Position numbers and translations under genes: made by a program | The notes under the pieces: generated by a model | The model's database searches: none | Seen by the model: only the letters and a program-made list of their open reading frames with translations | Told to the model about the DNA's origin: nothing | Assembly (NCBI GenBank): GCA_025594325.1 | Contig: JANHCV010000003.1 | Location: forward strand, 1,116,001-1,180,000 | Direction of reading: 5' to 3' | DNA: 64,000 nt | Source of the DNA: Blastocladiella emersonii ATCC 22665 | Taxonomy: Eukaryota; Fungi; Blastocladiomycota | Shown: positions 1 through 64,000 of the stretch, piece after piece | How positions within the stretch are numbered: the stretch's first letter is position 1 | How the letters are laid out: every line of letters begins with the position of its first letter

Positions 1-1781
1 TGTGCCTCGAGCAGCTCGAAGGGCGGCGGGACGAGGTGATGGTGGTGCGGCGGGAGAGTCGCGTTGGTCGAGGTGGCGGGCGAGTTCGAGCCGTCATTAC
101 GGAGCGCGGGATCCGTGGAAGAGATACCGGTTGCTGCGGGCGACGCGGGGACCGTCGTCGTGCGGCCGGCGGGCGCGAGGTCCATGGGCGGCTGCACGTC
201 CTGGTTGACGGACGCAACATCGGCGCCGACCTTGCGCGTGTACGCCTCGGGCAGCTGGAGTGCGGCGTTGACGGCGATCCCGACGAGGAGGACGAGGACG
301 AGCCCGATAATGAGCGCGAGCGAGCGCATGAGCGTGGCGACGGGCTTGCTGGGCCGCTGGGACGCGACGAGCAGGGTGCCCATGGAGACGAGGGCGGCGC
401 CGGCGGCGAGGCCGAGCGAGGGCAGGTCGGCGTCGCCCGGGTTCACGACCATGGCGGTCTTGACGGCGGCCGACGTCAGGCACCGGTACGCGACGACGAC
501 GCCCGTCAGGTACATGAAGGTGGACTCGGCGCCGCTGGCCCACGGCTCGGCGGCCTTGAGGTTGGTGATGTTGGCGCCGCCGTCGTGCAGCAAGAAGAAG
601 GGCAGGAGCAGGTTCAGGGCCACGTCGGCGATCAGAAACTCCCACGAGCCCATGCGCAGGAACAGCAGCCGCACCGAGCCGCCGCTCCAGTCGTTGCACT
701 TGAGCGCCGACACGCCGTACGCGATCGAGAGAAGCTACACGCGCGCGAAGCTCGGTCAGCCCGGTTCGTGGTGCGGGGACAGGAAGTCGCGTACGAAGCT
801 CGTCGTCGCAATGACGGTGAAAATAGACCTTGGCGGGATCGAGAAGAGGGCGTGCGAGCGCTGGCGGTTGAGCTTGGACAGCTGGTACAGGAGCATGACG
901 ACGGCGAGGGCGCGCAGGACCGCGTCGAGGAACAGCACGCCGACGACGTGGGCCGAGTACTGCGGGTTCATGGCGAACAGGACGAGGTGCGCGCCCCAGC
1001 TCACGGCGAGCATGCCCATGAGGCGGAGCGGGGACAGGTAGTCGATGTAGACCGAGCTGTGGCGCAGACGCGGGTGTGAGCAGGGAGGATCGAGACCGCG
1101 AGGTACGCGGGGGAGCGCGTACTAGAAGAGACTCACGAAGAACGGCAGCCACGGGTTGTGCAGACCCATGAGGCTCGCGGATCGCAGCGAAAAGGATGCC
1201 CAGGCGAGCAGGACCTGGAGCGCGATCATGGGCGCCCAGTTCCACCCGAGGCGCAGCGTCTGCTCGTCACCATCACGGTCAGCTGCGGATGGCGATGCGG
1301 GCGACGCCAGCGCGGGGTCGATCCCAAAGTCAGCGAGCGGCGTGTGCGACCCGTGGCGCTGGTGCGTGGACGCGCGGTTGGGCCGGTCCGAGAAGGCGGA
1401 CGTGAGCCCGGTGCCGGACGGGTGCGGGCCGGCCTCGGCCATCTCAATGGACGCGGACGCGGTGCCGCCGCCGCCGGCGGTCCCGCCCCGACACGCGCCG
1501 TCGTTGGTGTCGTTGTCGTCGTCAGCGTGCAGCGTCGGGACGGACGAGTAGGGCGAGCGGTACGCGGCAGCGGCGGCCGAGTGCGGGTACCAGCGGTGGG
1601 CGGCGAGCGCGGCGAGGGCGACGAGCGCGTGCACGGCGAGCCCCTCGAGGTACTGGGTGTGCATGTAGGCGACGAGCGTGTGGCCGAGGTCCGTGTGCAC
1701 GTAGGCGGCGGCGAGCGCGCAGGCCATGGCGACGCCGCCGATGCGGCCGAGCACGCCGCGCTGGACGGGCGAGATGGACAT
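1..1781 (-). CDS. Multi-pass membrane protein of unknown family; 3' end runs off the window start
   Basis: ATG at 1781. Introns 1057-1122 and 735-794 (GTACGC...CAG/TAG) join three hydrophobic exons in frame (...WLPFFVSLFYSVYIDYLSPLRLMGMLAVSWG...). C/G-ending codon bias; no stop before base 1. Confidence 0.6.
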
Positions 1782-2289
1782 GGGCGTGGTCGTGGTCGGT
1801 GCGAGATCAGGGCGGAGGATGGATCGCGCGCGGCTCAGAATTCCATTGCAGTAAGCTAGGTGTCGGTGCGGGGCCGAGAAGGTGCGGCGCGGATGGGCGC
1901 GGATCAACGCGCGAGAGCGAGCGCGGTCCGCGAGGGAGGACAGGGACGAGGGCGGCGACCACGGCGGCGGTGGGCGTCGTCGACTGGTCGGCGGGTCTGC
2001 CTGGCCGCGACCGAAGCTCAAATCCTCCGCCACACCTTGTCTGCAGCTTGGAACCGTGCGAGGCATCTGACAGCGCCACACCCAGTTCGCGGGTTCAGGC
2101 TCCGTTGAGACTCACAGATCGCGGGCGAGGAGAGCTTGATGTGCGGAGGGGAATTGTATTCGAGAGGTGGTAGATGAAGGAGGGATCCCGCGAGCTGGGT
2201 GCCTGGCGCGGTGCGCGATGGCGCACGGAGCGGCTCCAACAACACGTGCGCAGGGCCGAGCGTCGCGGGAAGCAGGTAGGCGAGGCAGT

Positions 2290-2806
2290 TTAGACGTTGA
2301 CAAAGTTGCGCTCGAACTTGCCGAACGCCTTGGCGGGGTCGACGTAGTCGCCGAGGCCGTTCTCGACGATCTGGAGGGGACGCGGGCGAGCGAGAGGGTT
2401 AGTGGCGGTCCGAGGATCCAGCCGGCCATCAAGCGAGCGTACGTGTGGTGGGACGGCGGGGTTGCGCTCGAACTTGGTGCCAAAGGGCGACGTGGGGTCT
2501 ATACGCCGGGGATACGGCAGCAGGCGCAGGGTCAGCGGTCCATTGCATAGCGCTTACTCCGGTTGGTGCAAACGGACAGCGGTAGGGCTCGGGGTGGGCC
2601 GTCTCGGCGAGCTTGGCCTCGGTGGCCTTGATGATCTCGGCGAGGCGCTTGGCGTTGTGCACGTCGCGGTTCTCCTCGAACATGTAGCGGATGTGGACGG
2701 CCGACTGGCGGAAGCCCTCGCGCGTCGTCGACCAGTCAAAGGCCGAGCGCAGCGCGCGGCGGTACAGCTGGCGGACGTGCGCCACGTGCGGGGTCATGGA
2801 CGACAT
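2290..2806 (-). CDS. NDUFB9: Complex I accessory subunit B22/NI2M (LYR family)
   Basis: LYRRALR motif. Introns 2499-2577 and 2371-2442 restore HPEPYRYPTSPFGTKFERNP, the typical NDUFB9 motif. TAA at 2290. Confidence 0.9.
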
Positions 2807-3094
2807 GGCGGTGGCGGCGATCGTGGTTCGTTCGTGATGCGTTGCAGGGCGTCGTTGCGGCGAGTGGCAGCGCGCGAGTCGTCGTCGTCTCCCGAACCGA
2901 TCGGTGCCGATGCAAAGGGGCGAGGCCCGGCACGGCAACGGCCGCGGCGAGGGAGGCTGAAGGTGTTGGAGCGGCGCCGCGTGACCTCAGCGTGCGCTCG
3001 CGTCGCTCCCGTCAGCCCGCTCGACGACCACTTGCTCGAGTTCCTCGAAGCGATCCACGCTCTTCAACGCAACGACGACCACGCGCACCACACC

Positions 3095-4798
3095 ATGTAC
3101 TCGCTCGGAAGCACCACCAGCACGCGCGGCGGGCAGCAGCACTCGCTCGAGCTGGCCGAGTTCCAGGTCGTGATCCTGGCCGGCCCGGGCGCCTCGCTGC
3201 AGCCCCTGACCACCGGCACCCCGAAGGCGCTGCTCCCGCTCGCCGGCAAGCCCATGCTGCACTATGCCCTACAGTGGGTCGAGGCCAGCGGCATCAAGGG
3301 TCTGTTCTCGTAAACCCGCGTCTCTCACACGCGCGTGCCGCTAACGGATCCCGATCCGCTCGATAGACATCCTCGTGGTCGCGGCGCAGTCGGGCGCCGA
3401 TCTCGTCAACGCGTACGTGCGCACGCTCGACGCGGCGCGCCGGCCCGAGGTGGCGGCCGTCGACGACAAGCTCGGGTCGGCCGAGGCGCTCCGCCGCGTG
3501 CGCGACAAGCTGCGCTCCCACGTCGTCGTCATGTCGGTCGACAGCGTGCCGACGGACCCGCTGGCCGTGCTGCTTGACCAGTTCCGCATCCACGACGCGG
3601 CTGCGATCGGCCTGTATTTCGCGTCGGACGCGCCCGACCACCTCGTCGGCCTCGCGCCGCTCGACACGGCGACGACCGCCGCGTCCGCCGGCATCACGAC
3701 CACCACCGCCAAATCCGCGGTGCAGCGGCTCGTGCAGTCGACGCCGCTCGCGGCGCTCGCCAAGTCATCGGCGGGCCTGCCCGTGCGCATGGACCTGATG
3801 CGCGCGTTCCCGTCGGTGCGCATGCAGAAGCTGCTCGACGGCCACGTCTACGTGCTGCGCCGGTGGGTGCTCGACGTGCTGCTGCAGGACGCGACGGCCG
3901 CCGACGACAAGGTGGCGGCCGCCGTGTCGCTGCAGCGCGACGCGCTCGCGCTCCTGACCAAGGCCCAGTACGCCGTGTCGGCGCGCGCGCTGTTCGCCGA
4001 GCCCGAGTCGGACGGGTCGAGCAAGGGCGACGGGCTCGACGTGGCGGCCGACGACGCCGCGGCGTCGACGCTCGCCGAGGACCACGACATGGCGCTCGTC
4101 GGGCTCGCGCCGCCCAAGACGCGCCGCCAGACCCCGCTCGTCCTCGCGTACGTGAGCAGCCGCGCCGGGTCGGGCGACGCGGGCGCCGACGGCGCTGTCG
4201 CCTCGGCGGGCGGTGCCACGGGCGCGTCGACCCCCGCGGCCCTCCTCGGCAGCACCGACGCGCTGTCGGGCGCGGTCGCGTCGCTCAGCCTGCACCACCA
4301 CGCCGGCGCGCCCCTGTACCAGCAGCTGGCGCAGCTCGGGTACAGCGGGCTGCGGGCGCAGTCGGCGGCGAGCTACGCCGAGGTGAACCGCGGGCTCGCG
4401 CGGGTCGTCCCGGACCGGATCGCGAGCACGGCCAACATCAGCGCGCGGTCGCAGGTCGGGCCCGACTCGACGGTCGGCGACAGCACGACCATGGGCGACC
4501 GGTGCAGCGTCAAGAAGTCGGTGGTCGGCGCGCACTGCACGATCGGGCGCGGCGTCAAGCTCGTCAACTGCGTGATCATGGACCACGCCGTCGTCGAGGA
4601 TAACGCCAAGCTCGAGGGCACCATCGTGTGCGCGCACGGCAAGGTCGGCGAGAAGTGCGATCTCCGCGACTCGGTCGTCGCGGCGCGCGTTGCGGTGCCG
4701 CGTGAGAGTACGTTTCGTTGTGGTTTCGAGCGGTGTGGACGAGGACTAACTCGCGTGCGTGCGGTGTAGCGGTGGCCCGGAACGAGCGCTACGTGTAA
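3095..4798 (+). CDS. GCD1: Translation initiation factor eIF2B gamma subunit
   Basis: N-terminal nucleotidyltransferase-like FQVVILAGPG...PKALLPLAGKPMLHYALQW; C-terminal hexapeptide beta-helix (VKKSVVGAHCTIGRGVKLVNCVIMD). Introns 3300-3366 and 4708-4769. Confidence 0.85.
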
Positions 4799-5566
4799 GG
4801 CTCGCGGCCGGCTCGACTGGCAGCACTTTGCGTAAGAGAAAGAAACAGAGATCCCTTAGTAGTTCTAGCGCGCCGAGGACGAGACGCGGTGTGAGGCAAC
4901 ACGACGTGAGCCGAGAGACGCGTTCCGGGCAGCGTTCCGGGAGCAAACCGGAGTGACGCGGTGATCACGCGTGCTTCCCGAACCTGATGCAGCTCGTTCG
5001 CTCGCGCAAAGCGATGCGATTCGACAGCCGACAGCTGCAGGCGTGTCCGCGGCTCTCAGGTTGTCCCCGCAAACATCAGATCTCCGGCCGCACCCCCTCG
5101 GTCCGCGCCCTGCCGACCCGCTGCACCGGAGGTGCATGTCTCCGACCGACCCGCCGCGCTGCCGCCGACGCTGACGACCCGTCACCCCCTCCCACATCGC
5201 TCGTCACCCCTCTCGCGACTCGCTGCACTGGCCGCGTCGTCCCGCTAGCCCGCACCGATTCCAACGACCGCGCGCGCCGTGTCTCGAGAGCATCGCGCAT
5301 CCCGCCTGGCTGCATCCCGCGTCCCACACGCACGATCTGGTGCCTGCGGTTCGCTCCGCTGCATCGGCTCCACGCCTGCCCTGCTCCCGCCGCTAGCTCC
5401 ACTGCTGTCTCGCATCCATCGTGCGCGGCCCTCGATCCCCGCCGGCCTGCCTCGGATCGCATCCACGCTCCCTGCCCTGCCTGTCTCATACCCGCGCCGC
5501 GCCGTCCGTTGACCCCCCTCGCCATCGCCGTCGTCCTCGCGCACCGCTCCCGCCTTGCGCTGAACC

Positions 5567-8500
5567 ATGGACCCGAACGCTGGAGGGACAGCGCCTGCCG
5601 CGCAACCGCCGCCGACGCCGCCCGCGGGCTCCGAGCCGGCCCCGGCCACCGTGAGCCCATCGACCGCTGCGGGCCCACCCATCGCCTCGGCCGACGCCGG
5701 TGCGAGCGGTGCTGCTCCCTCGACCCAGCCCGGCCCCTCGCCGACCGATGCTGGCCCGCGTGACGCGTCGCACCCGCCGCCCTCGCTGGCGCAGCCGACC
5801 GCGCTCGCGACCGGCGCGGCCACGACGCGTCCGCTCGGCCCGCTGCCCTCGCTCACGACCGGCGCCTACGCCCCGCCGCCCAACGCCCACCTCCCGCCGC
5901 CGCGCCCGCGCGAGTTCCAGCAACAGCAGCAACAGCAGCCGCACTACTACGTCGGACCGCCCGGACCCGGATCCGGCTACGCGAGCGGGTCCAGCAGCAC
6001 CGCGCAGCTCGCGTCCCCCGTGGACGCGGGTCCCCGCCCGCCGCTGCCGCCGCCACAGCCTTCGTCGGCCGCTCGCCACTCGCACCCGCACCACCACCAA
6101 CAGCAGCACCCGCAACAGCAGCGTCACCATCACCACTACCCGCAATACGCCGGCGACACGCACCATCATCAGCATACGCAGCAGCAGCAGCAGCAGCATC
6201 TGCCGCCGCCCCCGCTGCCCTCCTCCTCGTCCGCTGCGACCGCGCCGCCCCACTACCACCACCACCATCACCAGCAGCAGCAGCACCTGCAGCAACCGCC
6301 GCCGCAGCCTGCCCAGGGCTACCCGCCGCCCTACTCGACCGGCCCGCCGCCCCCTGCCGGCTACGCCCACCCGGCGCAGCAGCAGCAGCAACAGCAGCCG
6401 CCCCACCTGTACTCGGCGCCGGCCTCCTCGTCGTTTGCCGCACCGCAACAGCAGCATCACCCGCATCATCCGCACCCTCAGCAGCAGGCCGCCTCGAGCC
6501 TCTCGCAGTCGCAGCAGCAGCAGCAGATCGCCTACGCCCACCACCCGCGACCGCACATGAACGGCCCCGGTCCCGGCCCCGCGCCGGGCTCCCACGCGCC
6601 GGTGCAGCAGCACCACGGCATGCCGTCGTCGTCGTCGACCTCGGGTCCGCGCCCGCCACCACCGCCCGGCGCGCACCCGCACTACGCCGGTGGCTCCGGG
6701 AACGGATCGGCGTACCCGCAGTCGTCGGCCGCCTCGGCGCTCTCGACCTCGCGCGCCCCGCCACCACCGCACCAGTACTACCAGGGCCGCCCCGTGCCCG
6801 CCGCGTCCGGCAGCTACCACCACCCGCCGTCGCAGTCTCAGGGGCAGCCGCCGCCCTCGGCCTCGCCGCCCCACGGCCCGCCGCTCCCGCTCTCGCCCTC
6901 CTCGGCGCCCTCGCCCTACGTGCACCCCGGCCTGCTGCCCCCGCCGCCGCTGCCCTCGCAGCACCAGCGCCGCCAGTCGGCCAGTACCGACGCCGGATCG
7001 CGCCAGTCGTCCTCGGCCCTTGGATCGCCGCGTGCGGGCTCCGTCTCGCAGGCGCTCGCGTCGCCGTCGCTGCAGCCCGGCGGCGCCAAGAAGGGCGGGA
7101 ACGCGAACCAGAACGCCGCCGCGACGGCCGCGGCGCTCGCCCGCGGTAACTCGGCCAAGAACAAGCGCCAGCGCGCGGTCAGCACCCACGGCCGCACGGA
7201 CGATGAGGGGCATGGACGTGCACCAAAGTCGGCCAAGGTACGCTCTCGCTTCCCTCGTCTCTCTTGTCAAGCACCGACGGCTGACCTCTCCCAAACTCGA
7301 TCCGTAGACGGGCAACAGCAACCACGCCTCGCCCGCGCACTCGGCCGCGCCGTCGCTCTCCGGCACCTCCGCCTCGACGGCCGTCTCGTCGCCCGTCCCC
7401 GCGCGCTCGCGCCAGGCGAGCAGCGCGACCACCGTGACCGCGCCACCGTCGGGCCACCCGACCCCACTGCTTACGGGCAAGGACGGCGGCGCCATGCTCT
7501 CGTCCACCACCTCGCCGTACCGGGCGTCGGCCACCACGGACCCGTCGCTTCCACCGCACCCGGCCGACCTGCTCGACGAGGCCGGCATCGAGCCCGAGGA
7601 CACGGGCGAGATCCGGTGCATCTGCGGCGTCACCGACGACGACGGGTACACGATCCAGTGCGACCGGTGCCTCGTGTGGCAGCACGCCGTGTGCGTCGGC
7701 ATCCACCGCGAGAACGAGCCCGAACACTACTACTGCGACCGGTGCCACCCGCGCGAGCTCGACGTCCGCCGCGCCGTCAACCACCAGCGCCGACTCGCGC
7801 GGTCCCGCGGGAGCGACTCGGGCGTCCCCGCTGGGTCGGGCGGTGCGTCGAGCTCCGGTGCCGTAGTCGGGTCTGCCGCCATCGCCTCGGGCGCCGTCGT
7901 TGTCGGACCCGGCGGCGTCGTTGCCGCGGGCTCCGTCGCGACCGCCGCGGCCGTCCTCGGCCAGCTCGGCGGGTCCTCGACCAGTCTCGCGGGAAGCGAC
8001 GCCGACCGCAACGGCGACGGGAGCGGACCCGCGATCTCGTCCGCCAACGGCTCGCCCGTCATTGGCGGCGCCGGGTCCAAGCGCAAGGGCCAGGCCGCCG
8101 GCCAGGGCAGCAACCAGGGCGCCAAGCGCGGTCAGGCGGGCGCCACGGCGCGCGGTGACGGCGGGGTCGAGAAGAAGCGCGGCAAGAAGGCCAAGACCGG
8201 GTCCGCGGCCGCCGCTGCTGCAGCTGCTGCCGCCGCGGCTGCGGCCATGGCCCAGTCGGGCGATGCGCCTTCCGGCCCGCTCCTCCCGCCGCTCCCGGCC
8301 TCGGTCGCGCGCCTCAAGGGCCAGAACCAGGCCGCGCTGCCGCCCGGCGTCCACGCCGTCGGGTCGATCCCCGCGACCACGCCACGCCACTTCACCGACA
8401 TGAGCGCCGAGCCCGGCGACGACACCGAGGTCGAGGAGGCCCTCAGCGGCGCCGAGGACGGCGACTCGCCCGGCCGCCACCCGCTCATGGTCCCCGTGTC

Positions 8501-11500
8501 GGCCGCCAACCCGTCGCTGCTCGCCGCCGCGGTCCTGCAGGGCCAGCGCGTGGATCTCGACCGCCGCGTCCACCCGGCCTACTCGCTCCTCTCGCGCGAC
8601 TACCAGATGGCGCTCGCGGCGTCCACCATCGCCCCCGCCCACGCCACGTACATCCACCAGCTCCTCATGCAGGCGATCCCCGACCCCGAGGTCGGCCTCA
8701 CCGTCGTCACGGACCCCGACGCCGACGCGTTCCACGGGCCCGCGGCCGTCGCGAAACGCGTCCCCGTCCGCACCTTTGCCGCCGCGCCCGAGCCCATGAC
8801 GTGCCTCCTCGTCACCACCGTCGCGAATGCCGGCGCCGAGCTCGGCCCGCTCCCGCTCCCGTTCGCCGCGTCGGCCGTGTCGAGCCACGCGGCCAACAAC
8901 CGCGCGCGCCAGAACACCGGCGGCAACAACGCGGGTGCGCGTGGCGGGAGCCGGCTGAGCGGGAACGGTGGTACCCCCATCAACCTCCCCGACGCCGTCA
9001 CCGCGGGCTGCGTCAACGGCGTCTCGTTTCCATCGCTCCTCCCCGCGCTCCCCTCGAGCGAGACCGGCGCGGCCGATCCCCCTGCCGCCAACGACGCTGC
9101 CGCCGCGTCCATCAACATGATCACGCCCACGGCCACGGTCGAAGCGGGCGCCGTCGTCGTCGAGTACGTCGGGCGCATCGTGCCCGCGTCGCAGCACCCG
9201 CACATGCTGTCACCCTTCTCGCTGCAGGTGCCCGGGCTCCCGCTCATCGTCGACGCGACCCAGGACTGCAACGTGGCGCGGTTCTGCCACCGCGCGTGTG
9301 CCGGCAACCTCGCGCCGCATGCGTACGTCCGCCGCGGGGCCGCGCTCAAGCGCGGTACCGAATTGGGATCGGCGACGGGCGGCGGCACGCCCGCGACGCT
9401 GTCCCCGCTCGCCGTCGGCATGGTCGCGACCCGCGACATCCAGCCCAACGAGCCCCTGTCGCTCGCGTGGTCGCAGGCCGAGCTCGCGCTCCTCGCCACG
9501 CCCGGCCAGTGCAAGCCCGAGCCCAACTCGTACCTCCTCTTCGAGTGCATCTCCTGCCCGCTCGCCGCCTACGCGTCGTGCGCCCTGTACAAGGCGCTCG
9601 CCAAGAACCCCGCCCTCGCCATCGTCCCCGTCACCACGCAACCCATCGTTGACCCGACCGCCTACGTCGCCGCGGCGGCCGCGGCCGCGGCACCCGTCCC
9701 GAGCCGCAAGTCGGGCGGGACCGCGGCGTCGAGCAAACCCGGGTCCCCGCGGTTTGGGCTCGGTAACGCCGCGACCGCCGGCAACGACTTCATGTCCGGG
9801 CTCGCGGTCCTCGCGGGCGCCGCGCTCGCGGCCGCGGGCCCGTCGGCGTCCGCGTTGTCCAAGCAGGCCAACGGCGGCGGCGGCGGCGGTAACCACGGGC
9901 GGCGCCAGTCCGTCTCTGCCCGCGGCGGGTCGCCCGCCACCGGCCTCCTCGGATCCAACACGCCCGGTTTCACGCCGTCTGCCTCGGCCTCGGTCTCGTC
10001 GCTCCCCGGCTACGGCCTCGCGGGCGGCATGGGCGGCGCCGGCGCCGCCGAGCTCACGCCCATCGTCTCGGACTCGGAGCTCGCCGGCGACGACTGCGAG
10101 CTCGAGGGCGAGGAGCGTCTGCGCGCGCACGAGCGCAGCCTCATGACTGCGATCGCCCTGATCCAGGACCGCGTCCGTAAACGCGCCGAGGCCGCGGCCG
10201 CCGCGGCGGCGGCTGCTGCTGCCGGGTCGAGCACCGATAGCGATGCCTCGAGCACCGACGACGACGAGGAGGTCGACGTCGGCGACCGCCGTGCCGCGAA
10301 GCGCCAGAAGCGGAAACGCAACGGTCGCGGGAAACCCGTGCTCCTCGATATCCTCGCCGACCGCTCCGACGACTCGGACGACGAGCGCCCGTTCCGCGTC
10401 CGCGTCAACACCATCAAGGTCGTCCCCGCCCAGGCCATCGCGGGGCGGTGGGACCCGGCGCGCGCGGGGTCCGGCCGTGCGCAGGTCCCGGCTGTCGCCG
10501 CGGCGCGCGATCGCGTCGCGGTCGGCAAGCGCGCGTGGCGCAAGCAGTTTGCGCCTCGTTCGCCGCCGCCCCCAACGTCGTCGCCGCCCGCCACGGCCGA
10601 GCAGGCGTCGTCGTCGTCGTCGTCGGCCACGGTCTCGCTCCCGTCCTCGGCGGGCACCGCGCCTGCGACCGATGCGCGTGGGACGTCTCCGTTCCCCGCT
10701 GCACCTGCGCCCGCGCCCGCTGCCGTCGCTCCCGCCCCTGTGCGACGCGAGCGGAAACAGTCGGCGCTCTCGGTCAAGCCGCCCGCCACGGCGGCGCCGC
10801 TCCCCGCGCCTCGTCCGCCTAAGCCGTCCGTCCCGGAGCAGGACGAGGAGCAGGACCAGGACCTCGACGTCGTCAACGTGTCGCGCGCGCCGTCGCCCGT
10901 CGCCATGAACGTCGACAGTTCGCGCCCACCACTCCCCGCTCCTGCTCCTGCGAGCTCGGCCGCCGCCTCGACAAAATCGACGCCGCCCTCGTCCGCCCCG
11001 CTCAAACCCCTCCCTATCCCGCCGCCGCTCACGTCGCCTATCCCGCCGCTCCCGCTCCGCGTGCCCACGCCCGGCCGCGCTCCAACTACCGCTGGCGCGA
11101 GTCCCGCGTCCTCGTCGCGCAACTCGCCGCTCCCGCCACTACCCGTCCCCGCGGCTGGTACCGTTCCTGTGAGTGGTGCCGCTGCGAAAGCAGGCGCGGC
11201 AGCGAGTCTCCGCAGCCCGCCGCCGCAGCGCAAGCGCATGCCGTCGACGTCGTCGCTGTCGCACTCGCTCGCGTCGCCATCTCCCGCCGATCCCAAGGCG
11301 GCCGCGCCGACCGCGACGCCCGTTTCGGCGCCTGCGAGCCGCGCGCTCCCCGCGCCGTCGCCGCGTGCCGCGAGCGAGGACGGTGCCAAGCTCAAGAGCC
11401 CGCCCCGTGTCGCGCGGCCCGCGTCGGCTGCTGTCGATAAGGACGCCCCACCTCGGTCCGCGCCGGCCAAGTCGGTCGGCGACAAGGACGGCGGTGCCGG

Positions 11501-13747
11501 CGAGTCCAGTGGTACGCCCAAGCGCTCGCGCTCCGCGTCGTCGCTCTCGGCCGGGTTGACGGTCACGTCGCGCCCTGCGCCAGGTACGCTCGCTCTATTG
11601 CTCGAATTTGGCGGTGCACGATGGCTAACTCTCGACTCTTCGATTTAGAAGTCGTGGACAGTCTCGGTCTCGCACGGCCCACGCCCAAGAGCCCGCTCCC
11701 CGTCGCGCCGCTCCCATCCAAGTCGGCCGACCGCACGCCGCGGCCACCTGCCGTTAGCACGCCCGAGCGGCGTGAGCGCGAACGGGAACGGGAACGCGAT
11801 CGTGACCGCGACCGCGACCGCGACCGCGACCGTGAGCGTGGACGTGAGCGCGATCGCGACCGTGACCATGATCGTGAGCGCGAACGCGAGCGCACGCCCA
11901 AGGCCTCTGCGTCCGCGGCTGCGACCGGTCGCCGCTCGTCGATCCCCTCCATCGGCACCGAGACATCGGCGTCGTCCGCGCAGTCCCAGCCACCGCTGCC
12001 CGTCCGCGAGAAGCGGCGGCAGAGCGACTCGGGCCCGAGCTCCGCGTCGATCCGGTCTCCGCCGCGCGCGAGCGGTGAGGGGTCGTCTTCGACCAAGCTC
12101 GTCCCGCCCTCATCGTCGTCGTCCTCGTCGCACGGCGAGCGGAGACGAGTCGAGTCGACTCGCGCTTCCGCAGCCGCTCCCGCATCGGCCTCGCCGAGTT
12201 CCTCCAAGCCCTCGTCAGTAGCCGCAACAGCGCCGGGTTCCGCACCTGCGCTCGCCTCCAAGTCGACGTCGGCCCAGCAGGGCGAGCGTAAACGCGGTCC
12301 GCCACCCGCCTCGTCGCGTGCGACGGAGCAGGTGCCGGCAGCGTCTGCCAAGTCGTCCAGCACCGCGCCTCCAACATCTGCTGCCGCGCCCGCGCCCGCG
12401 CCCGCGCCTCCGCGTGGCGAACGGAAACGGCTCGAATCGACACAGTCGAGCGACACGACTGCTGCTCCCGCGCTCGCGCCACTCCCGGCGCTGCCCAAGC
12501 CGGGTGAGCAGCCGGCGTCGTCGCGGCCCGCGTCGGCCAAGGAGAAGCCCGCGCTCCCGCTGCCCAAACCCGCCGACGACAAGCCCCTGGTTCCGCTGCC
12601 GAAACCGGCCGGCGAGAAGCCCGCGGCCGCGCAGGCCAAGCCCGCTGACGAGAAGCCGGCTGCACCACGGCTTCTTCTTTCCGGCGAGAAGCCAGCGCCC
12701 GCGTCACCGCCTCGTGTCGCGGCACCAGCGCCCGCTCCCGCATCTGCCGCGGCAGTGGTGGCTCTCGTTCCTACGGCGGTGGCCTCGGCCTCGACCACCT
12801 CGGTGCCCGAACCCGCCCCTGCACCCGCTTCAACTCGTGCACCAGAAGTCGTCGCCTCCCCGCCGCCTGCGTCCAAGGTCAGCTCGCCGCCGCCGCCGCC
12901 ACCCGCGACCAAGCTGGCCGACGATGCGCCCCGGCCACCACCCGTCGAGGCTCAGCCTGCGGTTGCTGCACTTCCCGCTCCCGCACCAGCGCCAGCACTC
13001 GCACCGACGGCCGAGTCGGCCAAGTCCCCCGCAGCTGCTGTCGAGGCGGCACCCAAAACCGTCGAGCGCGAGTCCAAGCCCGCCGCCGCTGTTCCTGCAC
13101 CTCCCGCACTTGTGCCCGCGACAGCAGCCGCTCCCGCACCTACGCCAGCACCTGCCGATCCAGCTGCTCCCGCTCCAGCGGCAGCCGCGAAACCAGCCGC
13201 CGCTGACGCCGCGCCCAAGGACCCGACCCCCGCCGCCGCTCTCAAGGACGCGGCTCCGCCATCTGCTCCCGCTGCGCCCGTCGCGGTACCGACCGCCAGC
13301 CCACCTCCGCCATCCTCGTCCGCGCCGCGTGCTCCCGCTCCGAGCACAAGCGCGCCCGCGCCCGCCGCCGCGCCGGTCCGCGGGTCCACGCCCGTGCTCG
13401 CCGCGACCGTAGCGGCCTCGGCCGTGGCGCCCGCGCTGCCGAGCCCTGGTGCGGCGCCCAAGCGGTTCTCGCTCAAGGACTACAAGAAGAAGCTGACGCA
13501 GCGGACGGCCGCGGCTACGACGACGTCGGCTTCCGCTGCGGGGACTGGCACGTTCTCGGTCGGGTCGTCGCCTGCGCCCGAAGCTCCTCCCGCGGACACA
13601 GCAGCGACGACGGACGACGTGGCAGGAACAACAACGCGTGCGGCGGCGGCAGGGCTACCCGCGCGGCCAACGTCGCCCGTCCGCGTTGTCCCGCCGAGCA
13701 CCACCGCGCCGGCGGCACCGAGTGAAGGCGAGGCCAAGGGCGAGTAA
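5567..13747 (+). CDS. PHD finger + degenerate SET domain protein, Set3/Set4/MLL5-like, about 2,680 aa, mostly low complexity
   Basis: Introns 7238-7307 and 11584-11648 join the three long ORFs in frame. PHD IRCICGVTDDDGYTIQCDRCLVWQHAVC; SET remnants VVEYVG, DATQDCNVARFCHRAC, MVATRDI; C-terminal KRFSLKDYKKKL resembles the Set3-family tail. Confidence 0.8.
11768..11893 (+). repeat. Coding hexamer repeat, (GACCGC/GAGCGC)n, encoding an RE/RD mixed-charge tract
   Basis: Translates as RRERERERERDRDRDRDRDRDRERGRERDRDRDHDRERERER in exon 3 of the PHD-SET gene. Confidence 0.9.
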
Positions 13748-13808
13748 AAGTGATGATTTTGGACTATTTTGATTGATAAACGATGTGATATTGCTACCTC
13801 CTCCCGCC

Positions 13809-14444
13809 CTAGTCGTCGAACGAGAGCAGGTTGCGATTCGCCGCCTTGGGCTTCTTCTTGGCCGCCATCGCCGTTGCTTTGGGGGCATCTGCTGACGGCG
13901 AGGCGGCCTTGGCGCGGAACAGCAGCTTCCCCGTCTTCGGGTCCCTCGCCGGTCCGGCGCGTGCTGGCGGGGCTGCCTTATCCTCCTCCGTCTCCGCCGG
14001 CCTCGCGTCGCCCGCCCCCGCCGCCCCCGCCGCCCCCGCCGCGTCGCGGTCCGGGATCACCGCGTTCGGGTGCATGAGCCGGATCCGCGCGAGGTCGGCG
14101 TCGTCGAGCTCCTCCACCCCGCCACTGCCGTCCTCGAAGACGATGGTTGGCCCGTCGTCGTCGAGGTCCGGGTTACGCCCCGACCGGTCGTTGCGGCGCG
14201 GGCGGCGTGCCTCGTCGCGCACGCCGAGCTGGCCCTTGAGGTCGCGCAGGAACGCGGGCGTCTCCATGGTGAACTCGAGCGACTGCCGCGTCATGTAGCT
14301 GCCCATCTTGCGCGGTTTCGGGTCGTCGCTGGCGGCGGCAGGCTCGGTGCGAGACGGCGGGCGGTCTCTGTCGCGGTCTTCATCGCTGCGCCGTGGCGGC
14401 GGCGAGCGCGAACGGCGTCGGCGGCTGTCAGTCGAGCGATGCAT
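13809..14444 (-). CDS. DUF4604 / KIAA1143-like small protein
   Basis: LEFTMETPAFLRDLK near the start and NRNLLSFDD at the end match the family pattern as I recall it. An alternative start is possible at ATG 14306. Confidence 0.65.
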   Translation of the reverse strand: MHRSTDSRRRRSRSPPPRRSDEDRDRDRPPSRTEPAAASDDPKPRKMGSYMTRQSLEFTMETPAFLRDLKGQLGVRDEARRPRRNDRSGRNPDLDDDGPTIVFEDGSGGVEELDDADLARIRLMHPNAVIPDRDAAGAAGAAGAGDARPAETEEDKAAPPARAGPARDPKTGKLLFRAKAASPSADAPKATAMAAKKKPKAANRNLLSFDD

Positions 14445-14524
14445 GGTCCAAAATTTGTTCGTTGCGAGAGCGAGAACCGCCGACGACGCGCCCCCACTCT
14501 CAAATCTCAGGTCATCTATTTACA

Positions 14525-16150
14525 TTACATGTACACGCGGCGCAGATCCTCGGCGCGCGTAATGACGCTGCACGACGGGCACACTTTCCGCCCGCCGAGC
14601 GACCCGAGCCAGCACTCCTCGCAGAGGACGTGCCAGCACGTTGTGCTGACGACGGGCGTGCGCGGGGCGAGCGCCTCGAAGCACACCTTGCACTGCGGCG
14701 TGTCGGCCGCCATGCGCTCCAGGTCGCGCACCTGCTGCTTGAGCGCCGCGATCGTCAGGTCGCGCGACTCGGGCGAGGCTTCGGCGGTGGTGGGCGCAGC
14801 GGTGGAAGGGCTGGTGCGGAGGAGCGAGGCAATGGTCTGCGGCGCGGCGGCAGCGGGCGTCGTCGTGGTCGCGCCGACCGCGGGCCGAGGCGGGAGCGAC
14901 GAGGGGCGCGGCGCAGCCGCCGATGAACTCGACGCCGAACCGCCGCGGTTGAACTTGATCCGGACGCGCTTGGGCGGCGGCGGCGCGGTATCCGCGGGCG
15001 GCGACGGCGACCTGCGTGTGACGGCGTGCGCGACGGCCGCGGGCGTCATGGTGCCGGGGGCAGCCGTGGCGGCGACGAGGGTGCGCAGGGCGAGGTCGTC
15101 GGTGCCGTGGATCTGGCGCGAGAAGGGCATCACGTCAAGCTCAGAGTACTGGGCGGCGCCGAACGCGGCGCGCGGGTCCTCGGAGATGTCGAGGTCCATG
15201 TCCTCGTCGTCCATGTCGGCGACGTGGCGGACCGCAGGCACGCGCGTCAGGTGCACGGGCGACGAGCCGGCGGCAGCTGCGGTTCGTGGTGGCTGCGCCG
15301 AGGGCGGCGGCGGCGATGGACGCGGACCGGATCCAGCGCGCGACAACGGCGCGACGGGGAGTGGTGGCGGAAGCGCGGGCAGCGGCGGCGGGCGGAGCGA
15401 CGCGAGGATCGTGCTGTTCTCGTCATCGTCGTCCGCGTCGCCGTTCTCCTCCTCGGTCGAGTCGGACCCGCCGCGTCGTGGCGGGACCGCCGCAAGCACA
15501 CCTGCCGCCGACACGCCATCGTCGTCGTCGTTCTCGGCCGTCAGCGCGAGACACAGGTCGACGTGGGCGTTGATCTCGTCGGGCCCGCCGGCAATCTCGG
15601 ACGTGCAGATCGGGCACAGCGACGTGAGCCCGACGGCGCGCGCGACCGCCGCTGTCGCGAGCAGGTCCTGCACGATCGGGGACGTTGCCGAGGTAGGCGG
15701 TGGCGAGGACCGCGCCGAGTTGGACCCGTTGCTCCCGCGGCTCGACCGTGGCCGCGCGGGGCGCTTCTGCACCGCGCCGGCCGAGGATTTGGTCTTGGAC
15801 AGCACCGCGGGGCTGCTCGCCTTGCGCGCGGGCGGCGACGGCGGCGGCGCGGGGGCCGCGGGTTTGGTGCGGATTCGCGTGCTGCGGCGCGGTTGCGGTT
15901 GCTCGGGCTGCTGCTCGGGCTCCGGCGGTGGTGGTGGCTCAGCAACGCCGGCTGGCGCTACCGCGGCCGATGAGGGCGAGGGCAGGGCATCGGGGGCAGC
16001 GGCGACAGGAGATGCTGGGACAGATGCGGAGGAAGGTGGCGGTGGAGGCGACAGATGAGCAGCTGGTGGTGGAGGCGGCGGCGGCAGGGACGACGTGAGG
16101 GCGGCGGCAGCAGAGAGCGGGGTCGGAGCGATGGCGGCCATGAACGGCAT
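14525..16150 (-). CDS. RNF220-like RING E3 ligase with an internal UBZ-type zinc finger
   Basis: CPICTSEI...EINAHVDLCL, and a C-terminal RING CKVCFE...STTCWHVLCEECWLGSLGGRKVCPSCSVITRAEDLRRVYM. Confidence 0.75.
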   Translation of the reverse strand: MPFMAAIAPTPLSAAAALTSSLPPPPPPPAAHLSPPPPPSSASVPASPVAAAPDALPSPSSAAVAPAGVAEPPPPPEPEQQPEQPQPRRSTRIRTKPAAPAPPPSPPARKASSPAVLSKTKSSAGAVQKRPARPRSSRGSNGSNSARSSPPPTSATSPIVQDLLATAAVARAVGLTSLCPICTSEIAGGPDEINAHVDLCLALTAENDDDDGVSAAGVLAAVPPRRGGSDSTEEENGDADDDDENSTILASLRPPPLPALPPPLPVAPLSRAGSGPRPSPPPPSAQPPRTAAAAGSSPVHLTRVPAVRHVADMDDEDMDLDISEDPRAAFGAAQYSELDVMPFSRQIHGTDDLALRTLVAATAAPGTMTPAAVAHAVTRRSPSPPADTAPPPPKRVRIKFNRGGSASSSSAAAPRPSSLPPRPAVGATTTTPAAAAPQTIASLLRTSPSTAAPTTAEASPESRDLTIAALKQQVRDLERMAADTPQCKVCFEALAPRTPVVSTTCWHVLCEECWLGSLGGRKVCPSCSVITRAEDLRRVYM

Positions 16151-16531
16151 GGTGGCGAAGCGGGGCGGGGTGATGTACGGGAGCGAGATGGAGCGGGGCT
16201 AGGTCGCGGGTCGAGCGGCGGCAGGCAGGCGTAGTGGCGGTGGCGTCGTGGCCGGGTCGGCAGGGTCGAGCTTACGGTCGACGCGCATCGTGGGCAGAGA
16301 ATTCATCGAGTCAGGGCGCGCGTCCGTGGCCGCGGCGGCCGCTTTCGTTGAGGATGGACCGCCATGGCCAGGGGAGACGGCGCGGCCGACGCGGGTCGAT
16401 GTGGCGTTGGGTCAGGTGACGCTGGTTTGAGGACTTCGCCACATCGCCACGTCGTTTAGTCGCCGCGTCGCGCGACGCCCACTCTCCCCTCCTCTGACGC
16501 CCACTTTACACCGCCGCAACGTATCAAGACC

Positions 16532-17446
16532 ATGCTCGAATCCACCCCGGCCCTCGCCGCCGTCGTCCTGGTCCTGCTCGCCGCCGTCCTGCTGGGCCTG
16601 CTGACACTGCGCCGCGGCGCGTCCGTCGCCCGGAGCGGGGTCGGCGCCTCGGGCCTCGCCGCGCTCGTCCGGGGCCGCCGCCGCACCTTTGCCGACACGG
16701 TGGTCCTCGTGGGCGCCGCGAGCGCGGGCAAATCAGCGCTCCTCGCGCGCCTCGCTGATCCCGCGGCCGACCCGCCAACAACCTTCGCGTCCATGGCCGT
16801 GACCCGCGCGCCCGTCTCCCTCTCGTCCGACCTGCCCTCGGTCCCCGCCGTCGACTGCCCAGGCCACGCGCGGCTCGCCGCCGAGACCACCAAGCACCTG
16901 AGCCTCGACACCCCGCCGCGCGCGTGCGTCGTGGTCGTGGACGCGGCCGCCGCACACGTCCCGACGACGCGCCGCGACGCGGCCGAGCGGCTCGCCGCGG
17001 CGCTGCGCGCCATGGACCCGGCGGTCCTCAAGACTAAGTCGAGCAAGCCGCGCAGTGAGGCGACGCGCCGCGTCGTGATCGCCGCGGCGAAATCGGACCT
17101 CCCGCTCGCCGTGTCGCCCGCGCAGCTGCGCGGGCTGCTCCAGGACGAGCTGCACGCGCTGCGCGCCGCGCGCGCCGCGAGTATTGGCGCCATGAACCGC
17201 GACGACGAGGACGATGCGCTGGATGGGGTGGTTGCGTCGTCGTCGTCCGAGGAGGAGAGCGAGGGGGAGGAGGGTGAGGGTGTGCGTCGCCGCGGCCCGC
17301 AGGCCAAGAAGAAGAAGCCGCTGGCCAAGCTCAACCTCGCGGACCTCGGCGTTGAGGTCGTCGCCCTGTCGGCCAAGACGGGCGCGGGTGTCGATGTCCT
17401 GCGCGACGCTGTGGCTCGAGCGTACTCGCTGCCCACGTCCTCCTAA
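16532..17446 (+). CDS. SRP102: Signal recognition particle receptor beta subunit
   Basis: N-terminal TM helix, G1 GAASAGKS, SR-beta-type G3 DCPGH, G4-like AAKSD; intronless. Confidence 0.85.
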   Translation: MLESTPALAAVVLVLLAAVLLGLLTLRRGASVARSGVGASGLAALVRGRRRTFADTVVLVGAASAGKSALLARLADPAADPPTTFASMAVTRAPVSLSSDLPSVPAVDCPGHARLAAETTKHLSLDTPPRACVVVVDAAAAHVPTTRRDAAERLAAALRAMDPAVLKTKSSKPRSEATRRVVIAAAKSDLPLAVSPAQLRGLLQDELHALRAARAASIGAMNRDDEDDALDGVVASSSSEEESEGEEGEGVRRRGPQAKKKKPLAKLNLADLGVEVVALSAKTGAGVDVLRDAVARAYSLPTSS

Positions 17447-17572
17447 TATACATACCATCTCTAGCTGTACGAGAACAAGGTGATCATATTAATTGCGACG
17501 ATGGGGAGAGGAAAACAAGGCGAGCGAGGCAGGGGGTGGGGTAGAGTAGAGAACGGAACAGACACAAGAACC

Positions 17573-19773
17573 CTAGTTCTTCTTGGAGAACTTGGCCGAG
17601 CACTTGGCCATGGTCGACGACGCGCGCGAGATGGGGTCGGTCAGGTAGAAATCGTCGACGATCGCGGCCAATGGGATGCCCGACGCCTTGGGCGCGGCCT
17701 TGCCGGCGAGCGCGGCCTGGATCGCCGCCGTCACCGAGACGGCCGTCGCGGGCTCGCGCCCGTGGTACGCGACGAGCGTGGGCGACACCTCGGCCATGCG
17801 GTCACGGACGGCCTCGACGTCGTCGTAGGGCAGCGGGTTGCCGGCCACCTCGGACAGGGCGCGGATGATGGTCCAGTCCTCGCGCGCGGCGCCGGGCGCG
17901 GAGACCGCCGCCGTCGTGTGCTGGGCGCGGCCCTCGGTGTTGACGTAGGTCGCGTTCTTCTCCGTGTAGGCGGACCCGGGCAGGATCACGTTGGCGAGCT
18001 GCGCGCCCGCGTCGCCGTGGTGGCCCTGGTACACGACAAACGCGTCGGCGGGGATGTCCTTGGCGTCCACGTTATCGGCGTTGAGGAGGTACACGAACTG
18101 GGCGCCGTCGACCTTGCCGTTGGCGAACCCGGCGTCGAACGCGGCCACGTGCGCAGCGGCGCGCTGCAGGACGGCGACGCCGTTCCACTCGGGCTGCGCG
18201 AGCGCGGGGACCTTGTCCTGGACGAGCTGCTGCACCGCCGACAGAATGTACTCGCGGTCGGCGTGGTTGTAGACGCCCGAGCCGATGACGATCATGGGCT
18301 TCTTGGCGGCGGCCAGGGTCTCGGCGAAGGGGTGCGACCCGTCGATGAGCTGGGCGAGCGACTTGGCCGTGGCGCCGAGGTGGTGCACGTCGTAGTTGAG
18401 CTCGGGCTTGGGGCCGACGAGGGCGATCTCGGACCCGGCGAGCCAGCCCTTGCGCAGGCGCGTGTTGATGATGGGGGCCTCGTGGCGCGGGTTGGTGCCA
18501 ATGAGCAGCACGGCGTCGGCCTGCTCGACGTTGGCGATGGCCGGGTTGAAGAGGTACGACGCGCGCACGTCGACGGCGCCGGGGGCGACCGAGTCGACGG
18601 CGAGGCGCTCGGCGCCCATGCGGTTGAACCAGTCCTTGAGCGCGACGAGCGACTCGGCGTCGGCGTGGTCGCCGGCGACGGCGACCATGTCCTTGGGGCT
18701 GGCGGCGTTGGCGGCGTCGGCGACGACCTTGAGGGCCTCCTCCCAGGTGGCAGGGACGAACTTGTCGCCCTCGCGCACGAGCGGGGTGGTGAGGCGCTGG
18801 CGGCGGAGGCCGTCATACGCAAAACGGGTCTTGTCCGAGATCCACTCCTCGTTGATCTCGTCGTTCTCGCGGGGCAGGATGCGGAGGACCTCGACGCCGC
18901 GGGCGTCGACGCGGATGTTGGAGCCGACGGCGTCGAGCACGTCGACGGACTCGACCTTGCGCAGCTCCCAGGGGCGGGTCTTGAACTCGTAGGGCTTGGA
19001 GGTGAGGGCGCCGACGGGGCACAGGTCGACGAGGTTGCCCGACATCTCCGAGGCGAGGGCCTTCTCGACGTAGGTGCCGATCTGGGTGTCGTTGCCGCGG
19101 CCCGAGGTGCCGAGGTCGGGGACGCCGGCGATCTCGTTGGCGAAGCGGACGCAGCGGGTGCACTGGATGCAGCGGGTCATGGTGGTCTTGACGAGCGGGC
19201 CGAGGTCCTTGTCCTCGACGGCGCGCTTGCCGACGGGCTCGGCGAAGCGCGAGCGGTCGCCGCCGTAGCGCACCGACTGGTCCTGCAGGTCGCACTCGCC
19301 GCCCTGGTCGCAGATCGGGCAGTCGAGCGGGTGGTTGGCGAGCAGGAACTCCATGACGCCCTCGCGCGCCTTCTTGACCACGGGCGTGTTGGTCTTGACC
19401 TTCATGCCGGGCATCACGGGCATGGCGCACGAGGCCACGGGCTTGGGGCTCTTCTCGACCTCGACCAGGCACATGCGGCAGTTGCCGGCAATCGCGAGCC
19501 GGTCGTGGTAGCAGAAGCGCGGCACGTCGACGCCGGCCACCTCGCACGCCTGGATCAGCGCCGCGCCCTGCTCGACCTGCACGGGCTTGCCGTCAATGGT
19601 GATCTCGACGAGGCCGTGGCGCGCCGCGGTCGCCGTGAACGAGCGGGCTACACTCGGATGGGATGGTGAGCTCCCAGTGCTCGTGTCGATTATCATGGCG
19701 CCCAGAACGCACCCGACGAGGCGGCCGCGAGCGCCTTGCGCGCAGCCAGGGCACGGGGGAGAGCGCGCAGCAT
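17573..19773 (-). CDS. NDUFS1: NADH:ubiquinone oxidoreductase 75 kDa Fe-S subunit
   Basis: CYHDRLAIAGNCRMCLVE, HPLDCPICDQGGECDLQD, CIQCTRCVRF. Presequence exon 19713-19773; intron 19648-19712. Confidence 0.97.
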
Positions 19774-20082
19774 CTTCTTTCTGTTGGCGATGGGTCGTCG
19801 GCTGTGGAGGGGCGGTACACGCGCGCCGGTAGAGCACAGTGCGCCGAGTGCGGGTGTGTGCTTCGTGGGATGCGGGTGCGGACGAGCGCGCTGCTGATCT
19901 CTCCCTCGCGAGTCGTTGACGCACACGAACGTCCCCGTGGCGTCGGCGGTTGCCGGCCCAGCGCAGCGATCGAGCCGATGTTGAACGGGCATCACATGAC
20001 CGCACGCGCCGATGCATCACGTGCCGCGAGACGCGATGCTAATTGTTCAGGCGCGAGACGCGTTTTATTCGGTGTGCTACTG

Positions 20083-21517
20083 CTAGGACGCCCACGAGTC
20101 GGCCGACGCTGGCCGCGCGGGGTAGCTGCCGAGCGACGCCCACCCGGGCCCTCCTGTTGCTACGGGTTCGCCTGACGCGTCGCCGTCGTCGTACTCGCCG
20201 TAGCCCTCCTCCCCCTCGTCGTCGTAGTACCCGTACTCGGCGTCGTCCTCGCTCGCGTACTCGACCGTACCAGCCCGCTGCCTTGCCGCATCGAGCGCCG
20301 CCTCAGTCAGCGTCACGGTGCCGCCAGACGCGTCCTCGCACTCGACGCGCACCGGGTCGAGGACCCCGTCCACGGGCGCCGCCCACACGATCCCGTGCCG
20401 CTCGGCCGCCGGCGACGCGAGAAACGCGAGCATTAGCGGGACCGTGCGGAACGTTTGCCGGACCGCCGGCGTCCGCCACAGCTCGCTCACCGCCAGCGGC
20501 GAGTGCGCGGTGTCCTTGCGCGGCGGCCACGGCACGGTCTGCGTGTACACTAGGTCGACGAGAGCGTCGAGCCGGGCCTGCTCCTCGGGCGTCACGTCTT
20601 CCACTTCCACGCCGGTGTTGCACAGTTGCGTCAGGTCCGGGCCCTGGTACCACGGGTACTCGATGTCGCCCTTGTCCCCCTCCACTGGCCACTTGGCGAC
20701 CTCCTGCGGCGGCGGGTCGATGCGCACGAAGGTCGCAAACTGGCTCGCGGGCCCGAGATCCGCGTGCGCCTCTCCGCTGCTGCAGCACGGCAGGTACCCG
20801 ACGCCGTCGAGCGTGAGCGCGTACCCGTACCGGTTGGCCTGCGCGCGCGCCCACGCGGCAAACTCGGCGCGCGTCCACTCGAACCGGTGGTCCGGGTCGC
20901 GCATCACGCCCGGATGCCACCCGTCAAAGTGTACGTTGAACTCGACGTTCTACGCGAGGGGACGCGGGTCAGTGGACGCGTAGGACGGTTGAATGGGATG
21001 TCGTACCGGCGTTGAGACGATCACGAGTGCTGGCCGGTAGTACTCGAACAGCGCGCGCGGGAGCTGTGCTAGGACGGGCGGGTCGAGGTGCTCGATCCTG
21101 CACACCACGAGCGCGTCAGTCAGGCCCGCGATGACGCTCCAATGCGTACACTTCAGACAGCACGATCGCGCGGACGCCCTCGAGCTGCGGTCGGTACTCG
21201 GCGAGCGACCCGGCGACGAGGTCGACCGTCAGCGGCCGCTCACGAAGCGCCTGCGCGTCGCGGTCCGTCGGCGCGAGCGCGTGCCGTGCCCGGCTCAAGA
21301 CCTCGGCGTCCACATCGACGCACGTCACGCGCGACACCACGCACGAGTTGACCAGCACGCTGGCGAGGGCGCACTCGTTGCACCCGAGGTCAGCGACCCA
21401 GTCGACGCGCGCCTGGTGCGCGACCAGCGTCGCCAGCGTCTTGCTGCGCCGCTGCATCCACAGCGCCGGCGTGAACCGGCCCTGCTCTTCATCGCCGTGG
21501 GCCGAGGGGACTTGCAT
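20083..21517 (-). CDS. HEN1: Small RNA 3'-terminal 2'-O-methyltransferase
   Basis: FTPALWMQRR, DLGCNE, EVIEH, STPNVEFNVHF and RDPDHRFEWTRAEF after splicing introns 21098-21149 and 20950-21006. An in-frame upstream ATG lies at 21586. Confidence 0.9.
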
Positions 21518-21616
21518 CGTGCTTGCTTCATGGAACTGAGGAGAGCGGAGATCACTCGCGGGCACGGCGGCCGCCCTTGACTCCATCACCGCGACCAAGT
21601 CGCTGCTACCGCTACC

Positions 21617-23752
21617 ATGTATTCTATCTTGTCGCAAGCGCGATTGTGCCCCGCCGCGGCGTCGAACCTTCTACGCCTGCGGCTGGGCGGTACCCCCGCC
21701 GCCGTCCGGTCCCTGCACGCTACTGCGCTGGCCCTCCGCGACGACGGCAGCCGCAACAAGGCCACGACGCCCTTCTCGCAGGCCCGCAAGCATGCTGGTC
21801 GACACACGGCTGTCCAGTCCGAGCCCGCCACACGTCGCCGTGACGGTCCGCGCCGGACTAGCCCGGCCAGCCAGTCCAAGGCGGAAGCGGCGGCACCCGC
21901 GCCCTCTCGTCCGACCGCGGCGACCAAGCGGCAACGCCTGCACTACTCGCCGCCGCCCGCGGACCTGCCGTGGTCCTCGGCCGCGAGCCCGCGCGTCGCC
22001 GCCGCGATCCAGTCGCAGTTCGGCTTCGAGACGTGCACGCCGGTCCAGGCGACCGTCGCGACGCGGCTCACGCCCGCGGCCGACGCCGTGGTGCAGGCCA
22101 AGACAGGCACCGGAAAGACGGTCGCGTACCTGGTCTCGGTCGTCGAGCAGCTGCTCGCCAATCTCGGCGCGGGCAGCGATGGGGTCCGCGCGCTCGTCGT
22201 AGCGCCGACGCGCGAGCTCGCGACGCAGATCGCGGGCGTCGCCAAGACCCTCGCGTCGCCGCTCGGCCTGCGCGTCGCGGCCGTGATCGGCGGCGAGAGC
22301 CGCGCGCAGCAGCTCAAGACGCTGCGCGACTTCACGCCCGCGGTCGTGGTGACGACGCCCGGCCGGCTCGTTGACCTTCTGTCCGACGCGTCGGCCGCCG
22401 CGAAATTCGCCGCCGTCGAGGCAATGGTCCTCGACGAGGCGGACCGGATGCTCGAGGGTGGGTTCCAGGACGACCTGGTCGCCATCACCCGCGCGCTGCC
22501 GGCGGGGCGGTACCGCACGCTGCTGTTCTCGGCGACGTTTCCAGCGAACGTGCAGGCGCTCGCGCAGTCCACGCTGCGGGCCGGGTTCACGGCGCTCAGC
22601 ACGGTGTCCGCCAACGACCCGGGCACCGTGCACGGGGTGCGCCAGTTCTACGCCGTCGCGGGCATGGCCAGCCAGCCGTCGCTCGTGCACGCCGTGCTGC
22701 ACCGGCACGCGACCGCCTCGCCCAGCAACTTCAAGGCGATGGTGTTCCTCCCCACAACAACCATGACCGAACTCTACGCGGCCCTCTTCCGCGCGCTCCC
22801 GACCCCGCTCGACGTGCCCGTGTGGGAACTCCACTCGCGCCTCCCGCCGTCCGTCCGCACGCGCGCCGCCGCCGCGTTCCGCGACGCGTCCGCGGGCGTC
22901 CTGTTCACGTCGGACGTGTCGGCGCGCGGCGTCGACTACCCGGGCGTCGCGCTCGTCGTCCAGGTCGGCCCGCCGCCGTCGCGCGACGCGTACGTGCACC
23001 GGATCGGGCGCACCGCGCGCGCCGGCGAAAAGGGGACGGGGTTGCTGGTCCTTGCGCCGTTCGAGCGCACAGTGCTCGACGCGCTCGCCGAGGTCCCGCT
23101 CGTCAAGCTCGACGTCGTCAACGGGAACGTCGACCTCGAGACGGGGGTCCGGGTGCCGAAGGGGTTCAAGTGGGACGGGAGCAAGAGTCAGCGGCTCCTC
23201 CGTGCGGCCGCGGGCGAGGTCGCGGCTGAGGATACGCGGCGCGCGAATCTCGCTGTCGTCTCGGCGGCGGAAGGGCGGGTTGCTGCGGCGTACCTCGGGA
23301 TGCTTGGCTTCTGTACGCTCCTCGCTTACCCACCGCCATGTCCTTTCACTAACCAACCCCCACCGTGTGTAGACCAGGGCCAAATCGACGTGCTCTCCGC
23401 GACCTCGACCACACCGCTCGCGGGCTCGGCGAACCCGGCCGCCCTGCCGCTGTCGGGGTACTCGATTCTCAAGGAGCTCAACGCGTTCGCGGCTGCACTC
23501 GGACTTCGGACGCTGCCCGCGCTGCCGTCGGCGCTGCGCGGGACGTTTGCGGCGCCGCAGAGCTACGTGATCGAGCAGCGCGCGCGGTCCGCGGCCGCGG
23601 CGTCGGCGCCCAACCGGCGCGCCGCCGCCAAGATCTTGGGGGCCAAGCGCAAGTCGGGCGAGTTCAAGGCGCTCGTCAAGGGCACGCGGCGCAAGCCGAT
23701 GCTCGACAACGAGTTTTCGTACCGCCGCGGCGGAGGCAGCGGTGGGATGTAG
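21617..23752 (+). CDS. MSS116: Mitochondrial-type DEAD-box RNA helicase (Mss116/CYT-19-like)
   Basis: QAKTGTGKT, PTRELA, TPGRL, DEAD, SAT, SDVSARGVDYP, HRIGRTAR; Arg/Ala-rich presequence-like N-terminus; basic tail; 60-nt intron 23313-23372. Confidence 0.8.
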   Translation: MYSILSQARLCPAAASNLLRLRLGGTPAAVRSLHATALALRDDGSRNKATTPFSQARKHAGRHTAVQSEPATRRRDGPRRTSPASQSKAEAAAPAPSRPTAATKRQRLHYSPPPADLPWSSAASPRVAAAIQSQFGFETCTPVQATVATRLTPAADAVVQAKTGTGKTVAYLVSVVEQLLANLGAGSDGVRALVVAPTRELATQIAGVAKTLASPLGLRVAAVIGGESRAQQLKTLRDFTPAVVVTTPGRLVDLLSDASAAAKFAAVEAMVLDEADRMLEGGFQDDLVAITRALPAGRYRTLLFSATFPANVQALAQSTLRAGFTALSTVSANDPGTVHGVRQFYAVAGMASQPSLVHAVLHRHATASPSNFKAMVFLPTTTMTELYAALFRALPTPLDVPVWELHSRLPPSVRTRAAAAFRDASAGVLFTSDVSARGVDYPGVALVVQVGPPPSRDAYVHRIGRTARAGEKGTGLLVLAPFERTVLDALAEVPLVKLDVVNGNVDLETGVRVPKGFKWDGSKSQRLLRAAAGEVAAEDTRRANLAVVSAAEGRVAAAYLGMLGFCTLLAYPPPCPFTNQPPPCVDQGQIDVLSATSTTPLAGSANPAALPLSGYSILKELNAFAAALGLRTLPALPSALRGTFAAPQSYVIEQRARSAAAASAPNRRAAAKILGAKRKSGEFKALVKGTRRKPMLDNEFSYRRGGGSGGM

Positions 23753-23795
23753 AGGTAGAGAGAAGACTATATTACAATTAGGACCAGCAACACGT

Positions 23796-25632
23796 CTAGT
23801 GGTGGAACAGGCGCAGGTTGGTGAACGAGTAGGTCATGCCGTACTCGTTCGCCGTCGCGACGACCGCGTCGTCCGACACCGAGCCCGAGGGCGCGGCGAC
23901 GTGGTGGACGCCCGAGTCGACGGCGCGGTACAGCGAGTCGGGGAACGGGAAGAAGGCGTCGGACGCGAGCGCGACGCCCTGCTGCTGCTTGAGCCACGCG
24001 CGCTTCTCGTCGGCCGTGAGCTCGGCGGGGAGCTCGTCGAACACGGCCTCGTACGCGGCGCGCGACGCGCCGGTGCCGATCTGCGACGTGACGAACAGGT
24101 CGATGGCGTTGGACTTGTCGGCGCGCTTGGTGCCCTTTTTGAACTTCATGCCGAGCACCTTCGGGTGGTGGCGCAGCCACCAGTTGTCGGCCTTGTCGGC
24201 GGCGAGCCGCGTGCAGTGGACGCGCGACTGCTGGCCGGCGCCGACGCCCACGACCATGCCGTTCTTGGCAAAGGCGACCGAGTTGGACTGCGTGTACTTG
24301 AGCGTGATGGTGGCGACGAGCAGGTCGCGGACGGCACCCTCGGCCAGGTCCTTCTTGGCCGACACCACGTTGGCGAAGAGCGCCGGGTCAATGGCCACGT
24401 CGTTGCGGCGCTGCTGCAGGTTGAGGCCGTACACCTGGCGGGTCTCGGTGGCGGGGGGCTCGTAGGCCGGGTCCATCTGGAGCACGCAGTACTTGCCGCC
24501 CTTCTTGGCCTGCAGGATGGCGAGGGCCTCGGGCGAGTAGGCGGGGGCAATGACGCCGTCCGACACCTCGCGCGAGATGATCTTGGCCGTGACCGCATCG
24601 CACTCGGCCGACAGCGCGAGGAAGTCGCCAAACGACGACATGCGGTCGGCGCCGCGCGCGCGCGCGTACGCCGTGGCGAGCGGCGTCAGCGAGTCGAACA
24701 GGTCGTCGACCATGCACACCTTGGCCTCGTCGCGCGTGAGCGGCACGCCGACGGCGGCGCCGGCGGGCGACACGTGCTTGAAAGAGGCGGCGGCGGGGAT
24801 GCCCGTGGCGCGGTGCAGGTCCTTGACGAGCGGCCACGCGTTGAAGGCGTCGAGCAGGTTGATGTAGCCCGGGCTGCCGTTGAGCACCTTGAAGGGGAGG
24901 TTGCCGTGGTTGGTGAAGACCTGGGCGGGCTTCTGGTGCGGGTTCATGCCGTAGCGCAGGGTCAGCTGCGACTCGCCGGCCGAGTACTGCTGGCGGAAGT
25001 AGTTGGAGATGGCCTCGTCGTACTCGGCCGTGTGGTTGAAGGCCTTGAGGGCGAGCTTCTGGCGCATGGCCTCGGACACGGTGCCGTTCGCGCGCAGGTC
25101 GGCGACGAGCGGCGCGTAGTCAGTCGGGTCGCACACGATGGCGACGCGCGCGTGGTTCTTGGCCGCGGCGCGGAGCAGCGTCACGCCGCCAATGTCCACC
25201 TCCTCGACGGCCTCGGCAATGGTCACGCCGTCGCGCGCCACCGTGTTCTGGAACGGGTACAGGTTGCACACGACAATGTCGATCATGTCGATCTGGCGCT
25301 CCTTGAGGTCGGCCAGGTCCGACGGGATGTTGCGGGCGAGGATGCCGCCGTGCACCACGGGGTGCAGCGTCTTGACGCGGCCGCCGAGCATCTCGGGGGC
25401 ATTGGTCAGGTCGGCCACGTCGTCGACGGCGAGCCCGGCATCGCGGATCTTCTTGGAAGTGCCGCCCGACGCGATCAGGCGCACGCCGAGGGACGCCAGG
25501 TCGCGCGCGAGCTCGACGAGGCCGGTCTTGTCGGAGACGGAGAGGAGGGCTGTGGATCGGTACGGGGTTAGCGATGGTGGGAAGCTGCTGCATGGGGCTC
25601 TGCGGCGAGTACTGACCGAGCTTCTGGGACAT
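23796..25632 (-). CDS. ADE17: Bifunctional AICAR transformylase/IMP cyclohydrolase
   Basis: A 16-nt exon 1 plus intron 25550-25616 gives [16 protein letters not shown]; [35 protein letters not shown]. Confidence 0.97.
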
Positions 25633-25692
25633 GGCTGCGAGGTGAGGGCGACGGAGAAGGTGTCTTGGGAGGAGAGCGGGGTGCGCCGCGTG

Positions 25693-25699
25693 CTTTATA
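25693..25699 (-). promoter_or_regulatory. TATA-like box upstream of ADE17
   Basis: TATAAAG on the minus strand about 60 nt upstream of the ATG, in otherwise GC-rich DNA. Confidence 0.45.
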
Positions 25700-25977
25700 C
25701 TCGACGGACCTCGGGTCGATGGCCGTTCGTGAGCGAGCGCGCGCTCTCGGTCGCGGGTCGGAACGCGGGACGGGTCGTGCCGAAACGCGTCGGTCGTCCC
25801 GGCCCGCCCCGCATCCGATCCCGGGTCCACCCGCCCGTGGCGCACGCTTCGCTATCTGTGGCGCGCGGCACCAGGCGAGGTCTGGCGCGCGGGTCGCGGG
25901 TTCGGTTCCCGCCCTGCGCACACTGATTTAGGGTTAAATTAGGGTTTGAACAAGATATAAGATTCACAATCGCCGGC

Positions 25978-26497
25978 TCATGCCTTGGCCTCGCTCTCGG
26001 GACCGTCCTCGGGGTCGACGAGCGGTGCTGGCTCGGGCACCTCGATGGCCTCCCACTTGCTACACGCGCGTGCGCAGAGGTCAGCGTGGTCCCACAAAGC
26101 GGAACAAAAGCGCATACCCCTCGGCAGCGTTGGTCTCGCCCGGGATCCACAGGGCGAGGAACACGACGGCGTCATCGGGGACGCCGAGCTGGTCGAGCAC
26201 GGCCTTGTCCTCGAGCTCGGCGAGCTTGTCCTTTTGCGCGAGCAGCGCGTAGTCGACGGTGGTGGCGATCTTGTCCTTGGGCACCATGAGGCGCAGGTCG
26301 CGCGGGTCGCGCATCACCAGCTTGGCCACCTTGCGCTTGAGCGCCAGCACCGTGTCGGTCGCCGCGCACTGCACAAAGTACGTGGCCTTGCCGCGCTTGA
26401 CGCGCACCGTCATGCTGGAGAGGACCTAGACTCGCGCGGGCGGCGTGAGCGGTTCATCTGAGGACATTGCATCGAGTTGCATTGCGGGTGCTACCAT
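25978..26497 (-). CDS. Elongin-B-like ubiquitin-like protein
   Basis: VRVKRGKATYFVQCAATDTVLALKRKV...LRL...LEDKAVLDQLGVPDDAVV. Intron 26060-26117. Possible ATG-only micro-exon 26495-26497 with intron 26426-26494; otherwise the start is 26413. Confidence 0.7.
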
Positions 26498-26675
26498 GAT
26501 GGTTGAAGATTTCGAGTAGATTCGCAGGAAAAGTGAGTGACGCGACTTGACGCGCGCGTCACGCCGGCCGCCGACGTGACGTGGACGCGTGGCCGCCGCG
26601 CCGATCGAGCGAAGCTCTGGACACGGATCGCACACGGCCCCCGCTCTCGCTTGCCCCCCGCAAACTACACAAACC

Positions 26676-29170
26676 ATGACCATGCAAGCAGACTACACGC
26701 TCGCGGCCGTGGTGCCGGCGCACGAGCAGGACACCAAGGACCTGGTGTTCCTGTCCGACTCGGTGCTCGCCACCTGCTCGCGCGACCACACGGCGCGCAT
26801 CTGGCAGCTCGTCCCGCAGGAGAACGGCGGCACCGACGTCGTGCTCGTCCACACCCTCGCCGACCACCAGGGCTTCGTCAATGCCGTCGCCGCCGTCGAC
26901 GGGCCCAACTCGACCAAGCTGCTCGCGTCGGGCGGCTCCGACAAGACCATCCACGTCCACGAGCCCGAAAACGGCGCCCTCGTCCTCACCCTCGTCGGAC
27001 ACACCGAGAACGTGTGCGTGCTCGGCCGCATCCCCGGCGTCTCGACGGGCGTCATCTCCGGCAGCTGGGACAAGTACGATCTTTCGCGTCACGCGCCACC
27101 CTGATCGTCGTCTCACCCGTACATCCCCTCGCTCACAGGACCGCGCGCGTCTGGATCAACGGCGAGTGCGTGTACATGCTCAAGGGCCACGAGCAGGCCG
27201 TGTGGGGCGTGCTCGCGCTCGACGCCACCACCTTCGTGACCGCCGCCGCCGACAAGACCATCAAGATCTGGAACGGCGACAAGTGCGTCAAGACCGTGAC
27301 GGGCCACACGGACGTGGTGCGCGCGCTCGTGCACATCCCGGCGCTCGACCTGGTTGCCAGCTGCAGCAACGACAGCACCGTGCGCGTGTGGACGCGCTTG
27401 GGCGAGCTCGTGCAGGAGCTGCACGGCCACACGTCCTTTGTGTACAAGGTGACCGTCAACACGGCCACGGGCGAGCTCGTGAGCTGCGGCGAGGACCGGT
27501 GCGTGCGCGTGTGGCTCGACGGCGAGCTCAAGCAGACCATCCCGCTCCCCTCGGTCTCGGTGTGGTCCGTCGCCGTCAACCCCGCCGGCACCGAGCTCGC
27601 CGCCGCCGAGAGCAACGGCACCGTGTACCTGTTCACGCGCGACCCGGCCCGCGCCGCCCAGGCCGACCTCGTCAAGGCCTTTGAGGAGTCGCTCGCGTCC
27701 TCGGCCATCCCCAAGAACCAGATCGGCGATATCAAGAAGGACGACCTCCCCGGGCCCGAGGCCCTCGCCAACCCGGGCAACCGCGACGGCCAGGTGCTCA
27801 TGGTCAAGACCGAGGCCGGCAACGTCGAGGCCCACCAGTGGTCCAGCGGCCAGAAGATGTGGGTCAAGGTCGGCGACGTGGTCGACGCCATTGGCAGCGG
27901 CCGCAAGCAGGTCTACAACGGCAAGGAGTACGACTACGTCTTCGACATTGACGTCGGCGGCGGCCAGTTCCTCAAGCTCCCCTACAACGTTGCCGGTACG
28001 CTTCGCTTCTCACTCCGCACGCGTCGTGACGCTGGCTGACCCGCTTCACCCACAGAGAACCCGTACACGGCCGCGCAGGCGTTCCTGTGGAAGTACGAGC
28101 TGTCGCAAGAGTTCCTCGACCAGGTCGCCAACTTCATCGTCACCAACACCAAGGGCCACACCGTCTCGACCTCGGCCGACGCCGCCAACGAGTTTGTTGA
28201 CCCCTTCACCGGCGGCAACCGCTACACGCCCGCCGGCAGTTCCGCGCCATCGGCCTTCGCGGCCCAGCCCGCCACCGGTGCAGCTGGCGCGAGCAACGCG
28301 TCCGCGTTCAGCCCGTGGACCAGCGGGTATACGACGTCGACGCTCAGCTCCGCCTCCTCCTCCGCTGCCGCTGCGCCCGCACCCGCGACTGCGACGTACT
28401 CGCCGACGTCGGCCTCGGCCGGCCGCCTCGCTGCCGTGCCCGTCAAGGAGTACGTGACGTTCAAGCAGATCAACTACGGCGCCATCGCCAACAAGCTGGC
28501 CAAGCAGCAGTCCGATTTCGGCGTGACGCTGTCGCCCGCGGCGGGCACCGCGGCCGAGCTCGAGGAGCACCCGTGGTCGACGGCGACGAGCGTGCTCACG
28601 CTGCCGGCGTGGCCCGTGGCCGAGCGGTTCCCGGCACTCGACCTGGTGCGGTACTTTGTGCTCTCGCACGACGAGCCCGCGCAGACGCGGCAGGCGCTCG
28701 ACTGGGCGGGCGAGGCGCTTGTCGCGGCGGCGAGCCACGCGTCGGTGATGCTCGCGCTGCGCATCTACGCCAACCTGTTCCACCTCGCGCGCAACCGCTC
28801 TGCCGTCATGGCGCGGCTCGGCGAGATCCTCCCGCACCTCAACACGCACCGCGGGTCCAAGAACAAGAACGTGCGGCAGTCGGTCGCCACGGTGCTCCTC
28901 AACGCGGCCGTGCACATGGTGCAGACCAAGGCCGAGGCCGAGACCATGAACGTAATCGCGGTGCTCGCCGAGATGCTCGTCGGCGAGGCCGACCCCGAGA
29001 CGCTGTACCGCACGGTCGCGGCCGTCGGCACCATGGCGGCGCTCGGCAGCTCCGTCAAGCCGTTCCTCGCCGGGCTCGGCGTCCGCGCCGCCCTCATGGC
29101 GATCCAGGTCCAGCCCGCGACCGAGGAGCGGACCAAGTTTGCGATTGCGGACTCGCTCGCGCTCATCTGA
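26676..29170 (+). CDS. DOA1: Doa1/Ufd3/PLAA (WD40-PFU-PUL), Cdc48 cofactor
   Basis: WD40 repeats; PFU YNGKEYDYVFDIDV...LKLPYNVAENPYTAAQAFL; PUL FPALDLVR. Introns 27074-27138 and 27996-28055. Confidence 0.93.
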
Positions 29171-29224
29171 AGTTCTTTGAGAAGTCTGTATACAAAGGTT
29201 TGGAACGGCTGAGCTCGTCAACTT

Positions 29225-30019
29225 TCACTCGTCGTCGTCGTCGTCAGCGCCCTGCTTGTACACTGCCCGAATATGCCGGTTGGGCGCCCAGCACTCTTCC
29301 TCGAACCCGGCGCGCACCACGACCTCGACGCCATGCTCGGCAAGCATCTCGGCGCCCGTGCACTTGACAAAGATATCGCTCGGCTCGGCGATCCCCATGA
29401 CGACGCGGCGCAGGCCCAGCGCCAGCGCGTGCGCCGTGCACCCCTCGCGCCCGCTCAGCCGCGTCGTGCACGGCTCCATGGTCGTGTACAGCGTGACGCC
29501 CGGCGCGCACAGGATGGCGCGCACCGCGGGCGACCATGGCGCCGCGTCGGGCGACGGCGAAAGCTGCTGCAGCTTGAGGAAACAGCACTCCTCGGCGTGC
29601 GTGTTGCCCGGCAGCTCGCGCGAGTAGCCCGTCGCGAGAACGACGTGGCCCGCCGGCGCGTCGGCGGGTTGCCGGCACCGTGCGGCCGCGGCGGACGCGG
29701 GGGAGGAGGCGGGGACCGGGAGGGCAGCGACGAGGACCGCCCCGACGCAGTACGCGGACGGCGACGGCTCCGACAGGTGCGCGAGCTGGATCGCGTACCG
29801 CAGCCAGTACAGGTCCGGGTCGGCGTCGCTGCTGCTACTGCTTCCTGCGGCGGCAGAAACGGCGGATGGTGGTGGTGGGAGCGGCTGCGAGAGTGATTCG
29901 GGCGTGATGGGAGGCGAGATCAGCGCGGAGGCGGTCGAGGACGCGGGCGCCTTGGCAGCGGGCGCGGTTTCTGGCTGCACAGCGGGCAGGGCGGCTTCAT
30001 TGAGATCCATGGTCGGCAT
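29225..30019 (-). CDS. RIB2: Stand-alone Rib2-type pyrimidine (DRAP) deaminase, riboflavin pathway
   Basis: AYCVGAVLV, TGYSRELPGNTHAEECC, TMEPCTTRLSG...C (zinc deaminase HxE/PCxxC-like); no pseudouridine synthase domain. Confidence 0.75.
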   Translation of the reverse strand: MPTMDLNEAALPAVQPETAPAAKAPASSTASALISPPITPESLSQPLPPPPSAVSAAAGSSSSSDADPDLYWLRYAIQLAHLSEPSPSAYCVGAVLVAALPVPASSPASAAAARCRQPADAPAGHVVLATGYSRELPGNTHAEECCFLKLQQLSPSPDAAPWSPAVRAILCAPGVTLYTTMEPCTTRLSGREGCTAHALALGLRRVVMGIAEPSDIFVKCTGAEMLAEHGVEVVVRAGFEEECWAPNRHIRAVYKQGADDDDDE

Positions 30020-30841
30020 TCTGGCCGTTGCGGCGAGTCTGTGTCGGCCGAGGTGGGGTGAAAGTCGCAACAAGGGGAGCAAGCGGGTCGGTCTTGTACC
30101 GCGCGCGTGTGCCTGCCTGCTGCGACCGCGGCGCACCGGAGGCTCAGCTGGGCCGCTGCGGGACAGACCGGTCGACTGTGAACCTCCACACGCTCCTCGT
30201 TGAGCGGAGCCGACGGGCCCTGGTCAGCGCCGTGGCCAGCGCCAGGGCAGGCCCGCTCGCCCGTGGCCGCGAATGGCGTGCTGATCAGTCAGCGGAGTTG
30301 GGAGACTGCCTCCCTCGCCGCCAGCGGGAGGCAGGGAGGCACCGACTCTGCTATTTCGGGATCTAGGTTACGATGAGCATGTCGCCCGTGTGATGCGATG
30401 CGGTCGCTGTTGAAGGCTCGAGGGGTGCCTCGCAACCGGCCACGTGCAGGTGAGCTCGCTTCAAACACCACGTCGCGATCGCTCACCTTCGCTGCTTGTT
30501 CTGCATACATGGTCAGTCGACTCGCCAAATGAAGGGCAGAACCACATGCAATCTGATGGAACCTTCGTGAATGGATTGCTCGGGCGGGTCTGACCCTGCA
30601 GGCTCGCGCAAGCGCTTCCACCGTCATAGCCTACACTCTTCATCCGCTGCTCTGAAGACCTTTGACAAGATGACCCGGCCCCCCGCTTGATGTGATTGAG
30701 GACATTCTCATTGCGAGTTCAGCGGCGTCCACGGCTGCGGACCCGTGGGTCCGTCGCGGGTGCGGCCTCGCCCATGCTCCCCGCGAACTGTATGTCAGGT
30801 CCGCCGACTCGCCCAAGCAAATTTAACTCTATGCAACGCTC

Positions 30842-31855
30842 ATGAAACTCATGGAAATGGACCACACGGACCTTCCGGGCACCTCGATGACCGGGCTTCC
30901 GCTTGACGTATACGAGAAGGTTCTCATCGCAGCTTCGGTCGCCTTGACGGCGGATGCCCGCTCTCACATGCCCGATGCCCGCTTTCCCCGCTGCGATTGC
31001 TTCGAAGACCCGTCGCTCAAGAAACTCCGCCGTCTGCGCCCGCGATTCCGATACGGGCCGTATCGCTCTCGCCGTCCCTGCGCAATGTGGGAGCTACCAC
31101 CCGCGACCGCGTACGAGCTGGTCCAGTACTTGAACGTGTCACGCGGGCTCAGCCGGCTGCGCAAGTTTGTGATGACTCTCATTCCAGGCATGACGCCGTG
31201 TCACATCCTCGTGGATGATTGCGCCGACCGCGTCATCGCGTATTCGTGGCACCTGCCCCTGTCGCGCACGCTCCGCGAGATTCCGAAATGCGACTTGCTG
31301 CGCGTCATCTGCCGGGACGCGTCGAGTGCAATCTTCCGCCACTTGCTCGATTACGCACCCTGGTGGTTAGCTCTCGACGACCTTGCCGCAGCCGCCAGTG
31401 AGTACGGACGCGTCGATTTGCTCGATGCGTGGTTACGCGCGCGTTTCTCGAATTGCATCGATTCGAATGGTACTGTTGACTTCCACGCTCTGAATCTCGA
31501 TCTTCTGGACATCAAGCCAGGCGCGCATCGGCTCCCCGCACACTTGGACAGCGCTAGTCAGAATGGTCGCCTCGCCGTACTTCAGTGGTGGTGCAAGTAC
31601 TTTCCCAATCACGTCCAGTACACTACGTACGCTCTCGACAGCGCCAGCGCGTACGGCCACACCGCGGTGGTCAAGTGGTGGTTGCACGAGTCGGGGCTTC
31701 CGCTCAAGTATACCACACGCGCGCTCGATGGCGCATTCGAAAACAACCACAGAGCCGTGTTCTCGCTTTGGACCCAGTCGGGGCGCGAGCTCCGGCACAG
31801 CAACCAAGTTCTAAACCAGCTTTTTGGCAATCTGTCGGGTCCCAAGGACGCCTGA
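30842..31855 (+). CDS. Intronless ankyrin-like repeat protein (accessory family)
   Basis: Repeats AASEYGRVDLLDAW, SASQNGRLAVLQWW, SASAYGHTAVVKWW, GAFENNHRAVFSLW; weaker C/G third-position bias than neighbouring genes. Confidence 0.7.
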   Translation: MKLMEMDHTDLPGTSMTGLPLDVYEKVLIAASVALTADARSHMPDARFPRCDCFEDPSLKKLRRLRPRFRYGPYRSRRPCAMWELPPATAYELVQYLNVSRGLSRLRKFVMTLIPGMTPCHILVDDCADRVIAYSWHLPLSRTLREIPKCDLLRVICRDASSAIFRHLLDYAPWWLALDDLAAAASEYGRVDLLDAWLRARFSNCIDSNGTVDFHALNLDLLDIKPGAHRLPAHLDSASQNGRLAVLQWWCKYFPNHVQYTTYALDSASAYGHTAVVKWWLHESGLPLKYTTRALDGAFENNHRAVFSLWTQSGRELRHSNQVLNQLFGNLSGPKDA

Positions 31856-31975
31856 GCTGCGCAATCGTCCAATTTGAGCTCAATACACGATCCGTCTTGT
31901 GTCAATATCCCCCTTAGCGAGGAGAACTCGCGCGCTTCGAGTACGAAAGTGTCTTTATTGCAACGACAGCCACAT

Positions 31976-32727
31976 CTAAAGCTCACCAATGCTGCGGTTG
32001 TTCATGGTCAGGCGGCTCAGCGCGGCCGTGAACCGGTTCTTCGCCTTGCGCTTCTCCTTGCGCTTGGCACGGCGCTCGAGGTCCTCCTGCACGTCGATGG
32101 CGGCGAAGACGAAGAGGCGGAACTCGTTGTAGTCGAGCTCCTGGTTGCCCGAAACGTCGAACTCGTCGTAGATCTTCTTGACGGCGGCGCGACTGAACCC
32201 GAACAGGAACCCGAGCGTCTCGAACTCGGACCGCGAAACGGCCTTGGAACCGTCCTCGTCGAGAAGCTCGAAGCATGTCCGCCAGTGCCGGTACAGGAAG
32301 TGCTTGGCCTTGCCGTCCTACACGACCCGGCGAAAGTCAGCTCGTGGAAGGAGGGTGATGAGGTCGCAGTGTGTACGCACGTTGATGGCGACCAGGATGC
32401 ACACGAGCAGGTAGAACTCGTCAAACTCGCACGAGCCGGACCGATCGAGATCGAAGATGTCAAAGATCTTGTAGATCTGCGTTTTGCTCAGATCCGTCGA
32501 CGAGCTGAGGAAGGCGGCGAACTGGATGTCGTCGATACCGCCCGTGCCCTTGCAGTCGAGCAGCCGGAAGAACTCGAGCACGAGCTGCGCCGAGCGCGCG
32601 TTCAGCAGCCCTGAAAGACGTGCAGAGCGTTAGGGTCCGCGAGCACGGGCGGGACCGGGTGCATCGCGCACGCACCGTACTTGGGGTCGAGGTGCAGCCG
32701 TTTCAGGAAGTTGGATGAGACTTTCAT
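31976..32727 (-). CDS. EFCAB9: EF-hand protein, EFCAB9-like (CatSper-associated Ca2+ sensor family), 207 aa
   Basis: Introns 32611-32675 and 32318-32380. The spliced product LHLDPKYGLLNARS...TDLSKTQIYKIFDIFD...EFYLLVCIL...HFLYRHWRTCFELLD...FLFGF...FDVSGNQELDYNEFRLF aligns by eye end to end with mammalian EFCAB9 as recalled. Confidence 0.8.
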
Positions 32728-32990
32728 GGCAGTGGTTGGTTTGGGCGCTTTAGAAGACGCGTGAAGGGGCTGAAGGCGCTTTGTTCGCGTCGATGGGGAC
32801 GCGGTGGGCGGGTGCGAGACACTTTGGCGCGACGCGTCTCGCAAAACGCACGGGGTGGCGCCTGCCGCGCCCATCACGCCGCTCCGCCGCGGCGATCCCA
32901 CTGCTCTCGCTCCGCCCCTGAGCCGACCCGCCTCCCTTCCCTCTGCCCCCATCACACCCCATGAAATAGTGCAACCACACACACACTGCA

Positions 32991-34645
32991 ATGGACTTCT
33001 CGGACGCATTCAGGCAAACCAACGGGCAGTGCTACTTCAGCGCCGACGGCGCGTACCAGGCGACGGTCGTCGGACACAAGCTGGTGATCCGCGACGCCGA
33101 GACGCTGAGCATCGTGAACGTCATCACGGCGGTGGACGCCATTTCGTACATTGAGTTCTCGCCCGACGCCAAGTACATTCTGTGCGCGTCGTACGAGCTG
33201 GGCGCCGTGCAGGTGTGGGAGCTCGACGGCACCGAGCCCGTCGCCAAGACCGACGAGGGCCTGTCGGGCTGCGTGCGCGTCGCCTGGGACCAGTACTCGG
33301 CGCGCGCCGTGCTCACCTGGAGCGCCTTCGGCCTGCGCATCTCGGTGTGGAACCTCGTCGACGGTTCGCTCACCTATATCCGCCAGCCGAAATACGCCGA
33401 CCGCGGGTTCGCCTTCCGCGAGGACCACCGCTACCTCGCCGTGCTCGACCGCGTCGACTGCCGCGACGAGGTGTGCGTCTACGACTGCGCCACCTGGGAC
33501 CTCGTCAAGCACTTTGCCGTCGAGTCGACCGACGCCACGGACCTCGCGTGGTCGCCCGACGGCCGCCACATTGCCGTGTGGGACTCGGTTCTCGAAGTAC
33601 GCCGTGGTTACCCACGACTCGGTTTTGAGCACGCCTAACGCACTCCGCTGCGCGTAGTACCGCGTGCTCATCTACTCGCCCGACGGCCGCCGCATGCACT
33701 CGTACTCGGCCTACGAGAACGGTCTCGGCGTCCGCCTCGCCGTGTGGTCACCGACGAGCCAGTTCCTCGCCGTCGGCAGCTACGACCAGAAGCTGCGCCT
33801 GCTCAACCACTTCACCTTCAACGCCATTGCCGAGTGGGGCCACGCCGGCAGCGTCACGCTCACGCCCAAATCCAAACTCGTCGTGTTCCGCGAACCGAGC
33901 CTGCTCGCGTCCGGCGCCGCCCCCGCGTGGCCGACGGCCGTCGATGTCGCGCATCCGCGGCTACGATGTACGTTCTCCGCGCACGTACTGCGTGTGTTCC
34001 GCGCTGACTTACCATCTCGGCGATAGACGAGGCCGTCATGCCGTCGCAGTCCAATATCACGCTCAACTTCCCGGTCGTCAAGCTCGACGCCGAGAAGCCA
34101 GCGAAAAAGGTGGGCGTCAGCATGGTCAAGTGGTCGATTGACGGCCGGTATCTCGCCGTCAAGAACGGTACGCTTCGCTCAAATCGGACGCACCTCGCCT
34201 CGCCGCTCACTCTGTCCGCGCACGTGTAGAGAACACGCCGACCCTCGTGTACATCTACTCGATGGCGCACCTCCGGCTCATCTCGATCTTGCAGCACGGC
34301 GAGAGCGTCAAGGCCATGGAGTGGATGCAGCAGGAGCGGTCGCGCCACGTCCTGACGCTGTGCACGGGGACCGGCGCGCTGCACTTCTGGGACGGCGGTC
34401 GCACCGTGGTGCCCGGCCATCCGGACGAGGTGCTCCCCTTCACGGACGCGGACGCTGCGGCAACGCAGGAAACGTACGGCGTCGCCGAGTCGGTCATCGT
34501 GCCCGTCTCCGGGTTCCACGTCCACAACTTCCGCTGGGCCGGCGGCCGCGACGGCGGGAAGCGCGTCCTGTTGATCGACAAGGACAAGTTCTGTGTCGCG
34601 TTCGATGTCCAGATGCATGACCAGGATGCGTTCCCGACGCGGTGA
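32991..34645 (+). CDS. WRAP73: WD40 centriolar/ciliogenesis protein WRAP73 (WDR8)
   Basis: MDFSDAF, LVIRDAETL, IDE-like TDEGLSG, AVWDSVLEYRVLIYSPDGR, SAYENGLG, WSPTSQFLAVGSYD. Introns 33597-33657, 33968-34026 and 34168-34229. Confidence 0.92.
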
Positions 34646-35784
34646 ATAGACTCTTTTGTACAGCATGCCGGTTAAGAGTGGATGCGCGTCCTCACCCGTG
34701 TTATGGTTCAGCATGGCAACCGGCCAGCGATGCCCCGATGAAAGCGAGTGCTCCCAAGCGCGGCTGCGTCCCTGCTGAACCCCGCCTCTGGTTGGGCGAC
34801 GCGGGATGGCGCGCCGTGTTGTGCTCGTGGACCATGAGGAGGCGGCGCTGGTCGAAACGATCATAGGAACCCTTAACATCCACGCTTCCAAGGCTTGTTA
34901 GCCACGTCTTGGGAGTACTATTAGACAAAGCTGGGACATTTTCATCGCGCATACTCTGTTCGCGGAGCTGTTTTGCTACTTTGGCCTGCCCGATCCACTT
35001 CTCGTGCGTGCGTGCGTGCGAGCCTGGAACTGTGCTCTCCCCCGCATCCATCGCAAGCAACAGCGCGGTGTGCCCTCGTCGTGGTACCGACCGTCGCGCT
35101 CACGAAGCCGGCGCCTGTTCGGTTCGCACCGAGGCGACATTGGTGGACGACTTGCCCATCGTCACTCAGGCCTCGTTTTCTGAGGTGTGGAGCGGAGTAG
35201 TCATGAGCTCCGTTACGCGCGCTCCAGCCGCCGCTGAGCTCGGCGAGCCCACGTATCGCTCTTTCCCGTCCCGTCCCGCCTATCTAGTCCACGCTGTACA
35301 AAACGGACATGTCTCGCAGACAAGCGGCTCTCTCGTCGTACGTCGATCGCTTCGCTGAAGAGCGAAGCTGCGAACCGCGGTGTCGCAGACGTGCAACAGA
35401 CGAGGCGACCCACGGCGAACACGGTGCGGAAGACTCTGGGTCTACCCGTTGATGAGTGCGTCGTCATCGATCTGGGCGAGGGCCGGGGACCGGCCGTTCA
35501 TGTGGTGTACACGATCGTGCGGCGAGCGACGAGCGACAGGCGCGCCGTCCGTGACGTCATGAATGGACGCGTCTCGAAATCACGTTTCTGTCTCCGCCCG
35601 GGCGCGAGACGTGTCGCGTCGCGTCGGCTTTCGCGAGGACCACTCGTGTAACCTCTCTCACTTGCTGCTCCCTTCCAACAGCCTCAGCGCCTCGACGGAT
35701 TCGAGCCATTCTTTCGCCCGAGCTGAGTTCCGATTAGACGCTAGCCGATAACGGCGAGTCCTCAGCCTTCATTTTGAGGCAGCG

Positions 35785-37778
35785 ATGGTTTCCTCCCGGT
35801 AGTCAACCATCATGGGCCAGACCAGCAGCAGCTTCCTGGGCAGTGTATCCAGTACCATCAACGACTCTGCTGCTGCTTCCAACGACGCCACAGTCTCCTC
35901 GCCGCAACCACGGACAAGACGCTGAAATCGTGGCACACGCTGCGCCTGCTCGACCCCGAGACGCCGCTGTGGTCCGAGGTCGAGGCGGGGCTGCGCCAGT
36001 GGAACTGTCTTGCATTCCACCAGATCGCAGTCGCAGACGCAGTCGAAAAGTCGATCCGCCCGTGGCCTGCGGCGGGTGGATCGGCGGTCGAGCAGGCCGT
36101 GCTGCGGGCTGTCGTCGCAGTGATGCAGGACACGCCAGTCGTTGACGACGACATGGCCGTGAGCGGACCTGCCGCGTCGACACCGCCGCGGAAGCGACAC
36201 TACTCGCTGCTGCTCGTCCTCAACCAGTGCCTCGCCGTCGCGTACGACGCGGCCGTGTTCGACGAGTATTTCGGGCTGCTCGAGACCTCGGACGACCCGC
36301 TGACCGTCGTCCGGGTCCTCGACGGGCTCGTCGTGGCGTCCCCGCCGCCGCAGCTGACGCCGCTCCTGCGCGACCACCTCGCGACGATCCTCGCCTACTC
36401 TGCCGCGGCGCACCGCGCGCTCCACGTGTGCACGACGGCGTGCCTTGACTCGATTGCGTGACAGCTTAACTGCAGGTCGCCCGAGGCGCTTCTCGACCGC
36501 GCCGCGCAGTACCTCATCAATACGCTGCACGCGCAGATCCGGTACATCAAACTCAAACCGCAGCTCCCGCACATGATGCGCGCCGTCGTCCGTGGCGCCG
36601 GGCCCGCGGCCGCCGTCTGGTTCGAGGACGCGGTCCTCGCTGCGCTCAGCCGGCATCTCGCGCAGCCTGAGCTGTGGAAGGAGTCTACCGAGGTCATCCT
36701 CGAGCTCGTGCACACGGCGACGGTGCCGTTCGGTCCCTCGCTCGCCAAGCCGCCACTGGCAGCGGTCGGGGAGTCGAAACCGGTGCTCCCCGCGCGGTTC
36801 GCCGCCGTGTCGCCGTGGCTCAAGCGGACGAACGGCGACGTGCTCGTCAACTTGGCGCTGGACGCCGAGAACCTCGCCAAGGCGGCGTCGCCGTCGGACG
36901 CGTTCCCCGACGGGACCGACGCGCAGGCCATGGAGACGGACCCGAACGAGGGCGCGGACCTCGACGCCGACGGCAAGTCCTCGCTCCCGCACGCCGCGCA
37001 GGTCCTGCTGCACATCCTGCACCACGCGCGCAACCTGATCGCGGCGGCGCCGCCGCGCGTCCGCGTCGAGCTCCTCCGCCTCGCCACGGCGACGCTCGAC
37101 AAGCTGTCCGGGTACGACCGGTACACCAACTCCGGGATCTACCGGATCCTGCAGGTCGTCTCCCTCGCGCCGCCGGCCGCTGGCGCTGGTGCTGGTGCTG
37201 GTGCTGCAGCGCACGCGTACCTCGTCGACGCGACGCTCGACTTTCTCGCGGCCGCCGCGCGCCAGTCGCCCGACTACGGCGCGGATACTGTGGTCCAGCA
37301 CCACGGCGGCGAGGTCGTCGCCATCGCCGCGGGGACCGGCAAGTCGTCGCTGCGCGCTGCCCGCGCCCTGTGTGCTATCATCGCGGCGGCGACGCGGCCC
37401 GACGAGTCCCGCGTGTCGACGGCCGGGACCCCGATCCAGCCGCGGCTCGCGCACCAGGCCGTCATGGCGCTCGCGCCCGTGTTCCTTGCGCCGTGGCAGG
37501 CGGACGGCGAGGACCTACGGCCAGCGGCCCGTGACGCGATCCAGGCGCTCGTCGCGGCACCGCGCACGTGCAACGCGGCGTGGATGGCGCTTGCTGTCCT
37601 GCGAAAGGCGTTAGTAGTCGAGGCGCACGTCACGCCGCCCACCGACGCGGTGGTCGCGGCGCTCGTGGCCGCGATCCCGGACGCGGTCGCTGACGAGGTC
37701 CGTGGCCGGGTTCGCCGGCTCGACACGGACCAGGTTGCGATACTTGATGGCATACTGGCCGAGGCGGGCCAGTCTTGA
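35785..37778 (+). CDS. HEAT/ARM-repeat protein, TTI1-like (copy 1)
   Basis: Likely introns 35799-35893 and about 36428-36475. LLDRAAQYLINTLHAQIRYIKLKPQLPHMMRAVV and PVFLAPWQ...AARDAIQALV...AAWMAL resemble the TTI1 mid and C-terminal regions as recalled. Start uncertain. Confidence 0.5.
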
Positions 37779-37903
37779 GATGGGGTGGTCGAAATACATG
37801 TATACGGTCAACACGTGAAGAAATCATCGCGTCGGCGCGGTGGCGGTGGTTCGTTTGCCGCGGGCTCGCTGTCGGCAGTGGCACTCCCTACCACATCGCC
37901 GCC

Positions 37904-39240
37904 ATGGAGCACACATCAACTTCAATGAAACATGACTCTGCGCATTATGATCCAGCGGCCGATCCGGGCAAGACTTCCGCCAGCGGAGTCGGTAACCACG
38001 TTTCTCAACCGGGGGGCGTCCCGTTCGAGCTGCTCGCCGCCGTGGTGCAGCTCGCGGGACCACGCGAGTGCCTTGCCACCGCCACTCGCGAGATCCAGTT
38101 CGTCTATTCCGATTCGGAAGTCAAGCGCGTCTGGACCCGCAGGCGCTTGACCTCGCAGTTCCACCAAGTCCTTGATAAAGTAGACATCGCGTCGGGTAAG
38201 CTTCCACTGACCGACCTCGTCGGCTACTTGCAGTGCGTCGCACCAGGCAAACCGGGCTATTCCAGCCGCGACTTCTTCTATGTAGCGTCGGACACCTTTC
38301 TTCAGCTCTTACAGCCCACCCGGGGGGCCGCCAAATCGGATCCGAAGCGCTGCACTACGCTCATCAATCCTCCTGAGCGCATGAACAAGCCGGTGGGCCG
38401 CCACACGAAGCTTACGCCGTGTTTCGAATCGCCTGGCTTCTCGCTGCTCCAGCTGCTCCTTGCCGTCGTCGCGAGCGGAGACGCGACAGCGGCCCGCAAG
38501 CTGCTCGAGGACACGTTCGAGCGAGCGCCCGAGTTGCTTGACGTGAAGCGCGCATGCTGGCACTCGGTCTCCCACGCGCTGTAGCTGTCCCGGTTTTCTG
38601 GCGGCGCTCATTCATGGTACTGGGCGAGCCGCTTGTCAAGCTGTCCCGGCCGATGACCTTGCTTGACTATCTCGCGGTTCTCTCAATCCTCGCTTGGAAC
38701 CCTGGCGTCCTAGAGGCGATCAGCGACCTCGAACTGGCGATCGACGTGCAGCTGTTGTTCCACGTGCTTTCGGAGCAAATCGATCTCCCTCGCTGCCTCG
38801 GCGAACATTTTCCAAAGGGGATCATGGCGGCTACCAGCGTCTCGCGCATGCTCGATTGGATGTTCGCGTTCGCACCGATACTTGGCGACCAGCTCCTTGA
38901 GTCAGGGCTGCTCGACTCGCTTCGGTTGCCGCACATGAAAGAGGCTCTCCTGCACGCTCTCGCTTGCTATCCGATCAAGTTGATTGAACACAAGCCGCCT
39001 GCCGTTCGCGCGGAGCTCGTCGCGATGGCCTACCAAAACGGTTGCGCCGGTAACCTCGTCAGGGATCTCGCGGACAACGCGCTGCTTGACGCCGACACCG
39101 TCAACTGTCTCCTGATGTACGCACTGAAGAAAGACACCAATCACAACTTGTCTGAGCTCCAGAAGCACTTGGTCACGGCGAGGGGCGGAGGCACAGCCGA
39201 TCTGAGGCTTACTGGGATGAGGAATGACACTGCGGGATGA
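37904..39240 (+). CDS. Accessory ORF pair (37904-38584 and 38554-39240), either one frameshifted or spliced gene or two genes (copy 1)
   Basis: Two overlapping protein-like ORFs in different frames; F-box-like start VPFELLAAVVQLAG; Leu-rich helical second half; atypical codon usage. Confidence 0.45.
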
Positions 39241-39303
39241 TTGTGAACCTTCGCTCCCTGGCGCTTCGGCTAAACTGGAAATTTTATTGTCATCGTCCTG
39301 AAT

Positions 39304-40050
39304 GTGTCGATGCAGTCCGCGCAGCCCACGTACGGCTACCCGGCCAAGGAGTACCCAAGCATCACGCCAGCGACGGCGGCGGGCGCGGGCGCGGGCGCGG
39401 GCGGGTTGTCGTCAATCACGGCGCCCATCTCGCGCGCCACGTCGGGCCTGGCGAGTCTCGCGGCGCCGCTGACGGACACGGCGGCGTACTGGGGCCGGCT
39501 CGGCTACGACACGTTTACGCGTGTACTGGGACGCGCACGTGTTCTTTTTCGAGCGTGTCGCACTCGCATTCCCCCCAAGCAGCACACTCACCGCACACTC
39601 CCCCCGCTCTCCTACCGAACGCGTAGGTACCCGCCGCTGCGCGCGTTCACGTACGCGTTCGGTGCGCTGACGGCGATCCCGAACCTCATCTTCCTCACGT
39701 ACGCGGCCATCTCGTTCTGGATCGTGGCAACGATCGCGACGGTTGGCACGCTCGTGGTCGAGGGCGGGATCCTCGGGTTTGGCATGCTGTTCCTCGGGCC
39801 GATCCTGTTTTTCTCGTTTTGGGGCGCCCTGATCGCCGTCGGCCTGTCCACGGCCGCCTTCTACGGCCTGCGCGCCTCGTCCATCACGCTCAGCACGGCG
39901 CAGTCGGTCATGGGCGACTCGGGCATTGTCGGCGGCAGCGTCGGGCTCGCCAAGAACGCGCTCGCCACCACGGCCACCCTCATGGAGAAGGCCGAGGCTG
40001 TGGTCGTTGGCCACGAGGGCCTGCCCGTGCCCATCGCCGGCCGCGTCTAA
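39304..40050 (+). CDS. Promethin/LDAF1-like lipid-droplet membrane protein (copy 1)
   Basis: YPPLRAFTYAFGALTAIPNLIFL...VEGGILGFGMLFLGPILFFSF, a long hydrophobic hairpin pattern. Probable intron ending at TAG 39627 (donor uncertain; the ORF also reads through). Confidence 0.6.
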   Translation: MSMQSAQPTYGYPAKEYPSITPATAAGAGAGAGGLSSITAPISRATSGLASLAAPLTDTAAYWGRLGYDTFTRVLGRARVLFRACRTRIPPKQHTHRTLPPLSYRTRRYPPLRAFTYAFGALTAIPNLIFLTYAAISFWIVATIATVGTLVVEGGILGFGMLFLGPILFFSFWGALIAVGLSTAAFYGLRASSITLSTAQSVMGDSGIVGGSVGLAKNALATTATLMEKAEAVVVGHEGLPVPIAGRV

Positions 40051-40553
40051 GCGCGTCGTTGGTCGTCGGTCGTCGCGTTGGTTGTCGTGCCGTGTCGCGG
40101 GGCTGCTCGGTTCCTCACCATCATCTTGTACCATATCATCCACCATCCCGTACGCGCGCACCCAGAGTCGAGGGCGGGGAGTTTGTTTCGTCGTCGTCGT
40201 CGTCATGTGAGAATCGGAAAACGTGTTTGTTCTGCTCGCCCGTCTCTACTCAATCTCAAGGTGCTGTGGCCGTGCGAGACGCGCTCGACGTGCGCGGGCC
40301 GGACCGAAAGGCTCGCTCGCGCGCCGCACGAGTTGTGCGCGGCGACCGCGACCCACCACTGCACGGTGGGCGCGGACGTGGCAGCCGTGAACTGACTGAA
40401 CGGCGCGGCGCGTGAAGGACGCGGCACCTTTCCATTCGCCATCGCGTCGCGAAACAAGGAATGAACACAAAAATAGATCAAATTACACGCATGGTTGAGA
40501 GTTTGGTTACAATGGTAGGTATCACGAACTGAAAACAGAAAGAAAGGAAAGAC

Positions 40554-41555
40554 TCAAGAAACAATGGCCGCGGACCGCAGCACAACGACAGGCACCACTG
40601 AGGAGGCGCTTGGGAGGACCTTGACGCCGTGCTTGATCGGGCGCGACTTGGACTCGCACAAAGGCACAGAAGACACCATGACGGTACTGGATGCACCACC
40701 CAGGAGGCTGCCGATGCGAGTCTTGAACGACGACCACCGCGAGGGAGCCGCGGACTTGTCAAAGTTGTTGACCAGCGTCTGGTCCGAACCAAACTCCTCT
40801 GACACAGGTGCGAGGTTCGAGCCGTTGTTGTTGGCTGACTCGGGGAGCTGAACGACCGCCGCTGCCACCTCCATCTTGACCTTGGGGTTCGCCGCGGTTG
40901 GCGACGCACTGCCACGGTGGCCGGCATGGCGGCGAACCCAGCGCAGCACTTTGCCAGCGGCACTGCGCTTCTTCTTGGTCGGAATGGTGGTGGTGGTGTT
41001 GGCGGGCGCGGGAACCTGGATCACGGCCTGTTCGTTGCTCACAATGAACTCAAGAGCCGAGACAGCTGACGCGGACGGCTTGGACTCGGCCGTAGTAGCA
41101 ACAGCGATAGCGGCGGGGGCGGGCTCGAAGGTGGCACGCAGGGCCGATACATGCACTGCAGCGAGCGCCGCCTCGAGCTTGGCCGCCGTCGCTGCGCCAC
41201 TGAACGCGGCCGACTTGACGGTACCGCCGCCACGCTGCTGAACGCCGTCGTCGTGATGGACAAGGTGAAGCTTGTCCGAGGACCGCGAGCAGGGCGAACG
41301 AGTCGCGGGCGAGCCGAGAGGAGACGCAAACTGCTTGAACCGCGACTTGAGAGTGCCGACTGAGGAGGTCGGCGTCGAGTCGACGACGCACTCGTCGATG
41401 TCGCCGTCCTTGGTGTTCTCGGGCGCGTTGCGGCTGGTACCGGTCGTGGAAGCGACCACGATGCACAGCGACGGGCGAGCCGAGGACAGCGGAACCTTGG
41501 GCGACGACGAGGTCGAGGTCGAGGTCGAGGGAGCGAGGGCAAGCTGGGAAGACAT
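40554..41555 (-). CDS. Orphan Ser/Thr/Ala-rich protein (copy 1)
   Basis: Intronless ORF from MSSQLALAP; C/G-biased codons; CATAAAA box about 100 nt upstream; T-rich 3' flank. Confidence 0.6.
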   Translation of the reverse strand: MSSQLALAPSTSTSTSSSPKVPLSSARPSLCIVVASTTGTSRNAPENTKDGDIDECVVDSTPTSSVGTLKSRFKQFASPLGSPATRSPCSRSSDKLHLVHHDDGVQQRGGGTVKSAAFSGAATAAKLEAALAAVHVSALRATFEPAPAAIAVATTAESKPSASAVSALEFIVSNEQAVIQVPAPANTTTTIPTKKKRSAAGKVLRWVRRHAGHRGSASPTAANPKVKMEVAAAVVQLPESANNNGSNLAPVSEEFGSDQTLVNNFDKSAAPSRWSSFKTRIGSLLGGASSTVMVSSVPLCESKSRPIKHGVKVLPSASSVVPVVVLRSAAIVS

Positions 41556-42331
41556 GGTGTGCGACAAGGGGGTCTTGTGGGGAAACAATATCCTCTCTGA
41601 AAGTCCTGTTGGAAAGTGCAGAGCGAGAGCTGGAGGGGGTCGGCTGGCCGCGTTTTATGGGACGATCCGCCTCTGCATGCGACCTCCCGACTTTTCGCGC
41701 ATCGACGCGCTCATTGGTCGAGGATTCAAAGATGAATACATGCACTTCCTGGAGGAGCTCATGTGATCCGTGCTGGGTGGCGCAGCAGCGGTCAGCAAAG
41801 CCACCATCGCGGGCTGGCGCGAACGCGTCGCGTTTCAAGTCCTTGCCGCGAGCCGGGCTCTTGCGATAGCACGCGCGGGTCCAGCTGCGCATCGGGACAC
41901 GGGGACACCAACGAGGCATGGCAGCTCGAGGGCGGCGCAGTCATGTTGAAGAGCCACTCGCGACCACGGGCGCCGCCCATGATCGCGACGCGAACATTGA
42001 CTGAGTGGGCCTTAAAATTCGAAAGAACCATCGTCCATGGAGTCTGCTCTATTCATCTAGCGCAACTGCTAGAGTTGCCGGAACCGGGGAGCTGCCGCCG
42101 GGTGCGGGGGCAGCAGACACAGTGCGCATACGACTTCAAACTAGCTCGCCCTTCAATCATGGGAGAGGAGTTCTCAAGCGAGAGGTAGCAGAATTGTAGA
42201 TCAAGAGAGCAACGGTGGAGTTTAGGTAGACTATAGACAAGTTTATACAAAAACGCGGCGACATCTAGTTGTAGCGCAGGCGAGCGAACAAGCGAGTGTG
42301 AGTGCGACATGGGCGGCACGGCACCCCTAGC

Positions 42332-43126
42332 TTAGCAGCAGCCGTGGTTGATGGGCAGGATCGTCACGTCGCAGTCGTTGCTGCTGTTGTTGATGGGCAT
42401 GATGTGGAAGTCGCTGCTGCCACTGCCGGTGCTGCAGTCGCCTGAGGGACCCCAGGTGGCCGGGTTGCCGCCGACAAAGCCGTCGGCCGAGTGGTGGCCC
42501 TGGAACTGGGTCTGCGACTGCGACTGGAACGCGTCGCCGTGGCCGTTGGACCACTGGCCCTGCGACTGCGACTGCGACTGGTGCTGCGCGGCGTCGCCGT
42601 GGCCGTTGCCCCACTGGGTCTGCGACTGGGACTGCTGCTGGGCGCTGTTGCCGCCAAACTGGGTCTGCGACTGCGACTGGGCCTGGTCGACCGAGTGGTG
42701 GTTACCCCAGTTGCCCTGGAACTGGGACTGCGACTGCTGCTGCGCGGCGTCGCCGTGGTGGCCCCAGTTGCCCTGGAACTGCGACTGGGACTGCGACTGA
42801 GCAGCGTCGCCGCCCCACTGAGTCTGCGACTGCGACTGCGACTGCTGCTGGGCACCCGAGCCGTGGCCGAACTGGGTCTGCGTCTGCGACTGGAACTGGG
42901 CCTGGTCGACCGAGTGGTGGCCCTGGAACTGCGACTGCGACTGGGACTGCGACTGCACGGCGTCACCGCCAAACTGGGTCTGCGACTGCGACTGCTGCTG
43001 GGCGCCGTTACCGCCGAACTGGGTCTGCGACTGGGACTGCGACTGAGCGCCGTGGCCGCCAAACTGCATCTGCGACTGCGACTGGGTCTGGACGGCGGGG
43101 ACGTGGATGGGAGCGCAGAAGGTCAT
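42332..43126 (-). CDS. 264-aa Gln/Ser/Gly/His tandem-repeat protein (copy 1)
   Basis: Twelve QSQSQTQ(F/W)G-type repeats; extreme CAG/TCG codon bias; GCCAAG-ATG context; upstream TATA. Confidence 0.85.
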   Translation of the reverse strand: MTFCAPIHVPAVQTQSQSQMQFGGHGAQSQSQSQTQFGGNGAQQQSQSQTQFGGDAVQSQSQSQSQFQGHHSVDQAQFQSQTQTQFGHGSGAQQQSQSQSQTQWGGDAAQSQSQSQFQGNWGHHGDAAQQQSQSQFQGNWGNHHSVDQAQSQSQTQFGGNSAQQQSQSQTQWGNGHGDAAQHQSQSQSQGQWSNGHGDAFQSQSQTQFQGHHSADGFVGGNPATWGPSGDCSTGSGSSDFHIMPINNSSNDCDVTILPINHGCC

Positions 43127-44660
43127 CTTGGCGGTGGTTGAGGGAGTGGGAGGCGGTGTGGTGGTGGAGGTTGGGATTGCCGAGTGTGCTGATCAGCTGG
43201 AAGAGAGGCCGGGGCGCGCCATGGTCTTATACTCTCTCGCTCACCGACGACTGCGACTCAAGAGCAAGTAGAAGTGGTGACGCGTGGCTAAAAATGGTCG
43301 CCGCGGCCGTCGCGTTTCAGCAGCAGCGGCGCCCCGCAGACCTCGACCGCTCACCGCAAGGCGCGCAGCGGTTCGCGGTCGGCAGCTTCACCTCTCTCGT
43401 GTGGGCTCGCTGCGGATGCGCAGCGGCTCACTGCTCGCCCAAGTTCACAAGTTCCCGTAGCCTCGACCCGCCGCGAACAGCCGAGGGTGAGCCGGCCAAC
43501 GCCGTTTCAACTCGGTCGGCGTTGCCCTCAGGACAGTGGCGCAGTCCACGGCGATGATCCATTCGATTCCATTGCATGGAGTGCATCGCTTCATTGTAGT
43601 GGGCGAGCAAGGGCGCAAGGGAGCGGTGGCGGCGTTCGCGAAGGCGAGACCAAGCGATCAGCGCTGTCTCGCTCCGCTCACGTGTTTGTTCGACGCGTCT
43701 CCACTTCTCCGTGTTCTTGCACGGTCGAGGCACGAGACAGGAGTGATAGAGACAACAAACGAGATGTAGTTTAATCGCACAGATCGCGGCCAACTGACGG
43801 TGCGGCTCGGTAGCACGCGTCGTCGCGCCCGCTTGAGCCCGCCCCCGCCGTCGCCTCGCTCGGGACGGCCAAGGACCGGCTCGCCGACTGTCGCGCGCGT
43901 CCCACGCTGCGCCGCGAGAGGGTCAAGTTGAGGTGGATGAGGTCAGAACGAGGAACGGGTCCCGATTAATGGGAACTGCGACACCGCCGCCACGACGCAC
44001 TACTTGGGATGCACCCAAGGTCGCTGCCCCACTCACCCCCAAGCGCGGCGAAACCACCCACAACCCAGCTCCATCCAGCCTGCTCCCTCGAGGTTGACAC
44101 CGACCCTAGTCGACCAGCAGAGAGAGTCCCATACTCGCAGCGGTGACGCACCAGCGGTCCGGCTACTCGCTTGGCGAGGTCACTGCGCGGGACGGGTGAT
44201 GCGGCACATGCGTCGAGGACTCTTCGCGGCGCGATCCAGGAGACGATGTCGAGTCGGAGAGACAGCGGACAAGGGAGCGATTGGGTAAGCGACCAGATTT
44301 GGACGATGGATGCGCGCAAGAGGTGAGGGGGCAGCAGCCGACTGCGAGAGCGGCACACCTCGGATGTACCCGTTTTGCACGCCGCAGGTAGGCTGATACA
44401 ATGGGTTGGCTTCCCGGACGGGATGCGAGGGAAACACAAAGGAGATGGAGGAGGAAGGGGTGGATTGCGATGCAGGAGCTGTACGGGGGCGGCGATCAGC
44501 ACGCGCGAGTGAAGTGCGAGAGTGGGTCGACGTGTACCAGACCGGCAATGTTGGACGAGAGGAGCAGCGTGTCGATGTTGTAGATGGCCATGGTCGAGAC
44601 GCGGAGCGAGCGCGGGGTGAATGTTCTTGGGTGTAGTAGCAGCGAGAAGGCGACGCTGGT

Positions 44661-47600
44661 CTGTGTGTTTGAGAGGTGAACAAACAAGAGTCAGCGAGTA
44701 GCACTCGGGATGCGGGTTGGGGATGGGTCGTACCGAGTCCCAAAGTAGTCGACGAGTTGAGGTACCCGACGGCCCACCTCGAGCGCGGGTACTTGAGCCG
44801 CACGAGCACACGCGGCACCGTTGAGGACCTGATCGGCCGCGGCGCTGGTGGTGGTTGATCTCTCGAGTCGGCAGCGTGTACCAGAGCCCGACGAGATGTC
44901 GAGGCTGTCGTAGCTACACGAAGCGGCGGCGTGAGCACGCGATTGGTCGACCGTAGCGCGAGCAGGGCGTACGAGCGCTGACAAACCCTTGATGATCACT
45001 GTGGACCGCCGAGAGCATCGAGCTGCGACACGACCTCCTTGAGCAGCGTGTACGAGCGCTTGTTGAGGACTCGGTCGGCCGTCGTGACTGACGTCGCACG
45101 GCGACATGCCCGTGTTGGAGAGCCCGACGAGATGTTGAAGCCGAGTCGGCCACGGAATCGACGTGGACGAGAACAGCTTGCGCGCACGCGTGGTCACGAT
45201 GACGATGTCGTGGCCCTGGTCGTGTGGCACCTACGCGAAACGGCAGTGTGAACACGCGATTGATCGACCGCAGCGACAGCAGAACGTACGAGTGCTGAGA
45301 AAACCCTCGATGATCACCATGGACCGCCAATAGAACCCGAGTCGCGGCTGCTGCCGCCGATCAGGCGCGCGAGAGCGTGAAGGCGACTCGACTCGGCCGC
45401 CGCGTTGATGTTGCAGCACCACGCCATGTTGATGGCCTGGCGTTGCCGAGCTCGGCCAGACTTGGGGTTGATGCGTCACGGCGACTACACGATGCACGAG
45501 TCAGCTACGAGGTTTCGTTTGCAGGAGCACACGTTGCAAAGTACCGAGAATGTACGCCCAGCTGGCGCGAGAATGGTCGGCGACCATGTGCGCCGCGTCG
45601 GCGACGTGCGCCAGAGCCCGACGAGGTGTTGAAGCTGCCGAACCGCCGCTGAGTCAATCTGGACACCGACGAGGTCATGTCGCGCGCGCGAGGTGACGAT
45701 CGTGATGTGGTTCCACCCGTTCTGTGATGGCTACACGAGGCAAACGGGTGAACACGCGATCGGCAACCACGCTCGGATCAGGACATACGAACGCTGGAGC
45801 GTTACCCCCTTGGTTACCGTGAACCGCGCGAGTCTCGAGCTGTGGCTGCCGTCGATCAGGTGCACGGGAGCGCAACGTCGAGCTGGTCCTCGATCCCGAC
45901 TCGATGATGAGGAGAAACCGCCGCCACTTGATCAGTGCGGGCGCGGACGAGAAGAAGTTGCGCGCGCGCACTCGAGGCCTTGATGATGGTGTCGTGGTGG
46001 CGCGACGACTACACGAAGCAGCGATGTGAGCATGCAATCAGTCGACCGCGGCGACGGCGGAACGTACAAATGCCGACAAAGTCCTTGACAATCACCGCCG
46101 AGCGCCGAGCGCCGAAAGCGTTGAGCCGCGTCTGCCGCCGATGAGGTTCAAGAGTGTGGTGGCGACCCAGCTGCTGCGTCGATGGCACGGCGCGACGTCG
46201 CCGTACATGGTCGCGCGAGTGGATCGACCCACCACGGTGGCCACGAGGCCATGAAGGTGAGGAGCTCGTCGGGCGCGAGTAGGTGAGACACAGCTGCGCG
46301 TCAGGCGGCCGAGGACTCGGTCGGCCTTGGTGACGGTGATGGTGATGGATGGCGCCGCGTGGTGCACGCGCGGGCTGGAGCCCGACAAGAAGGAGAGGGA
46401 GAAGACGAGCAGCTGCGGGATCGACGCGGATCAGAACGTTGCGCACGCGCGTTCTTCTGGTCGTGCGGTGGCTACACAAGGCAAAGGAGGTGAGTGAACA
46501 CGCGATTGGCAAGCTGCGCGGACATGGGGACGTACGATTGCTGAAGTCGAGCCCCTTGACCACTGTGAACTGCACGAACGCCGAGCCCTGGACGCCGTGG
46601 ATCGGAATGAGAAGACGCGATGGCGAACTCGACGATGCATAGACGGTACGGTGGGGCGCCGCCGAGCTTGGCCAGGCTCGCACGTCGACCTGTCGCGGCG
46701 GCCGCGAGAGCATGAAGAAGGCGAGGAGCTCCTTGCGCGCGCGGGCACTTGAGCTGCGTGTGGTGGAGCCCGACGAGAACTTGTCGCGCGCGGGAGGCGA
46801 CAATCGTGACCATGGTCACGAACGGTCGCGCGGTGGCTACACAAAGCGAAAGGGTGAACACGCGATCGGTCAACTACGCCAAAATGAGAACGTACGATGG
46901 CTGAAGTTGAGCTCCTTGACCACCGAAAACCACGCGATCGTCGAGCCCCGGACACCGTCTATCAGGGCACGAGAAGACGCAATGGCGCGTTCGGCGACGC
47001 GTCGACAGCACGGCGGGGCGGCGCCGACCTTGGCCGAGCTCGTAGGTCGCTTCGTTGCGGCGGCCACGGGCATGATGATGACGAGGAGCTCCTTGCGCGC
47101 GAGCGCTTGAGCAGCGAGTGCGCGGCCATGACCATGATGATATGATGATGGCGAGGAGCGCCTCGATCGCGCGCGTACTTGAGCAGCGGGTGTACGTGTC
47201 ATAGGGGAACTTGGTCGGCCTTGGTGATGGTGGTAGTGGTTGGCGCCGCGCGTGTCGCCGCGCGTACTTGAACCCGACGAGATGGCGAGGCCGAGCCGTC
47301 ACTGGATCGCCGACGCGGTAACAGCCGAGAGAATACGTCGCGCGCGTGAGGTCGTGATGGCGCCGTGGTAGTGCTGCGGCTACACGAGGCAGAAGAGTGA
47401 GTATGGGAACGGCCAGCTGCCCAGAGATCAGGTCGTACGAAGGCCGAACCCGAACTACTTGGGCGCCGCGAACTGCACGAGCGTCGAGCCGTGGACGCCG
47501 TCGATCAGGCGCGCGAGAGCGTGACGTCGCCGAGCTAGTAGCCGAGCATGGCCGGGCGAGTAGGTCGATCCGTCACGGCGGTCACAAGCATGACGTGGTC

Positions 47601-47729
47601 GAGAGGAGAGCGAGCAGGAGGAGAGGAACGAGATGCGAAAGCTCGAGCTCTACACAAGAATTACGGGCGGGATGGCACGAGGATAACAAACGGGAGTCAG
47701 CAACACGATCATATTGTTGTTGCTGGTAC
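44661..47729 (-). pseudogene. Decayed tandem array of exon-intron cassettes (copy 1)
   Basis: Exact mirror of 51118-54186. Confidence 0.7.
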
Positions 47730-48643
47730 GGGGAGGCGTTGCGACCTGGCCGTTCGAGGAAGGGCATGATGAGGATGAGGCAAGTCGTGGTCGCGGCCAC
47801 CGACGCTCATGACAGCCGAGGGAAAGGAACGAGAGAGATGAGAGCGAGCCTCAACCAATGCGTCTCGCCGCCGCCGACGCTCAGGATGAGAGGAGGTGAA
47901 GGGATGAGAGCCCGCCGCCGCGGACGCTCAGGATGAGAGGAGGTGATGGTGAAGGGACGGGAGCGTCGACCACCGACTCGTCTCGCCGCCGCTGACGCTC
48001 AGGGTCGGGAAAGCGAGGAAGGAGGAGATTCGTCGTCGAGATAAGCTTGAAAGTCCCCCGTACCGTTCATCTTCATGCGCGCGCACACACACGGGCAGCG
48101 AGCGAGGCGAGGTGATGGTTGATACATGGTGTTGTGCGGGAGGATGCCCGACCCGGATCGGATCGCGGGCGCTGGTCATGGTCGATGCGTGCGTGCCGTC
48201 GAGTACTTGCGGTTGCAAGGAGTATGAAGGGCGCGAGCGCGAACGTTGGAGGGGGAGGGTAGGCCGTGGGAGTGCGAGCGTGCGGCGGTAGCGGTGGTGC
48301 ACGGGCGGGACGGCAAGACGCGCATCGCGACGCGTCTGGATCAGAGTGGTAGGCCAGTGCGTGAAACTACATTTCCGCGCGGATCATAACGTAGCAACGC
48401 CGGGAACGAGTCGCGGCGCGAGACCCGCCGTGCCCGCGCGCGAAATTGTCTCGCGCTGTGTCTCGCGGCTCATCAAGGGTGGCGAAAACGTCCACGTGCG
48501 CTCGCTCGCTCGCTCGCGGAGACCATCGTCGATTGCCGCGGGAAGTGGAGCGCGGTGGCGGGGGACGCGTCTCGAAAATGGAGACAGCCGGGACGCGTCG
48601 CGCCCGATGCGAGACGTCACGCGAGCCGCGCGTGCCGCGCTTC

Positions 48644-50203
48644 TCGAGACATCTCGTGATCGGTCGGGGACCACCCGGAGACACCACGTGTGCAGCACGC
48701 CGCGAGTTTCGCGAGCCGTCACACAAGCAATCTTATCGACGCGGGAGCGCGAACACCGGACTGACGTATTTGCCGTGGCCTTCTATCAGGCTCTCCTTCC
48801 CTGGCTCTCCATCGATTGGAGCGGTCAACAAACCTGAAAGTCCGTTGGCGCGCTCTGACTGCCTTGAAGCCGCTGAAGCTGGCCACGACGCAGCGCGTTC
48901 AACCGCAGCGGATCCTCCTCGTGCTACTCCCTTCCTGGCACCGTATCAGCGTCACCGATGCACTGGGCCCGTGCTTGCGTCGAGGACACGGACGCGCGGA
49001 AGATCGCGGGCTTCTGACGCGGTACAAAGGGTGTACTTGTTGTGGTTGAGACCCGACCAGTGTGGGCCCTGCCGGGGAGGCGACTGCCGCCGAACGCTGG
49101 TGTGGACAGCTGCATGGCGTGGAAGAAGATCGAGCGGGCTCGGCACACCTCCCCGAAAAGGAGACTCAGAGCGGATCCGGGCGACATCGACGAGAAGCGG
49201 CGAGATTGGGGAGAAGCCGAGCGGGTTGCCCTAATGTATTTCGTTCGAGTTCCATGAGCCGTCACGGCGCGAGTTCTGTTGCATGGAGTCCAGTGTGAGG
49301 AGTGCGGATCGGGGGTCGAGGGTGCGGAGGAAGATGGCGCACCAGCAGGGATCGTCGGGCGGAGCGCAGACCACCTCGAGCAGGCGTGGGTGTCGATCAC
49401 GTTGCACCTGCAGGGGCTGCGACGCGACGCGTTTGACGCTCTCGCGCTCTACACAAGATCACCGGTATTGGACGGCGGGAGTGTTGAGCCCGGAGGCACA
49501 TGAAGCAAAATGCTGACCGGACCTTCAGCGGTGCCGTGGCCGAGGGGGTAGTACGGACCGGTGTACTCGCGACTCGGCCACGGAGCCGTACAAGCCCAAT
49601 AGCGAAGCGGGACTCGTTAAGGTGGTGTCTCGCCCCACTCCCGTCCAGCTCCAGGAAGGATCTAAACGATGCTAAGGTCACGCATGATGAAGTCGATGCG
49701 GGTGGGACGCGAGAGGCTCGCGGATGGGTCGGCGATGGTTACGATGTTCGCAAAGCGACGGCCCGTCTGGATGTGGCCGACTGAAGCCGGGTGGCGCATC
49801 TCCAGCAGGGCGATCCTCATACACATGATATGAGTTGGTCCGCCGTGTCACTGTACATGGGCGAGATCATGGCGGCTGCCGCAGGAACAGACCGATACAG
49901 AGGGAGTAGGAGCAGGGATATCGTTGCAGCTAGTTGCCGGGGCTTCTATGCATAGGATTCATGGTCTCTACAATTAACGATTTGGACGTGGGTACGTGGG
50001 AGAGCAGCGATCGACGAGGCGATCACGAAGACGAAAGCACTCAGCAACGGGTCACGTGGTGTGAGCGACACGTTCGTTCTCGACAATCCGAGCCGGCTTT
50101 CAGGATGTCTTTTGACACTGGGCAGTCACCCGTCATGACTCTCATCATGATTCTCGATTTATTCTTAAGAAACTGCACACATTGATCCCGGACGAACCCC
50201 CGC
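48644..50203. other. Unique 1,560-bp spacer between the inverted arms
   Basis: No mirror symmetry; no convincing intact ORF; AT-rich patch at about 50130-50185. Confidence 0.95.
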
Positions 50204-50843
50204 GAAGCGCGGCACGCGCGGCTCGCGTGACGTCTCGCATCGGGCGCGACGCGTCCCGGCTGTCTCCATTTTCGAGACGCGTCCCCCGCCACCGCGCTCC
50301 ACTTCCCGCGGCAATCGACGATGGTCTCCGCGAGCGAGCGAGCGAGCGCACGTGGACGTTTTCGCCACCCTTGATGAGCCGCGAGACACAGCGCGAGACA
50401 ATTTCGCGCGCGGGCACGGCGGGTCTCGCGCCGCGACTCGTTCCCGGCGTTGCTACGTTATGATCCGCGCGGAAATGTAGTTTCACGCACTGGCCTACCA
50501 CTCTGATCCAGACGCGTCGCGATGCGCGTCTTGCCGTCCCGCCCGTGCACCACCGCTACCGCCGCACGCTCGCACTCCCACGGCCTACCCTCCCCCTCCA
50601 ACGTTCGCGCTCGCGCCCTTCATACTCCTTGCAACCGCAAGTACTCGACGGCACGCACGCATCGACCATGACCAGCGCCCGCGATCCGATCCGGGTCGGG
50701 CATCCTCCCGCACAACACCATGTATCAACCATCACCTCGCCTCGCTCGCTGCCCGTGTGTGTGCGCGCGCATGAAGATGAACGGTACGGGGGACTTTCAA
50801 GCTTATCTCGACGACGAATCTCCTCCTTCCTCGCTTTCCCGAC

Positions 50844-50986
50844 CCTGAGCGTCAGCGGCGGCGAGACGAGTCGGTGGTCGACGCTCCCGTCCCTTCACCA
50901 TCACCTCCTCTCATCCTGAGCGTCCGCGGCGGCGGGCTCTCATCCCTTCACCTCCTCTCATCCTGAGCGTCGGCGGCGGCGAGACG
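50844..50986 (+). repeat. Three-copy short direct repeat CCTGAGCGTCnGCGGCGGCG (mirror 47861-48003)
   Basis: Copies start at 50844, 50915 and 50962; the last two also share the upstream CACCTCCTCTCAT. Confidence 0.8.
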
Positions 50987-51117
50987 CATTGGTTGAGGCT
51001 CGCTCTCATCTCTCTCGTTCCTTTCCCTCGGCTGTCATGAGCGTCGGTGGCCGCGACCACGACTTGCCTCATCCTCATCATGCCCTTCCTCGAACGGCCA
51101 GGTCGCAACGCCTCCCC

Positions 51118-54100
51118 GTACCAGCAACAACAATATGATCGTGTTGCTGACTCCCGTTTGTTATCCTCGTGCCATCCCGCCCGTAATTCTTGTGTAGAGC
51201 TCGAGCTTTCGCATCTCGTTCCTCTCCTCCTGCTCGCTCTCCTCTCGACCACGTCATGCTTGTGACCGCCGTGACGGATCGACCTACTCGCCCGGCCATG
51301 CTCGGCTACTAGCTCGGCGACGTCACGCTCTCGCGCGCCTGATCGACGGCGTCCACGGCTCGACGCTCGTGCAGTTCGCGGCGCCCAAGTAGTTCGGGTT
51401 CGGCCTTCGTACGACCTGATCTCTGGGCAGCTGGCCGTTCCCATACTCACTCTTCTGCCTCGTGTAGCCGCAGCACTACCACGGCGCCATCACGACCTCA
51501 CGCGCGCGACGTATTCTCTCGGCTGTTACCGCGTCGGCGATCCAGTGACGGCTCGGCCTCGCCATCTCGTCGGGTTCAAGTACGCGCGGCGACACGCGCG
51601 GCGCCAACCACTACCACCATCACCAAGGCCGACCAAGTTCCCCTATGACACGTACACCCGCTGCTCAAGTACGCGCGCGATCGAGGCGCTCCTCGCCATC
51701 ATCATATCATCATGGTCATGGCCGCGCACTCGCTGCTCAAGCGCTCGCGCGCAAGGAGCTCCTCGTCATCATCATGCCCGTGGCCGCCGCAACGAAGCGA
51801 CCTACGAGCTCGGCCAAGGTCGGCGCCGCCCCGCCGTGCTGTCGACGCGTCGCCGAACGCGCCATTGCGTCTTCTCGTGCCCTGATAGACGGTGTCCGGG
51901 GCTCGACGATCGCGTGGTTTTCGGTGGTCAAGGAGCTCAACTTCAGCCATCGTACGTTCTCATTTTGGCGTAGTTGACCGATCGCGTGTTCACCCTTTCG
52001 CTTTGTGTAGCCACCGCGCGACCGTTCGTGACCATGGTCACGATTGTCGCCTCCCGCGCGCGACAAGTTCTCGTCGGGCTCCACCACACGCAGCTCAAGT
52101 GCCCGCGCGCGCAAGGAGCTCCTCGCCTTCTTCATGCTCTCGCGGCCGCCGCGACAGGTCGACGTGCGAGCCTGGCCAAGCTCGGCGGCGCCCCACCGTA
52201 CCGTCTATGCATCGTCGAGTTCGCCATCGCGTCTTCTCATTCCGATCCACGGCGTCCAGGGCTCGGCGTTCGTGCAGTTCACAGTGGTCAAGGGGCTCGA
52301 CTTCAGCAATCGTACGTCCCCATGTCCGCGCAGCTTGCCAATCGCGTGTTCACTCACCTCCTTTGCCTTGTGTAGCCACCGCACGACCAGAAGAACGCGC
52401 GTGCGCAACGTTCTGATCCGCGTCGATCCCGCAGCTGCTCGTCTTCTCCCTCTCCTTCTTGTCGGGCTCCAGCCCGCGCGTGCACCACGCGGCGCCATCC
52501 ATCACCATCACCGTCACCAAGGCCGACCGAGTCCTCGGCCGCCTGACGCGCAGCTGTGTCTCACCTACTCGCGCCCGACGAGCTCCTCACCTTCATGGCC
52601 TCGTGGCCACCGTGGTGGGTCGATCCACTCGCGCGACCATGTACGGCGACGTCGCGCCGTGCCATCGACGCAGCAGCTGGGTCGCCACCACACTCTTGAA
52701 CCTCATCGGCGGCAGACGCGGCTCAACGCTTTCGGCGCTCGGCGCTCGGCGGTGATTGTCAAGGACTTTGTCGGCATTTGTACGTTCCGCCGTCGCCGCG
52801 GTCGACTGATTGCATGCTCACATCGCTGCTTCGTGTAGTCGTCGCGCCACCACGACACCATCATCAAGGCCTCGAGTGCGCGCGCGCAACTTCTTCTCGT
52901 CCGCGCCCGCACTGATCAAGTGGCGGCGGTTTCTCCTCATCATCGAGTCGGGATCGAGGACCAGCTCGACGTTGCGCTCCCGTGCACCTGATCGACGGCA
53001 GCCACAGCTCGAGACTCGCGCGGTTCACGGTAACCAAGGGGGTAACGCTCCAGCGTTCGTATGTCCTGATCCGAGCGTGGTTGCCGATCGCGTGTTCACC
53101 CGTTTGCCTCGTGTAGCCATCACAGAACGGGTGGAACCACATCACGATCGTCACCTCGCGCGCGCGACATGACCTCGTCGGTGTCCAGATTGACTCAGCG
53201 GCGGTTCGGCAGCTTCAACACCTCGTCGGGCTCTGGCGCACGTCGCCGACGCGGCGCACATGGTCGCCGACCATTCTCGCGCCAGCTGGGCGTACATTCT
53301 CGGTACTTTGCAACGTGTGCTCCTGCAAACGAAACCTCGTAGCTGACTCGTGCATCGTGTAGTCGCCGTGACGCATCAACCCCAAGTCTGGCCGAGCTCG
53401 GCAACGCCAGGCCATCAACATGGCGTGGTGCTGCAACATCAACGCGGCGGCCGAGTCGAGTCGCCTTCACGCTCTCGCGCGCCTGATCGGCGGCAGCAGC
53501 CGCGACTCGGGTTCTATTGGCGGTCCATGGTGATCATCGAGGGTTTTCTCAGCACTCGTACGTTCTGCTGTCGCTGCGGTCGATCAATCGCGTGTTCACA
53601 CTGCCGTTTCGCGTAGGTGCCACACGACCAGGGCCACGACATCGTCATCGTGACCACGCGTGCGCGCAAGCTGTTCTCGTCCACGTCGATTCCGTGGCCG
53701 ACTCGGCTTCAACATCTCGTCGGGCTCTCCAACACGGGCATGTCGCCGTGCGACGTCAGTCACGACGGCCGACCGAGTCCTCAACAAGCGCTCGTACACG
53801 CTGCTCAAGGAGGTCGTGTCGCAGCTCGATGCTCTCGGCGGTCCACAGTGATCATCAAGGGTTTGTCAGCGCTCGTACGCCCTGCTCGCGCTACGGTCGA
53901 CCAATCGCGTGCTCACGCCGCCGCTTCGTGTAGCTACGACAGCCTCGACATCTCGTCGGGCTCTGGTACACGCTGCCGACTCGAGAGATCAACCACCACC
54001 AGCGCCGCGGCCGATCAGGTCCTCAACGGTGCCGCGTGTGCTCGTGCGGCTCAAGTACCCGCGCTCGAGGTGGGCCGTCGGGTACCTCAACTCGTCGACT

Positions 54101-54186
54101 ACTTTGGGACTCGGTACGACCCATCCCCAACCCGCATCCCGAGTGCTACTCGCTGACTCTTGTTTGTTCACCTCTCAAACACACAG
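51118..54186 (+). pseudogene. Decayed tandem array of homologous exon-intron cassettes (copy 2)
   Basis: Eight related 58-64-nt GT...TAG segments (51409-51467, 51952-52010, 52312-52375, 52780-52838, 53059-53116, 53303-53362, 53558-53616, 53875-53933) plus two unrelated canonical introns (51118-51197, 54114-54186). The shared coding frame is broken by stops and frameshifts. Confidence 0.7.
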
Positions 54187-55615
54187 ACCAGCGTCGCCTT
54201 CTCGCTGCTACTACACCCAAGAACATTCACCCCGCGCTCGCTCCGCGTCTCGACCATGGCCATCTACAACATCGACACGCTGCTCCTCTCGTCCAACATT
54301 GCCGGTCTGGTACACGTCGACCCACTCTCGCACTTCACTCGCGCGTGCTGATCGCCGCCCCCGTACAGCTCCTGCATCGCAATCCACCCCTTCCTCCTCC
54401 ATCTCCTTTGTGTTTCCCTCGCATCCCGTCCGGGAAGCCAACCCATTGTATCAGCCTACCTGCGGCGTGCAAAACGGGTACATCCGAGGTGTGCCGCTCT
54501 CGCAGTCGGCTGCTGCCCCCTCACCTCTTGCGCGCATCCATCGTCCAAATCTGGTCGCTTACCCAATCGCTCCCTTGTCCGCTGTCTCTCCGACTCGACA
54601 TCGTCTCCTGGATCGCGCCGCGAAGAGTCCTCGACGCATGTGCCGCATCACCCGTCCCGCGCAGTGACCTCGCCAAGCGAGTAGCCGGACCGCTGGTGCG
54701 TCACCGCTGCGAGTATGGGACTCTCTCTGCTGGTCGACTAGGGTCGGTGTCAACCTCGAGGGAGCAGGCTGGATGGAGCTGGGTTGTGGGTGGTTTCGCC
54801 GCGCTTGGGGGTGAGTGGGGCAGCGACCTTGGGTGCATCCCAAGTAGTGCGTCGTGGCGGCGGTGTCGCAGTTCCCATTAATCGGGACCCGTTCCTCGTT
54901 CTGACCTCATCCACCTCAACTTGACCCTCTCGCGGCGCAGCGTGGGACGCGCGCGACAGTCGGCGAGCCGGTCCTTGGCCGTCCCGAGCGAGGCGACGGC
55001 GGGGGCGGGCTCAAGCGGGCGCGACGACGCGTGCTACCGAGCCGCACCGTCAGTTGGCCGCGATCTGTGCGATTAAACTACATCTCGTTTGTTGTCTCTA
55101 TCACTCCTGTCTCGTGCCTCGACCGTGCAAGAACACGGAGAAGTGGAGACGCGTCGAACAAACACGTGAGCGGAGCGAGACAGCGCTGATCGCTTGGTCT
55201 CGCCTTCGCGAACGCCGCCACCGCTCCCTTGCGCCCTTGCTCGCCCACTACAATGAAGCGATGCACTCCATGCAATGGAATCGAATGGATCATCGCCGTG
55301 GACTGCGCCACTGTCCTGAGGGCAACGCCGACCGAGTTGAAACGGCGTTGGCCGGCTCACCCTCGGCTGTTCGCGGCGGGTCGAGGCTACGGGAACTTGT
55401 GAACTTGGGCGAGCAGTGAGCCGCTGCGCATCCGCAGCGAGCCCACACGAGAGAGGTGAAGCTGCCGACCGCGAACCGCTGCGCGCCTTGCGGTGAGCGG
55501 TCGAGGTCTGCGGGGCGCCGCTGCTGCTGAAACGCGACGGCCGCGGCGACCATTTTTAGCCACGCGTCACCACTTCTACTTGCTCTTGAGTCGCAGTCGT
55601 CGGTGAGCGAGAGAG

Positions 55616-55622
55616 TATAAGA
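55616..55622 (+). promoter_or_regulatory. TATA box of the Q/S-repeat gene (mirror at 43225-43231, minus strand)
   Basis: TATAAGA 105 nt upstream of the ATG, followed by a C-rich leader. Confidence 0.55.
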
Positions 55623-55720
55623 CCATGGCGCGCCCCGGCCTCTCTTCCAGCTGATCAGCACACTCGGCAATCCCAACCTCCACCACCACACCGCCTCCCA
55701 CTCCCTCAACCACCGCCAAG

Positions 55721-56515
55721 ATGACCTTCTGCGCTCCCATCCACGTCCCCGCCGTCCAGACCCAGTCGCAGTCGCAGATGCAGTTTGGCGGCCACGGCGC
55801 TCAGTCGCAGTCCCAGTCGCAGACCCAGTTCGGCGGTAACGGCGCCCAGCAGCAGTCGCAGTCGCAGACCCAGTTTGGCGGTGACGCCGTGCAGTCGCAG
55901 TCCCAGTCGCAGTCGCAGTTCCAGGGCCACCACTCGGTCGACCAGGCCCAGTTCCAGTCGCAGACGCAGACCCAGTTCGGCCACGGCTCGGGTGCCCAGC
56001 AGCAGTCGCAGTCGCAGTCGCAGACTCAGTGGGGCGGCGACGCTGCTCAGTCGCAGTCCCAGTCGCAGTTCCAGGGCAACTGGGGCCACCACGGCGACGC
56101 CGCGCAGCAGCAGTCGCAGTCCCAGTTCCAGGGCAACTGGGGTAACCACCACTCGGTCGACCAGGCCCAGTCGCAGTCGCAGACCCAGTTTGGCGGCAAC
56201 AGCGCCCAGCAGCAGTCCCAGTCGCAGACCCAGTGGGGCAACGGCCACGGCGACGCCGCGCAGCACCAGTCGCAGTCGCAGTCGCAGGGCCAGTGGTCCA
56301 ACGGCCACGGCGACGCGTTCCAGTCGCAGTCGCAGACCCAGTTCCAGGGCCACCACTCGGCCGACGGCTTTGTCGGCGGCAACCCGGCCACCTGGGGTCC
56401 CTCAGGCGACTGCAGCACCGGCAGTGGCAGCAGCGACTTCCACATCATGCCCATCAACAACAGCAGCAACGACTGCGACGTGACGATCCTGCCCATCAAC
56501 CACGGCTGCTGCTAA
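55721..56515 (+). CDS. 264-aa Gln/Ser/Gly/His tandem-repeat protein (copy 2)
   Basis: Exact mirror of 42332-43126. Confidence 0.85.
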   Translation: MTFCAPIHVPAVQTQSQSQMQFGGHGAQSQSQSQTQFGGNGAQQQSQSQTQFGGDAVQSQSQSQSQFQGHHSVDQAQFQSQTQTQFGHGSGAQQQSQSQSQTQWGGDAAQSQSQSQFQGNWGHHGDAAQQQSQSQFQGNWGNHHSVDQAQSQSQTQFGGNSAQQQSQSQTQWGNGHGDAAQHQSQSQSQGQWSNGHGDAFQSQSQTQFQGHHSADGFVGGNPATWGPSGDCSTGSGSSDFHIMPINNSSNDCDVTILPINHGCC

Positions 56516-57291
56516 GCTAGGGGTGCCGTGCCGCCCATGTCGCACTCACACTCGCTTGTTCGCTCGCCTGCGCTACAACTAGATGTCGCCGCGTTTTTGT
56601 ATAAACTTGTCTATAGTCTACCTAAACTCCACCGTTGCTCTCTTGATCTACAATTCTGCTACCTCTCGCTTGAGAACTCCTCTCCCATGATTGAAGGGCG
56701 AGCTAGTTTGAAGTCGTATGCGCACTGTGTCTGCTGCCCCCGCACCCGGCGGCAGCTCCCCGGTTCCGGCAACTCTAGCAGTTGCGCTAGATGAATAGAG
56801 CAGACTCCATGGACGATGGTTCTTTCGAATTTTAAGGCCCACTCAGTCAATGTTCGCGTCGCGATCATGGGCGGCGCCCGTGGTCGCGAGTGGCTCTTCA
56901 ACATGACTGCGCCGCCCTCGAGCTGCCATGCCTCGTTGGTGTCCCCGTGTCCCGATGCGCAGCTGGACCCGCGCGTGCTATCGCAAGAGCCCGGCTCGCG
57001 GCAAGGACTTGAAACGCGACGCGTTCGCGCCAGCCCGCGATGGTGGCTTTGCTGACCGCTGCTGCGCCACCCAGCACGGATCACATGAGCTCCTCCAGGA
57101 AGTGCATGTATTCATCTTTGAATCCTCGACCAATGAGCGCGTCGATGCGCGAAAAGTCGGGAGGTCGCATGCAGAGGCGGATCGTCCCATAAAACGCGGC
57201 CAGCCGACCCCCTCCAGCTCTCGCTCTGCACTTTCCAACAGGACTTTCAGAGAGGATATTGTTTCCCCACAAGACCCCCTTGTCGCACACC

Positions 57292-58293
57292 ATGTCTTCC
57301 CAGCTTGCCCTCGCTCCCTCGACCTCGACCTCGACCTCGTCGTCGCCCAAGGTTCCGCTGTCCTCGGCTCGCCCGTCGCTGTGCATCGTGGTCGCTTCCA
57401 CGACCGGTACCAGCCGCAACGCGCCCGAGAACACCAAGGACGGCGACATCGACGAGTGCGTCGTCGACTCGACGCCGACCTCCTCAGTCGGCACTCTCAA
57501 GTCGCGGTTCAAGCAGTTTGCGTCTCCTCTCGGCTCGCCCGCGACTCGTTCGCCCTGCTCGCGGTCCTCGGACAAGCTTCACCTTGTCCATCACGACGAC
57601 GGCGTTCAGCAGCGTGGCGGCGGTACCGTCAAGTCGGCCGCGTTCAGTGGCGCAGCGACGGCGGCCAAGCTCGAGGCGGCGCTCGCTGCAGTGCATGTAT
57701 CGGCCCTGCGTGCCACCTTCGAGCCCGCCCCCGCCGCTATCGCTGTTGCTACTACGGCCGAGTCCAAGCCGTCCGCGTCAGCTGTCTCGGCTCTTGAGTT
57801 CATTGTGAGCAACGAACAGGCCGTGATCCAGGTTCCCGCGCCCGCCAACACCACCACCACCATTCCGACCAAGAAGAAGCGCAGTGCCGCTGGCAAAGTG
57901 CTGCGCTGGGTTCGCCGCCATGCCGGCCACCGTGGCAGTGCGTCGCCAACCGCGGCGAACCCCAAGGTCAAGATGGAGGTGGCAGCGGCGGTCGTTCAGC
58001 TCCCCGAGTCAGCCAACAACAACGGCTCGAACCTCGCACCTGTGTCAGAGGAGTTTGGTTCGGACCAGACGCTGGTCAACAACTTTGACAAGTCCGCGGC
58101 TCCCTCGCGGTGGTCGTCGTTCAAGACTCGCATCGGCAGCCTCCTGGGTGGTGCATCCAGTACCGTCATGGTGTCTTCTGTGCCTTTGTGCGAGTCCAAG
58201 TCGCGCCCGATCAAGCACGGCGTCAAGGTCCTCCCAAGCGCCTCCTCAGTGGTGCCTGTCGTTGTGCTGCGGTCCGCGGCCATTGTTTCTTGA
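57292..58293 (+). CDS. Orphan Ser/Thr/Ala-rich protein (copy 2)
   Basis: Exact mirror of 40554-41555. Confidence 0.6.
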   Translation: MSSQLALAPSTSTSTSSSPKVPLSSARPSLCIVVASTTGTSRNAPENTKDGDIDECVVDSTPTSSVGTLKSRFKQFASPLGSPATRSPCSRSSDKLHLVHHDDGVQQRGGGTVKSAAFSGAATAAKLEAALAAVHVSALRATFEPAPAAIAVATTAESKPSASAVSALEFIVSNEQAVIQVPAPANTTTTIPTKKKRSAAGKVLRWVRRHAGHRGSASPTAANPKVKMEVAAAVVQLPESANNNGSNLAPVSEEFGSDQTLVNNFDKSAAPSRWSSFKTRIGSLLGGASSTVMVSSVPLCESKSRPIKHGVKVLPSASSVVPVVVLRSAAIVS

Positions 58294-58796
58294 GTCTTTC
58301 CTTTCTTTCTGTTTTCAGTTCGTGATACCTACCATTGTAACCAAACTCTCAACCATGCGTGTAATTTGATCTATTTTTGTGTTCATTCCTTGTTTCGCGA
58401 CGCGATGGCGAATGGAAAGGTGCCGCGTCCTTCACGCGCCGCGCCGTTCAGTCAGTTCACGGCTGCCACGTCCGCGCCCACCGTGCAGTGGTGGGTCGCG
58501 GTCGCCGCGCACAACTCGTGCGGCGCGCGAGCGAGCCTTTCGGTCCGGCCCGCGCACGTCGAGCGCGTCTCGCACGGCCACAGCACCTTGAGATTGAGTA
58601 GAGACGGGCGAGCAGAACAAACACGTTTTCCGATTCTCACATGACGACGACGACGACGAAACAAACTCCCCGCCCTCGACTCTGGGTGCGCGCGTACGGG
58701 ATGGTGGATGATATGGTACAAGATGATGGTGAGGAACCGAGCAGCCCCGCGACACGGCACGACAACCAACGCGACGACCGACGACCAACGACGCGC

Positions 58797-59543
58797 TTAG
58801 ACGCGGCCGGCGATGGGCACGGGCAGGCCCTCGTGGCCAACGACCACAGCCTCGGCCTTCTCCATGAGGGTGGCCGTGGTGGCGAGCGCGTTCTTGGCGA
58901 GCCCGACGCTGCCGCCGACAATGCCCGAGTCGCCCATGACCGACTGCGCCGTGCTGAGCGTGATGGACGAGGCGCGCAGGCCGTAGAAGGCGGCCGTGGA
59001 CAGGCCGACGGCGATCAGGGCGCCCCAAAACGAGAAAAACAGGATCGGCCCGAGGAACAGCATGCCAAACCCGAGGATCCCGCCCTCGACCACGAGCGTG
59101 CCAACCGTCGCGATCGTTGCCACGATCCAGAACGAGATGGCCGCGTACGTGAGGAAGATGAGGTTCGGGATCGCCGTCAGCGCACCGAACGCGTACGTGA
59201 ACGCGCGCAGCGGCGGGTACCTACGCGTTCGGTAGGAGAGCGGGGGGAGTGTGCGGTGAGTGTGCTGCTTGGGGGGAATGCGAGTGCGACACGCTCGAAA
59301 AAGAACACGTGCGCGTCCCAGTACACGCGTAAACGTGTCGTAGCCGAGCCGGCCCCAGTACGCCGCCGTGTCCGTCAGCGGCGCCGCGAGACTCGCCAGG
59401 CCCGACGTGGCGCGCGAGATGGGCGCCGTGATTGACGACAACCCGCCCGCGCCCGCGCCCGCGCCCGCCGCCGTCGCTGGCGTGATGCTTGGGTACTCCT
59501 TGGCCGGGTAGCCGTACGTGGGCTGCGCGGACTGCATCGACAC
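58797..59543 (-). CDS. Promethin/LDAF1-like protein (copy 2)
   Basis: Exact mirror of 39304-40050. Confidence 0.6.
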   Translation of the reverse strand: MSMQSAQPTYGYPAKEYPSITPATAAGAGAGAGGLSSITAPISRATSGLASLAAPLTDTAAYWGRLGYDTFTRVLGRARVLFRACRTRIPPKQHTHRTLPPLSYRTRRYPPLRAFTYAFGALTAIPNLIFLTYAAISFWIVATIATVGTLVVEGGILGFGMLFLGPILFFSFWGALIAVGLSTAAFYGLRASSITLSTAQSVMGDSGIVGGSVGLAKNALATTATLMEKAEAVVVGHEGLPVPIAGRV

Positions 59544-59606
59544 ATTCAGGACGATGACAATAAAATTTCCAGTTTAGCCGAAGCGCCAGGGAGCGAAGGT
59601 TCACAA

Positions 59607-60943
59607 TCATCCCGCAGTGTCATTCCTCATCCCAGTAAGCCTCAGATCGGCTGTGCCTCCGCCCCTCGCCGTGACCAAGTGCTTCTGGAGCTCAGACAAG
59701 TTGTGATTGGTGTCTTTCTTCAGTGCGTACATCAGGAGACAGTTGACGGTGTCGGCGTCAAGCAGCGCGTTGTCCGCGAGATCCCTGACGAGGTTACCGG
59801 CGCAACCGTTTTGGTAGGCCATCGCGACGAGCTCCGCGCGAACGGCAGGCGGCTTGTGTTCAATCAACTTGATCGGATAGCAAGCGAGAGCGTGCAGGAG
59901 AGCCTCTTTCATGTGCGGCAACCGAAGCGAGTCGAGCAGCCCTGACTCAAGGAGCTGGTCGCCAAGTATCGGTGCGAACGCGAACATCCAATCGAGCATG
60001 CGCGAGACGCTGGTAGCCGCCATGATCCCCTTTGGAAAATGTTCGCCGAGGCAGCGAGGGAGATCGATTTGCTCCGAAAGCACGTGGAACAACAGCTGCA
60101 CGTCGATCGCCAGTTCGAGGTCGCTGATCGCCTCTAGGACGCCAGGGTTCCAAGCGAGGATTGAGAGAACCGCGAGATAGTCAAGCAAGGTCATCGGCCG
60201 GGACAGCTTGACAAGCGGCTCGCCCAGTACCATGAATGAGCGCCGCCAGAAAACCGGGACAGCTACAGCGCGTGGGAGACCGAGTGCCAGCATGCGCGCT
60301 TCACGTCAAGCAACTCGGGCGCTCGCTCGAACGTGTCCTCGAGCAGCTTGCGGGCCGCTGTCGCGTCTCCGCTCGCGACGACGGCAAGGAGCAGCTGGAG
60401 CAGCGAGAAGCCAGGCGATTCGAAACACGGCGTAAGCTTCGTGTGGCGGCCCACCGGCTTGTTCATGCGCTCAGGAGGATTGATGAGCGTAGTGCAGCGC
60501 TTCGGATCCGATTTGGCGGCCCCCCGGGTGGGCTGTAAGAGCTGAAGAAAGGTGTCCGACGCTACATAGAAGAAGTCGCGGCTGGAATAGCCCGGTTTGC
60601 CTGGTGCGACGCACTGCAAGTAGCCGACGAGGTCGGTCAGTGGAAGCTTACCCGACGCGATGTCTACTTTATCAAGGACTTGGTGGAACTGCGAGGTCAA
60701 GCGCCTGCGGGTCCAGACGCGCTTGACTTCCGAATCGGAATAGACGAACTGGATCTCGCGAGTGGCGGTGGCAAGGCACTCGCGTGGTCCCGCGAGCTGC
60801 ACCACGGCGGCGAGCAGCTCGAACGGGACGCCCCCCGGTTGAGAAACGTGGTTACCGACTCCGCTGGCGGAAGTCTTGCCCGGATCGGCCGCTGGATCAT
60901 AATGCGCAGAGTCATGTTTCATTGAAGTTGATGTGTGCTCCAT
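59607..60943 (-). CDS. Accessory ORF pair (copy 2)
   Basis: Exact mirror of 37904-39240. Confidence 0.45.
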
Positions 60944-61068
60944 GGCGGCGATGTGGTAGGGAGTGCCACTGCCGACAGCGAGCCCGCGGCAAACGAACCA
61001 CCGCCACCGCGCCGACGCGATGATTTCTTCACGTGTTGACCGTATACATGTATTTCGACCACCCCATC

Positions 61069-63062
61069 TCAAGACTGGCCCGCCTCGGCCAGTATGCCAT
61101 CAAGTATCGCAACCTGGTCCGTGTCGAGCCGGCGAACCCGGCCACGGACCTCGTCAGCGACCGCGTCCGGGATCGCGGCCACGAGCGCCGCGACCACCGC
61201 GTCGGTGGGCGGCGTGACGTGCGCCTCGACTACTAACGCCTTTCGCAGGACAGCAAGCGCCATCCACGCCGCGTTGCACGTGCGCGGTGCCGCGACGAGC
61301 GCCTGGATCGCGTCACGGGCCGCTGGCCGTAGGTCCTCGCCGTCCGCCTGCCACGGCGCAAGGAACACGGGCGCGAGCGCCATGACGGCCTGGTGCGCGA
61401 GCCGCGGCTGGATCGGGGTCCCGGCCGTCGACACGCGGGACTCGTCGGGCCGCGTCGCCGCCGCGATGATAGCACACAGGGCGCGGGCAGCGCGCAGCGA
61501 CGACTTGCCGGTCCCCGCGGCGATGGCGACGACCTCGCCGCCGTGGTGCTGGACCACAGTATCCGCGCCGTAGTCGGGCGACTGGCGCGCGGCGGCCGCG
61601 AGAAAGTCGAGCGTCGCGTCGACGAGGTACGCGTGCGCTGCAGCACCAGCACCAGCACCAGCGCCAGCGGCCGGCGGCGCGAGGGAGACGACCTGCAGGA
61701 TCCGGTAGATCCCGGAGTTGGTGTACCGGTCGTACCCGGACAGCTTGTCGAGCGTCGCCGTGGCGAGGCGGAGGAGCTCGACGCGGACGCGCGGCGGCGC
61801 CGCCGCGATCAGGTTGCGCGCGTGGTGCAGGATGTGCAGCAGGACCTGCGCGGCGTGCGGGAGCGAGGACTTGCCGTCGGCGTCGAGGTCCGCGCCCTCG
61901 TTCGGGTCCGTCTCCATGGCCTGCGCGTCGGTCCCGTCGGGGAACGCGTCCGACGGCGACGCCGCCTTGGCGAGGTTCTCGGCGTCCAGCGCCAAGTTGA
62001 CGAGCACGTCGCCGTTCGTCCGCTTGAGCCACGGCGACACGGCGGCGAACCGCGCGGGGAGCACCGGTTTCGACTCCCCGACCGCTGCCAGTGGCGGCTT
62101 GGCGAGCGAGGGACCGAACGGCACCGTCGCCGTGTGCACGAGCTCGAGGATGACCTCGGTAGACTCCTTCCACAGCTCAGGCTGCGCGAGATGCCGGCTG
62201 AGCGCAGCGAGGACCGCGTCCTCGAACCAGACGGCGGCCGCGGGCCCGGCGCCACGGACGACGGCGCGCATCATGTGCGGGAGCTGCGGTTTGAGTTTGA
62301 TGTACCGGATCTGCGCGTGCAGCGTATTGATGAGGTACTGCGCGGCGCGGTCGAGAAGCGCCTCGGGCGACCTGCAGTTAAGCTGTCACGCAATCGAGTC
62401 AAGGCACGCCGTCGTGCACACGTGGAGCGCGCGGTGCGCCGCGGCAGAGTAGGCGAGGATCGTCGCGAGGTGGTCGCGCAGGAGCGGCGTCAGCTGCGGC
62501 GGCGGGGACGCCACGACGAGCCCGTCGAGGACCCGGACGACGGTCAGCGGGTCGTCCGAGGTCTCGAGCAGCCCGAAATACTCGTCGAACACGGCCGCGT
62601 CGTACGCGACGGCGAGGCACTGGTTGAGGACGAGCAGCAGCGAGTAGTGTCGCTTCCGCGGCGGTGTCGACGCGGCAGGTCCGCTCACGGCCATGTCGTC
62701 GTCAACGACTGGCGTGTCCTGCATCACTGCGACGACAGCCCGCAGCACGGCCTGCTCGACCGCCGATCCACCCGCCGCAGGCCACGGGCGGATCGACTTT
62801 TCGACTGCGTCTGCGACTGCGATCTGGTGGAATGCAAGACAGTTCCACTGGCGCAGCCCCGCCTCGACCTCGGACCACAGCGGCGTCTCGGGGTCGAGCA
62901 GGCGCAGCGTGTGCCACGATTTCAGCGTCTTGTCCGTGGTTGCGGCGAGGAGACTGTGGCGTCGTTGGAAGCAGCAGCAGAGTCGTTGATGGTACTGGAT
63001 ACACTGCCCAGGAAGCTGCTGCTGGTCTGGCCCATGATGGTTGACTACCGGGAGGAAACCAT
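61069..63062 (-). CDS. HEAT/ARM-repeat protein, TTI1-like (copy 2)
   Basis: Exact mirror of 35785-37778. Confidence 0.5.
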
Positions 63063-64000
63063 CGCTGCCTCAAAATGAAGGCTGAGGACTCGCCGTTATC
63101 GGCTAGCGTCTAATCGGAACTCAGCTCGGGCGAAAGAATGGCTCGAATCCGTCGAGGCGCTGAGGCTGTTGGAAGGGAGCAGCAAGTGAGAGAGGTTACA
63201 CGAGTGGTCCTCGCGAAAGCCGACGCGACGCGACACGTCTCGCGCCCGGGCGGAGACAGAAACGTGATTTCGAGACGCGTCCATTCATGACGTCACGGAC
63301 GGCGCGCCTGTCGCTCGTCGCTCGCCGCACGATCGTGTACACCACATGAACGGCCGGTCCCCGGCCCTCGCCCAGATCGATGACGACGCACTCATCAACG
63401 GGTAGACCCAGAGTCTTCCGCACCGTGTTCGCCGTGGGTCGCCTCGTCTGTTGCACGTCTGCGACACCGCGGTTCGCAGCTTCGCTCTTCAGCGAAGCGA
63501 TCGACGTACGACGAGAGAGCCGCTTGTCTGCGAGACATGTCCGTTTTGTACAGCGTGGACTAGATAGGCGGGACGGGACGGGAAAGAGCGATACGTGGGC
63601 TCGCCGAGCTCAGCGGCGGCTGGAGCGCGCGTAACGGAGCTCATGACTACTCCGCTCCACACCTCAGAAAACGAGGCCTGAGTGACGATGGGCAAGTCGT
63701 CCACCAATGTCGCCTCGGTGCGAACCGAACAGGCGCCGGCTTCGTGAGCGCGACGGTCGGTACCACGACGAGGGCACACCGCGCTGTTGCTTGCGATGGA
63801 TGCGGGGGAGAGCACAGTTCCAGGCTCGCACGCACGCACGCACGAGAAGTGGATCGGGCAGGCCAAAGTAGCAAAACAGCTCCGCGAACAGAGTATGCGC
63901 GATGAAAATGTCCCAGCTTTGTCTAATAGTACTCCCAAGACGTGGCTAACAAGCCTTGGAAGCGTGGATGTTAAGGGTTCCTATGATCGTTTCGACCAGC

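What the first reader, a model, noticed from the sequence alone, without database searches (positions are those of the whole stretch)
34847..64000. Apparently perfect inverted repeat of at least 13.8 kb per arm around a 1.56-kb unique spacer
Seen: one constant mirror sum (98847) holds across both arms, so there are no indels. No translated difference appears in any mirrored ORF, even in pseudogenic and intergenic DNA. Five gene loci are duplicated. Known: large palindromes arise by fold-back or template switching (breakage-fusion-bridge, ODIRA) and stay identical only if very recent or homogenised by arm-to-arm gene conversion; long-read and MDA fold-back chimeras give the same picture. Inference: either a real, conversion-maintained palindrome or an assembly artefact. 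A 1.56-kb unique loop is compatible with both.
Basis: partly seen in the sequence, partly recalled or inferred. Interest (0 to 1): 0.85.

Follow-up and report, generated by a model that had tools for sequence, protein, structure and literature searches.

The report
Real 29.5-kb palindrome in Blastocladiella
The water fungus Blastocladiella emersonii really carries a 29.5-kb mirror-image duplication in the middle of a chromosome-scale contig: two 14-kb arms that differ at one dinucleotide, around a 1.56-kb unique middle. It is a familiar kind of structure, one of many in this genome, and is not an assembly error.

Summary
The arms are 34666-48643 and 50204-64181 (13,978 nt each). They have no indels and are identical except for one dinucleotide 35 nt from the outer edge. 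The spacer is 1,560 nt and unique.

The window is B. emersonii ATCC 22665 contig JANHCV010000003.1, and the palindrome sits mid-contig (1.15-1.18 Mb of 2.64 Mb).

It is not a fold-back artefact. In the k-mer contigs of three public runs of the strain, the spacer contigs stop exactly 30 nt (k-1) inside each arm. In the two deep runs the arm contigs carry about twice the spacer depth.

Both outer edges are sharp. There is no target-site duplication, no useful microhomology and no decayed homology beyond the edges.

Each arm carries a C-terminal-only TTI1-like gene, a promethin-like gene, a Q/S-rich gene, a doubtful 333-aa ORF, and 5.5 kb of apparently non-coding intron-bearing cassettes.

Best reading: a genuine inverted segmental duplication. 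It is either very young or kept identical by arm-to-arm gene conversion; I cannot tell which.

This scan has already found and followed up several such palindromes on other contigs of this genome. This is therefore a new member of a known kind. The genome paper does not mention them. The centromere, switch and hairpin-RNA readings remain untested.

The parts
34666..48643 (.). Left arm of the palindrome (13,978 nt); record JANHCV010000003.1 1,150,666-1,164,643
   Evidence: Its outer edge lies 20 nt after the stop codon (34645) of the WD40/WRAP73-like gene.
48644..50203 (.). Unique spacer, 1,560 nt, GC 60.5%, with no coding signal
   Evidence: Unique in 66.5 kb. No high-GC3 ORF, Pfam hit or Rfam hit. 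Read contigs 48614-48973 and 50047-50233 reach exactly 30 nt into each arm. GC skew is +0.09, the same sign as the left inner arm.
50204..64000 (.). Right arm; it continues 181 nt past the window end, to 64181 in window numbering
   Evidence: A Vps26 gene starts 264 nt beyond the outer edge, followed by RPL3.
34701..34702 (.). The only arm-to-arm difference: TT here against GG at the mirror place 64145-64146, 35 nt from the outer edge
35812..38584 (+). TTI1-like gene, C-terminal part only (mirror copy 60263-63035, minus strand); annotated H9P43_003238/003244
   Evidence: Pfam TTI1. It aligns only to residues 533-1049 of the 1,106-aa Allomyces javanicus protein and 669-1195 of the 1,250-aa B. 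britannica protein. The in-frame stop at 36459 lies in a 48-nt GT..AG intron.
39237..40050 (+). Promethin (LDAF1)-like gene (mirror copy 58797-59610, minus strand)
   Evidence: Pfam PF16015; GC3 0.86
40554..41555 (-). Annotated 333-aa ORF of doubtful reality (mirror copy 57292-58293, plus strand)
   Evidence: Called in the public annotation. No Pfam hit, no atlas relative, and not among the high-GC3 ORFs.
42332..43126 (-). Q/S-rich repeat protein gene, 264 aa (mirror copy 55721-56515, plus strand)
   Evidence: GC3 0.92. The exact product is encoded at exactly two places, both on this contig. It contains internal 45-60-nt repeats.
44661..47729 (-). Array of about 7 degenerate cassettes, each with a conserved 58-64-nt GTACGT..TTCAC..GTGTAG intron, read outward from the centre (mirror copy 51118-54186, plus strand)
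   Evidence: No Pfam, atlas or Rfam match. Paralogues exist elsewhere in the genome.

Best explanation
This is a genuine chromosomal palindrome, an inverted segmental duplication of 13,978 nt placed head-to-head around 1,560 nt of single-copy DNA. It lies in the interior of a 2.64-Mb contig of Blastocladiella emersonii ATCC 22665. Shown: the structure, its exact edges, its presence in the reads, and the roughly 2:1 arm-to-spacer depth. Inferred: it arose by one inverted-copy event that kept both flanks, either a replication template switch or end-joining of an inverted copy into a break next to the original. It did not arise by transposition, ODIRA or a classical fold-back/dicentric cycle. The arms are identical either because the event is very recent or because intrachromosomal (arm-to-arm) gene conversion keeps erasing differences. 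The single surviving difference, 35 nt from the outer edge, fits either a conversion edge effect or error-prone synthesis at the breakpoint. The structure is probably passive: it doubles the dose of three genes, and recombination between the arms could flip the spacer. Nothing indicates a dedicated function.
For: Perfect mirror symmetry without indels. Sharp outer edges, with unrelated genes outside: WRAP73-like on the left, Vps26-RPL3 on the right, an adjacency conserved in Catenaria. Mid-contig position. Read evidence: in X1, X2 and X3 the spacer contig starts at 48614, which is 30 nt (k-1) before the left junction. In X1 and X2 a contig ends at 50233, 30 nt past the right junction; for X3 only the depth bins show cover across that junction. 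Spacer contigs have depth 237-255 in X2 and 62-69 in X3. Arm contigs have 494-582 and 146-168. No joints were reported, and no loose ends at the two junctions. A copy-specific dinucleotide sits 35 nt from each unique flank, which an artefactual doubling of one copy would not produce. There is no TSD and at most 2 nt of complementarity at the inner junction. Earlier follow-ups of this scan report several more near-perfect palindromes on other contigs.
Against: All four runs come from one sample, probably the one assembled, so they test the assembler and not the strain. No single-copy baseline depth was obtained. The absolute copy number (2 arms + 1 spacer) therefore rests on the ratio. The low-depth run X1 gives a ratio of only 1.0-2.0. 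Nothing here separates 'young' from 'conversion-maintained'. Paralogues of the inner arm exist elsewhere and blur the depths.
Confidence: 0.85

Rival explanations
1. Assembly artefact: a fold-back chimeric long read or a graph mis-traversal doubled a single-copy 14-kb segment.
For: The arms (13.98 kb) are longer than the mean HiFi read (10.5 kb), so few reads span an arm. The assembly was purged and polished. Perfect identity is what an artefact would give.
Against: Both junctions are present in k-mer contigs built from raw reads of two runs (X1, X2). In X3 the left one is, and the depth bins cover the right one. These contigs sit at full spacer depth. The arms sit at about twice that depth in X2 and X3. 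The two copies differ by a dinucleotide next to their different flanks. With an arm at twice the spacer depth, the only linear path through such a graph is flank-arm-spacer-arm'-flank.
Confidence: 0.04
2. Inverted-repeat centromere: the 1.56-kb core and the 5.5-kb gene-free inner arms form a CENP-A core with flanking repeats, as in S. pombe, Candida tropicalis or Komagataella.
For: A 12.6-kb stretch without annotated genes or coding signal lies at the centre. It has a unique core between perfect inverted repeats. It sits near the middle of the contig (0.44 of its length). GC is lower than in the left 30 kb.
Against: The outer arms carry ordinary genes. Earlier notes list a dozen or so palindromes in this genome, against at least 6 chromosomes inferred in the genome paper. 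At least one more lies on this same contig, so they are not one per chromosome. The GC drop starts 4.6 kb before the palindrome and is modest (63% against 71%). No retroelements or satellites are present. No CENP-A or Hi-C data exist.
Confidence: 0.05
3. Functional device: a flip-flop invertible spacer acting as a switch, or a hairpin-RNA/siRNA source from read-through transcription across the centre.
For: Identical 14-kb arms would allow inversion of the spacer by recombination. The cassette arrays carry splice-like signals.
Against: The cassette introns point outward from the centre on both arms, so transcription would diverge and not read through. The spacer has no gene or promoter-gene pair that inversion would rewire. 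No RNA run holding the spacer was listed (a listing gap, not absence). No recombinase gene lies nearby.
Confidence: 0.05

Closest known systems
Large palindromes of mammalian X/Y (and willow) sex chromosomes, kept over 99% identical by arm-to-arm gene conversion (PMC8327919, PMC8600007, PMC7023750)
   Same: Arms over 10 kb, essentially identical, around a short unique spacer. They carry duplicated protein-coding genes and sit inside a chromosome.
   Different: This one is in a fungus with no known sex chromosome. Gene conversion is not demonstrated here. There are no data on tissue- or stage-specific expression. No orthologous palindrome in another species is available to show age.
Fold-back (inverted duplication) rearrangements after double-strand breaks in Mre11/Sae2-deficient yeast (PMC10622511), and fold-back CNVs in Candida albicans (PMC7371428)
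   Same: Head-to-head inverted duplication with a short single-copy loop at the centre.
   Different: Those start from a short natural inverted repeat at the loop base and pass through a hairpin-capped and then dicentric chromosome. They lose the distal arm or capture a telomere. Here both flanks are kept, the duplication stops after 14 kb, and only 2 nt of complementarity bound the loop.
Other B. emersonii palindromes already followed up by this scan (s1-076256, s1-273125, s1-076262, s1-076272, s1-283516)
   Same: Same genome, same architecture: 6.8-27.8-kb arms that are identical or nearly so, a unique middle, and ordinary genes in the arms.
   Different: This one has one of the shortest spacers and a long gene-free inner arm. 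According to an unchecked note, it also has a neighbour 164 kb away with a spacer of exactly the same length.

Membership tests
Large near-identical chromosomal palindrome | Two inverted arms over 8-10 kb with over 99% identity | tested here: met
   13,978-nt arms with one dinucleotide difference
Large near-identical chromosomal palindrome | Unique spacer between the arms, with both junctions physically present in the DNA | tested here: met
   The 1,560-nt spacer is unique in 66.5 kb. Junction contigs are present at spacer depth: both in X1 and X2, the left one in X3.
Large near-identical chromosomal palindrome | Arms present at twice the copy number of the spacer and flanks | tested here: inconclusive
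   Arm to spacer is about 2:1 in X2 and X3 and 1-2:1 in low-depth X1. Flank baseline was not measured.
Conversion-maintained palindrome | Arm identity higher than the age of the duplication allows (orthologous palindrome in a relative, or polymorphism data) | not testable with these tools
   Only one strain or sample is in the read index. Relatives share too little synteny. The single difference lying at the arm edge is suggestive only.
Fold-back priming inverted duplication | Short pre-existing inverted repeat at the base of the loop | tested here: not met
   Beyond the arms, only 2 of the next 3 nt are complementary.
Fold-back priming inverted duplication | Loss of the distal chromosome part, or telomere capture, after a dicentric stage | tested here: not met
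   Mid-contig position. The right flank Vps26-RPL3 is intact and syntenic with Catenaria.
ODIRA amplification | Inverted triplication (direct-inverted-direct) bounded by short inverted repeats | tested here: not met
   Two copies only in the assembly. The exact Q/S protein is encoded at just two places.
Inverted-repeat centromere | Unique core flanked by inverted repeats, gene-free | tested here: inconclusive
   The core and inner 5.5 kb of each arm lack genes, but the outer 8.5 kb of each arm carries genes.
Inverted-repeat centromere | CENP-A occupancy; one per chromosome | not testable with these tools
   No ChIP or Hi-C data. Notes report many palindromes, including another on this contig.
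Transposon with long terminal inverted repeats (foldback element) | Target-site duplication, transposase or multiple dispersed copies | tested here: not met
   No TSD. No transposase domain. Arm depth fits two copies.
Assembly fold-back artefact | One junction supported only by rare chimeric reads; arms at spacer depth | tested here: not met
   junction contigs at full spacer depth; arms at about twice that depth in X2 and X3.

The most novel reading that the evidence does not exclude
B. emersonii maintains a whole population of large, letter-perfect palindromes through unusually efficient intrachromosomal gene conversion. On this reading, this palindrome and its neighbour 164 kb upstream on the same contig are sister products of one complex rearrangement that split the essential TTI1 gene. 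An unchecked note gives that neighbour a spacer of exactly 1,560 nt as well, and other notes place a TTI1 start codon there, while only the C-terminal half of TTI1 lies here.
Probability: 0.12. Interest if true: 0.6.

Novelty: new member of a known kind. Interest (0 to 1): 0.38.

Why it matters
Large, nearly perfect palindromes are best known from animal and plant sex chromosomes, where gene conversion between the arms preserves genes. A haploid-looking, early-diverging fungus with a dozen or so of them would be a simple system for two questions: how such structures form, and whether arm-to-arm conversion alone keeps them identical. The 2022 genome paper does not mention them (the words palindrome and inverted never occur). 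There is also a practical point. Identical arms were annotated differently (a 790-aa fusion on one arm, 205-aa and 620-aa proteins on the other). Gene counts and short-read mapping in these regions are therefore unreliable.

Tried and rejected
- **Depth baseline:** Read laying allows one call, so neither the flank baseline depth nor the outer junctions could be laid.
- **RNA support:** no RNA run holding the spacer was listed.
- **Ancestral gene order from relatives:**
  - The Vps26 neighbourhoods in Catenaria and B. britannica share only Vps26-RPL3.
  - The TTI1 neighbourhoods share only a nearby AICARFT gene with A. javanicus.
  - This is too little to say which arm is the original.
- **Full-length TTI1 in B. 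emersonii:** two word-based searches returned only Allomyces proteins or the query itself.
- **The second palindrome 124 kb upstream:** it could not be reached.
- **A wasted look-up:** one search failed because of my off-by-one slip in the coordinates.
- **Identity of the central cassettes:** Pfam on long ORFs and on single exons, the protein atlas and Rfam all gave nothing.
- **Ideas considered and dropped:**
  - A tubulin-like origin of the cassette peptides. This was a resemblance recalled from memory, with no Pfam support.
  - A nonsense mutation in TTI1. The stop lies in a plausible 48-nt intron.
  - Decayed outer arms. There is no homology beyond the edges.
Full report
**1. Observation**

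The first mismatch is at 48644/50203. The repeat finder reports one inverted pair of 13,800 nt at 100% complementarity with 1,554 nt between. That count includes 3 extra positions, of which 2 pair.

The window ends inside the right arm. I fetched the surrounding contig through the exact product of the Q/S-rich gene and compared the two arms.
- The identical run is 13,941 nt.
- One dinucleotide then differs: 34701-34702 TT against 64145-64146 GG.
- 35 further identical nt follow, and homology then stops.
- The arms are therefore 34666-48643 and 50204-64181, 13,978 nt each, around a 1,560-nt spacer.
- Outside the edges, in-register identity is 27%, the random level, and no local similarity is found.

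**2. Source**

Pfam shows eukaryotic housekeeping genes: eIF2B-epsilon, NDUFS1, PLAA, TTI1 and promethin. The contig is JANHCV010000003.1 of GCA_025594325.1, 2,642,354 bp. The flanking Vps26 protein is named Blastocladiella emersonii ATCC 22665 by NCBI. The window is record 1,116,001-1,180,000. The palindrome lies at 1,150,666-1,180,181, 44% of the way along the contig, so it is not at a contig end.

The genome paper (PMC9730499) describes these methods:
- PacBio HiFi reads with a mean length of 10.5 kb;
- the La Jolla Assembler;
- purge_dups;
- Pilon polishing with GAIIx reads;
- mean coverage of about 191x.

The paper never uses the words palindrome, inverted or centromere.

**3. Real or artefact**

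Four public runs of one sample hold the centre. I laid their Logan contigs (k = 31, built from raw reads without reference to the published assembly) on 46700-52200.
- In X1, X2 and X3 a spacer contig begins at 48614, 30 nt (k-1) before the left junction.
- In X1 and X2 a contig ends at 50233, 30 nt after the right junction. For X3 the depth bins show cover across that junction.
- This is where a de Bruijn graph must branch if one arm sequence leads into both ends of a single spacer.
- In X2 the spacer contigs have depth 237-255 and the arm contigs 494-582.
- In X3 the figures are 62-69 and 146-168.
- In low-depth X1 the ratio is 1.0-2.0.
- No joints were reported, and no loose ends at the two junctions.

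With the arm at twice the spacer depth, and both spacer ends entering the arm at full spacer depth, the only linear path is flank-arm-spacer-arm'-flank. In addition, each arm carries its own dinucleotide 35 nt from its own unique flank. Doubling one copy would not create that.

Caveats:
- The runs are one sample, probably the one assembled.
- I have no flank baseline, because only one read-laying run is allowed.
- If X2 (dated 2022) is the HiFi run, which is my inference from the year, the spacer is about 1.3 times and the arms 2.6-3.0 times the paper's mean coverage. That fits 1 and 2 copies better than 0.5 and 1, but not cleanly.

I put the artefact reading at about 4%.

**4. Content**

From the outer edge inward, each arm holds:
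- about 1.1 kb without coding signal;
- a TTI1-like gene (35812-38584);
- a promethin-like gene (39237-40050);
- an annotated 333-aa ORF with no support from GC3, Pfam or the atlas;
- a Q/S-rich 264-aa gene (42332-43126);
- 5.5 kb with no annotated gene, no high-GC3 ORF and no Pfam, atlas or Rfam hit.

That last stretch holds about seven degenerate cassettes. Each carries a conserved 58-64-nt element with fungal intron signals (GTACGT..TTCAC..GTGTAG). The elements read outward from the centre on both arms. Most loose ends of read contigs there are absent from the 66.5 kb, so the cassettes have paralogues elsewhere in the genome.

The spacer is unique and has 60.5% GC. Its GC skew is +0.09, the same sign as the left inner arm. 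Because the spacer could flip, this does not show which arm is the original.

The TTI1-like gene covers only the C-terminal part of its orthologues: residues 533-1049 of 1,106 in Allomyces javanicus, and 669-1195 of 1,250 in B. britannica. Its in-frame stop lies in a 48-nt GT..AG intron, so it is truncated but not obviously dead.

The public annotation treats the identical arms differently: a 790-aa fusion on the left, and 205-aa plus 620-aa proteins on the right.

**5. Origin**

- There is no target-site duplication and no transposase, so this is not a transposon.
- There are two copies, not three, so this is not ODIRA.
- The classical fold-back pathway (PMC10622511) needs a short inverted repeat at the loop base. 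It ends with loss or replacement of the distal chromosome part.
- Here only 2 nt of complementarity bound the loop. Both flanks are kept. The right flank Vps26-RPL3 is syntenic with Catenaria.
- The left edge lies 20 nt after the WRAP73-like stop codon, so that gene's 3' end now lies in the arm. This weakly favours the left flank-arm joint as the ancestral one.
- I infer one event that copied 14 kb in inverted orientation next to the original without loss: a replication template switch, or end-joining of an inverted copy into a break.
- This step is inferred, not shown.

**6. Why the arms are identical**

- Zero differences in 13,941 nt bounds divergence at about 2 x 10^-4 per site (95%).
- The only difference lies in the outermost 0.25% of the arm. 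For one event placed at random, the chance of that is about 0.003.
- This fits gene conversion that seldom reaches the arm edge. It also fits error-prone synthesis at a breakpoint.
- Here there are no decayed outer arms, which some earlier follow-ups of other palindromes took as a sign of age.
- I cannot separate 'very young' from 'conversion-maintained' for this locus.

**7. Context from the scan (AI notes; those marked were followed up by other agents)**

The same genome holds several followed-up palindromes on other contigs:
- s1-076256: 25-kb arms with 3 differences;
- s1-273125: 12.3-kb identical arms;
- s1-076262: 6.8-kb identical arms;
- s1-076272: 9.5-kb arms;
- s1-283516: 27.8-kb arms.

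There are several more that were not followed up. This finding therefore repeats a pattern the scan already knows.

One unchecked note (s1-292521) places another palindrome 124 kb before this window on the same contig, with a spacer of exactly 1,560 nt. Other notes put a TTI1 start codon inside it. I could not fetch that DNA.

What I can say about that neighbour:
- The Q/S protein is encoded at only two places.
- No 95-99% variant contigs lie on the spacer.
- Its spacer is therefore identical, unrelated, or under 95% alike.

**8. Rival readings**

- The centromere reading has a gene-free, repeat-flanked core in its favour. Against it are the genes in the outer arms, too many palindromes for the number of chromosomes, and the absence of chromatin data.
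- A switch or hairpin-RNA reading lacks anything for inversion to rewire. The cassette introns point away from the centre. No RNA run was listed for the spacer, which is a listing gap and not proof of silence.

**9. Verdict**

This is a real palindrome of a known kind. It is a new member in a genome where such structures are common but unpublished. Interest is moderate to low for this locus alone, and higher for the genome-wide pattern.

Noticed in passing
L007:8953-10914 (contig 8) and L008:9101-11072 (contig 7): A dispersed repeat of about 2 kb, with the two copies 91.5% alike. It carries an internally deleted fragment of the arm's TTI1-like gene: window 35999-36372 (72-79% identity) joined directly to 36881-37099 (about 90%). 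It is annotated as small hypothetical proteins H9P43_006955 and H9P43_006331. It may be a gene-fragment-carrying mobile element.
   Followed up: partly
window 35812-38584 and 60263-63035: The duplicated TTI1-like gene lacks roughly the N-terminal 515-530 residues of its orthologues. No N-terminal homology lies in the 1.1 kb upstream or in either flank.
   Followed up: partly
about 124 kb before the window start, same contig (record ~991,716-1,011,300): An unchecked first-stage note reports a second palindrome whose spacer is exactly 1,560 nt, the same length as here. I could not fetch it.
   Followed up: no
window 44661-47729 / 51118-54186: Seven degenerate cassettes share a conserved 58-64-nt intron-like element that is better conserved than the 'exons' around it. 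Read contigs show more intact-looking paralogues elsewhere in the genome, and one loose end translates cleanly. No protein or RNA family matched.
   Followed up: partly
window 48114-48543: In run X4, whose loose ends carry loxP-like linker sequence, a contig is 98.6% identical to the innermost arm. It has spacer-like depth and diverges 100 nt before the junction. This is a further diverged copy of the inner arm somewhere in the genome.
   Followed up: no
window 49899-49902: Run X3 shows a 3-nt deletion plus a G>T change in the spacer on its only contig there, while X2 matches the assembly. This may be a difference between DNA preparations, or an error.
   Followed up: no
window 13077-17315 equivalents (L001 vs L002): The public annotation gives different gene models on the two identical arms: a 790-aa promethin-TTI1 fusion on one, and separate 205-aa and 620-aa proteins on the other.
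   Followed up: yes
window 23796-25694 and 35812-38584; L006: AICARFT/IMPCH lies about 10 kb from TTI1 both here and in Allomyces javanicus, but in a different relative order. The neighbourhood is old and has been rearranged.
   Followed up: partly
window ~30000: GC falls from about 71% to about 63% some 4.6 kb before the palindrome's left edge and stays lower through the arms, the spacer and the right flank.
   Followed up: no
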